DNA from: a virus
Taxonomy: Duplodnaviria; Heunggongvirae; Uroviricota; Caudoviricetes
Virus record (IMG/VR): IMGVR_UViG_2799112330_000002
Coordinates: 192,001-256,000 of that record
Length of the DNA: 64,000 bases
Reading direction: 5' to 3' (one strand)
This document shows, piece after piece, positions 1 to 64,000 of the stretch. A program made the position numbers and the translations under genes. How positions within the stretch are numbered: the first letter of the stretch is position 1; the number at the start of each line of letters is the position of its first letter. Under the pieces are notes generated by a model. The model saw only the letters and a program-made list of their open reading frames with translations, ran no database searches and had not been told where the DNA came from.

Positions 1-1033
1 ATAAAAAGTTTAAACCAACAAGTGAGTCATTATACATTTTTAATTTATCAATAAATGTTGTTATTGTTTGAATATAACTATCATATGCCGGTTGAACTAA
101 CTTATCTAATAATGTCTGATTATTAATATTAATTTTCTCAATTAAGCTTTCTGATATTGTTTTATTTATATCATTTAATGATTTTATAATATTATTAATA
201 ATATTTTGATCAATAACAGCTGATTTATTAGTTTCATCATTATTTATCGGTTTTATATTATTGAATTGATTAAAAAACTTTGACAAATTAAATGAACTTA
301 AAGCTGTACATAATGTATCTATCTTATTATTAATATCATTTAATTTTTGTTCACTATTTTTAAATAAATCTTTAATATCTAATACTTTTAGTAATTGATT
401 AATTCCTTGAATATGTTTATCACTGATTGTAGTTAAACCGTCAATACTATTCTTTAATGTATCAATATGTGTTATAATTTCTGGGTCTATTATACCTGTT
501 GATACATTAGAAGATACATCTGGCTGTTCTAACTTTTTATTTAATATTTGTTCAAATTGAGTATAATTACTTGCTATAGCATTAAGACTATTAACTAAAT
601 TACTATTTAATGCTTGTATTGATTCGGTATTTGTACTCATTAGTTTACCAAATTCTACAAATGATGTATTAATAAACTTATCTAATGATGAATCAATACT
701 ATTTACAGCTGATTTAATAGTCTTTCCATCATCCTTTGAACCAATAGCATCTTTAATCTCATCTAATAAAGAATATATAGAATTATTATTTCCTAATATT
801 GAAGTTCCACCCGCCTTCTGCTTTGATTTGTTTCCTAAATCTGTTGGGTTCTTAACCTGATCATCACCAACATAGAAACTAGCCATTGTTTTACTAATTC
901 CTTCTGATAAGTTTTGAAGAAGATCTTTTATTGTTGCTTCTACACCAGGTATAGCTCCAGCTTTTATAATTTCTTCTGGATTTCCCGCTCTTTTATTTCC
1001 AAATCTTGAAGTATTATTTTCTTTCTTGGCCAT
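1..1033 (-). CDS. Large helical protein, N-terminal part (runs off the window); possibly tape-measure-like
   Basis: ATG at 1033 opens MAKKENNTSRFGNKRAGNPEEIIKAG..., an amphipathic I/L/N/S-rich frame that stays open to base 1. It is preceded by the TTATTTTTAAT motif shared by structural genes. Function is a guess. Confidence 0.55.
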   Translation of the reverse strand, partial: MAKKENNTSRFGNKRAGNPEEIIKAGAIPGVEATIKDLLQNLSEGISKTMASFYVGDDQVKNPTDLGNKSKQKAGGTSILGNNNSIYSLLDEIKDAIGSKDDGKTIKSAVNSIDSSLDKFINTSFVEFGKLMSTNTESIQALNSNLVNSLNAIASNYTQFEQILNKKLEQPDVSSNVSTGIIDPEIITHIDTLKNSIDGLTTISDKHIQGINQLLKVLDIKDLFKNSEQKLNDINNKIDTLCTALSSFNLSKFFNQFNNIKPINNDETNKSAVIDQNIINNIIKSLNDINKTISESLIEKININNQTLLDKLVQPAYDSYIQTITTFIDKLKMYNDSLVGLNFL

Positions 1034-1110
1034 AGTTAAAATTTTCTAAATCAATATTGAAATATATTATTCTATATATAATTAAAAATAACTTTATTAT
1101 ATAAATTTTA

Positions 1111-1140
1111 TTGAAATTTTCTTATAATGAACTATATTTA
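1111..1140 (+). promoter_or_regulatory. Putative early/middle promoter TTGAA-N16-CTATATT (representative copy)
   Basis: Identical spacing at 1111, 16948 and 48142; CTATATT/CTATTTT core also at 11182, 14997, 17900, 20478, 30802, 55424 and 56388. Confidence 0.55.
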
Positions 1141-1163
1141 TAATATAAAAAATTAAAGTATAT

Positions 1164-1535
1164 ATGAAGAAAAATTTTTCAGATTTTGAGTTGCATTTGG
1201 TTTCAAAAGTGCTTGGTCCACAGTTTAAGGTAAGATTTAATAAATGTGGTAATATTACAGTTGAGCATGCTACACCATCACGAGAATTTTGGACATTATA
1301 TTATGTTAATCATAATTATCTTTGGAGAAAACATGATGGATATGGTTATTGTTATCCTTTGCACATGATAAATAGACACCGAATAGGTCCCATTCAGAAG
1401 TATGTATCATGTGGAAAGACTTATTATTGTTGTCAAAGAGAATTCAATATCAAATGGTGTGAGTTCTATAGTTTCAATAATGCCCTTGAATATTTTGTAA
1501 ATTATCTTAATAAGTATAGACATATCAAAGTATGA
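1164..1535 (+). CDS. Hypothetical protein
   Basis: 123-aa ORF downstream of a TTGA..CTATATT motif; ATGA overlap with the next gene. Confidence 0.7.
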   Translation: MKKNFSDFELHLVSKVLGPQFKVRFNKCGNITVEHATPSREFWTLYYVNHNYLWRKHDGYGYCYPLHMINRHRIGPIQKYVSCGKTYYCCQREFNIKWCEFYSFNNALEYFVNYLNKYRHIKV

Positions 1536-2020
1536 ACAAGAATCATTTTAAGTATTACATTTATACCCGTTATGAGTATTATTCACCATCAGGAAAGACC
1601 TTTACAGATTGGTTTATAGATAGTGAGGGATATACTGATAAGAATAAAGCCGATGAATATTTGAAGAAGCAGAAAGAGCTGGGAAAGGCTACATTCAAAA
1701 GTACTAAGCTTAAGCATGAATATGAACTTAGATATCAGGATGAGACACTTGTTGTCCAAAGAAGATTGCATCGCCCAAAAGGTCGTCCAAAGAAGACAGA
1801 CAAAGAATATTTAGACAAAATCATAAAAGAATTGAATAAAAGTGGTAGTATTGTTATAAATAATGATGTAAAGAACTATATTTATAATAACAAGGAAGAA
1901 AACCAATATATTGAAGAACATATCAAAGACAAAACAAAGTATTTGAGATATTGGTATGATGAAGAAGGAATATTGACATTATTTTTGAAAGATAGAGAGA
2001 CAGAAAAGGTATATGATTAA
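1532..2020 (+). CDS. Hypothetical protein with AT-hook-like motif
   Basis: 162 aa containing RPKGRPKK. Confidence 0.65.
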   Translation: MNKNHFKYYIYTRYEYYSPSGKTFTDWFIDSEGYTDKNKADEYLKKQKELGKATFKSTKLKHEYELRYQDETLVVQRRLHRPKGRPKKTDKEYLDKIIKELNKSGSIVINNDVKNYIYNNKEENQYIEEHIKDKTKYLRYWYDEEGILTLFLKDRETEKVYD

Positions 2021-2042
2021 TTATTATATATAAAAGAAAACT

Positions 2043-2309
2043 ATGGGAAAATATAATGAGATTAAAGATAATTTTGTGAACAACTTCTTTGATAAGATCT
2101 TTACACATTCTACAGTTTCAGTAAAGAAGCATATATTTGAGAAAATGAGAGAATATTGTCCATTTGATATTATGCCATCATCAGATTTCAATACATTACG
2201 AATTGACTTAGGAGATGATATTGTATTAAGTTTTAATATTGAATGGAATGAACGAGAGACAAATCACGGACATATATATACATTAAACAGAGTATACTAT
2301 GACAATTAA
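2043..2309 (+). CDS. Hypothetical protein
   Basis: 88-aa ORF in an operon-like run. Confidence 0.65.
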   Translation: MGKYNEIKDNFVNNFFDKIFTHSTVSVKKHIFEKMREYCPFDIMPSSDFNTLRIDLGDDIVLSFNIEWNERETNHGHIYTLNRVYYDN

Positions 2310-2685
2310 ATTTAAAAGTAAATCAATAAAAGAAAAGGATGCTGTTACATATGATCCTGAACAGTTTCAAGATGTTGGTGTATTGACTGTTGGAAATGAA
2401 TATATCTTTCCTATGAAGAAAGTGGAAGAGAATTCAAATGTTGCTTTCATTGGATATATTGGACAAACAGAAACATTAGTCATTCAATATAAAGCAATGA
2501 AGAAGACACCAGATGGATATGATATTGGATTTAGGACAGAAAATGTTGGATTCTTTTATCATAATGTTCCTGAAAATGTTTGGAAAAATTTAGTGAAAGC
2601 AAAATCAAAATCAAACTATATCAATAAGAACATTAAGAAAAACTACCTATTTCACACGGAACAAATAGAAAATGGAGATCATTAA
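2299..2685 (+). CDS. KTSC-domain protein
   Basis: SNVAFIGY...LVIQY...YHNVPENVWKNLVKAKSKSNYINKNIK follows the KTSC pattern. Confidence 0.7.
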   Translation: MTIKFKSKSIKEKDAVTYDPEQFQDVGVLTVGNEYIFPMKKVEENSNVAFIGYIGQTETLVIQYKAMKKTPDGYDIGFRTENVGFFYHNVPENVWKNLVKAKSKSNYINKNIKKNYLFHTEQIENGDH

Positions 2686-2697
2686 GATCTCCATTTT
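2669..2697. terminator. Bidirectional hairpin terminator
   Basis: aaaatggagatc-attaa-gatctccatttt between convergent genes. Confidence 0.8.
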
Positions 2698-2711
2698 TGT
2701 ATGTATATAAT

Positions 2712-5700
2712 TTAGAATTCACTTTCAGCTTCTTGTATTTTAGTTGTAAAATTAGACCATGATGGATGATTCTTATAAACTTCTTCACACCCAGGTTCCA
2801 CATATATTTTTTGAATATGTTCTGATATTTCTATTGAACCATTATATATTGTATTACCATCTGATTCAACTGCTTGTGGTGGTACTTTTGCTCTAATACG
2901 TATAGTTTTTAATTTATCATTATAAGTTAAACCGGAATAATAATAAATTTTTTCTATGTTTGATCCTAATGTTAGTCTTTCTAGATCTGGCATATTCCAT
3001 ATTGCATTATGTCCAATATATTTTACATGATTGCCAGTATCAAGAAATGGTAATTTAGCAACAGAACAGAAAATATGATCAGCAAAATCTTCAACTGTAT
3101 TTGGAATAGCTGTATTTGCGCATCCACGAACCATAGTATTCTTTAAATATACATGATTACCATATACAAGATGTTCTTTATTTAAATCATCATTAGTCAA
3201 TATAATAGCATTACAATTACCCCTTGAATCAAACCATTCATTGTCAGGATGAACTTTAAATGTCGTTATCATCGATGCGCTTTCGGCAAATGCAATATTT
3301 ATTTTTGAAACTGTTGAAGAAATATATATTTCACACCCATTTGGATTACTAATTCCATTAAATGTGCTATTATTAATTTCTTGTATATTTGTTCCGATAA
3401 TTATTTTTCTAATATTTTGTTGTGTAACTTTATAAGTAATAGCATCTTGATCATTTGATCTTGAATCTTTAATATTATTTCCAAATAAATTACTAGAACT
3501 AATTTTGTTTAATTGTTGAGATTGCCCAGATTGTGGATTAATATATATTTCTTTTATTTCTCCATCAATTTCTGCATATATTCGTGTTTCTGGAATCTCT
3601 TCCCAATATTCATCTTCAATAGGAATAAAATAATCTTTTTCAATTTCTTTATCATCTAATACTGGATATAGATTGTCTTCATATTCTTTGTTTATTCTAA
3701 AGTTTCCTATTGTTCTATATTCATAGTTATTCAATCCATCAATAGTATAGTTCAATAATACATTATAGTATCCTTTAGTATACATATTATTGTAGTTATT
3801 ATTTTGAATAATCATAATATTTGGATTAGCATTTACCTTAGTAATGTTCTGTAGATCATTTATATGCTTTATCTCCCATTTTTCATGAAGATCAATATTG
3901 AACAATTGGTTGTCATTAGTCAAAGTAACAATAACTAGATCATCATCATTGAAGTGATTCATACCATTTGCTTTGATAATGTCCATTCTATTTACTAAAG
4001 GTTTCTCAAGACTAAATCCGCTATATTTGATTGAATAGTTTGTATATGTATATTCTGATTGATGTATCTTCAGTTCTTCTTCAGTATTATAATATACAGG
4101 ATATCTAGAAATAAGTACTATATACCAATATGTAGGGTGTTTTAAGTCACCAGGTTTTAATGCACCTTCTAAATTTCTATTATGCTCATCAATATCATTT
4201 TTAGTATAATATATTGGTTCTATTTTCCAATCATCTATAGTCTTTTCATATGCATCATCTCCTTCTTGGGCATTATCAATTTCTTCTTGAGTATAATGTT
4301 CACCATCTACTTTAATTGTTCCATATTGTAATGCACCAGAAAGTTTAAGATTATTTTCATTTATTTCTATAATATTATATTCTTCATATTCATCATGCAT
4401 TAGATAAGCATCATAGTCAGGAATCTCATTTATCTGTATAGCAAACTCATATGAATGCAATTCTGGGAATAGTAATGTATAAAGTTCAATGTTCTTTGGA
4501 TTATTATCATATTCAAGTTTCACATCATCTTTATACAGCTCAAATATATGGATCTTGTTATAGTATTTCTTATTATAAGGTATTGTTATCTTTCCTCTAT
4601 AATATTGACTATAGAACTCTCTCATTAACTGTTTGTCATATAATTCTTGAAGTTCTTGTCTTTTCTGTTCTATTTCTTCTGTTTCAATAGATAAGTTATC
4701 AATTTCCTTTTGTGTCTCTTCAATTGATGCATCATATATTGTCTTAAGTTTTTCTAAGAATGACAATACCTTTTTGTTCTGACCATCTACTTCAATCATA
4801 AGATTATTTGTTTCATCATTTTTGTCTATTAAGAACAGACTATTGATAGATACTAGATCAGGTTGATACATAAATGAATTGAAATGTATGTCATTACCAT
4901 TTATTGATAATATTTGCTTAAACATTGTCTTATTGTCTTTCAAGAAATACCTGTAATAAAGTTTACCGAATTCCAGATAGATATTAGGCTTCTTTACAGT
5001 AAATACATATTCAAACCATTTGTTGTTTACAAGCATATTGATCTTAAACTCACATTTTAACCAGTCAATATTTTTCTTGAACAGTCTTGGTACTAATATG
5101 AGATTTCTATAATATTCATTAATGTTTTGATAGAAATTGAATTTGTCATCATCAATAAGAATACCATAGTCAATAGCATAGAGATTTGAATCACTTATAA
5201 ACTTAAGTTGTCCATCATATATAATATAGTTATTTGAACTGTCTTCTAATCCAAACTTATTATATAACTTATCAACATATATGTAGTTATCATCAATCAA
5301 TGCATATTTTCTATAGTTGTTTGTGGCAAGTAATGAATCAATATCAGCATAGACTCCATATTTGTCAACATATTCTTGCAATACTTCTTTATATGGTCTT
5401 CTATATGTATATGATAGTATAAGATAACAACGGAAATAATATGAGCTAATGTCTACATATCTATTAGATGCATTTAGACGTGTTGGCTCATCGTATTTTG
5501 ATAATTTGTAATGAGTAGCATATTCTGGTAATGTCTCTCTATATTCATCATTTTCATCTTTACCCAGATATTGAAGAGGCTTGAGATGAACACTATCAAT
5601 TAGTATATATTCTCCCTTGTCATATTGTGTATATCTTGAGTCTACTTTGATGATCTTTATTGGAATAGTTATACAATTTTCATTCACATAGTATAAGTCT

Positions 5701-7856
5701 TCAAAGTCATAATTGTTATTATAATTGCTAAATTCATTGAACTTTGAATCTATAAGATGAGTTGTCTTATAATAGAGTAATTCATTTGATTCTGGAAATT
5801 CAACAATAACATCATCATTAGATATATATACATTTGAAGGTGTTTCTTTAGTAAATGCAAATGAAGACATCTTTATGTCATTAGCATATACTTTTCTTTC
5901 TATAGATGCTCTATTTATCTTTACATGTACAGGAAGGAAATATGTCTGATAGTAATAAGCTAAACAGTCAAGTTTTAATGCTAATTCACGGAATATGAAG
6001 TCATAATAAGGCTTATAGAAAGTAAGATGTTCATGTTGTACTTCTTCAACTTTATCAAATAAGTTTTCAAGATATGGATTTCCTTCACCAACAAAGTCAG
6101 CATTCCAGTTTTGAAAATTATATATTCCTGTCTCCATATTCTCTTTCAAAGACAAGGACACCATATTTGATTCATTGAAGAATCTATAAGTATATTTTAA
6201 GTCATTGTCTATTGTGAAATAGTCTAATATGTATTGGTCTTGAAAGTCGTTATCAGTCTTCAATAGTTTACTTATTTCTATTTTGTCACCCCATCCGAAC
6301 CAATATAGAGACTTAAGCATTGAATTGAAATTACCGCATTCTCCTCTTATGCCCATATAGTTCAAAAGAAGTTCTTTCATCTTGTCTTTCAATAGTTTCT
6401 CATCAACTGTCTTGTTGTATATTGATGATTGATAGAATGCTTTCACAATGTCTTTAGGGAAACGGAATCCCATGTTTTGTCCATTGATAATCAATTCTTC
6501 ACATTCATCTACAAATGTTCCTCCAATAGTTATAGGTGTATATTCTGTTGCAAGTTTGAATACTGGTCTGTCTTCATCTACCCCATCCTCTGTAACAGTT
6601 ACCTTACTACTTAAATCAAACCAAATATCTCTTACATCAGTTTTTTCTTCTGCATTTGGACGTATATTTAAAGATATTGCTTCATCAATAGTTAATGTTC
6701 TATCTGGTTTTAAACGTTTATCAACATATCTGTATTGTTGTTCTTGGTCATCATAGCCATAGCATTCAACCCATTGCGCTTCATGCTCTTCATCAGTTTC
6801 TTTTTCAAATTTAGTAATAATATCATCTGTATTACCATGTGTTCTTTTATAATCCAGATAATCACTTATATATTTACCATCATGGTTAAATCCTATTTCA
6901 CTTTCACAATAACAACAATGTTGATATAAATGACACTTAAAACGATATATTTTATCTTTACTTAGATATTCACCTTCCTTAAATTTAAATATAACATGGA
7001 AAGATTCTTCCGGATATCCAGGTTTTCTGGGTAGGTTAAAACCAAATTTTTTCTTAAAGTTTCTTTGTCTTGTTATTTCAGTTCCTTCAAAAAATTGGTT
7101 ATTACTATGAGGAGTAATGATTTCTACTTCAACTACATCACCATCATATTCAACATTTTCTCCTATTTTATATTCTGGATAGATTGTCTTCACCAAAGTT
7201 TCTGTTGGCCCATTAACTTCAAATATCTCTATTTTGTCAAATGTCTGTTTCAAAAGATCATCATAATATTCTTCCTTAGATGCCGTTATTGTCTTTGTCT
7301 TTGGGGTATTGTCAGGGTTTACATCTTGAACATTTGTAGAATAATTGCACTTTATCATTATATTAGACAAGAATGTGCCTTCAAACTTACTATACCCAAC
7401 AACATAGAATGGGAACATTATATATTTCTTGTCCTCATTATATACTATAAGACTATTGTCAATATTTTGTATATCAAAATAGAAATCTGAAAGATCAAGT
7501 TTGTTTGTGAAATCTTTATCAGCTTTAAAGAAGATACTGTCATTAAGTGTTTGGACATTATCTGCTTCAATCTTTTCCTGAATTGTCTTTGGTGAAATAA
7601 GTCTATAGAAATTTGAATCAGATTCAATTGTCAAAGAAAAACCTTCATTCACACCTTCTTCATATATATCTGATAGCTCTTTAAGGAAATCATAAGACAT
7701 CAGAAACTTAATTGGAAGAATATAATAGTTATTGATTGATATCTGATCTTCCTTAATCCAGAACACATATTCTTGCTCATCATATTTTATAGCAACTGGA
7801 TCATCATCATAAGTCTTCAAACTAAATACATGTCCTAAATTATCAATAAATTCCAT
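2712..7856 (-). CDS. Large virion (baseplate/tail-associated) protein with C-terminal BspA/LRR_5 domain
   Basis: About 1714 aa. The C-terminus has LRR_5-type segments (IPNTVEDFADHIF, LTLGSNIEKI, IYVEPGCEEVYKNHPSW). Late-type motif upstream; ATG at 7856. Confidence 0.6.
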   Translation of the reverse strand: MEFIDNLGHVFSLKTYDDDPVAIKYDEQEYVFWIKEDQISINNYYILPIKFLMSYDFLKELSDIYEEGVNEGFSLTIESDSNFYRLISPKTIQEKIEADNVQTLNDSIFFKADKDFTNKLDLSDFYFDIQNIDNSLIVYNEDKKYIMFPFYVVGYSKFEGTFLSNIMIKCNYSTNVQDVNPDNTPKTKTITASKEEYYDDLLKQTFDKIEIFEVNGPTETLVKTIYPEYKIGENVEYDGDVVEVEIITPHSNNQFFEGTEITRQRNFKKKFGFNLPRKPGYPEESFHVIFKFKEGEYLSKDKIYRFKCHLYQHCCYCESEIGFNHDGKYISDYLDYKRTHGNTDDIITKFEKETDEEHEAQWVECYGYDDQEQQYRYVDKRLKPDRTLTIDEAISLNIRPNAEEKTDVRDIWFDLSSKVTVTEDGVDEDRPVFKLATEYTPITIGGTFVDECEELIINGQNMGFRFPKDIVKAFYQSSIYNKTVDEKLLKDKMKELLLNYMGIRGECGNFNSMLKSLYWFGWGDKIEISKLLKTDNDFQDQYILDYFTIDNDLKYTYRFFNESNMVSLSLKENMETGIYNFQNWNADFVGEGNPYLENLFDKVEEVQHEHLTFYKPYYDFIFRELALKLDCLAYYYQTYFLPVHVKINRASIERKVYANDIKMSSFAFTKETPSNVYISNDDVIVEFPESNELLYYKTTHLIDSKFNEFSNYNNNYDFEDLYYVNENCITIPIKIIKVDSRYTQYDKGEYILIDSVHLKPLQYLGKDENDEYRETLPEYATHYKLSKYDEPTRLNASNRYVDISSYYFRCYLILSYTYRRPYKEVLQEYVDKYGVYADIDSLLATNNYRKYALIDDNYIYVDKLYNKFGLEDSSNNYIIYDGQLKFISDSNLYAIDYGILIDDDKFNFYQNINEYYRNLILVPRLFKKNIDWLKCEFKINMLVNNKWFEYVFTVKKPNIYLEFGKLYYRYFLKDNKTMFKQILSINGNDIHFNSFMYQPDLVSINSLFLIDKNDETNNLMIEVDGQNKKVLSFLEKLKTIYDASIEETQKEIDNLSIETEEIEQKRQELQELYDKQLMREFYSQYYRGKITIPYNKKYYNKIHIFELYKDDVKLEYDNNPKNIELYTLLFPELHSYEFAIQINEIPDYDAYLMHDEYEEYNIIEINENNLKLSGALQYGTIKVDGEHYTQEEIDNAQEGDDAYEKTIDDWKIEPIYYTKNDIDEHNRNLEGALKPGDLKHPTYWYIVLISRYPVYYNTEEELKIHQSEYTYTNYSIKYSGFSLEKPLVNRMDIIKANGMNHFNDDDLVIVTLTNDNQLFNIDLHEKWEIKHINDLQNITKVNANPNIMIIQNNNYNNMYTKGYYNVLLNYTIDGLNNYEYRTIGNFRINKEYEDNLYPVLDDKEIEKDYFIPIEDEYWEEIPETRIYAEIDGEIKEIYINPQSGQSQQLNKISSSNLFGNNIKDSRSNDQDAITYKVTQQNIRKIIIGTNIQEINNSTFNGISNPNGCEIYISSTVSKINIAFAESASMITTFKVHPDNEWFDSRGNCNAIILTNDDLNKEHLVYGNHVYLKNTMVRGCANTAIPNTVEDFADHIFCSVAKLPFLDTGNHVKYIGHNAIWNMPDLERLTLGSNIEKIYYYSGLTYNDKLKTIRIRAKVPPQAVESDGNTIYNGSIEISEHIQKIYVEPGCEEVYKNHPSWSNFTTKIQEAESEF

Positions 7857-7927
7857 AGACAAAAATTATTTCTAATACATAAATTTATATAATTAAAAAT
7901 AATTTTAAACAATTAAATTTAGGGCAT

Positions 7928-8335
7928 TTATGTTAAACAAAGTTTAGATTCTCTATTAACATTTTCAAGACTATCTGAGGAATGCATTCCATTTTTCATT
8001 TCATCTTTACCCCAGACTTTTCTTACTTTGTCTTTTATCTTCTTCATATCATCAATTGGATCATCACAACTCTTATGACAAGAGCAACATAGGCATTCAT
8101 CACTTGACATATATTGGCATAGATCATCATAGAAATCTTTATCCTTATGCATTATATAAAGTTCTTTAGCTGTTTCAATAGGTAATTTCTTTTGTTCTTT
8201 TTGAACAACATCCCATCCATTGTTTTTCAGTAAGGTCAAAAAATCTTCAGTATGATCTAAGAATTCTGGCTTTAAGATAACAAAACCATTCAATTCATTT
8301 TGGGATTCTTTAATATGCTCAGTAAATTTCTTCAT
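7928..8335 (-). CDS. ndk: Nucleoside diphosphate kinase-like protein with CTS-like leader
   Basis: VILKPE, AKELY..HKDKDFY..L..YMSS and catalytic NGMHSSDS; N-terminus MKKFTEHIKES. Confidence 0.8.
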   Translation of the reverse strand: MKKFTEHIKESQNELNGFVILKPEFLDHTEDFLTLLKNNGWDVVQKEQKKLPIETAKELYIMHKDKDFYDDLCQYMSSDECLCCSCHKSCDDPIDDMKKIKDKVRKVWGKDEMKNGMHSSDSLENVNRESKLCLT

Positions 8336-8357
8336 ATATATTATTTAATATTATTTA

Positions 8358-8978
8358 TTACTTTGTTTGTGAGTGCCAGCGTTTAGGCCATTTTGTCTTA
8401 TCTTTTTCAACTGGGCAATTCTTTACCATGAGACATTGATCTGCGGATGGATCAATATTCCATTTATAAAGACTATGGTTGAATGGAGTATCTTTAAACA
8501 TCATAGAAAAGTATTTAACATTCTTTACATTCCAGTTAGAAACATCTCCATTGAATTCTGATTGTGTAAACATAAATGACATTTCTTCAACATTACTTAC
8601 ATCCCATAAAGATATATCTTGATTAAACTTTGTACCATTAAACATACCAAACATATTTTTTACATTTGAAACATCCCACATAGAGAGATCTCCGTTGAAT
8701 TCGGAATTAAAAAACATGCAACGCATAGATTTAACTTTACTTACATCCCATAAAGATATATCTCCATTAAATTTAGAATAATAAAATACTTCATCCATAT
8801 CTGTTATTTTTGAAGTATCTATATCATTAAGATCAGCATTATTGCCTCTTTCTTTAATTAATTCTTTTACTAATTTTATTAATTCATCTTTTGTTTCTGG
8901 ATGATAGTTATATTTAGACTTAAGATTGTCTTTTGATAGCCTGAATTTCTCTATTATGAACTGACTTAGTTTCTTCAT
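8358..8978 (-). CDS. DUF285/BspA-like repeat protein (array 1, about 5 repeats)
   Basis: MKKLSQFIIEKFRLSKDN leader, LNDIDTS cap, FNGDISxWDVSNVxxMxxMF repeats. Confidence 0.9.
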   Translation of the reverse strand: MKKLSQFIIEKFRLSKDNLKSKYNYHPETKDELIKLVKELIKERGNNADLNDIDTSKITDMDEVFYYSKFNGDISLWDVSKVKSMRCMFFNSEFNGDLSMWDVSNVKNMFGMFNGTKFNQDISLWDVSNVEEMSFMFTQSEFNGDVSNWNVKNVKYFSMMFKDTPFNHSLYKWNIDPSADQCLMVKNCPVEKDKTKWPKRWHSQTK

Positions 8979-8995
8979 ATACATTATTATTTTAT

Positions 8996-9598
8996 TTATT
9001 CTTTATACCATGCTGGAGGATTCTTTTCTAATGGAGAATAACAAAACATCCATTTCATATCTTTAACATTACTTACATCCCATCCCGTTATATCTCCATT
9101 AAACTTAGATTTTTCAAACATTTTAAACATATACTTAACATTACTTACATCCCATTCTGATATATCTCCAGTAAATTGTGACTCCTGAAACATGCATGAC
9201 ATATTTTCAACATTACTTACATTCCATTTAGAGATATCTCCATTAAATTTTGACCTATAAAACATACATGCCATTTTTTTAACATTGCTTACATCCCATC
9301 CTGATATATCTCCATTAAACACTGATTCTTGAAACATATATTGCATATCTTTTACATTACTTACATCCCATAAAGAGATGTCTCCATTGAATTCTGATTC
9401 TGAAAATATATCAAACATATTGGTAATTTTAGAAGTATCTATATCATTAAGATCTGCATCATTACCTCTTTCTTCAATGAGTTTCTTTACTAATTCTTTT
9501 AGTTCATCTTTTGTCTTAGGATGATAGTTATAATGATGTTCAAGATTGTCTTTTGATAAGCGAAATTTCTCTATAATGAACTGGTTTAGTTTCTTCAT
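8996..9598 (-). CDS. DUF285/BspA-like repeat protein (array 1, 5 repeats)
   Basis: Same leader, 24-aa repeats, PLEKNPPAWY C-cap. Confidence 0.9.
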   Translation of the reverse strand: MKKLNQFIIEKFRLSKDNLEHHYNYHPKTKDELKELVKKLIEERGNDADLNDIDTSKITNMFDIFSESEFNGDISLWDVSNVKDMQYMFQESVFNGDISGWDVSNVKKMACMFYRSKFNGDISKWNVSNVENMSCMFQESQFTGDISEWDVSNVKYMFKMFEKSKFNGDITGWDVSNVKDMKWMFCYSPLEKNPPAWYKE

Positions 9599-9630
9599 AT
9601 ATATTATTATATTATTACTTTATTTATTCT

Positions 9631-10155
9631 TTAATACCATGCTGGTGGATCATCTTCTAATGGAGATTCATAAAACATATTATACATATGTTCAACATTA
9701 CTTACATCCCATTTAGATATATCTTGGCTAAACTCAGAAGCTTCAAACATTTCTTCCATATTAATAACATTTGTAACATCCCATTCAGATATGTCTCCAT
9801 CAAATTTAGAACTAGCAAACATATGATCCATATTCTTAACATTGTTTACATCCCATTGAGATATATCTCCATTAAATTTAGATTCTGCAAACATATAACG
9901 CATATCTTCAACATTACTTACATTCCATTCAGAGATGTTTCCATTAAAATTAGAATTCCAAAATAAAAAAGCCATATCAGTAATTTCTGCTGTATCTATA
10001 TCATTAAGATCAGCATTATTGCCTCTTTCTTTAATTAATTTATCTACTAATTTACTTAGTTGATCTTTTGTCTTAGGAGATTTATATGTTAGTTCTCTAA
10101 TATTATCTCTTGATAGTCTGAATTTTTCTGTTATGAACTGATTTAGTTTTTTCAT
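9631..10155 (-). CDS. DUF285/BspA-like repeat protein (array 1, 4 repeats)
   Basis: Same architecture; lies 9 nt downstream of the neck gene. Confidence 0.9.
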   Translation of the reverse strand: MKKLNQFITEKFRLSRDNIRELTYKSPKTKDQLSKLVDKLIKERGNNADLNDIDTAEITDMAFLFWNSNFNGNISEWNVSNVEDMRYMFAESKFNGDISQWDVNNVKNMDHMFASSKFDGDISEWDVTNVINMEEMFEASEFSQDISKWDVSNVEHMYNMFYESPLEDDPPAWY

Positions 10156-10164
10156 ATATTATGT

Positions 10165-11079
10165 TTATATTGTATTTGTATTGAAGAAGTAATCAGCGCT
10201 ATGATTTTTCTGAACCCATTCTTCTATTTTTTGTATTTCTTCAGAAGCCATATCTGAAAATCTTGAATAGTTGATTGTTACTCCGCCGGGCATACGGAAT
10301 TCAAATGCACCCATAATAGTAGACATACTTCTAAGTCCAAATGCAACACATAGTCTAAAGAAATAATAGTTCTTATATAAATCTTGTATCTTACATCTTA
10401 TAAATGTTTGTAATACCACATCTGATGGTCCAAGATCTCCCATTATTACTAAATCATTAGAGAATTCATTATAGTTGAAAGTTACAGGAACATCAAATAC
10501 AGATTTGAATGTACTGATTTCATAAAGTCCAGCAACCATGTCTGTCAATCTGTATCCTGAACCGTCTCCATAAGTGTCTGTCAAAGTACCGCCAGCACCA
10601 GATGCTAATATAGTATTGTTTATTACCATACGTTCTAGTGAAAAGTCTGACATTGCTCCATAATAATAGTTTGGATTTACTTTATATACACCAAAAACAC
10701 TAAGTACTTGTGGAGGTAGTTTGACAGTTGTATTATTGCATTTCCTACAAAAGTCTCTGTTTCGTACAACAAAATATCTTTCTTCAATACAGAAATCACA
10801 ATTCTGCCAAAACCATTGGGCCGCTTGAATAATAAGTGGGGGAATAGATGCTGCTGGAATAGGAAGAGGCAAAGCGCATGATTGAGTCAATTCCTGAATA
10901 ATTCTCTGAATGAACTGATAATCAATCTGATCTTCCTGCTTTTGTCTAAGCTTCAAATAATCCTGCATTGATGTTGTTTGTGTAACTGGCTGATTTCCAT
11001 TTGGATTTGTTCCAGAATTGTTTTGTGTAGGATCAATTGTTATATTGTTTATTCTATCTTGAACTGTATTACAAGCCAT
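10165..11079 (-). CDS. Neck/head-completion protein (T4 gp13-like)
   Basis: C-terminal FEFRMPGGVTINYSRFSDMASEEIQKIEE resembles the gp13-family LPGGVTLNG...EI..LE signature. Confidence 0.7.
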   Translation of the reverse strand: MACNTVQDRINNITIDPTQNNSGTNPNGNQPVTQTTSMQDYLKLRQKQEDQIDYQFIQRIIQELTQSCALPLPIPAASIPPLIIQAAQWFWQNCDFCIEERYFVVRNRDFCRKCNNTTVKLPPQVLSVFGVYKVNPNYYYGAMSDFSLERMVINNTILASGAGGTLTDTYGDGSGYRLTDMVAGLYEISTFKSVFDVPVTFNYNEFSNDLVIMGDLGPSDVVLQTFIRCKIQDLYKNYYFFRLCVAFGLRSMSTIMGAFEFRMPGGVTINYSRFSDMASEEIQKIEEWVQKNHSADYFFNTNTI

Positions 11080-11096
11080 TTCTTAACTATTATTGA

Positions 11097-11114
11097 TATA
11101 TATATTAAAAATAA
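11097..11114 (-). promoter_or_regulatory. Putative late promoter TTATTTTTAAT(T/A)A (representative copy)
   Basis: Same or near-identical motif upstream of minus-strand structural blocks at ~1085, 7895, 11105, 23612, 26700, 30765, 46220 and 55405, and on + at ~35375. Confidence 0.55.
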
Positions 11115-11284
11115 AAAAGTTAGTATTAAAAATAGGTAAAAAAATTATACGTTCCCAATTGAAAACAGCACGAATCTTAAACTATTTTTATATTAATTAA
11201 ATATTTATTAACGATTATTTGGCAGATTATTGAGCAATTTTCTCACTTCTATTATTTAAAAATATGTGTATGTGTAAGAAATAA

Positions 11285-14200
11285 ATGGGTAATCCAGATT
11301 TTAATAATATAAGAAAACTAAATGAGATATATACTAATAAAGCTCAACAGTCTTTAACTGAAATTCTTAAATCATTTAGTTGTATATCTAATAATATAAA
11401 TCAAGAAATAATTCCCTTTAAGTATTCAAATATAAGGTTTGATGGATGTACTTCTGATGAACAACAACATTTTATCAATGACCAGTTACAACTTATTGAA
11501 TGCTTAGTAACTGATTCTATTTATGCTAAACAAGGATCTGTATATAACTGGAAATATATATATGATCTTTTGTATGATGAGAACTATGCAAAGACAGATA
11601 AGAAATATCGTAAAGTTGTATATTCTACATCATCAACAATTCGTCCCGTTGGACAAACATCTTTTCAAACATGGAATGGACTTCAGATAATTGACTTAGA
11701 TATCAAGAACAGTACAATAGCAAATTCATTAAAAGACATATTATTTGATGAGTTGTCTAAGTTTCATTGGTTTTTAGGACTATGTAGATCAGCTTCAAGA
11801 AATTCATTACATATATGGACAAAAATCACTCCATTGACAATAGACAATAGTAAACGTAGAGTAGAATATATATGTAATTTCAGACACAAGTATTCATATA
11901 TCTATATTATATTACTTAAATATGCTTCACAGTTTGGTTATACAAAAGAAGACATCTTTAAGTATATGGATATGGCAATGTGCAAGCCTCAACAGGGTAT
12001 CTTCATATCTTCGGATAATGCTTATCTTTCAACAAATTTCTATGATACAAGATTGGATGTAAATTTTGAAGCCGCATTCAACACAGGAATAGAATCAATC
12101 AATTGGATTTCTCATAATGATCTTAAAGACATATTTGCAAAATTGGAATGGTTTACAGTTGATGAATTCTATGAGAACAAGCATATTTCTGTGGAACAAT
12201 TAGAAAACCTTACTGATTATGACAAGACAAAGGCAAAGGGAAAGAAACACTATAAGCACTCTCAACGTTGGCAGTTAGCAAATACACTTACTTCATTATT
12301 CGGAGAGGCAAAAGCATTTGAGATATTTTGTAATATATGTTCTGGTACATCAATAAGGGAGTTAAAAGGTGATATCAAGACAGCAGCAATTCATAACAAA
12401 CCAATATCAAAATGGGCTGTAAAAGAATTGAACAAACAACATGGATTCAATATAAAGATAAAAGATGATAATACAGATGTTATAGACAAAATTGCAAAAG
12501 AAATTGAAAATAGTGATAATGACAAATTAGATCCCATAAAGATATTGAATGACAAGACAGAACATGTAACATTATATATGACAAAGGATCAATATCTAAG
12601 TGACATACAAGATCAAATTATTAGTAATTTGTCTCATATAACATTATTGGAAGCTGGTGCTGGTTATGGAAAGACGGAGATGATAAAGGGATTGAAAGCA
12701 AAGACATTATTAATATTGCCTTTCACATCAACAATAAAAGCAAAAGTTGAAGCAGATGAAAAGACGTCAGATTGGCTTTACTTCTATGGAAACAAAAGAC
12801 CAGATCTTATTGACATATTGGGAACACAAAACATTTCTATGACAATTGACAAATTTTCAAGGTTGAATGTATATGAATTGGATACAGCAAACTTTGAATA
12901 TATTGTAATTGATGAGTCACATCTTCTTTTCACAAGTTCATATAGAGATGTTATGGGACCATGTATTCAAAGGTTGGCAAATTGTAAAGCAAAAATCATT
13001 ATGATGACAGGAACACCAACAGGAGAAATATTGTTCTTCCCAAATATCAAACATATAAAAGTAAAGAAGGAAGATGTAAGAGACAAGACATGTGATTTTG
13101 TATTAGTTCCAACAGTAACAGAGCAGTTGTATGAAATGTGCAGATCAATTGCTGAGGATATAAGGGATGGCAAGAAGATATTATTTCCGACAAATAAGGG
13201 CAATATATATTATGAACAGATATTAGGTATCATCCATCATATATTAGATAAAGAGTTTCATTCCGATAGGCAAATAAAGTCATTTTATTATAAGAAGGCA
13301 AAATACGGTGAAGATGCAATGGAAGACATTAATAACAATAAGACAATTGGGGACTACGATATCATATTTTGTACAACTTATCTTTCGGTAGGAGTAGACA
13401 TTTGTGACAAATATAATTTTAGTATATATTTTAGTGATCCATTGATTCCTCAGGACATTGAACAGTATGCTAATAGACTAAGAAACAATAATCTTCATAT
13501 AAAAATGTTCTTACCTTATGAAGACAATAATGGATTTACAATTATTGGAGAGACAGTTAAGAAATTAGATCTATCATTTGATCAGAGGGATCTTATTTTT
13601 GCAAGAGACTTAGTGAAGACATGTAATGATATGCTTGAAAGAAATGAAGAAGAAGCAAAATATAATCCTCTTATATCTAGTCTATTGTCTACAAAAACAT
13701 ATTTGAAATATGATGAGAATGATTGCAGATATTATATAGATGAAACAACATATAAGTTGCATGTATTTGAAGAAAGATATTCAGAATTTGGAAAACAGTT
13801 GTCTATAATGGCAGATGGATTAAGATACTATGGATATAACACTCATATTATAAAGAAGACAGATAGAGCAACAGACAATAAAGATAAAATTGATGAGATA
13901 TTGAGAAACTGTAGAAACTTCAAATTCAATGAGGACACAATAAAGATAAAGAAATTCTTAAATCAACTTAATGATGGGAATATTGATTTCTATAAAGAAC
14001 TTCAAAAGGGTAATTATGCAGTTTTCAGAGATAAAGATGAAAAGAATGTAAAGACCAGAGAAGAAAACAATCTATATGTTGAAGACATTGAAATATTGGA
14101 AAAGCATATGCCTATTATATCTAGTCTCTATAAATATTATGATTGTGACACTATAAGAACAATTTATGAATATTGTATAGATCTAAAGTCTAATAGATTG

Positions 14201-14893
14201 AATGTCAGTAAACTAAGAAGAATCAGATCATTTGTAAGTATTGAAATGTCTAGACGAAAGAAACGATTAGACTTCCCAATATTAAGATTTATTACTGATT
14301 GTAGAAAATGGGCTCTTGATAATCCTGTTACAACAAAGTTAGATATTGATATGTTCTTAGCAACTTGGACTTGTAAATATTGTAATAGTATAAAAGATAT
14401 CATTATTGAAGACAAAGACTATTTGAATTATATGTATGAAATAGTACAAGAATATTGGAAAATAGTCATCATTCAATCTAATCCAAAATCTAAGAACATT
14501 CATATACATCCATTTGAACTATTATGGGAAACAAAGAATGAATTGTCAGATATCTATGGAAATCAGAATACAAAACTTTTCTTTATAAATGAATTGATGA
14601 ATGAGCAAAAACCATTAGATCCAAATGATGAAGATGAAGAATCACTTCCAGATTTCACTAAAGAAAGTAAGTTAAAAGTTGCAGATATTATACAAGACAT
14701 TCCAAATATCATACATAAGGAATTTGACTATTATACTTATTCTGAACTTGATGAATCTAACAAGAGATTTATGAGAAAGCAGGAAAATACTAATCCAATC
14801 AAGGACAACATATTCTATAATGCTTATGTTCATAACAACAATGATTCAGAAAAGATAGATAAGACAGACTTATTTACAGATGTACCATTCTAA
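11285..14893 (+). CDS. Primase-polymerase (VirE_N/BT4734-like AEP plus PriCT) fused to SF2 helicase
   Basis: IIDLDIK and SASRNSLHIW primase motifs; AGAGYGKT (Walker A), IDESH, MTGT, SVGVDI and QYANRLR helicase motifs. Confidence 0.8.
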   Translation: MGNPDFNNIRKLNEIYTNKAQQSLTEILKSFSCISNNINQEIIPFKYSNIRFDGCTSDEQQHFINDQLQLIECLVTDSIYAKQGSVYNWKYIYDLLYDENYAKTDKKYRKVVYSTSSTIRPVGQTSFQTWNGLQIIDLDIKNSTIANSLKDILFDELSKFHWFLGLCRSASRNSLHIWTKITPLTIDNSKRRVEYICNFRHKYSYIYIILLKYASQFGYTKEDIFKYMDMAMCKPQQGIFISSDNAYLSTNFYDTRLDVNFEAAFNTGIESINWISHNDLKDIFAKLEWFTVDEFYENKHISVEQLENLTDYDKTKAKGKKHYKHSQRWQLANTLTSLFGEAKAFEIFCNICSGTSIRELKGDIKTAAIHNKPISKWAVKELNKQHGFNIKIKDDNTDVIDKIAKEIENSDNDKLDPIKILNDKTEHVTLYMTKDQYLSDIQDQIISNLSHITLLEAGAGYGKTEMIKGLKAKTLLILPFTSTIKAKVEADEKTSDWLYFYGNKRPDLIDILGTQNISMTIDKFSRLNVYELDTANFEYIVIDESHLLFTSSYRDVMGPCIQRLANCKAKIIMMTGTPTGEILFFPNIKHIKVKKEDVRDKTCDFVLVPTVTEQLYEMCRSIAEDIRDGKKILFPTNKGNIYYEQILGIIHHILDKEFHSDRQIKSFYYKKAKYGEDAMEDINNNKTIGDYDIIFCTTYLSVGVDICDKYNFSIYFSDPLIPQDIEQYANRLRNNNLHIKMFLPYEDNNGFTIIGETVKKLDLSFDQRDLIFARDLVKTCNDMLERNEEEAKYNPLISSLLSTKTYLKYDENDCRYYIDETTYKLHVFEERYSEFGKQLSIMADGLRYYGYNTHIIKKTDRATDNKDKIDEILRNCRNFKFNEDTIKIKKFLNQLNDGNIDFYKELQKGNYAVFRDKDEKNVKTREENNLYVEDIEILEKHMPIISSLYKYYDCDTIRTIYEYCIDLKSNRLNVSKLRRIRSFVSIEMSRRKKRLDFPILRFITDCRKWALDNPVTTKLDIDMFLATWTCKYCNSIKDIIIEDKDYLNYMYEIVQEYWKIVIIQSNPKSKNIHIHPFELLWETKNELSDIYGNQNTKLFFINELMNEQKPLDPNDEDEESLPDFTKESKLKVADIIQDIPNIIHKEFDYYTYSELDESNKRFMRKQENTNPIKDNIFYNAYVHNNNDSEKIDKTDLFTDVPF

Positions 14894-14934
14894 TACTATA
14901 TAAAGACACACATACATACACATACATAATAGAT

Positions 14935-14976
14935 AAAGAACCATGAAGTCAATCTAAAATACTTTGTGGTTCTTTT
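14935..14976 (+). terminator. Probable intrinsic terminator
   Basis: aagaaccatgaagt...actttgtggttctttt imperfect stem with T tract. Confidence 0.55.
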
Positions 14977-15039
14977 AAATTTTGATCTCTGATGATCTAT
15001 ATTAATATTATATAAAACTGTTAAATTGATAATAAAAAT

Positions 15040-16185
15040 ATGATTGAAGAAAAGAAAGGTTATTCTTATAATGATTTGACTATTATTCCTGAAGTCATTT
15101 CAAGTGTATCATCTCGTTCAGAATGTGATTGTAGAGAAGATAATGAATTCTTGCCGATATTTACAGCACCTATGGCAAGTGTAGTTAATGAAGACAACAT
15201 AGATATTTTTTATGAAAATGGAATAAATGCAATAATTCCAAGAAACATTGATTTAAAAGTTCGTAAAAAATATATGAATGAAGAACATTGGGTTGCTTTA
15301 TCATTAAAGGAATTTAGAGATCTGTTTGTCAATAACTATTTAGATAGAGTTGGAACTTCAGATACATCCTATTATATTTGTGTGGATATTGCTAATGGGC
15401 ATATGAAGTCATTATATGAAACTTGTCATACAGCTAAGAAAAATGCAATTGCTGCTGGGTATAAATTGACTATCATGACTGGTAATATAGCTAATCCTAA
15501 AACATATGAATGGATTTGCAGATTTAATAATAAAAATGACATTAAAGTAATTGATTATATTAGAGTTGGGATCGGCGGCGGTTCAGGCTGTATCACTACA
15601 TCTAATGTGAGTATTCACTACCCACAAGCAAGTTTAATTGATGAATGTTATAAAGTAAAGCTAAAATATTTCTTAAAAGATTGCCCGTTTATTATTGCTG
15701 ATGGAGGTATTCGTAATTATGATCATGTAATCAAGGCTTTAGCATTAGGAGCAGATTATGTTATGATTGGTAGTCTATTTGCACAGTGTATTGAATCATC
15801 TGGAGATAAATATTTTCAATCTAATGATGTATTTATTTATGATGAATGGGATCCAAATTATTTTAAAATTAATAATGATGGTGAATGGACTGGTAAATTA
15901 AAAGTTTGGAATGATATTGATTATATTGGGCCACTTGAAGTAAAGTTCTTTGGTATGGCTTCTGCAGATGGACAGAAATCTATATCTGGGCATAAGACAA
16001 AGACTGCAGAAGGAATCACAAAATATTTACCGGTTAAATATACATTAAAGGGATGGGTAAACAACATGGAAAGTTATCTTCGTTCAGCAATGTCTTATTG
16101 TGATTGTAAAGAGCTTAATGACTTCATTGGAAAACCAAGACTTATTCCAAATAGTATATCAGAAATACAAGCAGTAAATAAATAG
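15040..16185 (+). CDS. IMP dehydrogenase/GMP reductase family enzyme (no CBS domains)
   Basis: TAPM, VDIANGH, GNIA, VGIGGGSGCITT catalytic loop, IIADGGIR, KALALGADYVMIG, AEG, LRSAMSY. Confidence 0.9.
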   Translation: MIEEKKGYSYNDLTIIPEVISSVSSRSECDCREDNEFLPIFTAPMASVVNEDNIDIFYENGINAIIPRNIDLKVRKKYMNEEHWVALSLKEFRDLFVNNYLDRVGTSDTSYYICVDIANGHMKSLYETCHTAKKNAIAAGYKLTIMTGNIANPKTYEWICRFNNKNDIKVIDYIRVGIGGGSGCITTSNVSIHYPQASLIDECYKVKLKYFLKDCPFIIADGGIRNYDHVIKALALGADYVMIGSLFAQCIESSGDKYFQSNDVFIYDEWDPNYFKINNDGEWTGKLKVWNDIDYIGPLEVKFFGMASADGQKSISGHKTKTAEGITKYLPVKYTLKGWVNNMESYLRSAMSYCDCKELNDFIGKPRLIPNSISEIQAVNK

Positions 16186-16196
16186 AAATAATATAT

Positions 16197-16844
16197 ATGA
16201 AAGATAGAGAGTTTTATGCATGTGATCTATGTAAGACAATGACTGATGAAAAGCATTTGTTAGAGAATGCAAGTTTTCCATGTGCTCATTGCAAAGGTGA
16301 CCATAATAAGTTCAGAGCATCTAAGCAGTTTACACAGTTTTTATTGAGAAACAATTATAAGCTTAAGCCATTTAATTCAGTAAAAATCATAATTGGATTT
16401 CCTGGTGTTGGTAAGACATATTGTAAAGAATACTTCAAAGGTGGTAGTATCAAAGTGTTAGATAGTGATAGTTCAAATTTTAGTAAAGATAATTTCCCTC
16501 ATAACTATATTGATTTCATAAAAGAAGTCATATATAAGAATGATGCTGACTTATTATTTGTTTCTTCTCATGAAGATGTTCGTAAAGCTATCTATAATGA
16601 TGACTTTATAATGAATAATGCCGCAATATATATTTGCTATCCAGACAAATCATTAAAAGAAGACTTCATAAACAGGTATAAGAATAGAGGCAATAATGAT
16701 AATTTCATAAACCTGATTTCTAATAATTGGGATAAGTGGATAGATGATATAGAAAAAGAAGCATATTTCTTTCCAATGAAACTTCAAGTAGAGAATGACA
16801 CATTATTTAATCAAATAAAATTATTAGCATTAAACAATATATGA
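16197..16844 (+). CDS. P-loop kinase-like protein with N-terminal CxxC motifs
   Basis: GFPGVGKT, LDSDSS; CDLC and CAHC at the N-terminus. Confidence 0.7.
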   Translation: MKDREFYACDLCKTMTDEKHLLENASFPCAHCKGDHNKFRASKQFTQFLLRNNYKLKPFNSVKIIIGFPGVGKTYCKEYFKGGSIKVLDSDSSNFSKDNFPHNYIDFIKEVIYKNDADLLFVSSHEDVRKAIYNDDFIMNNAAIYICYPDKSLKEDFINRYKNRGNNDNFINLISNNWDKWIDDIEKEAYFFPMKLQVENDTLFNQIKLLALNNI

Positions 16845-16951
16845 GAGACTTTTTAGAAGCAATATATGAATATCCATGGGTAACATTTTTTGTATTCATA
16901 TTATTAATGGCTATCTTAGAAAAAATTAAAGAAATATTTCACGGAGATTGA
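16841..16951 (+). CDS. Small membrane protein
   Basis: MRDFLEAIYEYPWVTFFVFILLMAILEKIKEIFHGD; ATGA overlap; below the ORF-track cutoff. Confidence 0.55.
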   Translation: MRDFLEAIYEYPWVTFFVFILLMAILEKIKEIFHGD

Positions 16952-17014
16952 ATATTCTCGGAGATTTACTATATTAATAATGTAATTAATATTATTCATT
17001 AAAAATTTAAAGTT

Positions 17015-17236
17015 ATGGCTAATTTAAATTTCAATCTCCAGGCAGCTCTCAACGGGGCAAACGTTCAAACTAAAAACGGTCAGAAGGCCAGAGTAATTTG
17101 CCAGACAAGGGACAAGATCTTGGTTCAGGTATACTCCAATATCTGTAGCTACAAGAACTATCAGGCTAAGTACAATCTTGACGGTTCACGTTGGTCTCCC
17201 AATTCGCCTTCCAATGATGACTTGGTCATGGCTTAA
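17015..17236 (+). CDS. Hypothetical phage protein
   Basis: FNLQAALNGANVQTKNGQKARVIC...DDLVM; promoter-like motif upstream. Confidence 0.7.
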   Translation: MANLNFNLQAALNGANVQTKNGQKARVICQTRDKILVQVYSNICSYKNYQAKYNLDGSRWSPNSPSNDDLVMA

Positions 17237-17265
17237 TCTTCAACAAAATATTTAATTTACTGATT

Positions 17266-17496
17266 ATGTGCAAGTATAAAAGAGAAGATTTGTCTAAACG
17301 ACTTCTGGAAAGATGCCAAGTATGCATGCATGGCGGAAGAAACATCTTTCCAGATTGTGTTGACTTTGATCCAATTAAGAATTGCTATTATTTTGATGAC
17401 ATAAACGATGATGATCCTCGTGAAGAAGACTATGATTGTGGAGCTTATATGCATCAGAGTGACTATGAAGAATTGAAACAGTTGTTTGGAAAATAA
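17266..17496 (+). CDS. Hypothetical Cys-containing protein
   Basis: 76-aa ORF. Confidence 0.65.
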   Translation: MCKYKREDLSKRLLERCQVCMHGGRNIFPDCVDFDPIKNCYYFDDINDDDPREEDYDCGAYMHQSDYEELKQLFGK

Positions 17497-17505
17497 TATA
17501 TATTT

Positions 17506-17703
17506 ATGGAATATTTTTTAGTATATTTAGTATTTGGGGCTTTAGTAGCTATTGTTTGCTGGTTTTTCTTTGGAAACAAATTGTCCATATTCCGTAATAT
17601 TTTCTTAATATTATTTATACTGATAAGTATTTTATGGCCATGTGTACTTATTGCAATGATCTATGCAATCATATATAATATATATCATGGTTATCTTTTT
17701 TAA
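17506..17703 (+). CDS. Small two-TM membrane protein
   Basis: Two hydrophobic stretches. Confidence 0.6.
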   Translation: MEYFLVYLVFGALVAIVCWFFFGNKLSIFRNIFLILFILISILWPCVLIAMIYAIIYNIYHGYLF

Positions 17704-17954
17704 TTATATTTTTAAATAAAATATATAAGCATTATCATATGATCTGTCAAAACAAAGAAACAAAAATCAAATATAATTTCAAAGAGCAAGCTGACAAGAA
17801 AATAAAGCTATGGAATAACCTTACAAAAAGAAAATTTGTTTCATTGGATGAATTTAATGAAAATTATAACATTATTGATAAATTTCTGTCACTTTAATAC
17901 TATATTATAATTAACTTAGAATATTAATGTTTAATCAATAAAGTTTAATTATTT

Positions 17955-18425
17955 ATGAGAAAAATTATTTTTACAGTTTTAATTAGTTTGATTTGTGTAT
18001 GTGGATTTTCTCAAAATCATTATCCACAATTACCTTCTAGACCTCCTGTAACTCAAGTTCCTCAGATGCCAGATGTTGCAGAGAATTATGATATGAGTGA
18101 GATCAATATTGATCGTTTGGCTGAAAGACTTAAGCTCAATGACTACCAGACAGAATATCTTAAGATCGCTCATGAGACTATGGTAGATGACATTGCTAAA
18201 AGTGCAGAACAGAATGGATTCATTAAGACTCGTCATCTTGACAAAGCAATTGCTAACAATATCAAAACTATGAAGAAAGTATTGAATGATGAGCAATTTA
18301 AGCTTTATAGTGAATTACTTACTACAACAATCAGAAATAATTTTAATATGATGTTGTACAATACTTTCAAGGACATGCCAAGACGACGTCCAATTCCATT
18401 CCGCAGAATTATGCCTGCAAATTAA
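17955..18425 (+). CDS. Secreted/periplasmic helical protein
   Basis: Signal peptide MRKIIFTVLISLICVCGFSQ; LAERLKLNDYQ...MKKVLNDEQFKLY helical pattern. Confidence 0.65.
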   Translation: MRKIIFTVLISLICVCGFSQNHYPQLPSRPPVTQVPQMPDVAENYDMSEINIDRLAERLKLNDYQTEYLKIAHETMVDDIAKSAEQNGFIKTRHLDKAIANNIKTMKKVLNDEQFKLYSELLTTTIRNNFNMMLYNTFKDMPRRRPIPFRRIMPAN

Positions 18426-18444
18426 ATATTTTATAATAAATATT

Positions 18445-18657
18445 ATGGGTAAATTATTTCATGACATTATTACAGAAGAGCCAGTTGATGGTGAGTACTA
18501 TTATCTTTTTACAAAGTTTGGAGCATTAATTGGTGAAGGAGAATGGGAAGCAGATAATCAAGACTTTTATAACAATCAGGATGACATTACTTTCTTGCCT
18601 GAGAATATTGATTATTTTATGAGTGTACCGAGTAAAGAACAACTTAAATCATTATAA
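18445..18657 (+). CDS. Hypothetical protein
   Basis: 70-aa ORF. Confidence 0.6.
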   Translation: MGKLFHDIITEEPVDGEYYYLFTKFGALIGEGEWEADNQDFYNNQDDITFLPENIDYFMSVPSKEQLKSL

Positions 18658-18660
18658 AAT

Positions 18661-19290
18661 ATGAATAAAGAAACAACTTATTATGTTAATCATGCAGTAG
18701 ATGTCTCTGAGGACGCTACTTATTCACTTATTGACAAAGGACTTAACAATGCCGCTACATTGGTAATTAAAGAAGGCATTTCTACTATCTATTTTGAATC
18801 TGGTAAGCCTGAGCAAGTATTTTCCGAATTCAATGATGTAATTAATTTTGTTGAAGATGAAGGTTGGACATTTGTAAAACTTCTATCAGGAAACAAGAGA
18901 TGGAAAGAATATAATCCTAATCCCAAGGAACGAAATATTGGAGATTGTACTCTTCGTTCTTATTGCGCAGCATTTGACATTACTTGGGATCAGGCATTTG
19001 ATATTGCTTCACAGGTAGCCAAAGAGAATTCTACGCTTATCCAATATGTGGCAGACAAGGTTCTATTGGAATCATTCAATTGTGTAGTTGATGCGACATA
19101 TAACAAGAAGAGTGTAAAAGGCAAGGATAGGATTACAGTAAATGAATTTGCTATGACTCATCCTTATGGTACATATATTCTTCATATGCGTTCTCATCAG
19201 GTTACAGTAATTGATGGTTTGTATTGGGATAGCTGGGATTGTGGAGACAAGAAAATTGATACAGTTTATTTGCCTCCAAAGAAGAAGTAA
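18661..19290 (+). CDS. Hypothetical phage protein (NPNP..GDC family; possible Cys-His-Asp triad)
   Basis: YNPNPKERNIGDCTLRS...HQVTVIDG.YWDSWD. Confidence 0.65.
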   Translation: MNKETTYYVNHAVDVSEDATYSLIDKGLNNAATLVIKEGISTIYFESGKPEQVFSEFNDVINFVEDEGWTFVKLLSGNKRWKEYNPNPKERNIGDCTLRSYCAAFDITWDQAFDIASQVAKENSTLIQYVADKVLLESFNCVVDATYNKKSVKGKDRITVNEFAMTHPYGTYILHMRSHQVTVIDGLYWDSWDCGDKKIDTVYLPPKKK

Positions 19291-19293
19291 TAC

Positions 19294-19545
19294 ATGAATA
19301 ATAGATATGAATCTATGGGAGAGCATATACGAAACAAGCTCTCCCATTATGAAATGCTATTGACATTAATAAAAGATCTTAAGAAATCTGAACATAATAT
19401 AGAACAGTTCAATAAGACAAAGAACTTGTTGTATAATGCTGTATCAATTGAACCTCTTGAAGAACTTGTTAGAATATCTAAAATGAATGAAATAGAATCA
19501 ATTAAATGGATTAGAAAACAATATGATAGGAAAACCAAAGTTTAA
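19294..19545 (+). CDS. Hypothetical protein
   Basis: 83-aa ORF. Confidence 0.6.
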   Translation: MNNRYESMGEHIRNKLSHYEMLLTLIKDLKKSEHNIEQFNKTKNLLYNAVSIEPLEELVRISKMNEIESIKWIRKQYDRKTKV

Positions 19546-20083
19546 TTACGGAGATATTGTTGCATTTCAACTTAAAGATGGGAAATATAAGGGAGAAATC
19601 CATATCATAGATAAATACGGTACATTTGATAATTCTAATGAGCCATCTTATGATATTTTAGTTAAAGATGCTTATAAAGAAGGCGATAGTTATTATAAAC
19701 CAAATGGGAATAATGACTGTTTGTTTAAACATATTTCGGAACATATGATTATAACTAAAAAGATTTATATTAGTCTTCCAATTAAGATTGATGAGAAGAC
19801 AGTTGCAAAACGATTTAAAGAAGCAAAAGAATATATTTCTAAGCTACCTTCATTAAAAGATTATGTTGTTGTTGGACCAATTAATATCAATGACTTTGAT
19901 GATACTGGACTTACAGCTAAAAGAGATCATGACTATGCTTGGTATATGGGAGAAGACATCAAGGAACTGTTGAGAGCTGATGCTATCTTTATGGGAGCTG
20001 GTTGGGAGAAATCTGAAGGATGCCGTTGTGAGTTGGCTACTGCGAAGATCTATAATAAACAAATAATCTATCAACACCGTTAA
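19523..20083 (+). CDS. DUF4406 / nucleoside 2-deoxyribosyltransferase-like protein with extra N-terminal domain
   Basis: KIYISLPI...ADAIFMGAGWEKSEGCRCELATA. Confidence 0.75.
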   Translation: MIGKPKFNYGDIVAFQLKDGKYKGEIHIIDKYGTFDNSNEPSYDILVKDAYKEGDSYYKPNGNNDCLFKHISEHMIITKKIYISLPIKIDEKTVAKRFKEAKEYISKLPSLKDYVVVGPININDFDDTGLTAKRDHDYAWYMGEDIKELLRADAIFMGAGWEKSEGCRCELATAKIYNKQIIYQHR

Positions 20084-20087
20084 TATT

Positions 20088-20453
20088 ATGATTTATTCTA
20101 TTGATGACTTATGTTCTGTATCTTATGATAATGAACAAATTGAAGATGTATCAAAAAATTTATTGAATTCATTGGTTGTTGGTATGTTTCGTTATGCTAA
20201 GATAGACAATCTTGCTGATAATGAAATAATTGAACTTATTAGGAAAGATAATGAATGGTTCAACAAATATTATTGGACAACTGCTCAAAGAGTTAGATTC
20301 ATCAAAAAACTAAACCAAGTGTTTTCAAACTTATATAATTTCGGCCCAAATAAATGTCAGAACTCATCAATTGAATGGATAATGAAATACGGGTTGAAAA
20401 ACAAAGAATTTAAAAAGCCAATCAATAGAAAACAAAAAACTTCTAAGAAATAG
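20088..20453 (+). CDS. Hypothetical protein
   Basis: 121-aa ORF. Confidence 0.65.
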   Translation: MIYSIDDLCSVSYDNEQIEDVSKNLLNSLVVGMFRYAKIDNLADNEIIELIRKDNEWFNKYYWTTAQRVRFIKKLNQVFSNLYNFGPNKCQNSSIEWIMKYGLKNKEFKKPINRKQKTSKK

Positions 20454-20516
20454 ATTGAATTGATTTGGTGTTGTTGTCTATTTTATATATAACCACAAAA
20501 ATATCTTAGTTTAATT

Positions 20517-21143
20517 GTGGAAATATTTATCGGAATAGACCAATCAATAAATTCAACAGGAATCACTATACAAAAATTTGAGAATAATCAACTTGTTAAA
20601 GAAAATTTCTATATAATTACAGGGAAAGTTTCAAAGAAAGCATTAAGTATTTCTCAATCATTAAATAATTTTGATTATATTTTATACAATAAGCTTGAAA
20701 AATCAGATTCAAAAAACAATAATGAATTTGAATTTTTCAAGCTTATGAACATTGTATCTATAACTGATATAATCTTAGACCTTATTGATCATTCTTGTGA
20801 AAGCAGTTTAGACAAAATCTATATAGCAATGGAGGGAATTTCTTATTCTTCTTCCCAAACAAAATCATTAATTGATTTGTCTGGGCTTTCATATGTATTA
20901 AGATATAGAATAAACAATTTCTTCAAATCACATCAAGATCAATGTGGAGGATTGTATATATTTACTCCTGGTGAAATAAAGAAATTTGCTACTGGAAATG
21001 GAAATGCAAATAAAGATATGATGGTAAACTTGTTTAAGAACCTTAAGAATGATTTAAAAGTGTTACCAAAAATTGATGATATAGCGGATTCTTTTTGGAT
21101 TTGTGCTTATATACAGAATATTCACACAGATATACTTCTGTGA
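20517..21143 (+). CDS. RuvC-like Holliday junction resolvase
   Basis: IGIDQSINSTG, MEG, IKKFATGNGNANK, DDIADS. Confidence 0.85.
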   Translation: MEIFIGIDQSINSTGITIQKFENNQLVKENFYIITGKVSKKALSISQSLNNFDYILYNKLEKSDSKNNNEFEFFKLMNIVSITDIILDLIDHSCESSLDKIYIAMEGISYSSSQTKSLIDLSGLSYVLRYRINNFFKSHQDQCGGLYIFTPGEIKKFATGNGNANKDMMVNLFKNLKNDLKVLPKIDDIADSFWICAYIQNIHTDILL

Positions 21144-21216
21144 CACCCTACTCATCTCAAATTAAAAATCAATTAAATTATATATACACAAGAAAATATA
21201 TTAGTAGAGATCATTT

Positions 21217-22206
21217 ATGATGAAAAAAATTATAATAATGGTAATGTCATGCAACAAAGATGTCTTTATAGATGAAGAACAGGCAGTTAGAGAAACATGG
21301 CTAAAAGATGTTATAGATGGCAAATATGAAAACATTGACTATATGATCTACAGAGGTGATGAAGACTTGTTGAATCATAAATATGAAAAAGACAAGCATT
21401 TATTGTCATTACGTTGTGAAGATGACTATGATCATACATTCAAGAAATCTTATTATGCTTTCTATTTATTGAAGAAGATCTTTGGTGAATATGACTATGT
21501 ATTCAAGACAAATACTTCAACATATGTAAATGTACCATTACTTAATCAGTTCATTCAAGAATTAGACAATGATGATGACTATTATTCTTCAGATGTCTAT
21601 TCATTAAGTAATATTGCCGCACCAGCTCCATTAGATCTATATGGGAGAGGAAATGGACTTATCTTAAGTAAGAAGCATATTGATACTATAATAACAGAAG
21701 GGATTAGTTTCTTATATATAACAAATGGACCGGATGATGCTTACATTTCAAACATATTGAATAGCTATTGGATAAAGAAAAAAGAAAATTATATAGATCA
21801 TATCAAGTCATTTGCTCATGGATGGTATAGATGCATTCCAACAAATCATGACTTCAAACATCAGTTATGTACATTTGGAAATACTAATATTGATTGGGAA
21901 TTCTTAAGGAAATTCATAACAGTTCAAATAAAGATATATCATCAAGACAGATCAAATGAGAAAGAAAAGCATTATGAACTTCATAAGATATTCCAAGAGA
22001 ATAGATATGACAAAGAAGAACTTAATAGACAAACAGAATTCAATAAAGAATATTCTAAAAACTATTCAGTATTCATTGGTTCCATTCTTGGATATATTGA
22101 CTTTGATAATTGGAAAACTATTGATAAACTGAATCTTTATATATTAGAACAAAATAATAAAGCTACCGATGATGTAGCGTATGGAATAAAGAACAAATGG
22201 CTATAA
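21217..22206 (+). CDS. Glycosyltransferase (GT-A, GT31-like)
   Basis: CEDDYDHTFKK, YDYVFKTNTSTYVN, GNGLILS, PDDAYIS. Confidence 0.65.
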   Translation: MMKKIIIMVMSCNKDVFIDEEQAVRETWLKDVIDGKYENIDYMIYRGDEDLLNHKYEKDKHLLSLRCEDDYDHTFKKSYYAFYLLKKIFGEYDYVFKTNTSTYVNVPLLNQFIQELDNDDDYYSSDVYSLSNIAAPAPLDLYGRGNGLILSKKHIDTIITEGISFLYITNGPDDAYISNILNSYWIKKKENYIDHIKSFAHGWYRCIPTNHDFKHQLCTFGNTNIDWEFLRKFITVQIKIYHQDRSNEKEKHYELHKIFQENRYDKEELNRQTEFNKEYSKNYSVFIGSILGYIDFDNWKTIDKLNLYILEQNNKATDDVAYGIKNKWL

Positions 22207-22211
22207 CAAAC

Positions 22212-22243
22212 AAAGAGCAGAATATTCGAATATTCTGCTCTTT
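22212..22243. terminator. Perfect 32-bp palindrome / bidirectional terminator
   Basis: aaagagcagaatattcgaatattctgctcttt between convergent genes. Confidence 0.8.
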
Positions 22244-22262
22244 TATATATGTATTAATGGAA

Positions 22263-23549
22263 TTAATTTTCTAATAATGCAAGATCTCTAGCTGCTTTAT
22301 TAAGTACTGCAATAATAGCTGGATTGTTCTTATTAGCTTCTGCCAACATTGCAATCTTCTTCTTTCTTGCTATCATTTGTTCTTCTTTAGCCTTTGCAAG
22401 TTCTTCTTGGATTACTTCATATTCATCTGGATTTTGTTTCTTTACATCTTCATTGATTCTGTCTTCATAAAGATATTTGAGATCAATACCAGAAACTTTT
22501 GTAACTTCCTTAAGAGCTTCAATCATATAGTCAAAGTCCTTAGAATAGATTCCTGAATGAACTGAATTGTTTACAGCCATTGTGACATTATCTTTAGCTT
22601 CAATGATTGTACAAACAATACCAGTAGAAGTCTTCAATACATTTGCACAATCCATTACAAATACATGATCCATAGCTTCAAATACTTGTGAAATAGCATT
22701 TGTAACATTCATAAATGTAAGCTTCTCATTCATCATCATTGTTCTAGAAATAGTATTGCAATACTCATTAAATTTTTCAGGGCTATCAAATGTTTCATTG
22801 ATCTTAGAACCCTTAGTAAATTCCAATGTAGTATTTTCATCAGACTCTTTGATTATAACCTTACATGTATCAAATCCACTCTTCCATTCATAAGAAAGAA
22901 CACCATCATTATTTGTGAATGATTCAAGAAGAGTATTGATCTGATTGAATTTAACATTATCACAAACAGCTTCAGTTACTGTTGATTGATCTTTCTTTAC
23001 CTTATATGTCTTATTGAAAATCTTGAAATATTTGTCACCATCTTCATTCTCATATACAAATGAAATAGGATTGGAAACCATGTAGTTAGGAGCAATCGTT
23101 TCATTTATAGAAGAATTGAAGACTTGCTTGCAAATCATTCTAAATTCTGGTATATATTGGATTCCCTTAAGAGCACCTGACTTAATGTAAGATACAACTT
23201 GTGATTCATCCATTTCTAATAGCTTACCAACTTGTTCTACACCTGTCTTAGCGATATAGTTATAAGTTGATTTGTTGTTTTCAATAGATTCACAAGCGCT
23301 AGCCAATTGCCAAGAGATCTTATTCTCATTGATAAAACTTAATACAGACTCTAAAATACTAGCTAAACCTGTATCAAAACTATATTTTTGGGCTTCCTTA
23401 ACGAAACCATTAATAAGACTACAAGATGTTGGATTAGTAAATAAATATGCCTTGTAGTTAGTAATCAATTCTTTACCTGCTTCTGTAACAGCATCACATC
23501 CAGTAATCTTGCCAGCAAAATCCAGGTCTTTAAGTAATTTTATGTTCAT
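22263..23549 (-). CDS. Probable prohead core/internal protein
   Basis: Very dense hydrophobic-x-E motifs (VTEA, ILES, FINE, INET, LLES, IKES, IIEA, INED); late motif upstream. Confidence 0.5.
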   Translation of the reverse strand: MNIKLLKDLDFAGKITGCDAVTEAGKELITNYKAYLFTNPTSCSLINGFVKEAQKYSFDTGLASILESVLSFINENKISWQLASACESIENNKSTYNYIAKTGVEQVGKLLEMDESQVVSYIKSGALKGIQYIPEFRMICKQVFNSSINETIAPNYMVSNPISFVYENEDGDKYFKIFNKTYKVKKDQSTVTEAVCDNVKFNQINTLLESFTNNDGVLSYEWKSGFDTCKVIIKESDENTTLEFTKGSKINETFDSPEKFNEYCNTISRTMMMNEKLTFMNVTNAISQVFEAMDHVFVMDCANVLKTSTGIVCTIIEAKDNVTMAVNNSVHSGIYSKDFDYMIEALKEVTKVSGIDLKYLYEDRINEDVKKQNPDEYEVIQEELAKAKEEQMIARKKKIAMLAEANKNNPAIIAVLNKAARDLALLEN

Positions 23550-23625
23550 ATTCTGTTTTTATTTGGTATATTTTGAGTTTTAATTAATAGCTGTTATACT
23601 ATTATATAATTAAAAATAAATAATT

Positions 23626-24273
23626 TTATAAAATATTGTTTAATTCTTCTTTATTAAATAAAACATTAATTGTCTTATAGAATAATTCTGTTAAATGTTC
23701 TTTGTTATCATAATCATATTTGTCATTAAACCATTGATCATAATCAGAATCTTCTAATAATTTATCAATAACATTTAATCTATTACTGTTATCAACATGC
23801 TTTATCATACCTAACCCATATTCATTAAAGAATAATAAATAAATATTTTCTTTATTAATATATTCAGGTAGTTTGACTAAAGATTTCCAAACATCTCCAC
23901 ACCATTCTCCAGTATTTGTCTTTGTAGCAATTCTTTTGTTTTTAGGAAAACAATCATGAAATACTATTACACCACCTTTATTTAAATGTTTTAATGAATT
24001 GACAATATCCTTATCAACCTGATCTTCATGATGTAAGCCATCTATAAATATAATATCATACATTTTGTCTGCAGGCATTTGAGCAAACATCTCATCAGAT
24101 GTCATATGATATGTCAAATTGTTTATGCGCTTATTAGGATCACAACATTCTTTATTTTGTATATTAATAGCATTAAATGTAGCCCCAGTATCTGTTCCTA
24201 TTTCAAGATATGATTGATAGTTCTTTAGTTTAATGATATAGTTTATTGTGTCCCTTTGATGAATTTTTCCCAT
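23626..24273 (-). CDS. Class I SAM-dependent methyltransferase (Methyltransf_24-like)
   Basis: YLEIGTDTG, YDIIFIDGLH, GGVIVFHDC, WCGDVWK. Confidence 0.85.
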   Translation of the reverse strand: MGKIHQRDTINYIIKLKNYQSYLEIGTDTGATFNAINIQNKECCDPNKRINNLTYHMTSDEMFAQMPADKMYDIIFIDGLHHEDQVDKDIVNSLKHLNKGGVIVFHDCFPKNKRIATKTNTGEWCGDVWKSLVKLPEYINKENIYLLFFNEYGLGMIKHVDNSNRLNVIDKLLEDSDYDQWFNDKYDYDNKEHLTELFYKTINVLFNKEELNNIL

Positions 24274-24305
24274 GTTATAATATTATTTTGTATTTATTTT
24301 TGTAT

Positions 24306-25529
24306 TTAATCCCATCCTCCTGAATAAAAAGTAGATGCTACTGTTATATCAGTGAAAGTTTCATGGAATATTTCTTCATCATCCTTTTTACATATAACTT
24401 CAAAATCATGATTATAATAAGTAGAGAATGATGATGCATGAACAGAACTTGTCTTACTTCCATCTTTTGATGAACCTTTATCGGTTATGATGAATTTCAA
24501 ATGATCTGCATCATCAAGGAAACCTTCTAATGTTTCATCTGATACGTCACCTTTAATGTTAGCCTTTTGTTCAACATCTGCATAGTATGAATCATCATTA
24601 TCATTCATATACATTGAATGCCAAACTTCAAACCCATAAAGCTGATTAATTACTTTAAGTATTAAACCAACAATTGCAGTTCCTTCACAGCTGCTATCAT
24701 TTGATCCTTGATAATATCTTCTGTTATGATTTGCTTTATATTCATCTTTCAATATATCAAGTAATGATCCCTTCTTTCCATTATATTCACAATATTCAAT
24801 AATTGACTTAATATGGTTTTCAACACCTATAGCAAATGTTGGGCGAGCTTTCATAATAGAATTCTTTACTCCCTTTATAGCTTTCTTTGCATCTTCTATA
24901 TTTACTGGATCTGCCAAGAATGCTCTTAGTTCCTCACGTTCACTATATGTAAGATTATTCCCAGGTTTTAGATAAGAAACTAATCTTGCTGGTTCATTCA
25001 ACATTGCTGTAATTACAGAATCATCTTTTGGATAATAAGGGTTCCAGCATCTAGTGGGATCAATCTGTTTAGCAAGAAACTTGATGTCATGCCATTTTGC
25101 CTGATTGATTTTATTTGAATATTCTTCCCACCATTTAATTAAGTCATCTTTAGTAAACTTACCATCTTCTAATTGCTGAAGAATAAATTCTCCATACGCT
25201 TCATTATCAATCACAGTTTCTTTTTCACCTTTTCTATAAGACCATTTAACTAGTTCTTTTGGAGTATAACCTGCGTTATCAATAAGAATTTGCATTGGAT
25301 ATTTAGCTAACTTTTCTGCAGGACCTTTACCGGGTCTTTCATTCAAAGGTTTGTTTTTTGCTAATTTATTCTTTCTTGATTTATCAGCTTTATCATAATC
25401 AGCAAATATTTTCTCTAATTCACGTTTAAAATATCTTGTTGATTCTGTTCCCCAAGCTTCATTAACAACCGAAACTTGTCCTAAAGATATATTAATAGAT
25501 TCATTAATTTGATCTTTTAATTTTTTCAT
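24306..25529 (-). CDS. Hypothetical protein with CTS-like leader
   Basis: MKKLKDQINES...VVNEA. Confidence 0.7.
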   Translation of the reverse strand: MKKLKDQINESINISLGQVSVVNEAWGTESTRYFKRELEKIFADYDKADKSRKNKLAKNKPLNERPGKGPAEKLAKYPMQILIDNAGYTPKELVKWSYRKGEKETVIDNEAYGEFILQQLEDGKFTKDDLIKWWEEYSNKINQAKWHDIKFLAKQIDPTRCWNPYYPKDDSVITAMLNEPARLVSYLKPGNNLTYSEREELRAFLADPVNIEDAKKAIKGVKNSIMKARPTFAIGVENHIKSIIEYCEYNGKKGSLLDILKDEYKANHNRRYYQGSNDSSCEGTAIVGLILKVINQLYGFEVWHSMYMNDNDDSYYADVEQKANIKGDVSDETLEGFLDDADHLKFIITDKGSSKDGSKTSSVHASSFSTYYNHDFEVICKKDDEEIFHETFTDITVASTFYSGGWD

Positions 25530-25551
25530 ATTTATATTTTATTATTATTTT

Positions 25552-26250
25552 TTACATTTTCCAACCCATTTTAGCTCCAATAGCAGCCATGACAAGACGG
25601 GATGTTATAAGATTGCCAAATGTTCCTTTAGGATCTACACCAAGAGCATTACATATAGCATTTCCAAGCTTAGGTCCAAAGGCTGTTCCAAGAATAGCAC
25701 CACCAATAGCTCCTAATATGCCTTCATCAATAGGAATATTGTTTTCTTTAGCTTCTTGTAGTTTTTGAATAAGTGAATCATAATTAAGATCTTCTGTTAT
25801 CTCTGGAGATTCCTTTTCCATATTCAATAACATATAGTTTTCATATAACTTCTTGTAGTTCATACCATATCTTCTTATTTTCTCCTTGTCATCATCATTG
25901 ATATTTTCAAAAGAATATAATGGAAGATCATTAGCTAAAAACATCATATTATTATATAATGAAGGATTATCAAAAATGTCATTTATGTCATTCAGTTCTT
26001 CACAATATTTTGCAAATTGTATCAGACTTTCATTATGTTCTTCAGTCAATATGATCTTCTTTCCATTGACGTCAAATTCATATACAATAACAGAAGGATC
26101 ATGCTTACTATTTTCTTCTTTCACATAATCTTTTAATAGTCCTTCATATAATATCTTATCATTGACAGATATTCTACAATTGCATTCTAACAATTTTTCA
26201 TATATATTAGAATTCTTTTCTTTCAATTCTTTTATATTATTCATTTTCAA
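25552..26250 (-). CDS. Probable head-internal protein with C-terminal glycine-zipper segment
   Basis: Multiple L/I-x-E motifs, then IDEGILGAIGGAILGTAFG...AAIGAKMG. Confidence 0.6.
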   Translation of the reverse strand: MKMNNIKELKEKNSNIYEKLLECNCRISVNDKILYEGLLKDYVKEENSKHDPSVIVYEFDVNGKKIILTEEHNESLIQFAKYCEELNDINDIFDNPSLYNNMMFLANDLPLYSFENINDDDKEKIRRYGMNYKKLYENYMLLNMEKESPEITEDLNYDSLIQKLQEAKENNIPIDEGILGAIGGAILGTAFGPKLGNAICNALGVDPKGTFGNLITSRLVMAAIGAKMGWKM

Positions 26251-26662
26251 TCTGTGCTTTGATATTTTTATATGTATCTATTGAAGTAATAGGATAGAAT
26301 TGTCTGTCAAAGAAAATACCGATAACTGACAATGGTAATATTCCTTCATCATTTGCAAAATTATAGTTAGCAATTGTACCTTGTACACCTGTTTCACTAT
26401 CTAATAATACATTAAAGAATTTTTGTCTTACCCATGTCAGGTTTCTTACTTTTTCTTTGTTTTGAATGTCTAATTCTATTCCTGAAGATGCAACTAAGAA
26501 CATTGGTTCTCTTGACCAACTAAACTTGTTAGAATCCCAATTTTCTGTTCTCTTCAATATAGCATCAACAATATCACCATCATTCTTAAGTTCTTTCAAT
26601 ATCTTCTTTCCTAATGATGATAGATCCTGTGATTCAGTAATAAAAGTGTCTAATGATTTCAT
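26237..26662 (-). CDS. Hypothetical protein with CTS-like leader
   Basis: MKSLDTFITES. Confidence 0.7.
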   Translation of the reverse strand: MKSLDTFITESQDLSSLGKKILKELKNDGDIVDAILKRTENWDSNKFSWSREPMFLVASSGIELDIQNKEKVRNLTWVRQKFFNVLLDSETGVQGTIANYNFANDEGILPLSVIGIFFDRQFYPITSIDTYKNIKAQIENE

Positions 26663-26713
26663 ATATCTATATCTATAAATTGTAAATCAATATTTAATAA
26701 AAATAACAATTTA

Positions 26714-26884
26714 TTAAAAACTATGTTTTTTTGTCTTTTTCTTTTTTTGTTTTGTTTTTATTGTACCAACAGGTATGTCTCCTGAGCCAACAGCTTCTCC
26801 ATTTGGCGCTGCAACATCTCCCATTCCTGGAGTATTAGCAGGTGTAGCAAATTGGCATTCTATATAATAACGTAATGATTTCAT
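26714..26884 (-). CDS. Small Gly/Pro-rich protein with CTS-like leader and Lys-rich tail
   Basis: MKSLRYYIECQFATPANTPGMGDVAAPNGEAVGSGDIPVGTIKTKQKKKKTKKHSF (56 aa, translated by hand). Confidence 0.65.
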   Translation of the reverse strand: MKSLRYYIECQFATPANTPGMGDVAAPNGEAVGSGDIPVGTIKTKQKKKKTKKHSF

Positions 26885-26887
26885 ATA

Positions 26888-28567
26888 TTAAATAAAGATA
26901 GTATTTATAGCATCCAACATCATTGTATTATTACCATCAAGTTGTGATTTCTTGTCTGGATAATAGAGAATATTGTTAGCAAGTACAGGAATACAAAGAT
27001 TGTTCTCTAATAATATATTGCCCATATTGTCTAGACCAAGATTAAGATTAGTCTCATAATTGTATCTTACTTTGTTATATAATACTTTGCCGTTATAGTA
27101 TTTAGCAATATATTTATAATAGAACTTGTTCTTACAAGCTTTTTCATTTTCATCTGAAATAATTTCAAGTGTTATAGACTTTATGTTGTCTACTTTATTG
27201 AGAATTGTCTTCAATATATCAGATTTTGCTATAAACTTCACATTGTATTCTAGTTTTGTGAAATATTCTATAATTGCAAGTTTGACATCATGTTCAATTG
27301 TCTCTTTTATATATTGTTCATCAACTTTTATATAGCATATGATAGCATATTTATATATAATAGGATCTACAAACTTAATTGATGTACCAGCAAATGAATT
27401 GTTAGATTCTTTCAATACTGTTATGATGTTTTGTTTTTGTGGTTCAGTCAATAAGAAATCATTATAGTTTATTGTTGTTGACTTCAATAAGTCATTATTC
27501 TTTGCTCTATCTGACAATGCACATACATATAAGACATTTGAGTTGTTTTCTACCCATAGATTGAAATATCCTAAGAATGAGAATTTCTTGAAGAACAACA
27601 GATAATTGTCAATAGATGCTAAGACATTACTTCTAGAGTTATATCCTATCATTCCCTTTACCTTTTCAATTGAATCGCTATTTGTACCACCAGATATGTA
27701 GTTGTTTATTGATAGTTTAATATAGTCATTCAGGTTGATAGAATTACCATTGTAGTCTGTTCCAAATGTAGTAAACTTAAAAGAATTTCCTGCAATCTTA
27801 TTTACATTTCCGTTATAGCCACCATGTACAATATATTCAAGTCTTATATTGTCTCCCTTTGTTAGAATAGTACCGTAGATCTCATTTCCAAATGTTATGT
27901 CTAACTCATTGTCAAATCCAACAGATATTATATATTCTTTTCCATTTTCTGTCATGTCATATAAGTTAAGAACAGGTGTCCAAAGTTCTCCATTTACATA
28001 TACTCTGATATAGTTCTTGTCAAACATACCATTTATCAATACATGAATTGATTCTAAAGCAGTTCCTTTTGCTGTATAGTTTGATGTAAACATATATCCT
28101 TGGACAACTTTGAAGTCATAATTGAACAAAGGCTTAGATACATCAAATACAAATTTGTCAGCATTGAGATATATGACATAGTTCATTCCAGTATTTTCAT
28201 TTATGATATTTGAATAGTTGTCAACATATATCTTTCTTATTTCTCTTGACATATTTGTATTACTTACTAATGTTCCCACAATTGTTCCAGTAGCTGCACT
28301 ACCATAGAATGGCTCATATCCAGAAATCTTTGCTAATGAATATACCGATTTCTTTCTTATAGCTGTCTCAACATTCTGTTCTGTAAAGGCATCTTCAATA
28401 TATATCATAATATTTTGAGCAATACCCTTCAAAGCATTGAATATTATCTTGAACAATTGATTGTCTGTATAAGAAATTCCCATCTTATTGAGACTTTTAC
28501 TAAGATAATTATTGATTGTGGCATCAAAATTATCAAAGGTTGTTTGCATTAAATTAAATAACTTCAT
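26888..28567 (-). CDS. Baseplate wedge subunit (T4 gp6-like)
   Basis: TEQNVETAIRKKSVYSLAKISGYEP, VYVNGELW, ITFGNEIYG, GGTNSDSIEKVK, KFVDP. Confidence 0.8.
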   Translation of the reverse strand: MKLFNLMQTTFDNFDATINNYLSKSLNKMGISYTDNQLFKIIFNALKGIAQNIMIYIEDAFTEQNVETAIRKKSVYSLAKISGYEPFYGSAATGTIVGTLVSNTNMSREIRKIYVDNYSNIINENTGMNYVIYLNADKFVFDVSKPLFNYDFKVVQGYMFTSNYTAKGTALESIHVLINGMFDKNYIRVYVNGELWTPVLNLYDMTENGKEYIISVGFDNELDITFGNEIYGTILTKGDNIRLEYIVHGGYNGNVNKIAGNSFKFTTFGTDYNGNSINLNDYIKLSINNYISGGTNSDSIEKVKGMIGYNSRSNVLASIDNYLLFFKKFSFLGYFNLWVENNSNVLYVCALSDRAKNNDLLKSTTINYNDFLLTEPQKQNIITVLKESNNSFAGTSIKFVDPIIYKYAIICYIKVDEQYIKETIEHDVKLAIIEYFTKLEYNVKFIAKSDILKTILNKVDNIKSITLEIISDENEKACKNKFYYKYIAKYYNGKVLYNKVRYNYETNLNLGLDNMGNILLENNLCIPVLANNILYYPDKKSQLDGNNTMMLDAINTIFI

Positions 28568-28908
28568 TATCTAAACTCATATTCTTTTGTAATTTTTTCT
28601 TCATCGCTTATATATATGTCTATCATAATACGATATATACTTCTTATTTCACCAGGCGCAAACTCAACTTTTGCCTGATATTGATACATTCCCAAATAGT
28701 ATAATGTGGACAGTTTTTGATTGATATAGTCTTCAAATTCTGATGTAGTTGGAGTCAATATCCATAAGAACTGTTCAAAGTTGATCCCATATTCAGGATA
28801 GCCAATCAATTCAGTATTTTCTGTATTGAATAGAAGATCAATCTCCTGAATGGCTGCATCTAATGGGTTGTATATTTCTATTCTATTGTCTAAAGCTAAG
28901 TCTAACAT
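28567..28908 (-). CDS. Baseplate wedge subunit (gp25-like)
   Basis: IQEIDLLFNTENTELIGYPEYGINFEQFLW; adjacent to the gp6-like gene. Confidence 0.7.
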   Translation of the reverse strand: MLDLALDNRIEIYNPLDAAIQEIDLLFNTENTELIGYPEYGINFEQFLWILTPTTSEFEDYINQKLSTLYYLGMYQYQAKVEFAPGEIRSIYRIMIDIYISDEEKITKEYEFR

Positions 28909-28910
28909 AA

Positions 28911-30734
28911 TTAATAAACAAGATATTCTCCTGATGATATATATTCAAAATTGTCATTCAATATATTATATTTTCCTGATCCCGTACTTATTAATGTGGC
29001 ATCAACTGAGAAAATGACATAGAAATCATTTCTAGAGCTTTCTCTTATATTGATATTGTCGATGTTCAATATGAATGCATTCACCTTTGCCATATAATCA
29101 CCAAGATTTATTCCAATATTTTGTGTAAGGTTTTCTCTTATCTTTATTAGTTGTAGATCCTGAACCTTATAGAATATTGGCTTATATATGACCTTTGAGA
29201 TGTTTGCATCACTTGCATTATATACATTCACATTATTTTTTGAATCTTCTTCTATAACACATTTGAATTTGTCTATAAGATTAAAACCGTTCTTTACATT
29301 CATAAAATTTTCTTCAATTAGATTATTTTGTTGTTCATAATATACTGTCCCTGGTATTATGTCATTAATGAAATATTTGAACAGATTCTTTGTCAATACA
29401 ACACTATTTCCTCTTACAAGATTATTAAGTTTCTTGTCAATGAACAATGCTCTGCATACTAATATGTCCTGCAGTTGATCCCATGAATTGAATATATTGT
29501 TCAAATTAAAAGTGAAATCATAGATGAATGCAGTATTCTTAGCATCTGTATTTATAATAGATTCAAATATTACTTCTTTGAAATATTCATCTGTAGCAAT
29601 TTGAATGACAAATCCAGTAGATCTGATGCCTTCAAAGTCAAGTTCATCTGATATGTCTTCTCTTTCATATTCATCTATAAGATTATTGAGATAGTATGAA
29701 TTATAGTATTTGACAATGTCTGCATCACTATCTGGAATCTTGTTTGGATAGTCAAATGTATTGATTAATGAAATGATTCCTTCATCATTGAAGCCTATCC
29801 TTGAAGTCAATCTAAAATGCTTGTTAGTAGTCAAGAATATACTTGCACAGTTATATGCATTATCTATCAAATATGTGTTGTCAATAATAGCACTATAAGG
29901 AAACAACAATACATTTATAGAATCATTGATGAAGTTTATATTATAGTCAGAATCATTTATATATACTTTCTTGTTGTTCTCCTCATCTATTTTCTTTATG
30001 AAGAATGGTTGTATCATTGAATACAGATACAATTCATTCTCACCTTCATCATTGTCATTTCCTTGTATATAGTCAAGAACATTAGTATCAGAATCTTCAA
30101 TACTATCAATGAAGTTCATGTTCTCTTCAATATAGAACTTGTTTGACTTTTCAAAGAGATATCTTATGTTAGGTATATAAAGATCAATATATTCTATATA
30201 TGATGACATATTGTCTTTTATTTCCTTTGAATATTTCTTCTTAAAATTTGTATTGAGATTACAGAAATAGTGGAAATGAATGTCATTTATATAGTTGTCC
30301 ACGTATATTATGAATGGCAAGTTCTTCTTTATTGATGGATTATATATCCTGAGAATGTCACATAATACTCTTGGGGTGTCTTCAATATCATCACCATTTA
30401 TGTCTGTCTTTTTCTTCTTTATTTCATAAGACAAGTCTTTAATGTTCAACAGATGATATTGATTATAATAATATATGTTCTTAGAAAAAATTATGTTATT
30501 GTTCTTGTTACAAGGATAGCATAATAGATCGGTCTCTTCATCATCTTTTACTTGTTCATAAAGTGACTTCTCAATAAAATAGATGTCTTTGTCATATACT
30601 ATATTATTATATATATCATAGTTACGTAATATGACAAACTCACTGCTAATATTGATGTCATTGAAGTCTTTTCCATTTATAAGATGATCAACAAGATATT
30701 GGTATTCTCCTAATTTGACTGATCTAAATTTCAT
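28911..30734 (-). CDS. Probable structural (baseplate-region) protein
   Basis: 607 aa; heads the operon containing the gp25- and gp6-like genes; late motif upstream. Confidence 0.55.
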   Translation of the reverse strand: MKFRSVKLGEYQYLVDHLINGKDFNDINISSEFVILRNYDIYNNIVYDKDIYFIEKSLYEQVKDDEETDLLCYPCNKNNNIIFSKNIYYYNQYHLLNIKDLSYEIKKKKTDINGDDIEDTPRVLCDILRIYNPSIKKNLPFIIYVDNYINDIHFHYFCNLNTNFKKKYSKEIKDNMSSYIEYIDLYIPNIRYLFEKSNKFYIEENMNFIDSIEDSDTNVLDYIQGNDNDEGENELYLYSMIQPFFIKKIDEENNKKVYINDSDYNINFINDSINVLLFPYSAIIDNTYLIDNAYNCASIFLTTNKHFRLTSRIGFNDEGIISLINTFDYPNKIPDSDADIVKYYNSYYLNNLIDEYEREDISDELDFEGIRSTGFVIQIATDEYFKEVIFESIINTDAKNTAFIYDFTFNLNNIFNSWDQLQDILVCRALFIDKKLNNLVRGNSVVLTKNLFKYFINDIIPGTVYYEQQNNLIEENFMNVKNGFNLIDKFKCVIEEDSKNNVNVYNASDANISKVIYKPIFYKVQDLQLIKIRENLTQNIGINLGDYMAKVNAFILNIDNINIRESSRNDFYVIFSVDATLISTGSGKYNILNDNFEYISSGEYLVY

Positions 30735-30853
30735 CTATAGTAGACATATATATTAATTTATTAAAAATAAAAAAGAGAATTAATTTTCTTGGTAATATTG
30801 ACTATATTTATATTATTAAATAGATTCAATTAGAAAAAAATTATATTAGATAA

Positions 30854-31417
30854 ATGAAGAATTTTCCGGTTACATTCATTGACCAAGATGACAATCAAAA
30901 GAAGACAGGTTGGGTATCACGTTCTGTATCTGTTTCAGGATTTATATTCTGTTATGATTTCTTTCTTTGTCAATGGCTTGTACTTGCAAACAAAAGAGGA
31001 AAGAAAACATCTGAGTTTAGTGGATATTGGAATTGTCCTTGCGGTTATCTGAAATATAATGAGACTGCTTCTGAAGCAATGTCTAGAAAAATACTTGAAG
31101 AGACAGGTCTAGAAATATATCCAGAGCAATTATCTTTATGTGCAATCAATTCATCACCAGAAGAAAATCATCAGAATGTTGTAATAAGATATTTCACTAT
31201 TCTAGATCAGGACTATACAAATTATCTTCTATTGACAGATGAATACGGAGAACTGAACAAGACTGAAGAGATTGAATGGATCCCAGTAAATAAAATAGAC
31301 CAATATCAATGGGCTTTCAATCATGATGTAATAATAAGTGAGATATTCAATAGTTATGTTGATATCCCTTGGTGGAAAAAAATAATAAGAAAACTATATA
31401 GTAAATATTGTGCATAA
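30854..31417 (+). CDS. Nudix hydrolase
   Basis: Nudix box GYLKYNETASEAMSRKILEETGL; WAFNH. Confidence 0.85.
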   Translation: MKNFPVTFIDQDDNQKKTGWVSRSVSVSGFIFCYDFFLCQWLVLANKRGKKTSEFSGYWNCPCGYLKYNETASEAMSRKILEETGLEIYPEQLSLCAINSSPEENHQNVVIRYFTILDQDYTNYLLLTDEYGELNKTEEIEWIPVNKIDQYQWAFNHDVIISEIFNSYVDIPWWKKIIRKLYSKYCA

Positions 31418-31953
31418 TGAAAGAAGATACATATTTGCAATCATATAATAGTGGAGACATATATAAAGTAATGGACAAATATCTGTTGAAGATGTCTCCT
31501 TGGAAAGATGGTGAAGATCGTCGTATATATGAATATGATGATCATGATATGACTATTGTTACATATCAGAATGCATGTATGATTGTGAACAAGCAGTTCT
31601 TAGAGACAGATGAAGAATGGGAACATAATGGGAAGAAGTTCTTAGCTCGTTCATTAAAAGACAAGTCAATTGAAGAACATGCTGCAATGCTTAATATGCT
31701 TCCTGCTCATTATGTGAAAGACACTGTAAAAGTAATGATGACAACACCAAATATGGACAATATATCTATTGAAGACAAACAAGGAAACACATTCAAACTA
31801 GTAAAGCATAAAGGGAAGATCTATTATATGCTTATTATTAACCAATTCCTTCCTAAGGTCAATCTGTATGATGTGTTTGGTCAGTTTTGTCAAATGGTAA
31901 ATATAAAGAATGTTAAACCAATATTTAATGTGACAGATAAAAAATATATATAA
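31417..31953 (+). CDS. Hypothetical protein
   Basis: ORF, likely starting at MKEDT. Confidence 0.6.
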   Translation: MKEDTYLQSYNSGDIYKVMDKYLLKMSPWKDGEDRRIYEYDDHDMTIVTYQNACMIVNKQFLETDEEWEHNGKKFLARSLKDKSIEEHAAMLNMLPAHYVKDTVKVMMTTPNMDNISIEDKQGNTFKLVKHKGKIYYMLIINQFLPKVNLYDVFGQFCQMVNIKNVKPIFNVTDKKYI

Positions 31954-31962
31954 TTATATAAT

Positions 31963-32763
31963 ATGATTGGAATAATAGGTGCCATAGTTGGTGATTTGAT
32001 AGGATGTTCATATGAATTTAAAGGAACACATGATTATAATTTTAAGTTATTGACAGAAAAATCTCATGTTACTGATGATAGTACTTGTACAATAGCAGTA
32101 GCTGATTGGTTATTACATACGGATAGATCTCATGAAGCATTAATAGATAAATTCAAATATTGGTGCAATAAATATAATTATGGATTTGCCCCAATGTTCA
32201 AAAATTGGGTAAATTCAGATAAAAGAGAACCTTATAATTCATTTGGGAATGGTTCAGCTATGAGAGTTTCACCTGTTGCATGGGCAGCACAATCATTAAT
32301 AGAATGCATACAGCTTGCAAAGATATCTGCTGAAGTAACCCATAATCATCCTGAAGGAATTAAAGGGGCTATAACAATTGCTGTAACAATTTGGCTATAT
32401 AGACATGGATTAACAAAAGATGAAATAATTGATTATATAGTTAATAATACTGATTATAAATTACAATCTTATGATGAATTGAAAAAGAATCATAGATTTA
32501 ATTGTATTTGTCAAGTATCTGTTCCTGCATGTCTTACTTGTTGGTATGAAAGCACATCATATGAAGATTGTATACGTAAAGCAATAAGTCTTGGAGGAGA
32601 TGCAGATACGGAAGGATGTATTGCTGGTAGTATTTGTAATGCTAGAGAAGATACAATGATAGATGATGAACTATTGATAAAGTTATGTGAGAACGGCTAT
32701 ATACCAAATGAATTTATAGATATTATTAATGAATTCCATGATAAATATGAAATAAATACATAA
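31963..32763 (+). CDS. ADP-ribosylglycohydrolase (DraG/ARH family)
   Basis: GAIVGD, TDDS, GNGSAMRVSP, THNHPE, GGDADT. Confidence 0.92.
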   Translation: MIGIIGAIVGDLIGCSYEFKGTHDYNFKLLTEKSHVTDDSTCTIAVADWLLHTDRSHEALIDKFKYWCNKYNYGFAPMFKNWVNSDKREPYNSFGNGSAMRVSPVAWAAQSLIECIQLAKISAEVTHNHPEGIKGAITIAVTIWLYRHGLTKDEIIDYIVNNTDYKLQSYDELKKNHRFNCICQVSVPACLTCWYESTSYEDCIRKAISLGGDADTEGCIAGSICNAREDTMIDDELLIKLCENGYIPNEFIDIINEFHDKYEINT

Positions 32764-32780
32764 ATATATATAGAGAATAT

Positions 32781-32933
32781 ATGATAACAAAGACAGAAGT
32801 ACTTGAAAAGATAGATGAATTGAAAGAAATGGTTGCTATCTTACTGAACCCACAATTCAATGAATCCACACACTTTTTATGGAAAGAAATATATGAAGAT
32901 TTGACAAATATAAGAAAGAAGATAGACAAATGA
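32781..32933 (+). CDS. Small hypothetical protein
   Basis: 50-aa ORF MITKTEVLEKIDELKEM...; ATGA overlap with the next gene. Confidence 0.5.
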   Translation: MITKTEVLEKIDELKEMVAILLNPQFNESTHFLWKEIYEDLTNIRKKIDK

Positions 32934-33490
32934 AGACAATATTTATTAGAAGTATATTAGCTGGAATATGTATTGCTTTAGGTGGAGCTATATTCCTTAA
33001 ACTTGGTGGTGTTATTGGAGCAGTAATGTTTGCTTTTGGACTATTGACAGTTGTTCATTTCAGACTGCCTCTTTATACTGGTACTGCAGGTTTTATTGAC
33101 ATAAAGAAAGCTGAGGAATGGCAGATGATGTTTGTCATATTGGTTGGAAATATTCTTGGATGCTTATTGACATCTTTATTGAATATTCAGTCTATCAATA
33201 GTGATTCAATAATTGCTTCAAGAATAGATGCCGGATATCTACAATGTCTATTGATGGGAATAGGATGTGGATTAATAATGACTTTGATAGTAAAGGGTGG
33301 AAGAGATCATAATCAGTTATTGATATTATTTGGAATTCCCTTATTCATTCTTTTAGGATTCTATCATAGTATAGCAGATGCATTTTATTTCTTTGTATCA
33401 GATATGAATTATGAATACCTTTATTACTATATTATTATTGTAATAGGTAACTTCATAGGATGCAATGTACCTAATATATTGAGATATTGA
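32930..33490 (+). CDS. Formate/nitrite transporter family protein (short form)
   Basis: SILAGICIALG, LYTG, GNILG, GFYHSIAD, GNFIG. Confidence 0.8.
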   Translation: MKTIFIRSILAGICIALGGAIFLKLGGVIGAVMFAFGLLTVVHFRLPLYTGTAGFIDIKKAEEWQMMFVILVGNILGCLLTSLLNIQSINSDSIIASRIDAGYLQCLLMGIGCGLIMTLIVKGGRDHNQLLILFGIPLFILLGFYHSIADAFYFFVSDMNYEYLYYYIIIVIGNFIGCNVPNILRY

Positions 33491-33526
33491 CAATAAAACA
33501 ACGTAAAATATAAAAGTATAAGAAAT

Positions 33527-34369
33527 ATGGAAAGTATTGAACAATTACAACAGAGTAATGCGAAATTGACAGAACGATTGAACAATGCAGCAAAATTCTT
33601 TAGGGAGCAAAAAGCACAGATAGAATCATTGACAAAAGAAAATGAAGAACTTAAGAATAAGATTGAAACATTGGAATATACTTCTGAAGATGATGCTAAA
33701 AATTTAGGAGAACTAAATGAACAAATAGAAAAAATAAGACAAACTAGTGAAGAAAATGCTAAGAATCTTGCTAAAGCTATTGAACAAGTAAAAGAAGAAA
33801 GAGAAAAATATGAAGTATTAGAAAAGGAAAATATTGAAATTAATAAAGCTCATAAAGAACTTGCATCTGAAAATGATAACCTTAAAGTAAAGATTGGACA
33901 AATTGAAAATGAAAAGAATGTATTGATTGACAAATATAAAAATGAATATGAATCTTTACAAGGCCAATTAATAAAAGCTACTAATGAATTCAATCAGTTA
34001 AGAGAATTTACAAGCAAGAATAAAGAAGAAAACAATAAGATAATTGAAGACTACAAAAATCTTGTTGATGAAAAGATAAAGTTAGCAAAAGATTTTGAAG
34101 ACAAATATAATAAAGTCATTCAGGAAGGAGAAATGAATGAAAAGATTCTTCAAGATACTATTGGGGAATTAAATAATAAACTTAATAACATTCAATCTCT
34201 AATAACACAATTGCAAGATGACAATAAAAAATTGACTGTAAGTAATCAGAATCTTAGTAAGACCTGTGATGAACTAGATAATGATTGCAGAACATATGAA
34301 GAACAAATTCAGAAATATGAATCATTTATAGATACTATTGATAATTTTATTAAAGAATTGAAAAACTAA
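33527..34369 (+). CDS. Coiled-coil protein
   Basis: Continuous E/K/N/L heptad pattern. Confidence 0.7.
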   Translation: MESIEQLQQSNAKLTERLNNAAKFFREQKAQIESLTKENEELKNKIETLEYTSEDDAKNLGELNEQIEKIRQTSEENAKNLAKAIEQVKEEREKYEVLEKENIEINKAHKELASENDNLKVKIGQIENEKNVLIDKYKNEYESLQGQLIKATNEFNQLREFTSKNKEENNKIIEDYKNLVDEKIKLAKDFEDKYNKVIQEGEMNEKILQDTIGELNNKLNNIQSLITQLQDDNKKLTVSNQNLSKTCDELDNDCRTYEEQIQKYESFIDTIDNFIKELKN

Positions 34370-34464
34370 TCTACAAAAATATTTTATTATTATAAAAATC
34401 AAACATACAGGACCAAAATCTTGTATGGAGCAACTAAAAATATAATTAACATAAATTTAAGATT

Positions 34465-35052
34465 ATGAGCAACAAAAAGATCATTGGTATCGATTTGGGT
34501 ACCACTAATTCATGCGTATCAGTTTATGAAGCTGGTGAAGCGCAAGTAATTACAAATGCTGAAGGTAAACGTACTACTCCTTCAGTTGTAGGATTTACAA
34601 AAGATGGTGAACGTAAAGTTGGAGATCCAGCAAAACGTCAAGCTATTACAAATCCTAAGAACACAGTTTATTCTATTAAGCGTTATATGGGAATGAATTA
34701 TGACAAACTTAAGAAAGAAGACAAAGATGTTCCATATAACCTTATTAACGACAATAATCTTCCTAAAGTTGATATAGAAGGGAAGAAATATACTCCTCAA
34801 GAAATTTCCTCAATGATTCTAGCCAAGATGAAGAAGACAGCAGAAGACTATCTTGGTAATGAAGTTACAGAAGCAGTTGTTACTGTCCCTGCATATTTTG
34901 ATGACCGTCAACGTCAAGCTACTATTGAAGCTGGTAAGATTGCTGGACTTGATGTAAAGCGTATTGTCAATGAGCCAACCGCCGCAGCACTTGCTTATGG
35001 TGTTGACAAATCAGACAAAGATATGAAGATTGTTGTATTTGATTTCGGTGGT
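34465..35052 (+). CDS. dnaK: DnaK (Hsp70) exon 1
   Basis: [26 protein letters not shown]; ends at VFDFGG. Confidence 0.95.
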
Positions 35053-36562
35053 AAACGTCATGAAAACTGCCTCCGCGCTGCAGCTTAATTTAAGTTGTAT
35101 GTGTAAAATTAAAAACTTGTTAATTGCGGAGAACCCCACGTTAATTCGATAAGAGAGCTCTAATTACCGCACTTGATGGTGACATACAAGGTAGCAGATA
35201 GCTTAATTACTATTGGATGGTAAAAAGATTAGAGATTGGGCAACCGAAATAAGCGCAGCGAAGTTTCTTAGTAATAAGAAAAACGTTCAACGACTAGAAA
35301 AAGTAATCCTATAAAAAATATCTAAAGGACCAAATTTCCATGAATACAAGTTAATCTAAAGTGGAACTTTTGATTTATTTTTAATTAAATAAAATATATT
35401 AAAATTTATGGAAAGTTCTAATAAAGAAGAGATCTTTGACATTTTGATTAAACACATTTTAAAAATTTTTGATGAAAACAATAATGAAATAAAGTTTTCA
35501 GAAATAAAAATTAAAGAAACAAAATTAAAATATGCTTCAAATTCTTCAATACATGTATATTTAGATAATAATATATGTTTATCTTCAAAAGAAACAAGAA
35601 AATATAGAGTATTATATAAATGTAGATGTGGAAGAGAAAATAAAATTTTGCTTTGTAAATATTTATTAAAAAGAAAAATAGTATGTCAACATTGTTTACA
35701 GGATAGAACATTTGAAGATCATTTAGATGTACAACCATATTCAATTAAAAAAGGGTTAAGATCAAAAATTAATAATAACTTAAACAAGCAAAACAATGAA
35801 TTGATATTTGAAAATATGAATGATGAATTTAAAACAAATTATTATTCTAATCATTTAACTAATGAGGAATTTTTTAGATATCTTCCTTATATGTATCAAA
35901 TTAATAATGTTATTATAACACCAAAAAACATTAAATTAATTAGATATTTGGAACATTATCCAACAAATAATCAATTTAAATTTACTGCTAAAGTTTCATT
36001 TGATAATGGTATAACATATAAATCAATTCAAAATATAAAATTACAATGTTCTATATGTAAAAAAATATTTAATGTACATATTAATAACTTAAAAAATAAA
36101 GATTTATCTAATATTAAATGTAAAATGTGCTCTTTAAGTAATCATAGATATAATATTAAATTATTTGATGAATCTGGACTTACTTATCAATCTAATCCAG
36201 AAAAATATTTTATTGAGCAGTGTTATAAATATAATATTAAAATTAATAATGGATTAAAAATTCCTTATTACTTTAATAATTCAAATCATATATATAATTC
36301 AGATTTTTATTTACCAGAATATAATTATGTTATAGAAATTAAATCTGATAATATTTGGTACAGAAAAGATATAGAATCAGGAAAAATCAAAGCAAAAGAA
36401 CAAGGCGTAGTAGAATTTGGTAAACTTTATAATATAAAATATAAAATGTTGTTTGATCAGGATATAGATAACTTTATTAAAAACATTTTAGATGAAAGAG
36501 ATAGTCTAAACAATCAAGAGATTGATTGAAATTAAGATAAAGAGCTTAATGATAATAAAATG
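35053..36562 (+). ncRNA. Group I self-splicing intron in dnaK
   Basis: The 5' exon ends in U and the intron ends in G; splicing restores DFGG|GTHDVS. Elements seen: P (aattgcggagaa, 35122), Q (cgcagcgaag, 35254), R (gttcaacgacta, 35285), S (gagagatagtct, ~36497). P3 aacttgt/acaagtt, P8 atctaaa/tttagat and P7 gacta/tagtc pairings are present. Confidence 0.92.
35408..36529 (+). CDS. Intron-encoded homing endonuclease (Zn-ribbons plus C-terminal PD-(D/E)xK)
   Basis: CRCG, CQHC, CSIC, CKMC; YNSDFYLPEYNYVIEIKS; starts in the P8 loop. Confidence 0.8.
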   Translation: MESSNKEEIFDILIKHILKIFDENNNEIKFSEIKIKETKLKYASNSSIHVYLDNNICLSSKETRKYRVLYKCRCGRENKILLCKYLLKRKIVCQHCLQDRTFEDHLDVQPYSIKKGLRSKINNNLNKQNNELIFENMNDEFKTNYYSNHLTNEEFFRYLPYMYQINNVIITPKNIKLIRYLEHYPTNNQFKFTAKVSFDNGITYKSIQNIKLQCSICKKIFNVHINNLKNKDLSNIKCKMCSLSNHRYNIKLFDESGLTYQSNPEKYFIEQCYKYNIKINNGLKIPYYFNNSNHIYNSDFYLPEYNYVIEIKSDNIWYRKDIESGKIKAKEQGVVEFGKLYNIKYKMLFDQDIDNFIKNILDERDSLNNQEID

Positions 36563-37930
36563 GGTACTCATGATGTATCTATTCTTGAATTCGGTTCAGG
36601 TGTATTTGAAGTATTAGCAACAAGTGGTGATACACATCTTGGTGGTGATGATATTGACAATGTTGTTATGAAGTATCTTACCGATGAATTCAAGAATGAC
36701 AAGGGAATTGATCTTACAAAAGATCCTATGGCAATGCAACGTGTAAAGGAAGCAGCTGAAAAAGCAAAGATTGAATTATCATCAACTACATCATCAGAAA
36801 TCAATCTTCCTTATATTACTGCTAATGAAAATGGACCACAACATTTGGTAATGACATTAACAAGAGCGAAGTTTGAACAGTTGATTGATTCTATTGTAAA
36901 GAAAACTATTGAGCCTTGCCGTCTTGCATTAGAGCAAGCTAAGCTTTCTACTAAAGACATTGATGAGATTCTGTTGGTTGGTGGATCTACACGTATTCCT
37001 GCTATTCAGGAAGCTGTAAAGAACTTCTTTGGCAAGGAAGCATCTAAGGGAATCAATCCTGATGAAGCTGTTGCTATTGGAGCATCTATTCAGGGAGCTA
37101 TTCTCAATAAAGATGAAGGTGTTGGTGATATTGTACTTCTTGATGTAACTCCTATCTCTATGGGTATTGAAGCACATACACAATTTGATCCTGATGGAAG
37201 AATGGCAAAGATCATTGAAGCACAAACAACAATTCCTTGTAAGAAGAGTCAGACATTTACAACAGCTGTAGACAACCAGTCAGCAGTTACTATTGTAGTA
37301 CTTCAGGGAGAACGTACATATGCTAAAGATTGCAAGACTATTGGAACATTCAATCTTGAAGGCATTGCTCCAGCTAAAGCAGGTATTCCACAGATTGAAG
37401 TATCATTTGATATTGATGCTAATGGTGTATTGAATGTATCTGCTAAAGACAAGGCTACAGGTAAGGAACAGCAAATCACAATTTCTAACAACAATCTTTC
37501 AGATGCAGAAATTGAACAAATGAAGGCTGATGCAGAAGCACATAAGGAAGAGGACAAGAAGAGAGAAGAACAAATGAACAAGCTTAATATGGCTCAATTC
37601 TTGATTAACTCAATTGACCAGATGTTTGAAGATGAAAATATGAAAGACAAGATTACTGAGGAAGATAAGAACAATATCACTCCTGCTAAAGACAATCTTG
37701 CTGAAGTATTGAAAGAATATCAAACAGCTGAAGACAAGGAAGATGCAATGCTTAAAGTTGAAGAAGCTCAAAAGGCTTTGGAAGAAGTATGGAATCCTTT
37801 AGTAAAGAAACTTTATATTGATCCTAATGCTGCCGCTAATAATGAAGGTGGTAATCCTTTTACAGGAGATAATCCATTTGCTGGACAAGGTATTGATCCT
37901 TCACAATTTGCAGGAGCAGCAAATAAATAA
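36563..37930 (+). CDS. dnaK: DnaK (Hsp70) exon 2
   Basis: [50 protein letters not shown]. Confidence 0.95.
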
Positions 37931-37963
37931 AAATATATTAATTAAAAATTGGAGGTAATTATT

Positions 37964-38407
37964 ATGACAAATGCTTTAAGTTTTAAGAATCGTGACAATT
38001 TATTTGGTTTTATGCCAACATTTATGTCAAATTGGTTTGACGATTTCGGAATGATTCCATCAAACTTTACCAATTCCCCAAAGGTTAATGTAAAGGAAAC
38101 TGATAAAGCTTATGAAATAGAAATTGCCAACCCAGGTTTCGGAAAAGAAGACACTAAGATTGAAGTAAAAGATGGTTCTCTTTATGTTTCTATGACATCT
38201 CAATCTGAAGAAGGAGAAAATGATGGAAACAAATACCATGTAAGACAATGGTCTAAATCATCTTATGAAGAATCTTGGTATCTACCTGAAAATGTAATTG
38301 AAGATCAAATTTCAGCAAAACATACTGATGGTGTTCTTACAATTACACTTCCAAAAAAGGAAGTACAGAAATCTCATGAAGATCCAAAAATAATTAATAT
38401 TGAATAA
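37964..38407 (+). CDS. Small heat-shock protein (Hsp20)
   Basis: PKVNVKETDKAYEIEIANPG...ISAKHTDGVLTITLPK; GGAGG 8 nt before the ATG at 37964. Confidence 0.9.
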   Translation: MTNALSFKNRDNLFGFMPTFMSNWFDDFGMIPSNFTNSPKVNVKETDKAYEIEIANPGFGKEDTKIEVKDGSLYVSMTSQSEEGENDGNKYHVRQWSKSSYEESWYLPENVIEDQISAKHTDGVLTITLPKKEVQKSHEDPKIINIE

Positions 38408-38426
38408 TATCATATTGTTAGGTTTA

Positions 38427-38455
38427 GAGGGATGGGTCTGATCCCATCCCCTTTT
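38427..38455 (+). terminator. Intrinsic terminator/attenuator between hsp20 and dnaJ
   Basis: gagggatggg-tctgat-cccatcccc-tttt. Confidence 0.75.
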
Positions 38456-38471
38456 ATATTTTATTTTGTTT

Positions 38472-39548
38472 ATGAGTAAAGATTATTATAAGATATTAGG
38501 AATTGATAAGAATGCTTCAGAAGATGATATTAAGAAAGCATTCAAAAAAGGAGCTATCAAATGGCATCCTGATAGATGGTCTAATAAGTCAGAAAAGGAA
38601 AAAGAAAATGCTGAAAAGAACTTCAAAGAGATTAATGAAGCTAATGAAGTATTGTCGGATCCTGAAAAGAGAAAACTATATGATCAGTTTGGAGCTGATT
38701 GGGAAAATGTAGCTAATCAAGGTGGTGGTTTTGATGGTTTTAGTGATCTTGGAAGTTTCTTTAGACATATGCATAGTGGCATGGATTCATTCTTTGGTGG
38801 TAGACAACAACCACAAGGTCCACGTCCAGGCCAAGATGTTCAAGTAAGATATGGAATAAGTATTGAAGAAATATATAATGGATGCAATAAGCAAATTGAA
38901 GTAACTGTTAAGGGTAGATGTGAAGAATGTCATGGAACCGGTGGAGATAAAGAAACATGTTCACACTGTCATGGTACTGGTATGATTACAAATGTTCAAA
39001 GAACAGCATTTGGTATTATTCAGAATTCTTCACCTTGTCCTTATTGCCATGGACTTGGTAGTATAACTAAAAACAAATGTCATAAATGCCATGGTGAAGG
39101 AATGGTCAATTTAACAAGAAAGATCAAACTAAACATTAAGCCATTTACTGCTAATGGAACAAATCTTAAGTTAACAGGAATGGGATATGAGTCAAAAGAT
39201 GATCATGGCCTTAATGGAGATCTTTATGTAAATATCTATTATGATATTGATCCAGACAAATATGTTATAAACGGAAATACTGTATATGAAAAGATAAAGA
39301 TCCCTTATTATGATTGTATATTGGGAACAACAAAGAAAGTTAGGCTTCCAAATAATACTGAAGAAGAAATAACAGTAAAACAATATTCATCAGAAGGTGA
39401 TCAAATTATTTTACCCGGTAAAGGAATAAATGGAGGCAAATATATTTTCGTTGTTTCTGTAGATATGCCAAAACGACAATTGTTAAAGGGAATATCTGAT
39501 AAAGAAAAGAAACTATTGAAAGAAATAAAGAAAATGCATGATTCTTAA
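38472..39548 (+). CDS. dnaJ: DnaJ chaperone
   Basis: J domain (DYYKILG, WHPD), G/F region, four CxxCxGxG repeats. Confidence 0.95.
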   Translation: MSKDYYKILGIDKNASEDDIKKAFKKGAIKWHPDRWSNKSEKEKENAEKNFKEINEANEVLSDPEKRKLYDQFGADWENVANQGGGFDGFSDLGSFFRHMHSGMDSFFGGRQQPQGPRPGQDVQVRYGISIEEIYNGCNKQIEVTVKGRCEECHGTGGDKETCSHCHGTGMITNVQRTAFGIIQNSSPCPYCHGLGSITKNKCHKCHGEGMVNLTRKIKLNIKPFTANGTNLKLTGMGYESKDDHGLNGDLYVNIYYDIDPDKYVINGNTVYEKIKIPYYDCILGTTKKVRLPNNTEEEITVKQYSSEGDQIILPGKGINGGKYIFVVSVDMPKRQLLKGISDKEKKLLKEIKKMHDS

Positions 39549-39561
39549 GAATCATGCATTT
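39532..39561. terminator. Perfect 30-bp palindrome / bidirectional terminator
   Basis: aaatgcatgattcttaagaatcatgcattt, centred on the dnaJ stop. Confidence 0.75.
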
Positions 39562-39569
39562 ATATTTTA

Positions 39570-40457
39570 TTATTTATACCATGCTGGTGGATTTCCTTCT
39601 AATGGAGATTCATCAAACATCCATCTCATATCTTGAACATTACTTACATCCCATTTAGATATGTCTCCATTAAATTTTGAACTATAGAACATACAACTCA
39701 TATTTTCAACATTGATAACATTCCATTTCGATATATCTTGATTGAATTTAGAATCATAAAACATATATCCCATATCTTTAACTTTACTTACATTCCATTG
39801 AGATATATCATTATTGAATTCAGATTCTTCAAACATATGACCCATATTTTTAGCATTCCTAATATCCCACTGAGATATATCTATGTTAAATTTATATCCA
39901 TAAAACATGTATTGCATATCTTCAGCTTTGCTTACATCCCAGTTAGATATATTTTGATTAAATTTAGAATATGAAAACATCCATGACATATCTTTAACAC
40001 TACTTACATCCCAATCAGAAATATCTTGATTAAATTTAGATTCAGCAAACATACTAGACATATTATTAACATTACTTACATCCCATTTAGATATGTCTTG
40101 ATTAAATTTAGATTCAGCAAACATATATTGCATATTTTCAACATTATGTATATCCCATAAAGAGATATCTCCATTGAATTTTGATCTACAAAATATATAT
40201 GACATATCCTCAACATTACTTACATCCCATTCAGAAATATCCCCATTAAATTTAGATGAAAAAAATAATTTAGACATATCAGTAATTTTTGATGTATCTA
40301 TATCATTAATATCTGCATCAATACCTCTTTCTTTAATTAATTTTTTTATTAATTTTTGTAGTTCATCTTTTGTTTTTGGATGATAATTATATTGATGGGT
40401 CAAATTGTCTTTTGATAGACGAAATTTCTCTGTTATAAACTGGTTTAGTTTCTTCAT
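39570..40457 (-). CDS. DUF285/BspA-like repeat protein (array 2, 9 repeats)
   Basis: Leader, 24-aa repeats, NPPAWY cap. Confidence 0.9.
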   Translation of the reverse strand: MKKLNQFITEKFRLSKDNLTHQYNYHPKTKDELQKLIKKLIKERGIDADINDIDTSKITDMSKLFFSSKFNGDISEWDVSNVEDMSYIFCRSKFNGDISLWDIHNVENMQYMFAESKFNQDISKWDVSNVNNMSSMFAESKFNQDISDWDVSSVKDMSWMFSYSKFNQNISNWDVSKAEDMQYMFYGYKFNIDISQWDIRNAKNMGHMFEESEFNNDISQWNVSKVKDMGYMFYDSKFNQDISKWNVINVENMSCMFYSSKFNGDISKWDVSNVQDMRWMFDESPLEGNPPAWYK

Positions 40458-40478
40458 ATATATTAGATATTATTTTAT

Positions 40479-41159
40479 TTATTCTTTATACCATGCTGGC
40501 ATATTATATTTTAATGGACATCCAAAAAACATATCATCCATATCTTTAACATTACTTACATTCCATTTTGAAATATCTCCATTAAATTTAGAATAAGCAA
40601 ACATCTGATACATTGTTTTAACATTACTAACGTCCCATTGAGAAATATCTCCATTAAATTTTGATCTTGCAAACATAGCTATCATATTTGTAACATTACT
40701 AACGTCCCATTGAGAAATATCTCCATTAAAAACCGAATCTTTAAACATAATATGCATATTTTTAACACTACTTACATCCCAATTAGATATATCTCCATTA
40801 AATTTAGATTCTCTAAACATACTGTCCATATCTGTAACATTGCTTACATCCCATTTTGATATATCTCCATTAAAATCAGAATTCAAAAACATATTTGTCA
40901 TATCTTTAACATTACTTACATCCCACAAAGATATATCTCCATTGAAATATGAATCATAAAATATAGATGTCATATCAGTGATTTCAGAAGTATCTATATC
41001 ATTTAGATCAGCCTTATTACCTCTTTCTTCAATTAATTTATCTACTAAGTCATTTAGTTCATATAAAGTCTTTGGGTAATAATGATATGTATATACGTTC
41101 TTTAAGTTATCTTTTGATAGTCTAAACTTTTCTGTTATGAACTGATTTAGTTGTTTCAT
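40479..41159 (-). CDS. DUF285/BspA-like repeat protein (array 2, 6 repeats)
   Basis: Same architecture. Confidence 0.9.
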   Translation of the reverse strand: MKQLNQFITEKFRLSKDNLKNVYTYHYYPKTLYELNDLVDKLIEERGNKADLNDIDTSEITDMTSIFYDSYFNGDISLWDVSNVKDMTNMFLNSDFNGDISKWDVSNVTDMDSMFRESKFNGDISNWDVSSVKNMHIMFKDSVFNGDISQWDVSNVTNMIAMFARSKFNGDISQWDVSNVKTMYQMFAYSKFNGDISKWNVSNVKDMDDMFFGCPLKYNMPAWYKE

Positions 41160-41188
41160 ATATAATAATTTATATTATTTAGTTTATG

Positions 41189-41644
41189 TTATTCTTTATA
41201 CCATGCTGGTGGGTTCTGTTCTAATGGGCATCCGTAAAATATATCAAGTTTATTTTCAACATTATGCGTATCCCATTCAGAGATATCTCCAGAAAATTTT
41301 GAACAAGTAAACATATAATCCATATATTTGACTTTACTTACGTCCCATCCAGATATATCACCATTAAATTCTGAATCTGCAAACATATCACTCATATTTA
41401 TTACATTACTTACATCCCATAAAGATATATCTCCATTAAAATTAGAACAATAAAAAGTTGCAGACATATCTTTTATGTTAGATGTATCTATATCATTAAG
41501 ATTTGCGTCATACCCTCTTTCCTCAATTAACTTACTAATAAGAGTATTAAAATTTTTATCATTTGGATGATAGTTATAATGAGGTTCAAGATTGTCTTTT
41601 GATATACGAAATTTCTCCGTTATGAACTGATTTAATTTCTTCAT
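41189..41644 (-). CDS. DUF285/BspA-like repeat protein (array 2, 3 repeats)
   Basis: Same architecture. Confidence 0.9.
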   Translation of the reverse strand: MKKLNQFITEKFRISKDNLEPHYNYHPNDKNFNTLISKLIEERGYDANLNDIDTSNIKDMSATFYCSNFNGDISLWDVSNVINMSDMFADSEFNGDISGWDVSKVKYMDYMFTCSKFSGDISEWDTHNVENKLDIFYGCPLEQNPPAWYKE

Positions 41645-41657
41645 ATATATTATTATT

Positions 41658-42278
41658 TTATTTATAAAATTTATTATACAATTCCGTATACCATGCTGGC
41701 GGATTTTTTTCTAATGGGGAATAATCAACCATCCATGCTATATTTTTGACATTACTTACATCCCATTTAGATATATCTCCATTGAATTTGGACTGTTCAA
41801 ACATATGACACATATCTGCGACATTACTTACATCCCATTTAGATATATCTCCATTAAACTTAGAATTATAAAACATTCCATTCATAGTTGTAACATTACT
41901 TACATTCCAACCAGAGATATCTTCATTAAATTTAGAACGCCAAAACATTCCTGCCATGCTTTTAACATTTGATACATCCCATTTTGATATATCTCCATTA
42001 AAATTTGATTCTTTAAACATCCATGTCATACGTTCAACATTGCTTACATTCCATTCAGAAATATCCCCATTGAATTTAGATTTATAAAATAATTCAGACA
42101 TATCAGTAATTGCACAAACATCTATATCATTAAGATCTGCATCATTCCCTCGTTCTTTAATTAGTTTCTTGACTAATTCTTTTAGTTCATCTTTTGTTTT
42201 TGGATAATAATTATATTGATTAATACTATCTTTTGATAAACGAAATTTCTCTATAATGAACTGGTTTAGTTTCTTCAT
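41658..42278 (-). CDS. DUF285/BspA-like repeat protein (array 2, 5 repeats)
   Basis: Same architecture; tail WYTELYNKFYK. Confidence 0.9.
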   Translation of the reverse strand: MKKLNQFIIEKFRLSKDSINQYNYYPKTKDELKELVKKLIKERGNDADLNDIDVCAITDMSELFYKSKFNGDISEWNVSNVERMTWMFKESNFNGDISKWDVSNVKSMAGMFWRSKFNEDISGWNVSNVTTMNGMFYNSKFNGDISKWDVSNVADMCHMFEQSKFNGDISKWDVSNVKNIAWMVDYSPLEKNPPAWYTELYNKFYK

Positions 42279-42287
42279 ATATTAATT

Positions 42288-42893
42288 TTATCTATTTTTA
42301 TACCATGCTGGTGGATTCTTTTCTAATGGGCAAAAACTAAACATCAATTCCATATTTTTGACATTACTTACATCCCATTGGGATATATCTCCATTAAATT
42401 TCGATTCTTTAAACATCCACGACATATCTTCAACATTACTTACATCCCATTGAGATATATCACCTCTAAATTTAGAATTAGAAAACATTCTATACATAGT
42501 TGTGACATTGCTTACTTCCCAACCAGAGATATCTCCATTAAATTTAGAACCCCAAAACATTCCTGCCATTTTTTCCACATTACTAACATCCCATAAAGAT
42601 ATATCTCCATTAAATTTTGATTCTTTAAACATCCATGTCATTTGTTCAACATTACTTACATCCCATTGAGAAATATCCCCATTAAATTCAGATTTAAAAA
42701 ACATATATGACATATCAGTAATTTCAGATGTGTCAATATCATTGAGATCAGCATCATTACCTCTTTCTTTAATTAATTTATTTACTAATTCTTTTAGTTC
42801 TTTTTGTATTTTAGGATGATAATTATAACGAGGTTCAAGATTGTCTTTTGATAATCTGAATTTCTCTACTATAAACTGATTTAATTTCTTCAT
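42288..42893 (-). CDS. DUF285/BspA-like repeat protein (array 2, 5 repeats)
   Basis: Same architecture. Confidence 0.9.
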   Translation of the reverse strand: MKKLNQFIVEKFRLSKDNLEPRYNYHPKIQKELKELVNKLIKERGNDADLNDIDTSEITDMSYMFFKSEFNGDISQWDVSNVEQMTWMFKESKFNGDISLWDVSNVEKMAGMFWGSKFNGDISGWEVSNVTTMYRMFSNSKFRGDISQWDVSNVEDMSWMFKESKFNGDISQWDVSNVKNMELMFSFCPLEKNPPAWYKNR

Positions 42894-42917
42894 ATACTAT
42901 TTCATTTAAATTTACAA

Positions 42918-43775
42918 TTAAAAATAAATTACCTTTTCTTTCCTAAACCATTTAGGAGGATTGACTTCTAATGGAGTTTTACGAAACATATCTGTTATAA
43001 AACATTTTTTACTTACTTTCCAGTTATTAAGATCCTGATTAAAATTAGAACCATAAAACATTCTATTCATACTTTTTGCTTTTCTTACATCCCATCCAGA
43101 TATGTCTTGATTAAATGCACTTTTTTCAAACATATATCCAAAATCTGTAACCTCTGATACATTCCATTTACTAATATCATAATTAAATGCAGTACCTCTA
43201 AACATGTCTTTCATATCTCTAACATTAGATACATTCCATTTAGATAGATCTTGGTTAAAATTTTTATCATAATTAAACATAGATTCCATTGTTTCAACCT
43301 TACTAACATTCCAATCAGATATATCCTGATTAAAATTAGAACCAGAAAACATCCAACACATATCTTCAACATTTGATACATCCCAATCAGAAATATCTTT
43401 GTTAAATGCGCAATGTTGGAACATTGCTGACATATTTTTGACTTTACTTACGTCCCATCCAGATATATCTCCATTAAAATCTGAATAACTAAACATATTT
43501 GTCATGTCTTCAACATTAGAAACGTCCCATTTAGAAATATCTCCATTAAAATTAAAAGACTGCCCACTATATTGTTCATAACTAAATATACCACACATAT
43601 TTGTAATTTCAGATGTGTCAATATCATTAAGATCAGCATCTTCACCCCTTTCACTAATTAAATCATGAACTAATTGTTGTAGTTCATTTATTGTCTTAGG
43701 GTGATAATTATAAGATCTGAGATTGTCTTTTGATATACGGAATTTTTCATTTACAAATTGTACAAATGATTTCAT
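42918..43775 (-). CDS. DUF285/BspA-like repeat protein (array 2, 8 repeats, divergent)
   Basis: Leader MKSFVQFVNEKFRISKDN. Confidence 0.9.
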   Translation of the reverse strand: MKSFVQFVNEKFRISKDNLRSYNYHPKTINELQQLVHDLISERGEDADLNDIDTSEITNMCGIFSYEQYSGQSFNFNGDISKWDVSNVEDMTNMFSYSDFNGDISGWDVSKVKNMSAMFQHCAFNKDISDWDVSNVEDMCWMFSGSNFNQDISDWNVSKVETMESMFNYDKNFNQDLSKWNVSNVRDMKDMFRGTAFNYDISKWNVSEVTDFGYMFEKSAFNQDISGWDVRKAKSMNRMFYGSNFNQDLNNWKVSKKCFITDMFRKTPLEVNPPKWFRKEKVIYF

Positions 43776-43801
43776 AATTTATATATATTGAGTTTATATA
43801 T

Positions 43802-44356
43802 TTACTTTGTAGATGTATATATATTTTTGTACCATTTTGGCGGATTATCTTCCAATGCTGAACCTTGAAATGCACGAAAGTCAGATATTATACTGGATGT
43901 ATCCCAATGATTAAGATCACATTTGAAATTCTCACAGTTTATAAACATATATGTAATATTTGTTACTTTTGATATGTTCCAGTTTGTTAAATCAGAATCA
44001 AATTTTTCACAATATCCAAATAAGTTTTCCATATTTTCAACATTACTTACATCCCATTCACTTACATCAGAATTAAAGTTCTTACATCCCCAAAATACTC
44101 CAAACATATCTACAACATTTGAAGTATCCCATTCTGATATATCTATATTATGAGGATCTAAGTTAAAAAATGCTCCTGACAAGGTGGTCATTCCAGATAC
44201 ATCAATATCATTAAGATTGGCGTTTTTGTCTTTTGCTAATCTTTTTTTAAGTATATCTTTTAGTTCCTTTATTGTTCGCGGATAATACTTATATTGTGTA
44301 ATATTGTCCTTTGATAGTCTAAATTTCTCTGTTATGAACTGATTTAATTTCTTCAT
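43802..44356 (-). CDS. DUF285/BspA-like repeat protein (array 2, about 4 divergent 25-aa repeats)
   Basis: Standard leader but a divergent body (CKNFNSDVSEW, CEKFDSDLTNW). Confidence 0.88.
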   Translation of the reverse strand: MKKLNQFITEKFRLSKDNITQYKYYPRTIKELKDILKKRLAKDKNANLNDIDVSGMTTLSGAFFNLDPHNIDISEWDTSNVVDMFGVFWGCKNFNSDVSEWDVSNVENMENLFGYCEKFDSDLTNWNISKVTNITYMFINCENFKCDLNHWDTSSIISDFRAFQGSALEDNPPKWYKNIYTSTK

Positions 44357-44385
44357 ATATAATAATTTATATTATTTAGTTTATG

Positions 44386-45132
44386 TTATTTTTTATACCA
44401 TGCTGGAGGGTTCTTTTCTAATGGAGTATTTTCAAACATATCTGTTGTATCACATATTGTATTTATTTTCCATGTAGATATATCTTGATTAAAAGGAGAG
44501 TCTGCAAACATTGCTACCATATTTTTTACAAAGGTAACATTCCACCCAGATATGTCCTGATTAAACTTAGATTTATAAAACATATGATCCATATATATAA
44601 CATTATGTATATTCCATTTAGATATGTCTCCATTAAATTGAGATTTTCTAAACATTCCTCCCATATTTGTTACTTCACTTACATCCCATTGAGAAATATT
44701 TTGATTAAATGATGATTCAGAAAACATCCATGTCATATCACCAACGTTGCTTACATTCCACTTAGAGATATCCCCATTAAATTTTGAACCACAGAACATA
44801 CAACGCATATTTTCAACCTTACTTACATCCCAATTAGATATGTCTCCATTAAACTCTGATTCATAAAACATGTGTTCCATAGTTTTGACATTACTTACAT
44901 CCCATTGAGAAATATCTCCATTAAAAATAATAGGCCAAAACATCTTAGACATATCGGTAATTTCTGATGTATCTATATCATTGAGATCAGCGTCTTTACC
45001 TCTTTCTTCAATGAGTTTCCTTACTAATTCTTTTAATTCATCTCTTGACTTTGGGTGATAGTTATAATGAGATTCAAGATTATCTTTTGATATACGAAAT
45101 TTTTCTGTAATAAACTGTCTTAATTTCTTCAT
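44386..45132 (-). CDS. DUF285/BspA-like repeat protein (array 2, 7 repeats)
   Basis: Same architecture. Confidence 0.9.
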   Translation of the reverse strand: MKKLRQFITEKFRISKDNLESHYNYHPKSRDELKELVRKLIEERGKDADLNDIDTSEITDMSKMFWPIIFNGDISQWDVSNVKTMEHMFYESEFNGDISNWDVSKVENMRCMFCGSKFNGDISKWNVSNVGDMTWMFSESSFNQNISQWDVSEVTNMGGMFRKSQFNGDISKWNIHNVIYMDHMFYKSKFNQDISGWNVTFVKNMVAMFADSPFNQDISTWKINTICDTTDMFENTPLEKNPPAWYKK

Positions 45133-45145
45133 ATATATTATTACT

Positions 45146-45754
45146 TTATTTATTCTTTTTATACCATGCTGGCGGATTCTTGTCTATTGGACATTTATAA
45201 AACATATCATCCATATATTTAACATTATTAACATTCCATACAGATATATCTCCATTAAATTTAGAATTTAGAAACATCCATTCCATATCAACAACATTAC
45301 TTACATCCCATTTAGATATATCACCAGTGAATTTGGAACCAGCAAACATATTTGACATATTTTTAACACTACTTACACCCCATTGAGAAATATCTCCGTT
45401 GAATTTAGAATTATAAAACATACATGTCATATCTTCAACATTACTAACATCCCAATTAGATATATCTCCATTAAATTGAGAATCTCTAAACATAGATCTC
45501 ATGCTTTTAACATTACTAACGTCCCATAAAGAAATGTCTCCATTGAATTCTGATTTATTAAACATAGCTGACATATCAGTAATTGTGGAAGTATCTATAT
45601 CATTGAGATCACCATTATTACCTCTTTCTTTAATTAATTTATCTACTAATTCTTCTAGTTCATCTTTTGTCTTAGGATGATAATTATAATGAGGTTCAAG
45701 ATTGTCTTTTGATAATCTGAATTTCTCTGTTATAAACTGATTTAATTTTTTCAT
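45146..45754 (-). CDS. DUF285/BspA-like repeat protein (array 2, 5 repeats)
   Basis: Start set at MKKLNQF (ATG 45754) by comparison with paralogues. Confidence 0.9.
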   Translation of the reverse strand: MKKLNQFITEKFRLSKDNLEPHYNYHPKTKDELEELVDKLIKERGNNGDLNDIDTSTITDMSAMFNKSEFNGDISLWDVSNVKSMRSMFRDSQFNGDISNWDVSNVEDMTCMFYNSKFNGDISQWGVSSVKNMSNMFAGSKFTGDISKWDVSNVVDMEWMFLNSKFNGDISVWNVNNVKYMDDMFYKCPIDKNPPAWYKKNK

Positions 45755-45770
45755 ATAATTTATATTTTTT

Positions 45771-46190
45771 CTATATTTTAACAATTTCTAATTTATTTTT
45801 ATCCCATTTATAACCCTTTTCATACAGTTTCTCATAAAACATCTCATATTCTTCATCTGTAGCCAATTTATACCATTCTGGATGATTAACATCTCCTACT
45901 CCCATATCTTCAGAAACAACTAATTTATTATATGGAATTACTAATACTGCATGAAATATTATTGTAGTTTCTGAACTATTGGGATAGATTTTGTCTTTTC
46001 CTTTATTCAATGATTTATATATAAAGAACTGTTTGCCTCCTTTATTCCATATTTGAATATCAGGATGAATAAATTCTACTATGTCACCATTTTGTGCATT
46101 TTTAATAGACCAATTTTCCCTATCAAAGAAATCTAAATTTGCTTTAGATAATCTAAATTTTTCAATAATGAATTGAGTTAGTCGTTTCAT
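45771..46190 (-). CDS. Non-repeat protein carrying the array leader
   Basis: MKRLTQFIIEKFRLSKANL followed by an unrelated domain (WSIKNAQNGDIV...LATDEE....L.EKGYKWD). Confidence 0.8.
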   Translation of the reverse strand: MKRLTQFIIEKFRLSKANLDFFDRENWSIKNAQNGDIVEFIHPDIQIWNKGGKQFFIYKSLNKGKDKIYPNSSETTIIFHAVLVIPYNKLVVSEDMGVGDVNHPEWYKLATDEEYEMFYEKLYEKGYKWDKNKLEIVKI

Positions 46191-46246
46191 TATAAACAAA
46201 TAAATATTATTATTAAATAAAAATAAATATATAATATTATATAACG

Positions 46247-47386
46247 ATGGCATATAATAAATATGAACAAGCAAAAATTGATAAGTTCAATGAATTAGAT
46301 GATAACGGAAAATTTCAAGATGTTACAGGATTAAGAAAACATGTTCCTGCAGATTTTGAAGGTGATAAAGCAAATTGGAATGTTCCAAAGGGTGCTTTTG
46401 TTTCTGGCGGTTATAGAAAAGCAATGTTTGATGCTGTTGGTGGTGGTGGTAGTTCAGAAGAAACACCAACTCCAGAACCAACACCAAATCCAGATGATCA
46501 AGGTGGAAATACCTCAGGAGATGATGATGACTCTGGCTCGCAAGTTGTAGAGACATATTCTGCTGCAGAAGCTATTGAATATAATGCAGCATTACCAGGA
46601 GCAAGAAAAGAAGGAGATAAAATAGATTCAAATGAAACAGTTCCTTATGAATATATTCATGATGCAGAATCTTGGGGATTATCTGCTGGTAACAGTGTAT
46701 TAAAGAAATATTATGAACAATATCCAGATGAAGATCACTGGAATATATCAGAAAACCGTGCAGGAAACTTCAATGATAAAGTATATGAAGTAGAAATTGG
46801 CAATGAAGTTGCAGATTTTGCTGCTCATTGGGAAAGTGATAATGTACAAAAAATAACTAAAGTATCTGATAACACAGAAGTTTATTATTTAGATATGTTC
46901 TATTCTTTAGATGAAGAAGAACATGCATTATTTACAGATGCAGCATTATCTGAATCAGCTGAAAAGGTTGCAAGATTTAGAGCAGTTAAATGGAATGCAG
47001 AAACTTGTCCAATATGTTGGGAAGGTGCAGTAAATGCTCCAGGAGCAAAATTACCTTGGGTAGCTATTAATTTTGATACAGATGTAGATGCATTGGTAAG
47101 ATTTGATTATGAAGGCAAAGATCCAGTTTATCCTTGGGGTGAAACATTATTTGGAACTGGAGAAGGTAAAAAGTCTTGGGGATTAGCATCTCCTGCTAAA
47201 GAATTTAATGATGATACATTAGCATTATCTGAAAATGGTGGTAATGGAGCATTTGATGGAGGTAATTTTAAAGTTACATTAGTTCATATAGTAACTGCTG
47301 AAGAAGCTATTGAATATAATGCTAATTTGGATGGAGCAGTTAAAGAAGGAGATCCTAAGCCATCAACTGCAGAAGTTCAAGGTTAA
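46247..47386 (+). CDS. Acidic probable virion protein with PT/G linker and duplicated terminal motif
   Basis: GGGGSSEETPTPEPTPNP linker; AxEAIEYNAxLxGAxKEGD occurs twice. Confidence 0.6.
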   Translation: MAYNKYEQAKIDKFNELDDNGKFQDVTGLRKHVPADFEGDKANWNVPKGAFVSGGYRKAMFDAVGGGGSSEETPTPEPTPNPDDQGGNTSGDDDDSGSQVVETYSAAEAIEYNAALPGARKEGDKIDSNETVPYEYIHDAESWGLSAGNSVLKKYYEQYPDEDHWNISENRAGNFNDKVYEVEIGNEVADFAAHWESDNVQKITKVSDNTEVYYLDMFYSLDEEEHALFTDAALSESAEKVARFRAVKWNAETCPICWEGAVNAPGAKLPWVAINFDTDVDALVRFDYEGKDPVYPWGETLFGTGEGKKSWGLASPAKEFNDDTLALSENGGNGAFDGGNFKVTLVHIVTAEEAIEYNANLDGAVKEGDPKPSTAEVQG

Positions 47387-47406
47387 AATAATATAGAAAG
47401 AATATT

Positions 47407-48078
47407 ATGAAAAAATTTCAAGAATTCAATTCTGAAAACACGTTAAACTGTGATTATAAGACTTGTATTATAGGGAAGTTGAAGAACGCACTTAAAGAAG
47501 AATTCAATGCATGGTATGGTTATATCATTGTTAAAGAATGGTTGACTGGACTAAGCAGAGTTGATATTGAAAAGATGTATGATGAAACCGCTAAGGATGA
47601 ATTAGAAGATCATGCATTTTGGTTGATGAAACGTATCAATGAGCTTGGTGGAACAATTGAAGACATATCTGCTTCTCCAGCTTCTTGGTTGACAGCTAAT
47701 CATACTTATATTTCTCCTGTTTGGTCATGGAAAACAAATAATACATGTTGTCAAACTGGATCATGCTGCGGAGATTGTGAAGATCCATGTGGAGATATTT
47801 GTGATGATCTACCTACAATTACACTTGGTGAACCTTATGAATGTTGTGGAGATGGATGTCAATGTGGATGTCAATGCAAGCCAGATATAATAGAAGTAAA
47901 GCAATCCTTATTAACTAATATAAAAAATGAAGAAGGAGCAATTGAGACTTATAAAGATTTAATTAGAACTGCTCAATCTGATTCTGATTTTGTAACTGAA
48001 CGTAAATGTAAAGAAATTCTTGCCGATGAAGAGGAACATTTACAAATGCTAAAAGATTTTTTAGCCGATATTAGTTAA
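47407..48078 (+). CDS. Ferritin/DPS-like protein with Cys-rich insertion
   Basis: EEFNAWYGY, DELEDHA, RINELGG, EEGAIETY, EEEH ferroxidase-type motifs; insert CCQTGSCCGDC...CCGDGCQCGCQC. Confidence 0.85.
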   Translation: MKKFQEFNSENTLNCDYKTCIIGKLKNALKEEFNAWYGYIIVKEWLTGLSRVDIEKMYDETAKDELEDHAFWLMKRINELGGTIEDISASPASWLTANHTYISPVWSWKTNNTCCQTGSCCGDCEDPCGDICDDLPTITLGEPYECCGDGCQCGCQCKPDIIEVKQSLLTNIKNEEGAIETYKDLIRTAQSDSDFVTERKCKEILADEEEHLQMLKDFLADIS

Positions 48079-48103
48079 TATTATTTTTTACATATATTTA
48101 TAT

Positions 48104-48140
48104 AAATGGATAAGTTTTTTCGGAAATTTATCCATTTTTT
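48104..48140 (+). terminator. Intrinsic terminator
   Basis: aaatggataagttt...aaatttatccattttt. Confidence 0.7.
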
Positions 48141-48200
48141 ATTGAAATTTTGAAAATAATGTCTATATTATTATTGTAATTATTAATTAAAAATTTAGAT

Positions 48201-48551
48201 ATGGAAAATCTTTTGAAAACCCAGTTCATTCAACTTACATTGATTCTTAGTGAGTTTGAGCGTGATTTTAGAGAAAAGTTGGAGAATTCTCCAGAAATTA
48301 ATATGCAGGCAATGTATATGACTCTTGGAGATATTGTTTTGTCTAGTCGTAAAATCATGGGAGACTATTGTTTAGAAGAGTATGATAATCTCAAGGAAGT
48401 TTTTGATGATGAATTAGATCTTTTATATAGAATTAATAAAATTAATAATTATCTAAGAAAATATGATAGAGACAATAAGTTCTATCCTTATGTAAATTCT
48501 ATGTTTGACATCATTAAAGATACCATGAATACAATGAGTAAGAAAGTCTAA
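48201..48551 (+). CDS. Hypothetical protein
   Basis: 116-aa ORF after a TTGA..CTATATT motif. Confidence 0.7.
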   Translation: MENLLKTQFIQLTLILSEFERDFREKLENSPEINMQAMYMTLGDIVLSSRKIMGDYCLEEYDNLKEVFDDELDLLYRINKINNYLRKYDRDNKFYPYVNSMFDIIKDTMNTMSKKV

Positions 48552-48556
48552 AAGAC

Positions 48557-48823
48557 ATGTTACCAGGATTTATAAATTTATATATTAAAGACAATAAAAT
48601 TCATCTATTTTTCTTCAGGGGATTGACTGATGATGGTAGATATTATTATAATCGTCTTAATCTTAAAGATTCAAATTTCAAATATGATAAGATAGATTAT
48701 GATGATGAATCCTGTGAATATATCTTTTATGATAATTCTATTAAGCGAATAAAATGTACATTAATAAACTATAACGGAGACAAACTTAAATGCGTACTAC
48801 AAAATAAAAGGGCTAATCATTAA
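48557..48823 (+). CDS. Hypothetical protein
   Basis: 88-aa ORF. Confidence 0.6.
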   Translation: MLPGFINLYIKDNKIHLFFFRGLTDDGRYYYNRLNLKDSNFKYDKIDYDDESCEYIFYDNSIKRIKCTLINYNGDKLKCVLQNKRANH

Positions 48824-48839
48824 GATTAGCCCTTTATTA
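48803..48839. terminator. Bidirectional hairpin terminator
   Basis: aataaaagggctaatc-attaa-gattagcccttttatt. Confidence 0.8.
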
Positions 48840-48853
48840 TTTTATGTCATATA

Positions 48854-51253
48854 TTAAAATGATATTTTCAGTTTATTCATTAAATTATATAGACCACTAT
48901 TCATGTTATTAATATTTGTAAATGTACCGAGTTTTATATAATTGTAAATAGTATTAGTCTTAGAAATTAGTACAAATATAAGTTTATTTCCCTTATAAAG
49001 AAGAATTTCTCCAGCATTTGCTTGTTTTGTTTGTTGTGAATTACTTATATCTGTAGATATTTTCTGTTGTAGTTCAAATTCAAATCCAAAGTTTTCTATA
49101 TTCTTTGTTGTACTTTCTAAAACATTATGTCCATTTTCGATGTAATCAAATAATGAATGTCCACCATCCGTATTTTCAATTGTTATAGATTTAGTATTAT
49201 TAATAGGTCCGTCTTGTGTATCTTTACCCTGATATGATGAATTGCTTCCATAGTTATAATCTATAGCAATATACTTATTGAATATAGACTCATAATAATG
49301 ATATGTGAAGTTCATAGGAGTATTTTGATCACCCCAAACCCTTTTAAATGTTCTATATTCATGTCTTGTCAAATAACTATTTATATCAGAACCAGTAATA
49401 TTGATTTGACCACTAAACTTACTAAGATTAATTCCAAGATAACTCATTTTTACTAAATGCTCAATATCATAATTATCTAATTGAATATTTGTAAGTATGG
49501 TGTTATTAATAAGTCCTGACTTAAGATATGAGATTTCAGATGATTCACCAACTTTTGTTTGAGTTGTCTTATTTTCTAATGCAGTTATCCATGTATTGAT
49601 AAATTCACTTACTAATTGATTACTTCCGCTTACATATTGAGATTGTGTCTTGTTTATTAATGTAAGATTGACAAGTTTTTCATTTGGAGTATAGTCAAAT
49701 TGATCAATTGTAATGTTATCTAAGCTTATTGTATTGATATTCTCTGGTAATACAACATTTGTAAATGATTGGTTTGCTCGAGGTACAAATGTCTTTCTTG
49801 AAGAATTTGCAGCCTTAAATGATTCCAAATTTGTCAAATTATATAATGAGAAATCTCTTGCTAATTTTTTACAATTTGTTATGTCTATTTCTTTTAATGA
49901 TCTTAAAGTTGTTATTCCATTTATGTATGCAATCTTACTTTCTTCTGTATGACTAAGATCAATTGATTCTATTTCTATATTTGATAGTTCTCTTTGCCAA
50001 TTTGATTTTACTGTTTCATTTACATTTACTTGTTTGTTATAATTATGTATGAAATCGATTTTTTCAATTTTATTTGAAATTCCTGACAAATCAAGTTTCT
50101 TTATTTTCTTTGGATTAATTATGTCAAATGTTTCATTATTTTCCAAACCTTCATTATTAATATTTGTAAATGTATGTTCTGTATCTGTCAACACATCTGT
50201 TCCAAAAACTTGATTTCTACCAGCTGTTACATTAAAATAGTCTTCTTCTATTGGTGTGATCTTTATTTCATCATTACTTTCTAATTTTTGATTTGTTATG
50301 AATTGAATAGTATTGTTATACCAGTTATTGTATTTACTGTCAAAGTTAATATATGCTATAAGTTTCTTTCTACCTAATGATAAAGTATTTAATGTTAATT
50401 CAAGTTCTGTGTCAAGTTCATAAATGGAATAACATAAATTATCTTTATTATTGTCTAATACATCATTCAAAATAGTATTTGTATTGTTTTCAAAGAATGT
50501 AAATATTCTTGGCTCTAAATAATTTACATCAGATACTGAGTATGTATATGCTGTTCTATAGTCAGTATATGCTGATCCTGGGATAGGATTATTAGGATCT
50601 GGATTACCAGCTTCATCGGTATGATATACATAAGATATAAATGGCTCTTCATAGCTTGTTACACTATACTTGTAGTCAACATATTCACCAGAGAAGTCAT
50701 ATTCAACTACAATATCATTATTGCCAGCATCCTTTTCATTTACTGTATATTTTGTTCCAAGCTTATTGTATGGATAGTTCTTATGAGCATATGTAATGTC
50801 GTAGATCTCATTATTGTTCTTATAATATGCTTTCTTATTGAATGTCATTTCATTAGCATTCTGTAAGAGTTCATATAATTTAGAAGTTGGAACAATATAA
50901 GTATTATTGAATACATTGTCTAAGTCATCTTCATAGTTGAAGTTAAAGGTGATGACGTTCTTTTCTATATCTATATCAACCTTATTGTCTTTAAACTTAT
51001 CCATATATGCAATAGTGCTCTTCATTATATCTCCAACGTTATCATAATGAGTCTCATTTTCAGTAAATATTGTATCTGAACGCATATATGACCAATAATA
51101 GTCATTATCTGTAGTTCTTGTCAAATATCCAAATATTTCATTGAAATGACCTACCTCTCTATTTTCCAAAGCACTACCAGCATCTTCTGCATATTCTCCA
51201 GAATATATTGTAATATTTGGTAATTTTGAAACAGTTATTACTTTATTATTCAT
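48854..51253 (-). CDS. Tail-associated protein with LRR-like segment and degenerate C-terminal cyclophilin-like domain
   Basis: IKKLDLSGI, LRSLKEIDITNCKKL, LTNLESFKA; C-terminal NAGEILLYKGNKLIFVL...YNYIKLG. Confidence 0.55.
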   Translation of the reverse strand: MNNKVITVSKLPNITIYSGEYAEDAGSALENREVGHFNEIFGYLTRTTDNDYYWSYMRSDTIFTENETHYDNVGDIMKSTIAYMDKFKDNKVDIDIEKNVITFNFNYEDDLDNVFNNTYIVPTSKLYELLQNANEMTFNKKAYYKNNNEIYDITYAHKNYPYNKLGTKYTVNEKDAGNNDIVVEYDFSGEYVDYKYSVTSYEEPFISYVYHTDEAGNPDPNNPIPGSAYTDYRTAYTYSVSDVNYLEPRIFTFFENNTNTILNDVLDNNKDNLCYSIYELDTELELTLNTLSLGRKKLIAYINFDSKYNNWYNNTIQFITNQKLESNDEIKITPIEEDYFNVTAGRNQVFGTDVLTDTEHTFTNINNEGLENNETFDIINPKKIKKLDLSGISNKIEKIDFIHNYNKQVNVNETVKSNWQRELSNIEIESIDLSHTEESKIAYINGITTLRSLKEIDITNCKKLARDFSLYNLTNLESFKAANSSRKTFVPRANQSFTNVVLPENINTISLDNITIDQFDYTPNEKLVNLTLINKTQSQYVSGSNQLVSEFINTWITALENKTTQTKVGESSEISYLKSGLINNTILTNIQLDNYDIEHLVKMSYLGINLSKFSGQINITGSDINSYLTRHEYRTFKRVWGDQNTPMNFTYHYYESIFNKYIAIDYNYGSNSSYQGKDTQDGPINNTKSITIENTDGGHSLFDYIENGHNVLESTTKNIENFGFEFELQQKISTDISNSQQTKQANAGEILLYKGNKLIFVLISKTNTIYNYIKLGTFTNINNMNSGLYNLMNKLKISF

Positions 51254-51288
51254 AGTTTATCTATATATTAAACTTTATTTTTAGCGAA

Positions 51289-54200
51289 TTATATAATGAT
51301 TACAGGACATTCTTTAGATAACTTACCGTTATTCACTTTACTTATTGTTGATACTATGATCTTTGTTTCTCCACGTTTCAATGGAGTAATGATACCATTT
51401 TCAGAATCTATACTTAATATTGTAGGATCCTCAACTTCAAATTTGATCTTCTGATAAGTTGTGTCATCAGGATATACTGAAGCAATAAGTGTATATGTAT
51501 CATTTTCAAGATCAATTGTTATTTGTTCATCTGCTAACAATAGTTCTTCACTACTCATCATAGCATTTATTGTTATATTAGATACTACACCACCATTATC
51601 ATTTGCCATAGCGTATAGTTTGAATTGACCTGCATTGTTTTCATTCAGTTTCAATATCATTGATCCATCAGTACCGGTTTCCACAGTAGCAATATTAGAA
51701 TCAGATGTATACCATACAAGATTTTCTACCAAGCTCTTTTCATTGATATTATATACAATTGCATCAGCTGTATCTAATTGATCTGAATATACTATTCTAT
51801 ACTCATTTCCGCTATATAGATAAGTTATATTGTTCTTTATAGATATTGATTCTATAAGTATGATTGAACGTACTGTTATTGTTGTTGTAACACCGGAACC
51901 ATCAGTTGCACTTACTGTGATTGTTGCTGTTCCATTTCCTATTGCTGTTATCAAACCATTTTCATCAACTGTTGCTATAGCAGGAGCATCTGTTTCATAG
52001 ATCAATTCTTTATTGAATGCGTCATTATTGACAGTTGCCGTAATCTGGAATGTATCACCTTTGTCTAATGAAACATTGTTTGAATTAAGTTGAATATTTG
52101 ATACAGGTACTTTTACATTATAATGAATGATCTTTCTGAAGTTGTCTTCATCATTTTCATGATCCATTGCTTTTACTATAATTGTACCAGTATTCTGTTC
52201 TTCATTATATCTATTTATATTGACAAATCCATTTATATCATCTCCAGTTACATTACCAATTTGTCTATAACCATAATTGTTGTTATCACCAAAGTCCCAT
52301 GACAATATCTTATGTGTAGCATTTTCTGGGATGATCTTTGGTTCAATTGTCTTAATATGTCCAACTAATATATCTATATTGTCTTCAACTTCAATATCAC
52401 TTATTGCTGTTTCAATATGAATATTGACTACAAATGATGTATCTGATGAAGCACCAAGTAATGTTGCCTGAAGTTCTGTCTCACCCTCATTCAAAAGTCT
52501 TATCTTAATAGGAGCATTGTCTGTTACTTTATAATGAGATATATATTTGACATGTTTTTCTTCTACTATCTCAACATATCTATTAGCTGATTGTGTCAAT
52601 GACTTGTCTATAAATGCTTCATATCTGTTACCAACTTTTGCATCTAATTGAATATAGTAGAATTCAGAATTATTCAATGTTGTAAGTTTCAATACATTGT
52701 CATCTATAGTAACATTATATTCTATATCTTTACTTACTTCCTCTTCTTCATCCACATATACATATACATTTGTATTGAATGCTCTAGTATGATCATTATT
52801 ATATTTTTCTACATCTTTTGTTTCAACATATTCATCAATGTCCTTGTCCCAAATATAATATCTGCATGGAAGAGTTTCAGTATCTTCTGCTACTATTTCT
52901 GCCAAGTTCTCATTCATTATTGTCCATTCAATTCGTTTATCTGTTGAAGTTGCTGGATATACAATAGGATTAACGGTAAATTCTCTGTCTTTGAATGAAT
53001 TGATTGAACTAATCCAAGTATCATTGTCATCTATTGTGAATGATATTGATGATGACCATGTAATAACATTTATATGAAGTTCAGTATAGAGTTCTGTATT
53101 ATCCTGATTCTCTAACCAACCCTTAGTATAGATCTTAACAACTGTATCATCAACATTCTCCTTGATTGCCATGATTCTACCATCTTCAAATACTTTAATG
53201 ACATCTTCATCATATTCAATGAATATAGAATCATTATTATAGTTAAGCGGCAATATATGTACTGGAACTTTGATTGCTTTGTTGACTGGTAGTCTGACAT
53301 AGTTTGGTGAAATAGAGATATGAGTAATAGGAATATCAATAACAATGACTTCTTCTTCACTTCTTTGATTTCTCTCTTCCTTATAGTCATCTGGATCAAC
53401 AACCTGTTCATTTAATATAATTGATGTCTCATCTTCATCTGTAGTAAACTGTAAGTTAAGCCATGTAGGATGTGTCATCAATGTATATTCCCAGTGTGAT
53501 GAAGCAATTTCTCCAGTTATAGGATCAAATTCCTGTACAAGATGTCTTATAGCATATGTGTTGTTATTGTCTGGATCTTTGTAATAGTCATCCCAAATAT
53601 CAAATGGCTTATATGTTGTTGTCATATATTTAGGATGATCTACATTTTCATCTGCATCATATGTAGCTTTATCAACTTCTTCAAAGCTATCACCTTCTTC
53701 ATGTTGAACCCATATCCAATAATGCTTTACTTCTGTAGTAAGCTCAAAGATATCATTATGTTGTTCATCTTCACCAACTTTTATGAAGTATTCATCTTCA
53801 TCTTCATCTTCATATGTCCAATATTTTACATAAGTGACATGTTCATGATCATCTTGATATAATATCTGAGTATTCTCTTTGTTTGAATTGAATTCAAGAT
53901 TAAGAAATATTGGCTCATTGAATAATAACTGGTATTCATCATCTGTCATAAATACTTCATTTATTGAATGGATAAGATCTCTTAATAGCTTACCACAATA
54001 GGCACTCCATGCTTTGACATCACCACCTTGTTCGGTTCCTGTCTCATTATTATTGACAATAGTGAAGACACCCTTTATGCTTGTATTGTCAGCTCTTTCA
54101 ATTGCTTTAGCTCCAGATGCACCTTCTAAACCTTTGTCACCCTTATCACCTTGTGGACCAGCATCACCTCTAGATCCACTTGAGAATATAAGTGTTGTCT

Positions 54201-54414
54201 TATTACCATCATCAAAGTAGATATCAACATTATTGATTTTCTTGTCTGTACTTTCATAGATAGAAGAGACAATACCCTTAATACTGGTTTCTTTGATTTG
54301 ACTTAAGTTTATAGAATAGTTATCTCCATTGACTGCTATAATTAGTTTTGCATCTCTAATGTTATTCGCACTTAGCAACGGAAAATCAGATAGTTTCTTT
54401 ACTTCAGTTATCAT
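51289..54414 (-). CDS. Tail fibre/adhesin-like protein with short collagen repeat and multiple Big_2 Ig-like domains
   Basis: GDAGPQGDKGDKGLEG; IATVDENGLITAIGNGTATITVSATDGSGVT. Confidence 0.8.
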   Translation of the reverse strand: MITEVKKLSDFPLLSANNIRDAKLIIAVNGDNYSINLSQIKETSIKGIVSSIYESTDKKINNVDIYFDDGNKTTLIFSSGSRGDAGPQGDKGDKGLEGASGAKAIERADNTSIKGVFTIVNNNETGTEQGGDVKAWSAYCGKLLRDLIHSINEVFMTDDEYQLLFNEPIFLNLEFNSNKENTQILYQDDHEHVTYVKYWTYEDEDEDEYFIKVGEDEQHNDIFELTTEVKHYWIWVQHEEGDSFEEVDKATYDADENVDHPKYMTTTYKPFDIWDDYYKDPDNNNTYAIRHLVQEFDPITGEIASSHWEYTLMTHPTWLNLQFTTDEDETSIILNEQVVDPDDYKEERNQRSEEEVIVIDIPITHISISPNYVRLPVNKAIKVPVHILPLNYNNDSIFIEYDEDVIKVFEDGRIMAIKENVDDTVVKIYTKGWLENQDNTELYTELHINVITWSSSISFTIDDNDTWISSINSFKDREFTVNPIVYPATSTDKRIEWTIMNENLAEIVAEDTETLPCRYYIWDKDIDEYVETKDVEKYNNDHTRAFNTNVYVYVDEEEEVSKDIEYNVTIDDNVLKLTTLNNSEFYYIQLDAKVGNRYEAFIDKSLTQSANRYVEIVEEKHVKYISHYKVTDNAPIKIRLLNEGETELQATLLGASSDTSFVVNIHIETAISDIEVEDNIDILVGHIKTIEPKIIPENATHKILSWDFGDNNNYGYRQIGNVTGDDINGFVNINRYNEEQNTGTIIVKAMDHENDEDNFRKIIHYNVKVPVSNIQLNSNNVSLDKGDTFQITATVNNDAFNKELIYETDAPAIATVDENGLITAIGNGTATITVSATDGSGVTTTITVRSIILIESISIKNNITYLYSGNEYRIVYSDQLDTADAIVYNINEKSLVENLVWYTSDSNIATVETGTDGSMILKLNENNAGQFKLYAMANDNGGVVSNITINAMMSSEELLLADEQITIDLENDTYTLIASVYPDDTTYQKIKFEVEDPTILSIDSENGIITPLKRGETKIIVSTISKVNNGKLSKECPVIII

Positions 54415-54437
54415 ATTGTAATTATATATATCTTAAA

Positions 54438-54611
54438 TTAATTTTTCCAAGCATCTGTATTTGACCATGGTTTATCATTAATCCAATAACCACGACCAAA
54501 ACAACTTCTAATATATTGCCAAATAAGTCTAGCGCCTTGATAGACAGCAGCAATATTCTTGTTTTCTTTAAGAATTGTTGTAATTCTTTTGTTATCTACA
54601 TATAGTGCCAT
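54438..54611 (-). CDS. Small tail-region protein (Bacteroidota-phage type)
   Basis: MALYVDNKRITTILKENKNIAAVYQGARLIWQYIRSCFGRGYWINDKPWSNTDAWKN (57 aa, translated by hand). Confidence 0.75.
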   Translation of the reverse strand: MALYVDNKRITTILKENKNIAAVYQGARLIWQYIRSCFGRGYWINDKPWSNTDAWKN

Positions 54612-54614
54612 ATC

Positions 54615-55154
54615 TTATTCTTCAAATATGAAATATTTCGTATCATTGTCAATCTTACCGCTATTCAATAGAGCATCATATTCATCTTGTGAACGTAGAT
54701 ATACTTCTTTAAGTTTATTTACCTGAGTATAAAGCTCTTTACCAGCAGCTGCACTTAATATAAGTTCTGTAAGTTCAGCTTCTGAATAGTTATTAAGTTC
54801 TAAGTAATTGACAATCTTTTGTTCAATAAGATCACTTTGCTGATCATATATTGCAATACCTGTCTCACCCGGATCTCCTTGGTCTCCCTTTTCTCCCTTA
54901 GGACCTTGAGAACCCTTTAGACCATTATAGATGTGGAAAGTAGTTGTTGATCCATTGGATGTAGTAATAGTAACAGGATTGTCTGCGCCATCACCTTCAT
55001 TTCTTACCTGATCAATACTTCTTAAGACATTTCCAATCAAAAACTGTGTAGGTATCTTATATGATTTTCCTTTATATGAAACTAACAAATATTCTTCACC
55101 AGTTAGTTCACTTAATGATTTTAACGATGATATCTTTTTACCATTTATTGCCAT
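54615..55154 (-). CDS. Collagen-repeat tail protein
   Basis: GKKISSL N-terminus; GLKGSQGPKGEKGDQGDPGETG; SQDEYDAL...DTKYFI. Confidence 0.75.
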   Translation of the reverse strand: MAINGKKISSLKSLSELTGEEYLLVSYKGKSYKIPTQFLIGNVLRSIDQVRNEGDGADNPVTITTSNGSTTTFHIYNGLKGSQGPKGEKGDQGDPGETGIAIYDQQSDLIEQKIVNYLELNNYSEAELTELILSAAAGKELYTQVNKLKEVYLRSQDEYDALLNSGKIDNDTKYFIFEE

Positions 55155-55201
55155 ATCTTAATCCTTTATATAATTTGATTTTAGTCTCTTTAATTATGTT
55201 C

Positions 55202-55375
55202 TTAATATTCTGATATTAAATATACAGTTCCTGCCTCATCCATAATTGGTTCTCTCTTTTCTGTCAAAAGTAAGACATAATCACTGAAATTCTCATTGAT
55301 GTATTCTTCAAACTCATTAGTAATTTCACTTGTTTGAGCTTTATTATCATCTATAAAGATGTATAGTTTTTTCAT
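55202..55375 (-). CDS. Small tail-region protein
   Basis: MKKLYIFIDD...LLLTEKREPIMDEAGTVYLISEY (57 aa); late motif upstream. Confidence 0.6.
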   Translation of the reverse strand: MKKLYIFIDDNKAQTSEITNEFEEYINENFSDYVLLLTEKREPIMDEAGTVYLISEY

Positions 55376-55457
55376 TATCAGAAATTATCATATATTTTAA
55401 TTAAAAATAAAACTTAACATGAACTATTTTATATATAAAAATATTATAATTTTTACT

Positions 55458-55790
55458 ATGAATTTTGAATCAACAGATACTGGATTTGATGATTATAGTT
55501 ATGTATCATATGTAAATAGTGAGATAAAATATTCTGATTCTATCTTCTTTGAAAATATTGTAGATAATATTGAAGAATATGATGAACTTACCATTGATGA
55601 CATTATTGAAAACATACCCAAGACAATAAATGAGAAATATGATCTAAACATAATATATGACAGAATATTGAATAAATGGAAAGTTGGTTATTTCTATAGA
55701 TCAAAATTCTTACATGTAATATTTGATTATGATTTACATACTGCTTTAATAAAACTTAATAATGAAATAAAAGATGAAGAAAACAAGTGA
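55458..55790 (+). CDS. Hypothetical protein
   Basis: Likely start MNFESTD. Confidence 0.6.
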   Translation: MNFESTDTGFDDYSYVSYVNSEIKYSDSIFFENIVDNIEEYDELTIDDIIENIPKTINEKYDLNIIYDRILNKWKVGYFYRSKFLHVIFDYDLHTALIKLNNEIKDEENK

Positions 55791-56337
55791 AATCAGGATC
55801 TATCAATTTCAAGATGATACATCCACAAAACTTATAGCAAAACTATGTAGTACAGAACCGCATAACAAAATATTCAAAGATATTAATAGTATTATCAAAA
55901 GATATCGGTATAATATTGATGATATGATTTCTAAAATAACAGATAGTTTTGATAATACAACAGATGCATCTTCAATAGACTACATGCATTATATATATAT
56001 CTATGACAAATTTGGATATATAACATATACTGTCACAAATATATATGATGTATTGATAGATTACAAAAAGATCATTATAAATAGAAATAATGCTGGTAAT
56101 TGTATTGATGACTTTATTGATAGGGGAGTATATCCTATTATTGAATCTATTGAAAGATTTTGTGATGACATCAATGGAAGAATAAATGAAAGAACAAACA
56201 ATAATGAATATCACCAGACAAGTTGTTATGAATATGATTTTAGACAAATTGTAAATATAAAACAACTTGCAGAAAAATTAATAAGAAATTGTGACAAACA
56301 ACTAGAGGCTATATCAGAAAAATATACAAAAATGTAG
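55774..56337 (+). CDS. Hypothetical protein
   Basis: 187-aa ORF. Confidence 0.65.
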   Translation: MKKTSEIRIYQFQDDTSTKLIAKLCSTEPHNKIFKDINSIIKRYRYNIDDMISKITDSFDNTTDASSIDYMHYIYIYDKFGYITYTVTNIYDVLIDYKKIIINRNNAGNCIDDFIDRGVYPIIESIERFCDDINGRINERTNNNEYHQTSCYEYDFRQIVNIKQLAEKLIRNCDKQLEAISEKYTKM

Positions 56338-56435
56338 AAAAATATTAAAATTTTTTAAAATTTATTAAAATTTATTTTTTTATTAAACTATATTATATAA
56401 TAGAGCCCCTATAAATATATGAATGAAGGGGAATT

Positions 56436-57674
56436 GTGGCAAGAGTTATTAATAATCTATGTAAGACAAATCAAGCAAAAGTAGACAAATGGCTTCAAAA
56501 ATTCAATAAGCAAAATAATATATCTCAAGATGATTATAATTATTTATCATTATTATTGAATTCTATTATTAAAAAAGATTCTTATTCATTAAAAGAATGT
56601 TCTGAAAAAAATATTGTTGAGTATTATCTATCTCATCTTACAAACAATAATGAGTCAATATTAGACAACTTATATGACAAAGACTATTGGGATAATATAA
56701 AGAAGAAAGTAAGAACAAAACTTGCAATAAAATACACAGGGAACAAAACATTTGATAACAACATTGATATTTATTTCAATGAAGTAAAAGCCGAATATAT
56801 AAAGACACCATTTAATGAATCCGATAATTTAGAGTTTACGGAAGAAAATTATGATGTGTTTATAAAGAACAATCTTAAATTAGTTATTGAATGCGCAAAG
56901 AGATATCAGAATCTTGGATTGTCATTTGAAGATCTTATACAAGCAGGAAATGAAGGCTTATTGAAATGCCTCAAGAAATATAAGAAGAACAAAGCAAATC
57001 TTAGAGTAACAATGCTTGATCTTCTTGAAGAATCTGAATTGAATTCATTTACATATTCACAAGCAATTGATCTAGTAAAGAATGCCTTTTCATATTCTAA
57101 GAATCTAGATTCAACATTAAGTAAGATACCATCAAATGGATTTAAGACAAAAATTGAATTTGAAGAGTGGATAAAGACAAATATCAAACCTGCATCATTT
57201 GCTTCCGTTGCGTTTATGTGGATCAGAGCATATATAATAATTGAACTAAATAGTGTTGGTAATATCATTCATGTTCCTCAATCAGCCCAAAAGAATGGAG
57301 AATCATTAGCAAACATAATTAGATTAGATAGTATAAATCCCCATACGGATGATTGCTATCATGATAACCAGACATCAAAGATAACTGAGGAAGAATTCAT
57401 TACGGATGATGAGAACTTAGAGAACATTGAAAAACAAAACATATTCAAAGATCTTATTGAGAATGTATTATATAAATTGTCTTCTTTAGATAGACGAATA
57501 ATAAAGAAAAAATATGGAATAGGATGTCCTTATGAGTTGTCTATAAATGATATAGCAGAACAGGAAAATCTCTCAGTAAATAAAGTCAAATATATTATCA
57601 ATAATGCTCTCAAACAAATATATGCTAATATTCCTGCAAGAGACAAAGAAACAATCAAAAATTTATTAGGGTAG
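56436..57674 (+). CDS. Sigma-70 family RNA polymerase sigma factor
   Basis: Region 2 NLKLVIECAKRYQNLGLSFEDLIQAGNEGL and FASVAFMWIRAYI; region 4 LSSLDRRIIKKKYGI...SINDIAEQENLSVNKVKYI. Confidence 0.88.
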   Translation: MARVINNLCKTNQAKVDKWLQKFNKQNNISQDDYNYLSLLLNSIIKKDSYSLKECSEKNIVEYYLSHLTNNNESILDNLYDKDYWDNIKKKVRTKLAIKYTGNKTFDNNIDIYFNEVKAEYIKTPFNESDNLEFTEENYDVFIKNNLKLVIECAKRYQNLGLSFEDLIQAGNEGLLKCLKKYKKNKANLRVTMLDLLEESELNSFTYSQAIDLVKNAFSYSKNLDSTLSKIPSNGFKTKIEFEEWIKTNIKPASFASVAFMWIRAYIIIELNSVGNIIHVPQSAQKNGESLANIIRLDSINPHTDDCYHDNQTSKITEEEFITDDENLENIEKQNIFKDLIENVLYKLSSLDRRIIKKKYGIGCPYELSINDIAEQENLSVNKVKYIINNALKQIYANIPARDKETIKNLLG

Positions 57675-57678
57675 AAAC

Positions 57679-58311
57679 ATGACAAAACGAGAATATAGTC
57701 TATTCAAAAATCATCTTAATATAGTAATAGATACAAAACAACATTTCAATTTCAATATAATATCTGATGAAAAAGGAAAATATGCATCACTCATAATAAA
57801 ACTATTCATCATATCATTCTATATTGATCTTCCATTTAACATAAAAGCAACTAACAAATATGGTATTGGCTTTGATTCATATAATACAAGATGGTGGCCA
57901 GATTTCTTCTTCTTTAATTTTGGAAAGAAATCATTCATCTCTCATCTTGTATCTTATCATCGACAATATAATAGATATTATGAGACACGAATGATGAAGG
58001 AAATGCATTTGAAAGATATAAAGAAAAACAATAAGACAAAGAATTCTTTCAAATATAACTCTATAATAAAAGCAAAGAATAATAGAAAGTTCAATGTGTT
58101 ATATTATAGAGAACACCATATCTATAAACATAAACTATTCAAATGGTGGTTAAACTATGACACAATACATAATTTAGTGTTATCTGTAGAATTTGTTGAT
58201 GACCATGGAAATATAAAAAGAACAAAATCTATAATTGTGGATAATCCTGAAGAACCAATTCAAGATTCATTTCAGACATTTTTATCTATAAATAACTATA
58301 CAATTGTATAA
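57679..58311 (+). CDS. Hypothetical protein
   Basis: 210-aa ORF. Confidence 0.6.
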   Translation: MTKREYSLFKNHLNIVIDTKQHFNFNIISDEKGKYASLIIKLFIISFYIDLPFNIKATNKYGIGFDSYNTRWWPDFFFFNFGKKSFISHLVSYHRQYNRYYETRMMKEMHLKDIKKNNKTKNSFKYNSIIKAKNNRKFNVLYYREHHIYKHKLFKWWLNYDTIHNLVLSVEFVDDHGNIKRTKSIIVDNPEEPIQDSFQTFLSINNYTIV

Positions 58312-58338
58312 TATTTGTTCCTTTTCTATTATAATAAC

Positions 58339-58941
58339 TTATTCTTTATACCATGCTGGTGGATTTTTTTCTAATGGAGATCTATAAAACATTTCTCGCA
58401 TATTATCAACATTACTTACATCCCAATGAGATAAATCATAATTAAAATTTTCACATATATAAAACATACATTCCATATTTTTAACCTTACTCACATCCCA
58501 TTTAGATATATCTCTATTAAATTTAGATTGACAAAACATATAATCCATACCTCTAACATGACTTACATTCCATTGAGATATATCTCCATTGAATTGAGAA
58601 TCCATAAACATAGCTCTCATATTTGTAACATTACTAACATCCCATTCTGATATGTCTCCATTAAATTTAGAATATTCAAACATAGCAAACATAGTTTCAA
58701 CATTACTTACATCCCATCCAGATATGTCTCCATTAAATTTAGAAAAATAAAATACTTCTGACATATCAGTAATTTCAGATGTATCTATATCATTTAGATT
58801 AGCCTTATTACCTCTTTCTTTAATTAATTCCTTTACTAATTTTATTAGTTCATCTTTTGTCTTAGGATAATAATGATATGACTTAAGATTGTCTTTTGAT
58901 ATTCTGAATTTCTCTGTTATAAACTGGTTTAATTTTTTCAT
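58339..58941 (-). CDS. DUF285/BspA-like repeat protein (array 3, 5 repeats)
   Basis: Leader, repeats, cap. Confidence 0.9.
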   Translation of the reverse strand: MKKLNQFITEKFRISKDNLKSYHYYPKTKDELIKLVKELIKERGNKANLNDIDTSEITDMSEVFYFSKFNGDISGWDVSNVETMFAMFEYSKFNGDISEWDVSNVTNMRAMFMDSQFNGDISQWNVSHVRGMDYMFCQSKFNRDISKWDVSKVKNMECMFYICENFNYDLSHWDVSNVDNMREMFYRSPLEKNPPAWYKE

Positions 58942-58946
58942 ATATA

Positions 58947-59741
58947 TTAGATTAACTTATTTTTATACCATGCTGGTGGATTATTTTCTAATGGTGAATA
59001 GTCAAACATATATGTCACATCTCCAACATTTGAAATATTCCATTTAGAAATATCTTGGTCAAATTTTGCTCCCCAAAACATCCTATTCATATTTAAAACT
59101 TTACTTACATCCCATAAAGATATGTCTCCATTGAAATCTGAATCATAAAACATATGACTCATATTTTTTACTTTACTTACGTCCCATCCAGATATATCAC
59201 CATCAAATACCGATTCATAAAACATACCAAACATATCTTCAACATTACTTACATCCCATTGAGAAATATCTTGGTTAAATTTTGTTCCCCAAAACATCCT
59301 ATTCATATATTTAACATTACTAACATCCCATTTAGATATATCTCCATTAAATTTAGATTGCCTAAACATTTCTGCTGTATTTACAACTTTACTTACATCC
59401 CATTCAGATATATCTCCGTTGAATTTTGACTCTTGAAACATTCCTTCCATATTCTTAACATTACTAACGTCCCATTCTGATATATCCACATTGAATTCAG
59501 AATAAGCAAACATATATGACATATCCGTAACATTAGTAGTATCTATATCATTAAGATCAGCATCATTACCTCTTTCTATAATTAGTTTCCTTACTATTTG
59601 GTGTAGTTCTTTATTTGTTTTTGGATGATAATTGTAATGAGGCTCAAGATTGTCTTTTGATAGACGAAATTTTTCTGTTATATATTTGGTTATACCAAAG
59701 GCTCTTTCAGCTTCTGAAATATATTGATTTAATTTCTTCAT
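58947..59741 (-). CDS. DUF285/BspA-like repeat protein (array 3, 7 repeats, double leader)
   Basis: MKKLNQYISEAERAFGITKYITEKFRLSKDN. Confidence 0.9.
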   Translation of the reverse strand: MKKLNQYISEAERAFGITKYITEKFRLSKDNLEPHYNYHPKTNKELHQIVRKLIIERGNDADLNDIDTTNVTDMSYMFAYSEFNVDISEWDVSNVKNMEGMFQESKFNGDISEWDVSKVVNTAEMFRQSKFNGDISKWDVSNVKYMNRMFWGTKFNQDISQWDVSNVEDMFGMFYESVFDGDISGWDVSKVKNMSHMFYDSDFNGDISLWDVSKVLNMNRMFWGAKFDQDISKWNISNVGDVTYMFDYSPLENNPPAWYKNKLI

Positions 59742-59762
59742 ATATATTAGATATTATTTCAT

Positions 59763-60434
59763 TTAACTTTTATACCAAGCTGGTGGATTCTTTTTTAATG
59801 GGCAAGCCCCAAACATTCCTGTCATGCTTCTAACATTTGATACATCCCATTTTGATATATCTCCATTAAATTTAGATTGACAAAACATATAATCCATATC
59901 TCTAACATGACTTACATTCCATTGAGATATATCACCATTGAATTTTGATCTGGCAAACATATCAGACATATTCGTAACACTACTGACATCCCATTTAGAA
60001 ATATCTCCATTAAATTCAGAATTCAAAAACATACTATCCATTAATTTTACTTTGCTTACATTCCATTTAGAAATGTCATTATTGAATTTAGAATTCAAAA
60101 ACATACATTCCATATCTTTAACCTTACTTACATCCCACAAAGATATATCACCATTGAATGTAGATTCATAAAACATATAATCCATTTTTTCAACATTACT
60201 TACATCCCATAAAGATATATCTCCATTGAATGTAAAACTTCTAAATAGCATGCTCATATCAGTAATCTCAGAAACATCTATATCATTTAGGTTTGCTTCA
60301 TTGCCTCTTTCTTCAATTAATTTGATTATTAATTTTTTTAATTCAATTTTTGTTTGAGGCTGATACTGAAACTGATTAAGATTGTCTTTTGATAGTCTGA
60401 ATTTCTCTGTTATGAATTGATTTAGTTTTTTCAT
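59763..60434 (-). CDS. DUF285/BspA-like repeat protein (array 3, 6 repeats)
   Basis: Same architecture. Confidence 0.9.
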   Translation of the reverse strand: MKKLNQFITEKFRLSKDNLNQFQYQPQTKIELKKLIIKLIEERGNEANLNDIDVSEITDMSMLFRSFTFNGDISLWDVSNVEKMDYMFYESTFNGDISLWDVSKVKDMECMFLNSKFNNDISKWNVSKVKLMDSMFLNSEFNGDISKWDVSSVTNMSDMFARSKFNGDISQWNVSHVRDMDYMFCQSKFNGDISKWDVSNVRSMTGMFGACPLKKNPPAWYKS

Positions 60435-60447
60435 ATATATTATTACT

Positions 60448-60975
60448 TTATTTATACCATGCCGGTGGATTGTTTTCTAATGGGCAATCCTGAAACATAT
60501 CTATCCCACACTTAACTTTACTTACATCCCATTTAGAGATATCTCCATTAAATTTAGACTTTTGAAACATCCATCCCATATTTTCAACATTACTTACATC
60601 CCATTTAGAAATATCTTGGTTAAATTTTGTTCCCCAAAACATATATTTCATATTTTTAACATTATGTACATCCCATAAAGAGATATCTCCATTAAATTTG
60701 GATTTACAAAATATATATTGCATATCTTCAACCTTGCTTACATCCCATGTCGAAATATCCCCATTAAAATTAGAAGTAAAAAATATTGAAGACATATCGG
60801 TAATTTCAGATGTATCTATATCATTGAGATCAGCATCATTACCTCGTTCTTTAATTAGTTCCTTTACTAATTTCCTTAGTTCATCTCTTGTCTTTGGATG
60901 ATAGTTATAGTGAGGCTCAAGATTATCATTGGATAGTCTGAATTTCTCTGTTATGAATTGATTTAATTTCTTCAT
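60448..60975 (-). CDS. DUF285/BspA-like repeat protein (array 3, 4 repeats)
   Basis: Same architecture. Confidence 0.9.
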   Translation of the reverse strand: MKKLNQFITEKFRLSNDNLEPHYNYHPKTRDELRKLVKELIKERGNDADLNDIDTSEITDMSSIFFTSNFNGDISTWDVSKVEDMQYIFCKSKFNGDISLWDVHNVKNMKYMFWGTKFNQDISKWDVSNVENMGWMFQKSKFNGDISKWDVSKVKCGIDMFQDCPLENNPPAWYK

Positions 60976-60985
60976 GTATAAGGTT

Positions 60986-61447
60986 TTATTTATTTTTATA
61001 CCATGCCGGAGGATTATCTTCTAATGGGCAATGTTTAAATATATCGCGCATATCTATACCATTACTTACATCCCATTGAGTTATATCTTCATTGAATTCA
61101 GACCAGCTAAACATATCTCTCATAGTTTTAACTTTACTTACATCCCATGTGGATATATCTCCATTAAATTTAGAATGTTTAAACATTTCTTGCATATTAT
61201 CAACATTACTTACATTCCATTCAGAGATATCTCCATTAAAATTAGACGCCCAAAATAAACCACTCATATCAGTAATTTCAGAAGTATCTATATCGTTGAG
61301 ATTAGCCTTATTCCCGCGTTCTTTAATTAACTTATTAATCAATCTATATAATTCATAAACGTTTTTAGGATGATAGTTATAATGAGGCTCAATATTGTCT
61401 TTTGATAACCTAAACTTTTCTGTTATAAACTGATTTAGTTGTTTCAT
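60986..61447 (-). CDS. DUF285/BspA-like repeat protein (array 3, 3 repeats)
   Basis: Same architecture. Confidence 0.9.
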   Translation of the reverse strand: MKQLNQFITEKFRLSKDNIEPHYNYHPKNVYELYRLINKLIKERGNKANLNDIDTSEITDMSGLFWASNFNGDISEWNVSNVDNMQEMFKHSKFNGDISTWDVSKVKTMRDMFSWSEFNEDITQWDVSNGIDMRDIFKHCPLEDNPPAWYKNK

Positions 61448-61473
61448 ATATATTAGATATTAACTTATTTTAT

Positions 61474-61935
61474 TTATTCTTTATACCATGCTGGAGGATT
61501 TTTTAACAATGGAGAATTATCAAATATCCATGACATATTTTTGACATTACTTACATTCCATTGAGATATGTCTCTGTTGAATTCAGATTCATCAAACATA
61601 CATTGCATAATTTTAACATTACTAACATCCCATTTAGAAATATCTCCATTGAACTCTGATTTATTAAACATAGCTTCCATAGTTGTAACATTACTTACAT
61701 CCCATTGAGATATATCCCCATTAAATTTAGATTCAGCAAACATAGCTCTCATATTTGTAACCTTACTTACGTTCCAATTAGATATATCTCCATTAAATTT
61801 AGAACCACAAAATATGAGTGACATATCAGTAATTTCCGATGTGTCTATATCATTAAGATCAGCATCATCTCCTCTTTCTTTAATGTCTTTTGATAGACGG
61901 AATTTCTCTGCGATGAATTGGTTTAATTTCTTCAT
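61474..61935 (-). CDS. DUF285/BspA-like repeat protein (array 3, 4 repeats, N-cap deleted)
   Basis: MKKLNQFIAEKFRLSKD joined directly to IKERG. Confidence 0.88.
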   Translation of the reverse strand: MKKLNQFIAEKFRLSKDIKERGDDADLNDIDTSEITDMSLIFCGSKFNGDISNWNVSKVTNMRAMFAESKFNGDISQWDVSNVTTMEAMFNKSEFNGDISKWDVSNVKIMQCMFDESEFNRDISQWNVSNVKNMSWIFDNSPLLKNPPAWYKE

Positions 61936-61948
61936 ATATTAGATTAAC

Positions 61949-62476
61949 TTATTTTTTATACCATTTAGGAGTGTTATTTGTTAATGGGCGGGCATGAAAC
62001 ATATATCTCATATCTTTAACATTAGATACATTCCAATTAGATATATCTTTATTGAATTCTGATCCTCTAAACATCCACGACATATCTTCAACATTAGATA
62101 CATCCCATTTAGATATATCACCATTAAATTGAGAATCTCTAAACATTGAATACATAGTTTTAACTTTACTTACATCCCATTCAGATATGTCTTGATTAAA
62201 TGATGAATTAGCAAACATATATTTCATGTCTTCAACATTACTTGTATTCCAATCAGATATATCTCCATTGAAATCAGAATCCATAAATAATTCTGACATA
62301 TTAGTAATTTCTAAAGTATCTATATCATTGAGATCGGCATCATTCCCACGTTCTTCAATAAGTTCATTTACTAATTCCCTTAGTTCATCTCTTGTCTTAG
62401 GATGATAATTGTATTGATTAAAATTGTCTTTTGATAGACGGAATTTCTCCGCAATGAACTGGTTTAACTGTTTCAT
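61949..62476 (-). CDS. DUF285/BspA-like repeat protein (array 3, 4 repeats)
   Basis: Leader MKQLNQFIAE. Confidence 0.9.
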   Translation of the reverse strand: MKQLNQFIAEKFRLSKDNFNQYNYHPKTRDELRELVNELIEERGNDADLNDIDTLEITNMSELFMDSDFNGDISDWNTSNVEDMKYMFANSSFNQDISEWDVSKVKTMYSMFRDSQFNGDISKWDVSNVEDMSWMFRGSEFNKDISNWNVSNVKDMRYMFHARPLTNNTPKWYKK

Positions 62477-62489
62477 TTATTATTACTAT

Positions 62490-63185
62490 TTATTTATAAA
62501 ATTTATTATACCATTCTGTATACCATTTGGGAGGATTATTTTCCAATGGTGAGGCGGTAAATATATTTCTCATATTTTTAACATTAGATACATTCCAACT
62601 AGATATGTCTTTATTGAAATCTGATCCTCTAAACATATGACACATATCAGCGACTTTACTTACATCCCATTTAGATATGTCTTGATTAAATTTAGAATAT
62701 GAAAACATCCAAGCCATATCCTTAACATTACTTACATCCCAATCAGAAATATCTTGATTAAATTTAGATTCAGCAAACATAGTATACATGCTCCAAACAT
62801 TACCTATATTCCATTTAGATATGTCTTGATTAAATACTGATTCAGCAAACATATATTGCATATCTTCGACATTATGTACATCCCATAAAGAGATATCTCC
62901 GTTAAATTTTGATCTTGCAAACATATTACTCATATTTTTAACATTACTAACATCCCATTCAGATATATCACCAGTGAAATTAGTATTTGCAAATAATGCT
63001 GACATATCTATAATTTCAGATGTATCTATATCATTAAGATTAGCATCCATACCTCTTTCGCTAATTAACTTTCGCATTGTTTCTCTTAATTCTTTATTTG
63101 ACTTAGGATGATAATTATAATGATGTTCAAGATTGTCTTTTGATAAACGGAATTTCTCGGTTATGAACTGGTTTAGTTTCTTCAT
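62490..63185 (-). CDS. DUF285/BspA-like repeat protein (array 3, 6 repeats)
   Basis: Tail WYTEWYNKFYK. Confidence 0.9.
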   Translation of the reverse strand: MKKLNQFITEKFRLSKDNLEHHYNYHPKSNKELRETMRKLISERGMDANLNDIDTSEIIDMSALFANTNFTGDISEWDVSNVKNMSNMFARSKFNGDISLWDVHNVEDMQYMFAESVFNQDISKWNIGNVWSMYTMFAESKFNQDISDWDVSNVKDMAWMFSYSKFNQDISKWDVSKVADMCHMFRGSDFNKDISSWNVSNVKNMRNIFTASPLENNPPKWYTEWYNKFYK

Positions 63186-63198
63186 ATATTACTTTAAC

Positions 63199-63801
63199 TT
63201 ATTTTTTATACCATTTAGGAGGATTATCTTCTAATGGACATTTATAAAACATTTCTTGCATATATTCAATATTACTTACATCCCATTTAGATATATCTTG
63301 GTTAAATTTTGATCCATAAAACATTCTATCTATATATTTAACATTACTTACATTCCAATTAGATATATCTCTATTAAATTTAGACTTAACAAACATATTA
63401 GACATATTTTCAACATTACTTACATTCCAATTAGAGATATCTTTATTAAATTTAGAATTAGTAAACATATATTGCATATCTTCAACTTTATGTACATTCC
63501 AATTAGAGATATCTTTATTAAATGCAGAATAACCAAACATCCATGACATATATTTAACATTACTTACATCCCATTCAGATATATCTCCATTGAATTTAGA
63601 GTTATAAAATATATTTGTCATATCAGTAATTGCAGAAGTATCTATATCATTTAGATCTGCATCATTGCCTCTTTCTTTAATTAGTTTCTTTACTAATTCT
63701 TTTAACTCATCTTGTGTCTTTGGATGATAATTATATTGATGGGTTAGATTGTCTTTTGATAATCTGAATTTTTCTATAATGAATTGATTTAGTTTCTTCA
63801 T
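63199..63801 (-). CDS. DUF285/BspA-like repeat protein (array 3, 5 repeats)
   Basis: Same architecture. Confidence 0.9.
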   Translation of the reverse strand: MKKLNQFIIEKFRLSKDNLTHQYNYHPKTQDELKELVKKLIKERGNDADLNDIDTSAITDMTNIFYNSKFNGDISEWDVSNVKYMSWMFGYSAFNKDISNWNVHKVEDMQYMFTNSKFNKDISNWNVSNVENMSNMFVKSKFNRDISNWNVSNVKYIDRMFYGSKFNQDISKWDVSNIEYMQEMFYKCPLEDNPPKWYKK

Positions 63802-64000
63802 AACATCTTAAATATATATTTTGTCCATTCAAATGGTTTTGCAGTATCTAGATAGTTGATATTCTTTTCATTTCCATAAGCAATTTGTTCAAAAGAAACA
63901 CTTCGGTATGCATAATCAAATGTATCATATTTTCCTTTGTCCTTCATACATGCAGAAACACAAAGCTTAATGATATATTCAAAGAAATAGAACAAGTAGA
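63798..64000 (-). CDS. C-terminal part of a Bacteroidota-phage hypothetical protein (start probably outside the window)
   Basis: AYRSVSFEQIAYGNEKNINYL...FEWTKY; ATGA overlap with the first array-3 gene. Confidence 0.55.
   Translation of the reverse strand, partial: YLFYFFEYIIKLCVSACMKDKGKYDTFDYAYRSVSFEQIAYGNEKNINYLDTAKPFEWTKYIFKML

Follow-up and report, generated by a model that had tools for sequence, protein, structure and literature searches.

A window of 64,000 nucleotides of tailed-phage DNA raises the question of why proteins without detectable mutual similarity begin with the same short leader, and whether that leader is a packaging tag of the kind that directs proteins into the T4 head. 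The window belongs to a 410-kb contig (519 ORFs) of an uncultured gut or rumen phage, and the rest of the bin (1489 ORFs, equally AT-rich) served as the control. The sequence-only reading had quoted six leaders, and all six N-termini read as it gave them:

7928..8335, minus strand: nucleoside diphosphate kinase (NDK); leader MKKFTEHIKE followed by S, codons 8306-8335
24306..25529, minus strand: conserved 407-aa protein; leader MKKLKDQINES with a second tandem site
26237..26662, minus strand: 141-aa protein; canonical leader MKSLDTFITE followed by S
26714..26884, minus strand: 56-aa protein; off-register leader MKSLRYYIE followed by C, with Glu at position 9
45771..46190, minus strand: 139-aa protein (gene 46190); array-type two-part leader MKRLTQFIIE plus KFRLSKANL on a non-DUF285 body
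47407..48078, plus strand: ferritin-like protein; degenerate leader MKKFQEFNSE, codons 47407-47436

Three arrays of DUF285 genes lie in the same window:

8358..10155, minus strand: three DUF285 paralogues that have the two-part leader and immediately precede the NDK gene when read in the direction of NDK transcription
39570..45784, minus strand: nine DUF285 paralogues, leader MKKLNQFITE plus KFRLSKDNL (two members match Pfam DUF285 at E 1e-86 and 1e-68)
58339..63801, minus strand: nine DUF285 paralogues, from family clustering

A portable leader at a fifth of ORF starts

In its strict, fixed register (MK-x-[LFYIMV]-x3-[ILV]-x-E at the ORF start) the motif occurs at 82 of the 519 phage ORF starts (15.8%) and at 4 of the 1489 control starts (0.27%), a frequency that is not random; one strict match, an NrdD fragment, is probably chance. 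The looser motif of the sequence-only reading gave 98 of 519 phage ORF starts versus 19 of 1489 in the rest of the bin, and MK starts in general account for 194 of the 519. A leader profile trained solely on 33 leaders from outside the window scored the phage ORFs bimodally (412 below 0, 98 at 5 or above), and its scan of the whole contig resulted in approximately 104 tagged ORFs (~20%), a much larger reuse of the leader than the sequence-only reading had noticed. These comprise 51 ORFs with the array-type two-part leader, 46 of them DUF285 paralogues and five with other bodies, and 53 whose bodies are mutually unrelated.

The leader consensus, M-K-x-[LI]-x-x-[YF]-[IL]-x-E, spans the ten N-terminal residues. 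Position 4 was I, L or F in 33 of 33 training leaders, this position being part of the selecting motif, and position 7 was Y or F in 29 of 33 although it was unused in selection. When ORFs were selected on residues 4, 7 and 8 alone, position 10 was Glu in 83 of 101 and Asp in 1. Four of the six named genes (NDK, the 407-aa and 141-aa proteins and gene 46190) have leaders of 14-19 bits, above every control N-terminus, the best of which reached 10.1 bits among 1489; the 56-aa and ferritin leaders score 7.2 and 6.7 bits, as high as 0.1-0.2% of controls. No non-array leaders beyond the named genes were found in the window. The earlier statement that plus-strand genes lack the tag describes the window well, where 36 of 37 are without it and the ferritin-like gene is the exception, and fails genome-wide, where 37 non-array tagged genes lie on the plus strand. 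Similarly, the statement that metabolic genes lack it was only partly right, with NDK, NUDIX, HAD and ferritin-like enzymes all carrying the tag.

Once 14 residues were removed, 53 of 53 non-array tagged proteins were BLASTP singletons, and the Pfam domains NDK, Ferritin, NUDIX and HAD all begin after the tag; the leader is therefore modular, as had been proposed. Codons at its conserved positions track genome synonymous usage (GAA:GAG 35:8, versus 80:20 genome-wide) and third codon positions are variable within array leaders. Because synonymous codons vary freely, the leader is conserved at the level of protein. Orthologues of the ferritin-like protein, the 407-aa and 141-aa proteins and NDK keep the tag in many related phages, joined to the body by linkers that vary, and 15 of 39 ORFs are tagged at related IMG/VR loci. 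Upstream of tagged genes the 8-mer ATAAAGAA is enriched (10 of 53 versus 8 of 415) and is a candidate promoter element, and a late-promoter test of TATAAATA gave no clear enrichment at tagged genes.

Tag carriers in the window

Judged from their N-termini, the tag carriers in the window are NDK, the ferritin-like protein, the 407-aa and 141-aa proteins and, with a longer array-type leader, gene 46190; the basic-tailed 56-aa protein is probably another. In all of these except gene 46190, no start codon intervenes between the upstream stop and the leader Met; in gene 46190 the leader Met is an internal ATG of a longer ORF (45771-46274).

The NDK gene encodes a putative enzyme (Pfam NDK, PF00334, E 4.3e-15, residues 18-133, profile positions 4-129 of 135) in which the catalytic His motif NxxHxSD is present as NGMHSSDS. 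Its leader scores 14.2 bits with His at position 7, and its orthologues on IMG/VR contigs retain leader variants. The leader of the 407-aa protein (14.0 bits, Gln at position 7) reads INE then S at residues 8-11 and is followed by a tandem site, VNE then AW, at residues 22-26; the [ILV]-x-E-[AS]-[WY] junction is kept in 78 of 82 clusters of homologues. The AlphaFold model of this protein (pLDDT 81) is disordered over residues 1-31. Searches of Pfam, PHROGs and the PDB, by fold and by sequence, gave no match, and the best hits of the model with Foldseek and VIA-align (Z of at most 4.4) were all generic helical hairpins. We also considered the protein as a gp24-like paralogue of the capsid protein and rejected this, as there is no similarity.

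The 141-aa protein has the canonical leader (19.4 bits), conforming at all four positions (4, 7, 8 and 10), and M1, I8 and E10 are invariant across 7 homologues at 33-58% identity; synteny around the homologues was examined at one IMG/VR locus. Its model (pLDDT 69) is disordered over residues 1-13, so that the leader is disordered in both predicted structures, and Pfam, PHROGs, a PDB sequence search and Foldseek on the model returned no match. The 56-aa protein has a Gly/Pro-rich middle and a Lys-rich tail, is without a match in Pfam, PHROGs and a PDB sequence search, and yielded only near-identical copies as homologues. In a pairwise comparison (E 4e-5) its residues 12-42 were similar to residues 69-112 of the major capsid protein.

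Gene 46190 had been listed as lying outside the arrays, which is correct for its body and incorrect for its leader, a 19-residue array-type sequence (15.9 bits, conforming at the same four positions). The body gave no Pfam match at E 0.01, and BLASTP did not connect it to any of the 46 DUF285 paralogues; it is a BLASTP singleton that shares only the leader with the arrays, and the leader DNA differs from that of the array genes at many synonymous sites. In the DUF285 proteins themselves (PF03382, PARCEL repeat) approximately 25 further residues are conserved after Glu10, and in one gene of the third array (58947-59741) the leader is doubled, with YISE preceding YITE.

The ferritin-like protein matches Pfam Ferritin (PF00210, E 8e-15, 55.5 bits versus a cut-off of 24.5) and Rubrerythrin (PF02915, 28.8 bits versus 22.8); its core starts at about residue 25 and a Cys-rich insert interrupts the domain. 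Its leader is off-register, with Asn at position 8. A pattern search for relatives in IMG/VR found none, and the homologues came from a large protein database, where the strict leader is present in 74 of 120 clusters and a leader in some register in 107 of 120, with a variable linker to the core. Weak when taken alone, the ferritin leader was counted as a tag because these 107 clusters carry one.

The head module and readings of the leader

The gp21-like protease that the sequence-only reading had expected elsewhere in the genome is present directly downstream of about 20 tagged genes. It was identified by Peptidase_S77 (PF03420, 46.8 bits versus a cut-off of 27, contig position 82997-83326) and by PHROG_207, head maturation protease (E 1.5e-41), with T4 gp21 as its sole PDB sequence match. 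The equivalents of the catalytic His85 and Ser140 are intact (GELEHP and SSRAAGS align to T4 GELNHP and SSRGLGS). The interval from a 751-aa gene to the protease contains 24 ORFs, of which about 20 are tagged; next come the protease and then the major capsid protein, an order that mirrors the T4 head-gene order 20-67-68-21-22-23. In a C-terminal extension of the protease ORF, a 12-residue repeat that includes W-[IV]-x-E occurs 6.8 times, and a scaffold that is cut into small peptides would look like this.

The best reading, to which we assign a probability of roughly 0.6, is that the leader is a T4-type capsid-targeting propeptide that would load proteins into the head and be clipped off after Glu10. 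Late in infection, the tag would dock each tagged protein onto the prohead scaffolding core through leader residues 4 and 7; the gp21-family prohead protease of the phage would then cut after Glu10, reading residues 8 and 10, and the mature protein would be released inside the head beside the DNA. We infer docking, cleavage and residence in the head from sequence, with cleavage by the prohead protease suggested by the Glu specificity, the tandem sites and the intact protease. Since about a fifth of the genes start with a T4-like tag, the phage probably packs an unusually large protein cargo. Delivery of the tagged proteins into the host would be a further step, which we regard as tentative and a little short of an even chance. 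In T4 the head proteins gp24, gp67 and gp68 are cleaved without being ejected, so that the "ejected proteome" predicted by the sequence-only reading goes beyond the T4 precedent.

Several observations count against head loading. Targeting position 7 is His in NDK and Gln in the 407-aa protein, and the ferritin and 56-aa leaders are off-register. Head genes of PAU and pT24, the nearest cultured phages by capsid protein, have no tag around them, with at most one leader-like start in their head regions. With median pI values of 5.6 and 5.0, the mature tagged proteins are acidic, unlike the basic internal proteins of T4. Additionally, a cargo of some 104 species, among them 46 leucine-rich-repeat paralogues and enzymes of housekeeping type, would to our knowledge far exceed any known capsid cargo.

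Of the other explanations, the one that survives best is that the motif does no more than mark a cutting site, either for the prohead protease or for some other protease specific for Glu, and that removal of the propeptide matures or activates late proteins without head targeting. The leader varies least at Glu10 and [ILV]8, its [YFW]-[ILV]-x-E core recurs in tandem or internal copies in the 407-aa protein, the doubled array leaders and the protease tail, and NDK, NUDIX and HAD proteins would be odd cargo for a capsid. However, positions 2, 4 and 7 are also strongly conserved, the tagged-gene block is located in the head module, and in T4 genetics links residues 4 and 7 with targeting, and residues 8 and 10 with processing (PMC9026906). 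Furthermore, T4 gp21 is active only within the prohead (PMC9026906), and therefore gp21 substrates must be in the prohead. Taken together, these points make cleavage without targeting unlikely.

Less probable still, and in our view improbable, is that the leader docks somewhere other than the head core, such as on the phage Hsp70/DnaJ, at a virion-surface or tail site, or as an intracellular localization signal. The phage does encode Hsp70, DnaJ and Hsp20 (Hsp70/DnaJ inside the window), and a short hydrophobic core flanked by Lys, such as the leader has, is the typical pattern of an Hsp70 client; the DUF285 repeat proteins, with their conserved residues past Glu10, resemble binders or adhesins more than internal proteins. 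This explanation nevertheless leaves unaccounted for the near-absolute Glu10 (almost never Asp), the identity of register with the T4 capsid-targeting sequence (CTS) and the clustering beside protease and capsid genes, and the recognized tail, sheath and baseplate proteins are without the tag. Finally, an artefact of AT-rich MKK starts, paralogue ancestry or an mRNA element at the start codon (a translation signal or recombination box) could draw on the commonness of MK starts, the one paralogous family that supplies half of the tagged genes and the enriched upstream 8-mer, but is largely refuted already and highly implausible given the rarity of the motif in the equally AT-rich control, the unrelated bodies with cellular folds among them, the fixed amino acids over freely varying synonymous sites and the tag kept across orthologues at only 33-58% identity.

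If the leader works as a capsid-targeting tag, as in T4, a simple sequence rule would name the proteins in the head of an uncultivated huge phage, which would probably be injected. Because injected proteins act before phage gene expression, the tagged list would then be a catalog of candidate first-strike host-takeover and anti-defence factors, while nucleotide-metabolism enzymes and a ferritin-like protein would represent a novel type of capsid cargo; engineering could also make use of the tag as a natural, portable packaging signal. A wider claim, which we consider possible and on balance somewhat doubtful, is that a clade of 360-465-kb gut/rumen Bacteroidota phages loads about a hundred different proteins via one ten-residue tag and delivers them with the DNA, the cargo including NDK, NUDIX, HAD phosphatase, a ferritin-like protein and dozens of variable repeat binders. 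Were this true, sequence alone could be enough to list the proteins that uncultivated huge phages inject.

Comparison with known packaging systems

The T4 CTS of IPII and IPIII is MKTYQEFIAE, with related short propeptides on IPI, Alt and gp24, and these are removed by gp21 (Mullaney and Black, 1996; PMC9026906, PMC3012670, PMC5694885). The likeness claimed by the sequence-only reading holds in detail: in both phages the leader is ten residues at the extreme N-terminus, hydrophobic at positions 4, 7 and 8 and Glu at 10, so that the register and the functionally mapped positions match, and in both it precedes otherwise unrelated proteins in a phage with a gp21-family protease in a T4-ordered head module. 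Both IPII and IPIII start with MKTYQEFIAE in the T4 record, and the profile of this phage gives them 10.3 and 8.4 bits, respectively, above 99.9% of control N-termini. In contrast to the handful of T4 genes, approximately 104 (20% of ORFs) are tagged here, and the putative cargo includes NDK, NUDIX, HAD and ferritin-like enzymes in addition to the 46 DUF285 repeat proteins. Beyond the presumed cut, half of the leaders here also have a second conserved segment (KFRLSKDNL...), the protease and the scaffold-like region form one fusion, and the tag, unlike that of T4, is known from sequence alone. A literature search found no paper that connects capsid targeting to huge, jumbo or metagenomic phages, and the Jug-phage paper is silent on both the tag and DUF285.

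In the giant phages phiKZ, 201phi2-1 and SPN3US, inner-head and ejection propeptides are cut after Glu by gp175/gp245 proteases (PMC5694885, PMC7411985, PMC10052503). These too are jumbo phages; their gp21-like protease is diverged, processing after Glu affects many proteins inside the head, and cleavage sites within the propeptides are multiple and redundant. Their propeptides are, however, mostly longer than 100 residues and without a common portable decapeptide, their processed proteins number about 8-19 versus about 100 tagged here, and their cleavage motif differs from the aromatic-[IL]-x-E of this phage.

Another analogy is offered by encapsulin cargo-loading peptides, in which a short terminal peptide sends unrelated enzymes, classically ferritin-like, into a shell of the HK97 fold. 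Those tags are usually C-terminal and uncleaved and bind the shell protein, whereas the tag described here is N-terminal and ends in a putative protease site, and the shell also holds DNA. In the Dar system of phage P1, DarA, Hdf and DarB are packaged in the head (PMC9024508, PMC12810830); these anti-defence proteins enter during assembly and travel with the DNA, as proposed for the tagged proteins, but are loaded hierarchically via specific protein partners rather than through one shared decapeptide.

Frequency and profile of the leader

The sequence-only reading singled out six genes of the window which share an N-terminal leader (MK-x(4-5)-hydrophobic-x(1-2)-E), and both the coordinates and the N-termini that it gave for all six are correct:

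7928-8335 (-), NDK
24306-25529 (-), 407-aa protein
26237-26662 (-), 141-aa protein
26714-26884 (-), 56-aa protein
45771-46190 (-), gene 46190
47407-48078 (+), ferritin-like protein

Non-overlapping ORFs were called on the source contig of the window (C82; 410,106 bp, 29% G+C; n = 519), of which the window spans positions 192001-256000 and which is binned together with a 1.9-Mb genome of 25-27% G+C, and on a composition-matched control of 102 other contigs from the same bin (n = 1489). The loose pattern of the sequence-only reading matched 98 of the 519 phage ORF starts vs. 19 of the 1489 control starts, and a fixed-register pattern, MK-x-[LFYIMV]-x3-[ILV]-x-E, matched 82 and 4, respectively, with only 3 matches at 2377 internal methionines of the phage. 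A position matrix was then trained on 33 non-array leaders, all located outside the window; position 7, which played no part in choosing them, was Tyr or Phe in 29 of the 33, and Ser was frequent at position 11. The whole-genome profile scan that had been proposed gave bimodal scores on C82 (below 0 bits in 412 ORFs, 0-5 in 9 and at least 5 in 98), and taking the best methionine within residues 1-50 resulted in 104 tagged ORFs, 51 with the array-type continuation (E-KFRLSKDN...) and 53 without it.

The highest-scoring control N-terminus reached 10.1 bits (n = 1489). NDK (14.2 bits), the 407-aa protein (14.0 bits), the 141-aa protein (19.4 bits) and gene 46190 (15.9 bits) are firm carriers of the tag, whereas the two remaining genes fall in the twilight zone of the matrix: the ferritin-like protein scores 6.7 bits and has Asn at position 8, and the 56-aa protein, a plausible carrier, scores 7.2 bits with its Glu at position 9. 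Gene 46190 had been placed outside the arrays, which holds for its body, foreign to the DUF285 family of the array proteins, but not for its leader, which is of the two-part array type.

Codons at conserved leader positions track the synonymous usage of the genome (GAA:GAG is 35:8 for leader Glu vs. 80:20 genome-wide; ATA and ATT are about equal for Ile), and in array leaders codon positions 1 and 2 are at least 90% conserved while position 3 is 40-60% conserved. Together these observations speak for selection on the peptide and against both an RNA signal and a recently copied DNA cassette. Upstream of the genes, the 8-mer ATAAAGAA occurs within 80 nt of 10 of the 53 non-array tagged genes vs. 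8 of 415 genes without a tag (whole contig, Fisher p 3e-6) and may be a common late-promoter-like element; it also overlaps the conserved gene ends (...WYKE-stop) of the arrays. No Shine-Dalgarno-like sequence was evident in the 80 nt upstream of tagged genes on C82.

Bodies and homologues of the tagged proteins

Tagged proteins were compared by all-against-all BLASTP after trimming 14 N-terminal residues, or 36 for array-type leaders. All 53 non-array bodies were singletons, which bears out the earlier claim that the same leader stands on unrelated proteins, while a single DUF285 family united 46 array proteins; the array-type leader was additionally found on 5 bodies unlinked to that family by BLASTP, including window gene 45771-46190, for which Pfam gave no hit either (E 0.01). 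The domains recognised in tagged proteins, NDK, ferritin-like/rubrerythrin, NUDIX and HAD hydrolase, each begin downstream of the leader. No tag stands on the genes recognised as encoding tail, sheath, baseplate, helicase, IMP dehydrogenase-type or chaperone proteins, and the strict-motif match of the C-terminal portion of a split NrdD, which has no aromatic residue at position 7, is most likely a chance hit expected at such a rate.

Among the matches listed for the ferritin-like protein were 120 homologue clusters, and contigs of 367-465 kb carry several of them; a strict leader (e.g., MKQLLTYINEAE) opens 74 of the 120 and a leader in some register is present in 107, the distance to the conserved core (KNAL...) spanning 19-29 residues. 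The window copy (MKKFQEFNSE) is therefore read as a decayed descendant of the canonical leader, and its tag, which had looked the weakest of the six and is weak from sequence, is firm by homology. For the 407-aa protein, 78 of 82 homologue clusters have an [ILV]-x-E-[AS]-[WY] junction within the first 45 residues, which distant homologues reach directly from the leader (MKTLQEYILINE|AWG) and the window copy through the tandem sites INE|S and VNE|AW. M1, I8 and E10 are unchanged among homologues of the 141-aa protein (33-58% identity), and NDK orthologues on IMG/VR contigs begin with MKTLTQYIQES or shifted variants. Furthermore, 15 of 39 ORFs on six short related loci were tagged, some with another second segment, EKLKVNSKSK. 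Structure models of the 407-aa protein (pLDDT 81; below 50 for residues 1-31) and the 141-aa protein (pLDDT 69; below 50 for residues 1-13) show just a short helix at about residues 4-11 in the leader region; as modelled, the leader is a flexible appendage outside the fold.

Several further features of these proteins were observed. The ferritin-like protein has a Cys-rich insert at residues ~113-157 (CC..C..CGDCEDPCGDIC...CCGDGCQCGCQC), seemingly absent from most of its 165-aa homologues. In one NDK orthologue (2815-3393 of locus L005, on IMG/VR contig 3300021400_002518), ...GLKDHIKES links the NDK core to an additional N-terminal domain of ~55 residues; this junction looks like an internal cut site. 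At C82 72821-73924 (12821-13924 of stretch L010), an internal leader (MMTLKEYIFEA, residue 244) and a 124-aa body continue the reading frame of a cytidylyltransferase-like ORF without an intervening stop codon, which suggests a second start or else a fusion containing an internal cut site. The middle of the Lys-rich-tailed 56-aa protein resembles a segment (residues 69-112; pairwise E 4e-5) of the major capsid protein (4944-6740 of C82 stretch L011), with which it shares the short motifs TP-x-NT-x-G-[MI]-G and GSGDIPV. The 56-aa protein may mimic the N-terminal arm of the capsid protein or derive from it. The DUF285 array proteins (window 8358-10155, 39570-45784 and 58339-63801) share a C-terminus, CPLE-x-NPPAWYK, as well as the leader; thus fixed ends flank a variable repeat core. 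In three array genes (window 58947-59741 (-), C82 139330-139908 and C82 292831-293712) the leader is doubled (MKKLNQYISE-AER...-YITE-KFRLSKDNL), with two tandem aromatic-I-x-E cores followed by the conserved second segment. The phage Hsp70 gene is split in two; its pieces meet at position 196 of the Pfam HSP70 profile and are separated by an ORF of 373 aa that belongs to no known family. Rfam found no intron family at this insert (E 0.01, window 34800-36800):

34465-35088 (+), Hsp70 piece
35408-36529 (+), intervening ORF
36560-37930 (+), Hsp70 piece

Prohead protease and head module

As judged from its genes, C82 is a jumbo myovirus-type phage, since it encodes a gp21-type prohead protease, major capsid protein, tail sheath and baseplate wedge. 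The closest GenBank relatives of the capsid protein, at 30-36% identity, belong to an uncultured 462-kb phage, Sphingomonas phage PAU, Lak phages and Tenacibaculum phage pT24. The protease, whose presence elsewhere in the genome had been anticipated, was located:

C82 82910-84607, gp21-type prohead protease (Peptidase_S77 46.8 bits, cut-off 27; PHROG head maturation protease E 1.5e-41)

T4 gp21 is its sole PDB sequence match, and equivalents of T4 His85 and Ser140 are retained. The ORF (565 residues) continues into an acidic low-complexity stretch (Lys/Glu/Asp-rich) and then into 12-residue repeats, encoded by a 36-nt unit present 6.8 times in tandem (L011:4137-4380 = C82 83937-84180); these EWITEEFAPEVQ-like repeats each contain an aromatic-[IV]-x-E core resembling leader residues 7-10. 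In T4 the gp22 scaffold is cut into small peptides, and by analogy we infer that the C-terminal extension would be a fused scaffold, chopped into small peptides by the protease. About 20 of the 24 ORFs from a 751-aa gene to the protease, on its upstream side, are tagged, and the capsid protein gene lies downstream, a gene order that mirrors T4 genes 20-67-68-21-22-23.

Proposed capsid targeting and the T4 precedent

The capsid targeting sequence (CTS) of T4 is textbook knowledge, as is its distribution among the internal proteins of T-even phages. In the T4 genome record, MKTYQEFIAE opens both IPII and IPIII, which on the C82 matrix score 10.3 and 8.4 bits, respectively, with IPI and gp24 at ~3. 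The first ten residues of IPIII are sufficient for head incorporation, residues 4 and 7 serve chiefly targeting and residues 8 and 10 processing, which is blocked by Asp at position 10 (PMC9026906). These four positions, together with Lys2, are the ones conserved in C82 leaders, and among 101 ORFs picked on positions 4, 7 and 8, position 10 was Glu in 83 and Asp in 1.

The simplest account of these observations is that the leader is a predicted T4-type capsid targeting propeptide, cut after Glu10, to which we assign a probability of roughly 0.6. This reading is weakened by the head-gene regions of PAU and pT24, in which at most one leader-like start was seen, by a predicted cargo of about a hundred species, which would to our knowledge be unprecedented, by the acidic character of the mature tagged proteins, unlike the basic internal proteins of T4, and by the lack of an aromatic residue at position 7 in NDK and the 407-aa protein. 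The main rival, a propeptide that serves cleavage only, is unlikely: the conserved processing positions 8 and 10 fit it, but positions 4 and 7, mapped in T4 chiefly to targeting, are conserved as well. A docking tag for some other partner is less likely still, as it would leave the strong preference for Glu over Asp at position 10 and the likeness to the T4 CTS unexplained. An artefact is very improbable beside the phage and control frequencies. Ejection of the tagged proteins, as the sequence-only reading predicted, would be a further step beyond head loading and is rated somewhat less likely than not, since some cleaved head proteins of T4 remain in the capsid.

We found no literature linking capsid targeting to huge or metagenomic phages. 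Compared with the T4 CTS, the C82 leader differs in its scale, in its enzyme cargo, in its two-part forms and in its occurrence in a clade of huge gut/rumen phages.

Follow-up and report, generated by a model that had tools for sequence, protein, structure and literature searches.

What does a tailed phage gain from dozens of paralogous repeat proteins that all begin with the same short peptide, and where would these proteins act? The question is raised by an uncultured T4-related phage of jumbo-phage size (contig C82, 410,106 bp), from which a window of 64,000 nucleotides (C82:192001-256000) was analyzed. The contig encodes portal, tail sheath, and baseplate wedge proteins, a gp23-type capsid protein, and an S77 (gp21-type) prohead protease fused to a scaffold-like C-terminal part. 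A preliminary description had placed 21 intact DUF285 genes in the window, and all 21 open reading frames were recovered on the minus strand in three arrays, 3 at 8358-10155, 9 at 39570-45754, and 9 at 58339-63801 (Table 1), with spacings of 5 to 32 bp inside arrays and a Pfam DUF285 match at E=1.3e-86. These are only the window's share of the 44 DUF285 genes that lie in 8 arrays on the whole contig. Enrichment is far above chance, with 89 DUF285 stretches on C82 compared to 2 weak ones in the remaining 1.5 Mb of the bin.

Table 1. Tagged genes, neighboring genes, and promoter-like motifs in the window (positions count from its first letter)
Feature	Array	Position	Strand	Length (aa)	Repeats	Remarks
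DUF285 paralog	1	8358..8978	-	206	4	atypical C-terminus
DUF285 paralog	1	8996..9598	-	200	5	
DUF285 paralog	1	9631..10155	-	174	4	9 bp downstream of adaptor-like gene
Virion gene		10165..11079	-			phrog_211 head-tail adaptor-like; heads run containing array 1
Promoter-like motif		11105..11114	-			TTATTTTTAA; upstream of adaptor-like gene and array 1
Short-tag non-DUF285 gene		26237..26662	-			MKSLDTFITE; amid baseplate genes
DnaJ homolog		38466..39548				adjoins array 2
DUF285 paralog	2	39570..40457	-	295	9	
DUF285 paralog	2	40479..41159	-	226	6	
DUF285 paralog	2	41189..41644	-	151	3	
DUF285 paralog	2	41658..42278	-	206	5	
DUF285 paralog	2	42288..42893	-	201	5	folded with AF2
DUF285 paralog	2	42918..43775	-	285	8	divergent leader MKSFVQFVNE
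Promoter-like motif	2	42918..42927	-			TTATTTTTAA; internal to array 2
DUF285 paralog	2	43802..44356	-	184	4	repeats of 25 aa
DUF285 paralog	2	44386..45132	-	248	7	
DUF285 paralog	2	45146..45754	-	202	5	
Leader-bearing non-DUF285 gene	2	45771..46190	-	139		top of array 2; 19-aa leader MKRLTQFIIEKFRLSKANL
Promoter-like motif		46217..46226	-			TTATTTTTAT; 27 nt upstream of array 2 head
DUF285 paralog	3	58339..58941	-	200	5	
DUF285 paralog	3	58947..59741	-	264	7	tag duplicated: YISE, YITE-KFRLSKDNL
DUF285 paralog	3	59763..60434	-	223	6	
DUF285 paralog	3	60448..60975	-	175	4	
DUF285 paralog	3	60986..61447	-	153	3	
DUF285 paralog	3	61474..61935	-	153	4	FIAE leader; most of N-cap lost in frame
DUF285 paralog	3	61949..62476	-	175	4	FIAE leader
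DUF285 paralog	3	62490..63185	-	231	6	
DUF285 paralog	3	63199..63801	-	200	5	

The genes follow a four-part layout of a 10-residue N-terminal tag (MKKLNQFITE type), the segment KFRLSKDNL, a series of 24-residue repeats, and a C-cap. All 21 window paralogs carry a leader of the form MK(K/Q/S)(L/F)xQ(F/Y)(I/V)xE, ending in FIAE in two of them, and in 20 of the 21 the tag runs directly into KFR(L/I)SKD; the exception has a duplicated tag (MKKLNQYISE...KYITE-KFRLSKDNL). The proteins are short (151 to 295 aa). Repeats number 3 to 9 per window paralog, the period is 24 residues in 181 of 197 spacings across all 44 paralogs, and a PLExNPPxWY-type C-cap is present in 20 of 21 (absent from 8358-8978). 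No segment is hydrophobic enough to be a signal peptide or transmembrane anchor (peak Kyte-Doolittle mean over 15 residues, 0.85). The architecture given in the preliminary description was confirmed. It had also proposed structural modeling, and AlphaFold2 (AF2) applied to one array 2 product (201 aa; pLDDT 93.9) predicted that the repeat bodies form a leucine-rich-repeat (LRR) solenoid. Each repeat combines an invariant framework with four hypervariable positions. In the model, residues 1 to 20 lie outside the fold as a helix of low confidence (pLDDT 69 and 56), and structural matches to the model were LRR proteins (Z 9 to 11), all spanning residues 20/22 to 201.

The leader invites comparison with the T4 capsid-targeting sequence (CTS), MKTYQEFIAE (PMC8442874), in which targeting depends on residues 4 and 7 and processing on residues 8 and 10, with gp21 cleaving after L/I-X-E (PMC9026906). 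The C82 tag agrees at each of the four residues that T4 requires. As a positive control, the back-translated tag pattern matched only 3 sites in T4, two being ipII and ipIII, and the reversed pattern had 0 matches there. On C82, 84 of 516 open reading frames begin with the tag (44 DUF285 and 40 others), compared to 0 of 1,500 in other bin contigs of similar GC. When positions 1 to 9 were fixed, position 10 was Glu in 40 of 53 non-DUF285 proteins of C82 and in 0 of 9 open reading frames from the rest of the bin, and Glu10 appears close to obligatory. Position 7 is Tyr or Phe in 37 of 45 cases, and Ile or Leu occupies position 8 in 42 of 45. Leader codons vary freely at synonymous sites (for example, Arg13 is AGA, AGG, CGT, or CGC), which argues for selection at the peptide level. 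The capsid protein itself has a conserved N-terminal LLTE-QF that may represent the same site as FITE-KF of the leaders.

Distribution of the leader supports the view that the tag is a portable add-on to the DUF285 body. Leaderless homologs begin at a YxYxPKT N-cap, and the tag is missing from a homolog on a 2.2-Mb contig. The preliminary description had regarded the same leader on bacterial-type DUF285 proteins as evidence against packaging; the leader is absent from such proteins, and the bin's own bacterial one (on contig C53) carries a Sec signal peptide. Counting against the packaging reading, a related phage (G004) has DUF285 repeats after a different N-terminal domain with no tag, the tag was absent from PAU, PTm1, Lak-A1, and LR756500, and no tagged cultured relative was found.

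The view that the tag is a feature of the DUF285 library proved too narrow. About 40 further C82 proteins, unrelated in sequence and including NUDIX, HAD/PNK-like, and P-loop proteins, are tagged, and about 20 tagged genes that share no sequence relationship cluster at C82:68-82 kb, immediately upstream of the prohead protease gene. The leader-bearing gene that opens array 2 was overlooked in the preliminary description; its body is unrelated to DUF285 and had no Pfam or PHROG match.

A promoter-like motif, TATTTTTA(A/T), lies upstream of the portal, protease, capsid protein, sheath, adaptor, and one tail fiber gene, and no copy precedes the genes for DNA polymerase, helicase, SSB, topoisomerase, and the RecJ-like protein. 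It stands at the start of 7 of 8 runs with DUF285 arrays; the head of array 2 has it too, and the array 3 run extends upstream past the window to C82:257404, the site of another copy. Because UvsX and a homing endonuclease also have the motif upstream and TerL lacks it, the label "late" is not clean. Late expression of the arrays is suggested, and early-only expression is disfavored because the arrays sit behind the motif of structural genes.

The explanation we prefer, with a probability of slightly under one half (0.48), is that the DUF285 proteins are LRR-type binders, packaged by means of the tag, cleaved by the gp21-type protease, injected, and aimed at host proteins. Small solenoid binders would be made late in infection, and residues 1 to 10, M-K-x-(L/I)-x-x-(F/Y)-I-x-E, would dock each one onto the prohead scaffolding core in the manner of a CTS. 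The prohead protease would then cut after Glu10 of the I-x-E site, and the mature protein, starting KFRLSKDNL, would remain in the filled head and enter the cell with the DNA. Sequence differences among the 44 paralogs fall chiefly at four exposed positions in each 24-residue repeat, so the proteins would recognize different host partners, among which defense proteins are, by analogy, the most plausible targets.

The T4-like reading of the leader, already put forward in the preliminary description, stands only in part. Key residues fit and a gp21-type protease is encoded, but KFRLSKDNL is strongly conserved despite its location after the predicted cut, which a pure propeptide model leaves unaccounted for, and the predicted mature proteins have a median pI of 5.0 and net charges from 0 to −16, making them acidic, whereas T4 internal proteins are highly basic (PMC8442874). 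If all tagged proteins were loaded, each head would hold at least 80 different proteins, enzymes of the HAD, NUDIX, and P-loop types among them, and this too counts against loading by the tag.

Acidic proteins, the many enzymes among tagged products, and a DnaJ homolog adjoining array 2 would all suit proteins that stay in the cytoplasm and never enter the virion, with the N-terminal motif serving as a chaperone handle, a determinant of stability or translation, or an oligomerization helix. This alternative is unlikely, given peptide-level selection on a motif with near-obligatory Glu10 that is common to T4 ipII and ipIII, the tag cluster adjoining the protease gene, and runs headed by the structural genes' motif.

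Packaged proteins could also be structural inside the head, in DNA organization or an inner body, rather than host-directed effectors. Giant phages carry a large mass of processed proteins inside the head (PMC9026906), phiKZ-like phages offer a model in their paralogous head proteins cut by a protease, tagged genes are many, and the structural-gene motif stands at the arrays, with array 1 sharing its run with a virion gene. Acidic LRR solenoids and the pattern of sequence variation make such a role distinctly improbable. Entropy is 3.5 to 3.9 bits at repeat positions +9, +10, +13, and +14 and at most 1.7 bits at the 16 scaffold positions. Hypervariable positions have a dN/dS of 1.71 and scaffold positions one of 0.12, a contrast inflated by the choice of site classes by amino acid variability. 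Variation at four exposed positions with dN/dS above 1 is a better fit to changing binding partners than to a packing role. A comparison of array content, as earlier proposed, showed that copy number and repeat number differ freely among relatives, also against a structural function. Least probable is a location on the virion exterior, as capsid or tail decorations or adhesins with the leader helix as an uncleaved docking peptide: bacterial DUF285/BspA-like members are surface proteins (the C53 protein has its signal peptide), G004 joins the repeats to another N-terminal domain, array 1 lies amid virion genes, and KFRLSKDNL conservation would be understandable in a docking element, but the tag has the functional residues of the T4 internal-protein signal and closes with an I-x-E protease site. 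It is also carried by NUDIX, HAD-type, and P-loop proteins, which would make unlikely decorations, and an anchoring domain is absent.

The nearest precedent for tagged, packaged, and injected proteins is T4, in which Ip1, Ip2, and Ip3 have the leader alone in common and each inhibits a GmrSD enzyme of its own (PMC12373910). Shared with these proteins (and Alt) are a 10-residue tag with hydrophobic residue 4, Phe or Tyr at 7, Ile at 8, and Glu at 10, its presence on otherwise unrelated, fast-evolving accessory proteins, and a gp21-type S77 protease and gp23-type capsid protein in one genome. The scale differs: C82 has 84 tagged genes, T4 has 3, and reports for the T-even phages as a group give about 10 or more. 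A single LRR/DUF285 family, arranged in tandem arrays, supplies 44 of the C82 genes, over half of the total. The bodies lack homology to Ip1 to Ip3, KFRLSKDNL is an extra segment, and the predicted mature proteins are acidic rather than basic. The phiKZ-like phages (phiKZ, 201phi2-1, and SPN3US) are likewise large, and many proteins enter their heads during assembly, as is proposed for C82; their gp21-related protease cuts after Glu at a short motif, and some processed proteins form paralogous families. They differ in lineage, in the cleavage motif (S/A-X-E), in having long propeptides and no common 10-residue tag, and in that the proteins are not LRRs.

The repeat bodies have relatives elsewhere. 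DUF285/PARCEL/BspA-like proteins (PF03382) of Mollicutes, Firmicutes, and other microbes belong to the same Pfam family and share a repeat of about 24 to 26 residues, an invariant scaffold, variable hydrophilic positions, and multigene expansions linked to mobile DNA (Roske et al. 2010, PMC2996958). Bacterial members usually have a signal peptide or lipobox and a surface location, whereas the phage copies have no export signal and a capsid-tag-like leader. Dozens of paralogs also occur in Aureococcus anophagefferens virus (Kratosvirus quantuckense; 38 DUF285 proteins), in repetitive regions of a large DNA virus genome (PMC10720644). That is a eukaryotic virus with no gp21-type head protease system, and no tag was seen at the one locus inspected (L020).

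The predicted solenoid is also similar to jawless-vertebrate VLRs, in the form of VIA (Z 9.4), and to the injected bacterial LRR effectors YopM (Z 9.0) and SspH1 (Z 8.6). VLRs and effectors of the YopM and SspH1/IpaH kind share a fixed scaffold with in-register variable surface positions, and the effectors share the idea of delivery into another cell, proposed here for C82. The likeness to VLRs and effectors alike is of fold and logic only, with no sequence relationship and no somatic assembly; paralog diversity is germline only, and somatic diversification is absent. The earlier terms "neutralizing host defense" and "antibody/VLR-like" remain analogies. If the preferred explanation is true, the phage would deliver a ready-made panel of binding proteins along with its DNA.

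All 21 intact minus-strand DUF285 genes listed in the preliminary description were present in the window, in three arrays with intergenic spacings of 5 to 32 bp. As a measure of library size this count held for the window but not for the phage, which carries 44 DUF285 genes in eight arrays on its 410,106-bp contig, C82; none of the C82 type occurred in the other 1.5 Mb of the bin. The gene architecture was as first described: a leader, MK(K/Q)LNQFI(T/I/A/V)E-KFR(L/I)SKDN(L/I), followed by an N-cap (consensus YNYHPKT..EL..L...LI.ERG..A.LNDIDTS), 3 to 9 repeats of 24 residues, and a C-cap, which was of the PLExNPPxWY type in 20 of the 21 window genes. The family assignment was unambiguous in Pfam, with gene 39570-40457 matching DUF285 (PF03382) at E=1.3e-86 (286.7 bits, against a gathering cut-off of 25 bits) and 89 stretches on C82 exceeding that cut-off. 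Across 241 measured repeats, the period was 24 in 181 of 197 spacings. Also as described, none of the 21 window genes encoded a signal peptide, lipobox, transmembrane anchor, or any hydrophobic stretch fit for export or anchoring. The sole bacterial protein in the bin with weak DUF285 matches (C53:6574-8298, on another contig) begins with a classical Sec signal peptide.

C82 (GC 29%) far exceeds in length every other contig of its bin (1.9 Mb, 103 contigs, median GC 26%), and is that of a T4-related jumbo myovirus with head and tail markers (see table). The bin (G000) holds this 410-kb phage contig together with a 1.5-Mb low-GC bacterial genome and was estimated to be 99.7% complete and 7% contaminated. 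The homologue of the C82 prohead protease in phage PTm1 is annotated as "prohead core scaffolding protein and protease." Ranked by capsid protein, the closest phage in the database was the uncultured 462-kb phage LR756500.1 (36% identity), followed by Sphingomonas phage PAU, Lak megaphages, Tenacibaculum phages pT24 and PTm1, and Chryseobacterium phages MA9V-1 and MA9V-2; closer relatives, with capsid-protein identities of 57 to 81%, were present in IMG/VR. Megablast with 12 kb of window sequence as query gave no match among 50,697 phage records. In one Pfam pass over a putative hmC-sugar DNA-modification block, the matches were limited to a GT2 glycosyltransferase and one C5-methylase-like protein, so that a connection with type IV restriction is no more than a lead.

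Features of the window and of contig C82
Feature	Location	Strand	Match or remark
DUF285 array 1	window 8358-10155	-	
DUF285 array 2	window 39570-45754	-	
DUF285 array 3	window 58339-63801	-	
Portal	C82		phrog_213, E=2.8e-75
gp21-type prohead protease with long C-terminal part	C82:82910-84607		PF03420 (Peptidase_S77), E=1.6e-11 to 2.3e-12; phrog_207, E=1.5e-41
gp23-type major capsid protein	C82, adjoins protease gene		PF07068, E=8.9e-28
Tail sheath	C82		
Baseplate wedge subunit	C82		
NUDIX hydrolase (Nudt16-like)	C82:34174-34623	-	short tag
HAD/polynucleotide-kinase-like phosphatase	C82:70778-71422	+	short tag
P-loop protein	C82:8397-9320	+	short tag
Motif TTATTTTTA(A/T)(T)ATA, example	window 11105-11114	-	
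Motif TTATTTTTA(A/T)(T)ATA, example	window 42918-42927	-	
Motif TTATTTTTA(A/T)(T)ATA, example	window 46217-46226	-	
Ferritin/rubrerythrin-like protein	window 47407-48078	+	between arrays 2 and 3
799-aa protein	window 48854-51253	-	between arrays 2 and 3; weak cyclophilin-like C-terminus
1041-aa protein	window 51289-54414	-	between arrays 2 and 3; Big_2 Ig-like domain, hyaluronate-lyase N-terminal beta domain
Short collagen-repeat protein	window 54615-55154	-	between arrays 2 and 3

The DUF285 bodies are predicted to adopt an LRR-like solenoid fold. In an AlphaFold2 model built with 68 sequences (mean pLDDT 93.9), residues 22 to 201 formed a solenoid and residues 1 to 20 a low-confidence helix (block means of 69 and 56). 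VIA-align matched the model to LRR proteins at Z scores of 9 to 11, including those of Leptospira and Treponema, internalins, hagfish VLR (Z 9.4), YopM, the SspH1 LRR domain, and CroV FNIP proteins, and every match began at residue 20 to 30; Foldseek alone gave weak LRR matches (best E=0.06). The repeats follow the pattern known for DUF285/PARCEL proteins, in which units of about 24 to 26 residues combine a hydrophobic scaffold that is invariant with hydrophilic positions that vary. Numbered from the invariant Trp over 241 repeats, positions +9, +10, +13, and +14 had entropies of 3.5 to 3.9 bits and were commonly Tyr, Trp, Ser, Gly, Arg, or acidic residues, while four further positions had 2.5 to 3.0 bits and the other 16 had at most 1.7 bits. 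Their i, i+1, i+4, i+5 spacing, together with in-register stacking of repeats, implies that the hypervariable positions would form one continuous exposed stripe.

Substitution patterns followed the same division, with dN/dS values of 1.71, 1.25, and 0.12 at hypervariable, intermediate, and scaffold positions, respectively (1,204 repeat pairs with at least 80% nucleotide identity). This pattern indicates diversifying change but falls short of proof, because the position classes were chosen by variability and the pairs are not independent. The likeness to VLRs in the preliminary description did not extend to somatic assembly or diversification of LRR cassettes: all 44 paralogues are complete germline genes, each with its own start and stop, and they showed no sign of cassette assembly.

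The first 10 residues of the leader, referred to here as the tag, resemble the T4 capsid-targeting sequence MKTYQEFIAE (PMC8442874). In T4, residues 4 and 7 act in targeting and residues 8 and 10 in processing; the prohead protease gp21 cleaves after L/I-X-E, and Asp at position 10 prevents cleavage (PMC9026906). The tag consensus, M-K-x-(L/I)-x-x-(F/Y)-I-x-E, was found on 84 C82 ORFs and agrees with T4 at all four of these positions. An I-x-E site was present in all 21 window genes except 42918-43775, which has V-N-E. Outside the DUF285 family, position 7 was Tyr or Phe in 37 of 45 proteins and position 8 was Ile or Leu in 42 of 45. With positions 1 to 9 fixed, position 10 was Glu in 40 of 53 non-DUF285 proteins and Asp once, and in four of those lacking Glu at position 10 it was displaced one residue later; no ORF from the rest of the bin that matched positions 1 to 9 had Glu at position 10.

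The 169-kb T4 genome served as a positive control: there, the back-translated pattern ATGAAR(N12)TWYATHNNNGAR matched only ipII, ipIII, and the small ORF 61.1, compared to no matches for the reversed pattern. The uncharacterized 54-aa product of 61.1 (NC_000866: 18966-19130, minus strand) begins MKTFKEFIKE, a near-perfect capsid-targeting-type N-terminus. A stricter pattern requiring Leu, Ile, Phe, Val, or Met at position 4 gave 5 to 20 matches in each of five relatives with 57 to 59% capsid-protein identity, versus none in the control. The tag was essentially absent from gene starts in PAU, PTm1, and LR756500.1 (head-gene regions and whole records) and in Lak-A1 (whole record), and no cultured phage bearing it was found in the phage collection. 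The capsid proteins of the C82 phage and its relatives share a conserved (L/M)LTE-(Q/N)F near the N-terminus, which resembles the leader's FITE-KF as well as the FLTE-AE of the known gp23 site; this likeness is suggestive only.

In homologues that lack a leader, the protein starts directly with the YxYxPKT N-cap, which marks residues 1 to about 21 as an addition to the DUF285 body. An analogous leader, MKxIxxYIxE(K/R)LxIxK, was present in 24 of the best 120 of more than 7,900 homologues, and a homologue on a 2.2-Mb contig lacked a leader. The full 19-residue leader, comprising the tag and the segment KFRLSKDNL, also precedes unrelated bodies without Pfam or PHROG annotation, such as window 45771-46190 and C82:53741, 54197, 256194, and 27106. 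A short 10-residue form, MK(S/T/D)(L/I)xx(Y/F)(I/L)xE, occurs on about 35 further unrelated C82 proteins, among them the enzyme-like NUDIX, HAD/polynucleotide-kinase-like, and P-loop proteins of the table; if the tag is a packaging signal, the phage would inject enzymes besides binders. In total, 84 of 516 ORFs on C82 were tagged compared to 0 of 1,500 in the rest of the bin, and about 20 of the tagged genes are grouped in one block at C82:68-82 kb, with the prohead protease gene at its end. The tag is duplicated (YISE...YITE-KFRLS) in three paralogues and two metagenomic homologues (P0021 and P0045).

Selection on the leader acts at the peptide level, because its codons vary synonymously (Arg13 is AGA, AGG, CGT, or CGC, and codons for Leu, Ser, Phe, Glu, and Lys vary too). 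A nucleotide-level origin of the leader, such as gene conversion, an RNA element, or a translation signal, was rejected, since the peptide is kept while synonymous codons are free and bacterial contigs of equal GC in the bin lack such N-termini.

Array architecture recurred in other uncultured phages. The IMG/VR locus 3300031760_004430: 7180-12762 (L072) carries eight tandem leader-bearing DUF285 genes that overlap each other by about 17 nt, with the diverged leader MK(R/Q)(I/L)(N/T)NYI(I/L)EKLQIGS(N/T)TKLG. In a related 283-kb phage (IMG/VR 3300045988_170375, positions 12321-17843; L039/L038), four or five tandem DUF285 genes place the repeats behind another conserved N-terminal domain, M(A/P/S)K(I/L)FRNY(D/N)TL..., without a capsid-type tag.

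The motif TTATTTTTA(A/T)(T)ATA lies 30 to 100 nt upstream of the genes for the portal, protease-scaffold, capsid protein, tail sheath, tail fibre, and an adaptor-like protein, and likewise upstream of several very large virion-like genes. It was missing upstream of the DNA polymerase, helicase, SSB, topoisomerase II, and RecJ-like genes; it was also found upstream of UvsX and a homing endonuclease, with none at TerL. The motif heads or sits within seven of the eight same-strand runs containing DUF285 arrays and is 27 nt upstream of the head of array 2, while array 1 trails the adaptor-like virion gene by 9 bp. Counting up to 12 genes downstream of a motif captured 37 of 44 DUF285 genes, 35 of 40 other tagged genes, and 208 of the 432 remaining genes. 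We infer that the motif is a late-type promoter, which would count against early-only expression of the DUF285 genes. The motif is often right behind a hairpin and T-run, so these junctions resemble terminator-promoter pairs.

Several other genes lie near the arrays. A 412-aa protein with a Sigma-70 region 2 match (E=5.7e-7; window 56436-57674, plus strand) may be the phage's own sigma factor for TTATTTTTAATTATATA-type promoters. A full-length DnaJ/Hsp40 homologue, with J domain, CXXCXGXG zinc finger, and C-terminal domain, directly adjoins array 2 (window 38466-39548, plus strand). The 799-aa, 1041-aa, and collagen-repeat proteins encoded between arrays 2 and 3 probably serve as fibres or decorations.

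At the sequence level, the tagged C82 proteins fit the T4 scheme, in which the tag would dock each protein onto the prohead core, cleavage after Glu10 by the S77 protease would remove the tag, and the protein so processed would be retained in the head and then enter the cell with the DNA. T4's three internal proteins have only the leader in common, and each disables a different GmrSD type IV restriction enzyme (PMC12373910); more than 10 internal-protein types are known from T-even phages (PMC3012670, PMC12373910). With 44 LRR binders of changing surface, this logic would be carried further. Under the fullest version of the proposal, about 44 hypervariable LRR binders, as a germline library, would be preloaded into the capsid together with about 40 other tagged proteins, including enzymes, all coinjected with the DNA as a broad-spectrum counterdefense repertoire acting in the first minute. 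We consider this tentative, with a probability of roughly 0.3.

Several features count against the T4 scheme. The predicted cargo is acidic (mature DUF285 proteins have a median pI of 5.0, range 4.3 to 7.0), whereas T4 internal proteins are highly basic (PMC8442874), a feature of T4 rather than a strict requirement. Putative cargo species are very numerous, and in the related phage G004 the DUF285 repeats stand behind a different N-terminal domain. The scheme also leaves unexplained the segment KFRLSKDNL, which would persist on the mature protein yet is conserved and portable, with EKLxIxK as its equivalent in relatives. Packaging could instead serve a structural role inside the head. The proteins could also be external virion decorations or adhesins, docked through the N-terminal helix. 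A third alternative is that they are cytoplasmic and the leader has another role, a reading favored by the position of the phage DnaJ gene beside array 2.

Already established for T4 are the capsid-targeting sequence, the protease that processes it, and the concept of a varied set of internal proteins that are injected, and DUF285/PARCEL repeats and their expansions are known from bacteria and a giant algal virus (PMC2996958, PMC10720644). Our literature search found no paper joining T4-type capsid targeting and DUF285 repeats and no description of the features combined in C82: a hypervariable LRR family, expanded in tandem, that bears a T4-type tag; dozens of other proteins that bear this tag too; another conserved segment beyond the predicted cut; and a 410-kb phage as carrier.

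If capsid loading and injection are correct, the T4 rule of one internal protein per restriction enzyme would be broadened to cover a combinatorial binder family. Sequence could then also reveal the proteome that an entire clade of gut, rumen, and oral phages delivers. Provided that the tag works as in T4, the injected cargo of uncultured giant phages could be listed from sequence alone, amounting here to about 16% of genes. An LRR family that expands in tandem and is under positive selection at surface positions would constitute a new class of phage effector or antidefense scaffold and, equally, a natural library of binders, for which the T4 capsid-targeting packaging system offers a ready test bed. 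DUF285, widespread and so far functionless, would gain a testable role in viruses.

Follow-up and report, generated by a model that had tools for sequence, protein, structure and literature searches.

The nine open reading frames at 58339-63801 of the window (the whole 64-kb stretch of DNA that was analysed), all on the minus strand, are members of the DUF285/PARCEL family. In the seven members tested, the match to the PF03382 (DUF285) profile ranged from 111 to 287 bits against a gathering cut-off of 25. A profile search of the genome gave 91 PF03382 matches, 89 of them on contig C82, a 410-kb contig of a T4-like jumbo phage of the rumen, which carries 45 DUF285 genes with 243 repeat units in nine arrays. 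The window holds 21 DUF285 genes with 109 units, in keeping with the roughly 110 modules given in an earlier note on this DNA. All 45 copies on C82 are complete, intact ORFs, each with its own start, leader, cap and stop. The features of the window, with the evidence for each, are as follows; genes are named below by their first coordinate.

58339..58941, minus strand: DUF285 gene, 200 aa, 5 units, with a leader like the T4 capsid-targeting sequence (CTS); PF03382 174 bits, unit spacing
58947..59741, minus strand: DUF285 gene, 264 aa, 7 units, doubled leader (YISE ... YITE); PF03382 247 bits
59763..60434, minus strand: DUF285 gene, 223 aa, 6 units; PF03382 193 bits, unit spacing
60448..60975, minus strand: DUF285 gene, 175 aa, 4 units; PF03382, unit 2 92% identical in nucleotides to unit 2 of 39570
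60986..61447, minus strand: DUF285 gene, 153 aa, 3 units; PF03382, unit spacing
61474..61935, minus strand: DUF285 gene, 153 aa, 4 units; translation, unit spacing
61949..62476, minus strand: DUF285 gene, 175 aa, 4 units; last unit 92% identical in nucleotides to the last unit of 62490
62490..63185, minus strand: DUF285 gene, 231 aa, 6 units, the clearest mosaic; PF03382, unit comparisons
63199..63801, minus strand: DUF285 gene, 200 aa, 5 units; protein used for the AlphaFold2 model, leucine-rich-repeat (LRR) fold
39570..45754, minus strand: second DUF285 array of the window, with nine genes (151-295 aa, 3-9 units); PF03382, spacing
45771..46190, minus strand: ORF of 139 aa from an MKRLTQF start, with the family's 19-residue leader on a non-DUF285 body; leader comparison
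8358..10155, minus strand: third DUF285 array of the window, with three genes (208, 200 and 174 aa); family search

Gene 61474 has lost about 23 residues of its N-terminal cap in frame, so that the first W of the protein is residue 53 where most members have it at 75-78. A Pfam search with the ORF at 45771..46190 gave no match. The array at 8358..10155 is syntenic with two DUF285 genes of a related phage contig, L003. The Lak-A2 homologue does not stay open throughout under translation table 11. A DnaJ-based search among viral contigs returned one unrelated match only.

The units bear out the scaffold F-x-x-S-x-F-N-G-D-I-S-x-W-D-V-S-N-V-x-x-M-x-x-M, and of 198 W-to-W distances 181 are 24 aa exactly. 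Genes on C82 have 2-9 units, and their length follows 24.56 x n + 79 aa (n, number of units; r = 0.99), which bears out the steps of about 24 aa in gene length described earlier. The fixed scaffold with widely varying x positions, also described there, is evident from the entropy at each position. Positions 2, 3, 22 and 23 are hypervariable (3.6-3.9 bits, 17-19 residue types each), positions 5, 12, 19 and 20 are intermediate (2.5-2.95 bits), and the remainder lie mostly below 1 bit, the highest being position 8 at 1.7 bits. The hypervariable positions flank an invariant M-F pair (22, 23 | 2, 3) and are occupied by polar, aromatic or small residues; 170 of the 181 variable junction 4-mers are distinct. 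The composition of the x positions is far from the mutational expectation (chi-square 9813, 19 df), with W at 57 times, G at 43 times and I at 0.05 times the expected frequency. Antisense open frames of at least 60 aa number 57 across the 45 genes. In a simple test, comparison of the consensus unit with its reverse complement gave a best dyad symmetry of 0.53, which does not exceed the shuffled controls (mean 0.505, 95th percentile 0.556); the dyad symmetry of the original PARCEL elements was detected through a MEME palindrome search (PMC2996958).

Modelling shows an LRR solenoid as the predicted fold of the DUF285 proteins. The AlphaFold2 model of the protein encoded at 63199..63801 has a pLDDT of 93.5, with low confidence for residues 1-20. 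When it was compared with known structures using VIA-align the best 50 matches were all LRR proteins (Z 8.7-11.7), superposing with an rmsd of about 3 Å over 127-166 residues. VIA-align was the sole comparison to give clear LRR matches; Foldseek matches with the model were weak (E 0.1 or worse), and a sequence search of the PDB found no match. The proteins are small and soluble, with no signal peptide or lipobox.

Strong purifying selection acts on the hydrophobic skeleton of the turns, the dN/dS of the scaffold being 0.06-0.18. At the x positions the values from three estimators were 1.06-2.5, consistent with the excess of non-synonymous change that the earlier note had looked for there, though all are compromised by saturation and two of the three also by the choice of pairs. 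Maximum likelihood gave an omega of 0.06 for the scaffold and 0.13-0.21 for the N-terminal region; that for the hypervariable codons rests on saturated trees, with 12-30 substitutions per codon, and that for the semi-variable class was unstable (0.07-5.8). Taken with the composition of the x positions, the data support the variable positions being non-neutral. In the leader, synonymous sites are near saturation (pS 0.69) and pN is 0.07, so its similarity among copies is kept by selection on the protein and not by recent conversion.

Each of the five modules that had been reported to recur between genes was found in the translations: VSHVR[GD]MDYMFCQS in 58339 and 59763, ADMCHMF with the WYTExYNKFYK tail in 41658 and 62490, FAESKFNQDISDWDVS.VKDM.WMFSYS in 39570 and 62490, IFC.SKFNGDISLWD.HNV in 39570 and 60448, and VTNMRAMF in 58339 and 61474. 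To provide a null for unit similarity, each codon column was shuffled among units. Most nearest-neighbour identities fell inside this null, but 38 unit pairs reached at least 87.5% nucleotide identity where 5.6 were expected, and nine reached at least 90% where 0.35 were expected. The similarity islands are about one unit long, with the neighbours of the best pairs dropping to 74-76% against a background of 72%, and close pairs are equally frequent within and between arrays (0.16% each). The clearest case is 62490, which resembles 39570 across units 2-5, with unit 5 also resembling 41658, while its last unit (6) resembles that of its neighbour 61949 (92% against 65-69%). Arrays A7 and A8 have three gene junctions that match perfectly over 40 nt. 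Relatives whose sequence spans those sites have no arrays at the corresponding places, so array content turns over.

In AU tests on paralogues of the same length, trees from the N-terminal region, the first half and the second half rejected one another (p 0.001-0.04). Parent-child triplets with p<0.05 made up 7-13% against 5% by chance, the best Sidak-corrected p being 0.035. A codon-block version of PHI on four same-length sets was non-significant throughout (p 0.06-0.53), with all four trending towards recombination. Mosaic ancestry among the paralogues is therefore supported as detectable, from signals that are modest and that convergent selection or model misfit at high divergence could inflate.

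It is unlikely that the family arose by plain duplication and divergence, of whole genes or units only, with exposed x positions drifting neutrally and shared modules reflecting chance or convergence. Unit identities that are nearly flat at about 0.72 in every category would fit such a history, as would the many nearest-neighbour values within the shuffled null, the PHI result and the one omega estimate of 1.06, which is that of neutrality. The AU tests reject congruence of the segments, however, and neither the surplus of close unit pairs (38 against 5.6) with its sharp decay of identity into the flanks nor the composition of the x positions is expected under it. Moreover, the named recurrences share several rare residues together, such as H16, R19, D22, Y23, C2 and Q3.

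The earlier note had gone further, seeing the mosaic as the product of ongoing recombination. Of this, past exchange stands (AU tests, triplets and flank decay), and present-day activity does not, given the divergence and the PHI results. DNA identity between the closest paralogues is 83%, no two units on C82 are identical (best pair 94%) and the longest exact tract common to copies is 63 nt. Inside the repeat tracts the longest exact run is 53 nt, close to what the scaffold alone produces (null maximum averaging 45 and reaching 58), and adjacent units of one gene are no closer than units of different arrays (identity 0.718 vs 0.716). As synonymous sites are near saturation as well, ongoing diversification is not supported: measured by synonymous change the exchange events are old, and the family is not an active generator of diversity. 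An active process, in which frequent conversion or recombination among units and arrays makes new combinations in current populations in the manner of cassettes, could draw on the mosaic signals, including 62490, the scatter of the closest unit pairs over the arrays, the identical A7/A8 junctions and the turnover of array content. Against the ages above, and because each copy is a full ORF that has a start, leader and stop of its own, we consider it very unlikely; the completeness of the copies also leaves no room for silent cassettes or a single expression site.

Two known kinds of diversity-generating system were rejected. A profile search of the assembly found no match to PF00078, with positive controls, in agreement with the earlier suggestion that diversity arises here without a reverse transcriptase, and no near-identical template/variable repeat pair was found among the C82 copies; a diversity-generating retroelement was rejected on both counts. 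A cassette-based gene-conversion system was discarded on the 45 complete ORFs and the 63-nt limit on identical tracts. The family evolves through ordinary duplication, through units gained and lost and now and then through exchange, with no new diversity-generating mechanism, and a variable scaffold with intragenomic shuffling was already published for PARCEL/DUF285 in 2010 (PMC2996958).

All 45 DUF285 proteins start with a leader resembling the T4 CTS (MKKLNQFITE here, MKTYQEFIAE in T4; PMC8442874). M1, K2 and E10 are present in 45 of 45, L4 in 43, F7 in 42 and I8 in 44, and conservation continues past the T4-like decapeptide through residues 11-19 (KFRLSKDNL). In T4, residues 4 and 7 serve targeting and 8 and 10 processing, with cleavage after L/I-X-E (PMC9026906); the leader agrees with the T4 CTS at the mapped positions 7, 8 and 10. 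The motif opens 83 ORFs on C82 and seven on the other 1.5 Mb of the assembly. Of the 83, 37 have non-DUF285 bodies, many lying just upstream of head genes. C82 also encodes a gp21-type prohead protease (82997-83326; PF03420, 46.8 bits) and a gp23-type capsid protein (85320-86483; PF07068, 96.7 bits). The T4 internal proteins are diverse anti-defence proteins with the CTS as their sole common part (PMC3012670). The WYK tail and intergenic DNA were also considered as a possible T4-late-type TATAAATA promoter; the motif lies upstream of 10% of the leader ORFs against 5% of the other ORFs, too weak a difference to use.

The CTS-like leader, together with T4-type head protease and capsid genes, makes head loading most likely, and the DUF285 proteins probably travel in the head and are injected. 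The leader might instead serve translation initiation, degradation control or another assembly, with proteins that act in the producing cell or decorate the particle. We know of no precedent for the packaging of 83 different tagged proteins, a number that weighs against packaging, and residues 11-19 are conserved here beyond what T4 needs. Such a role is nonetheless highly improbable: conservation of the leader as protein and not as DNA argues against a role at the RNA or DNA level, the match to T4 falls on functional positions (PMC9026906), a gp21-type protease is present and many tagged ORFs cluster beside head genes.

It would seem reasonably probable, then, that the genes form an old family of LRR (DUF285/PARCEL) binders, maintained by selection, that grew by duplication, unit gain and loss and old exchange, and whose products are packed in the head and injected. 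Their likeliest function would be as a set of diversified LRR binders. Each protein consists of a leader of 10-19 residues, a helical cap, a solenoid of 3-9 turns with 24 residues per turn, and a second cap, PLExNPPAWYK. Since the residues at positions 22, 23 | 2, 3 are restricted to polar, aromatic or small types and hardly ever recur in the same combination, each protein may display its own recognition surface through them. The family would have grown by gene duplication and gain or loss of whole 72-nt units, with occasional homologous exchange of unit-sized pieces between paralogues, also across arrays. The proteins would enter the prohead, be cleaved after Glu10 and reach the cell together with the injected DNA, and could then bind host proteins such as defence factors.

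More tentatively, the roughly 45 capsid-carried LRR binders might form a germline repertoire, a broad-spectrum stock of recognition proteins made in advance and injected against variable host defence or takeover targets, its diversity maintained by positive selection at four positions per turn and by slow unit exchange; this is possible, but we hold it with little confidence. If true, LRR-based immune receptor repertoires would have in it a counterpart that is viral and offensive. Injection of the tagged LRR proteins would make the pre-made cargo of large phages far larger and more diverse than the few internal proteins of T4, and host targets that are difficult to identify by other means, probably defence proteins, would become traceable through the variable faces. 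The 24-residue LRR scaffold, small, stable and naturally diversified, could also interest binder engineering.

Like the family described here, PARCEL/DUF285 repeats (PF03382, TIGR02167; Roske et al. 2010), for which intragenomic shuffling was proposed (PMC2996958), form tandem runs of a varying number of units some 25 residues long, in which hydrophilic positions vary on a conserved hydrophobic skeleton; in both, the genes have multiplied and are dispersed in the genome, and there are antisense open frames. Many PARCEL proteins are membrane lipoproteins, whereas the phage proteins are soluble, carry a head-targeting-like leader and keep strictly to a period of 24. As in T4 IPI, IPII, IPIII and Alt there is a 10-residue tag, MK...FI.E, with I-x-E at 8-10 (PMC3012670, PMC9026906, PMC8442874), placed on unrelated bodies encoded by variable accessory genes in a genome that also has a gp21-type protease gene and a gp23-type capsid gene. 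Tagged proteins number only a handful in T4, whereas this phage has about 83 candidates, 45 of one LRR family. Massive lineage-specific expansion of LRR-type proteins is also seen in giant viruses. DUF285 occupies 13% of coding regions in the Aureococcus virus, which packages two DUF285 proteins in its particles (PMC7507832), and the FNIP LRR structure of CroV (PDB 7zal) has a similar fold to the phage model (Z 8.9). The phage differs in its bacterial host and smaller proteins, and no T4-type leader has been described for the giant viruses named. The variable lymphocyte receptors of lamprey and hagfish are likewise LRR solenoids in which a fixed frame bears variable positions (VLR A29, Z 9.8) and, like cassette-based antigenic variation, draw diversity partly from the swapping of repeat-sized pieces. 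Unlike either, the phage has no cassette-fed expression site and no near-identical donor tracts, and its diversity is germline, old and spread across 45 complete genes.

The nine minus-strand ORFs at 58339-63801 encode DUF285 proteins, the five that were tested scoring 121-247 bits (cut-off 25). C82, the contig of which the window covers positions 192001-256000, carries 45 intact ORFs of this family, grouped in nine arrays. The arrays in the window are:

8358-10155, DUF285 array
39570-45754, DUF285 array
58339 onwards, DUF285 array (minus strand over 58339-63801)

The proteins consist of a leader (MKKLNQFITEKFRLSKDNL), a helical cap, 2-9 repeat units (typically 3-9) and a PLExNPPAWYK cap. Successive W residues lie 24 residues apart in 181 of 198 cases, and protein length follows 24.56 x n + 79, where n is the number of units (r = 0.99). 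Over 243 units the entropy is 3.6-3.9 bits at unit positions 2, 3, 22 and 23 (hypervariable) and 2.5-2.95 bits at positions 5, 12, 19 and 20 (semi-variable), while most remaining, scaffold positions are below 1 bit, with up to 1.7 at position 8. The spacing, length fit and entropy profile bear out the earlier note, which had described steps of about 24 residues and variable positions in a fixed scaffold; 109 of the units lie in the window, and every motif that it had seen recurring between genes was found in the translations. One ORF, 61474-61935, has lost about 23 residues in frame from the helical N-terminal cap, retaining the leader and four units. Long antisense frames also run through the repeat tracts (57 of at least 60 aa in the 45 genes, for example 59154-59429 and 61092-61358, both on the plus strand), which is unexpected given the AT-rich DNA; antisense open frames have also been recorded in PARCEL coding regions (PMC2996958).

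The earlier note took the recurring modules as a sign of ongoing shuffling. This is not upheld, as no two units of the family are identical, the most similar reaching 94% at the DNA level, the closest pair of genes is 83% identical and exact matches between genes extend to at most 63 nt. Rather, the data show that the family is old and held together by protein-level selection rather than by recent homogenisation. The median DNA identity between units is 71%, and identity hardly varies with location, being 0.718 for adjacent units of one gene, 0.715 within an array and 0.716 between arrays. Inside the repeat tracts the longest exact run is 53 nt, where a null in which each codon column was shuffled among units gives a maximum that averages 45 and reaches 58. 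The invariant leader is close to saturation in its synonymous differences (pS 0.69), whereas pN is 0.07.

Mosaicism is nevertheless present, at a modest level. Pairs of units at least 87.5% identical number 38, against 5.6 under the column-shuffle null, and those at least 90% identical number 9 against 0.35; they are equally frequent between and within arrays. Only about a quarter of unit matches of at least 86% are in register from either gene end. Identity is 74-76% in the units on either side of the best pairs, the background being 72%, and therefore shared ancestry decays within about one unit. Maximum-likelihood trees were built for same-length genes from the N-terminal region and from the first and second halves of the repeats, and were mutually rejected in AU tests for five-unit (P 0.001-0.02) and six-unit genes (P 0.003-0.04), with weaker rejection for four-unit genes. 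Gene 62490 (named, like the others, by its start) tracks 39570 over units 2-5 (82-94%), whereas in the last unit it is 92% identical to its neighbour 61949 and 65-69% identical to 39570. A 3SEQ-style scan found 7-13% of triplets at p<0.05, the best Sidak-corrected value being 0.035, while PHI was not significant in any set tested; the high divergence of the family weakens all such tests. We read this as unit-scale exchange that is real but old.

Three genes that belong to two different arrays (C82:252986, at 60986 in the window, C82:267035 and C82:267739) are preceded by 40 nt that are 100% identical, although the leaders themselves reach only 77-88% identity. The intergenic spacers are of a few types common to several arrays, a hint that each gene has a conserved regulatory element. 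No Shine-Dalgarno-like motif was found in them, which fits a Bacteroidota host.

Three estimators of dN/dS agree in direction, though saturation makes the magnitude unreliable and the high divergence weakens the tests. Applied to the closest unit pairs, the Nei-Gojobori method puts the four hypervariable positions at 1.6-1.9, the semi-variable ones at 1.1-1.4 and the scaffold at 0.10-0.18. For four gene sets the GY94 omega at hypervariable codons comes to 1.06, 2.3, 2.1 and 2.4; the corresponding values are 0.06 for the scaffold and 0.13-0.21 for the N-terminal region. Twelve independent gene pairs give 2.5 (bootstrap interval 2.0-3.3), though they were picked on scaffold identity, which depresses dS. 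Independently of rates, the residues at the hypervariable positions are far from what mutation alone would give (W x57, G x43, A x31, R x5, I x0.05, L x0.12), and the 181 junctions show 170 different combinations of four residues. These positions are therefore constrained in kind and diversified in identity, the pattern expected of a binding surface.

Array content turns over between lineages. In L011, which by sigma factor is the closest relative (82%), one unrelated gene occupies the site of the array from 58339; other relatives have two topoisomerase genes adjacent or at most one gene apart where C82 has a further array, and the array after DnaJ is absent in the other relatives compared. 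In a second contig, L003, the flanking helicase and a 304-aa protein are 71% and 92% identical to those of C82, but for the DUF285 gene at the matching position identity drops to 63%, with differences at the variable positions. Positional orthologues are as diverged as paralogues. The related rumen phages are themselves strongly mosaic, a topoisomerase fragment being 98% identical in protein (L011:4895-5617 and C82:257561-259459) next to genes at 32-84%.

The AlphaFold2 model has a pLDDT of 93.5, with low confidence at residues 1-20 only. All 50 of the 50 best VIA-align matches are LRR proteins (Z 8.7-11.7), among them TpLRR, internalins, hagfish VLR and a giant-virus FNIP protein; a sequence search of solved structures gave no match.

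C82 (410,106 bp, 29% GC, part of a 1.9-Mb metagenome bin) is a jumbo phage and not host DNA. It encodes a T4 gp21-type prohead protease (PF03420), a gp23-type capsid protein (PF07068) and an Hsp70 50% identical to that of Lak megaphages. Its relatives come from rumen metagenomes, and 89 of the bin's 91 DUF285 matches fall on it. The Hsp70 gene is split over 34465-37930 (profile positions 1-196 at 34465-35088, 196-591 at 36560-37930), and in the 1.47-kb gap lies a Cys-rich ORF of 373 aa (35408-36529) that matches nothing in Pfam; the arrangement may reflect either a truly split gene or an intron whose ORF is homing-endonuclease-like. At 47407-48078, a ferritin/rubrerythrin-like protein has a Cys-rich insert (CCQTGSCCGDCEDPCGDICDD...CCGDGCQCGCQC) separating the two halves of the ferritin fold.

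Residues M1, K2, F7, I8 and E10 of the leader are also those of the capsid-targeting sequence (CTS) of T4, MKTYQEFIAE (PMC8442874), in which residues 4 and 7 serve targeting and 8 and 10 processing, gp21 cleaving after L/I-X-E (PMC9026906). The motif M-K-x-[LI]-x-x-[FY]-[IL]-x-E starts 83 ORFs on C82, compared with only 7 in the remaining 1.5 Mb of the bin. Unrelated, non-DUF285 bodies follow in 37 of the 83, many of them in a row at 68-82 kb (e.g. C82:68777-82075), just upstream of the genes for the prohead protease and the capsid protein. M1, K2, I8 and E10 are also retained in metagenomic homologues. From this likeness, enrichment, clustering and conservation we infer that the family proteins may be packaged and injected.

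In three members (58947-59741, C82:292831-293712 and C82:139330-139908) the leader is doubled and so has two I-x-E sites (MKKLNQYISE...YITEKFRLSKDNL). Multiple cleavage sites have been described for phiKZ-type propeptides, which the doubled leader recalls.

The repeat type is already known: PARCELs, defined by Roske et al. 2010, correspond to DUF285 and TIGR02167; their repeats were described as varying in number, with an amphipathic skeleton that is conserved and hydrophilic residues that vary, and as subject to horizontal transfer and intragenomic shuffling (PMC2996958). DUF285/PARCEL genes have been annotated in jumbo phages (PMC7765460); we found no paper joining a CTS-like tag with a large DUF285 family. 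In an Aureococcus virus DUF285 is massively expanded and two such proteins are packaged in the particle (PMC7507832), and the internal proteins of T4 are diverse anti-defence proteins that have the CTS alone in common (PMC3012670).
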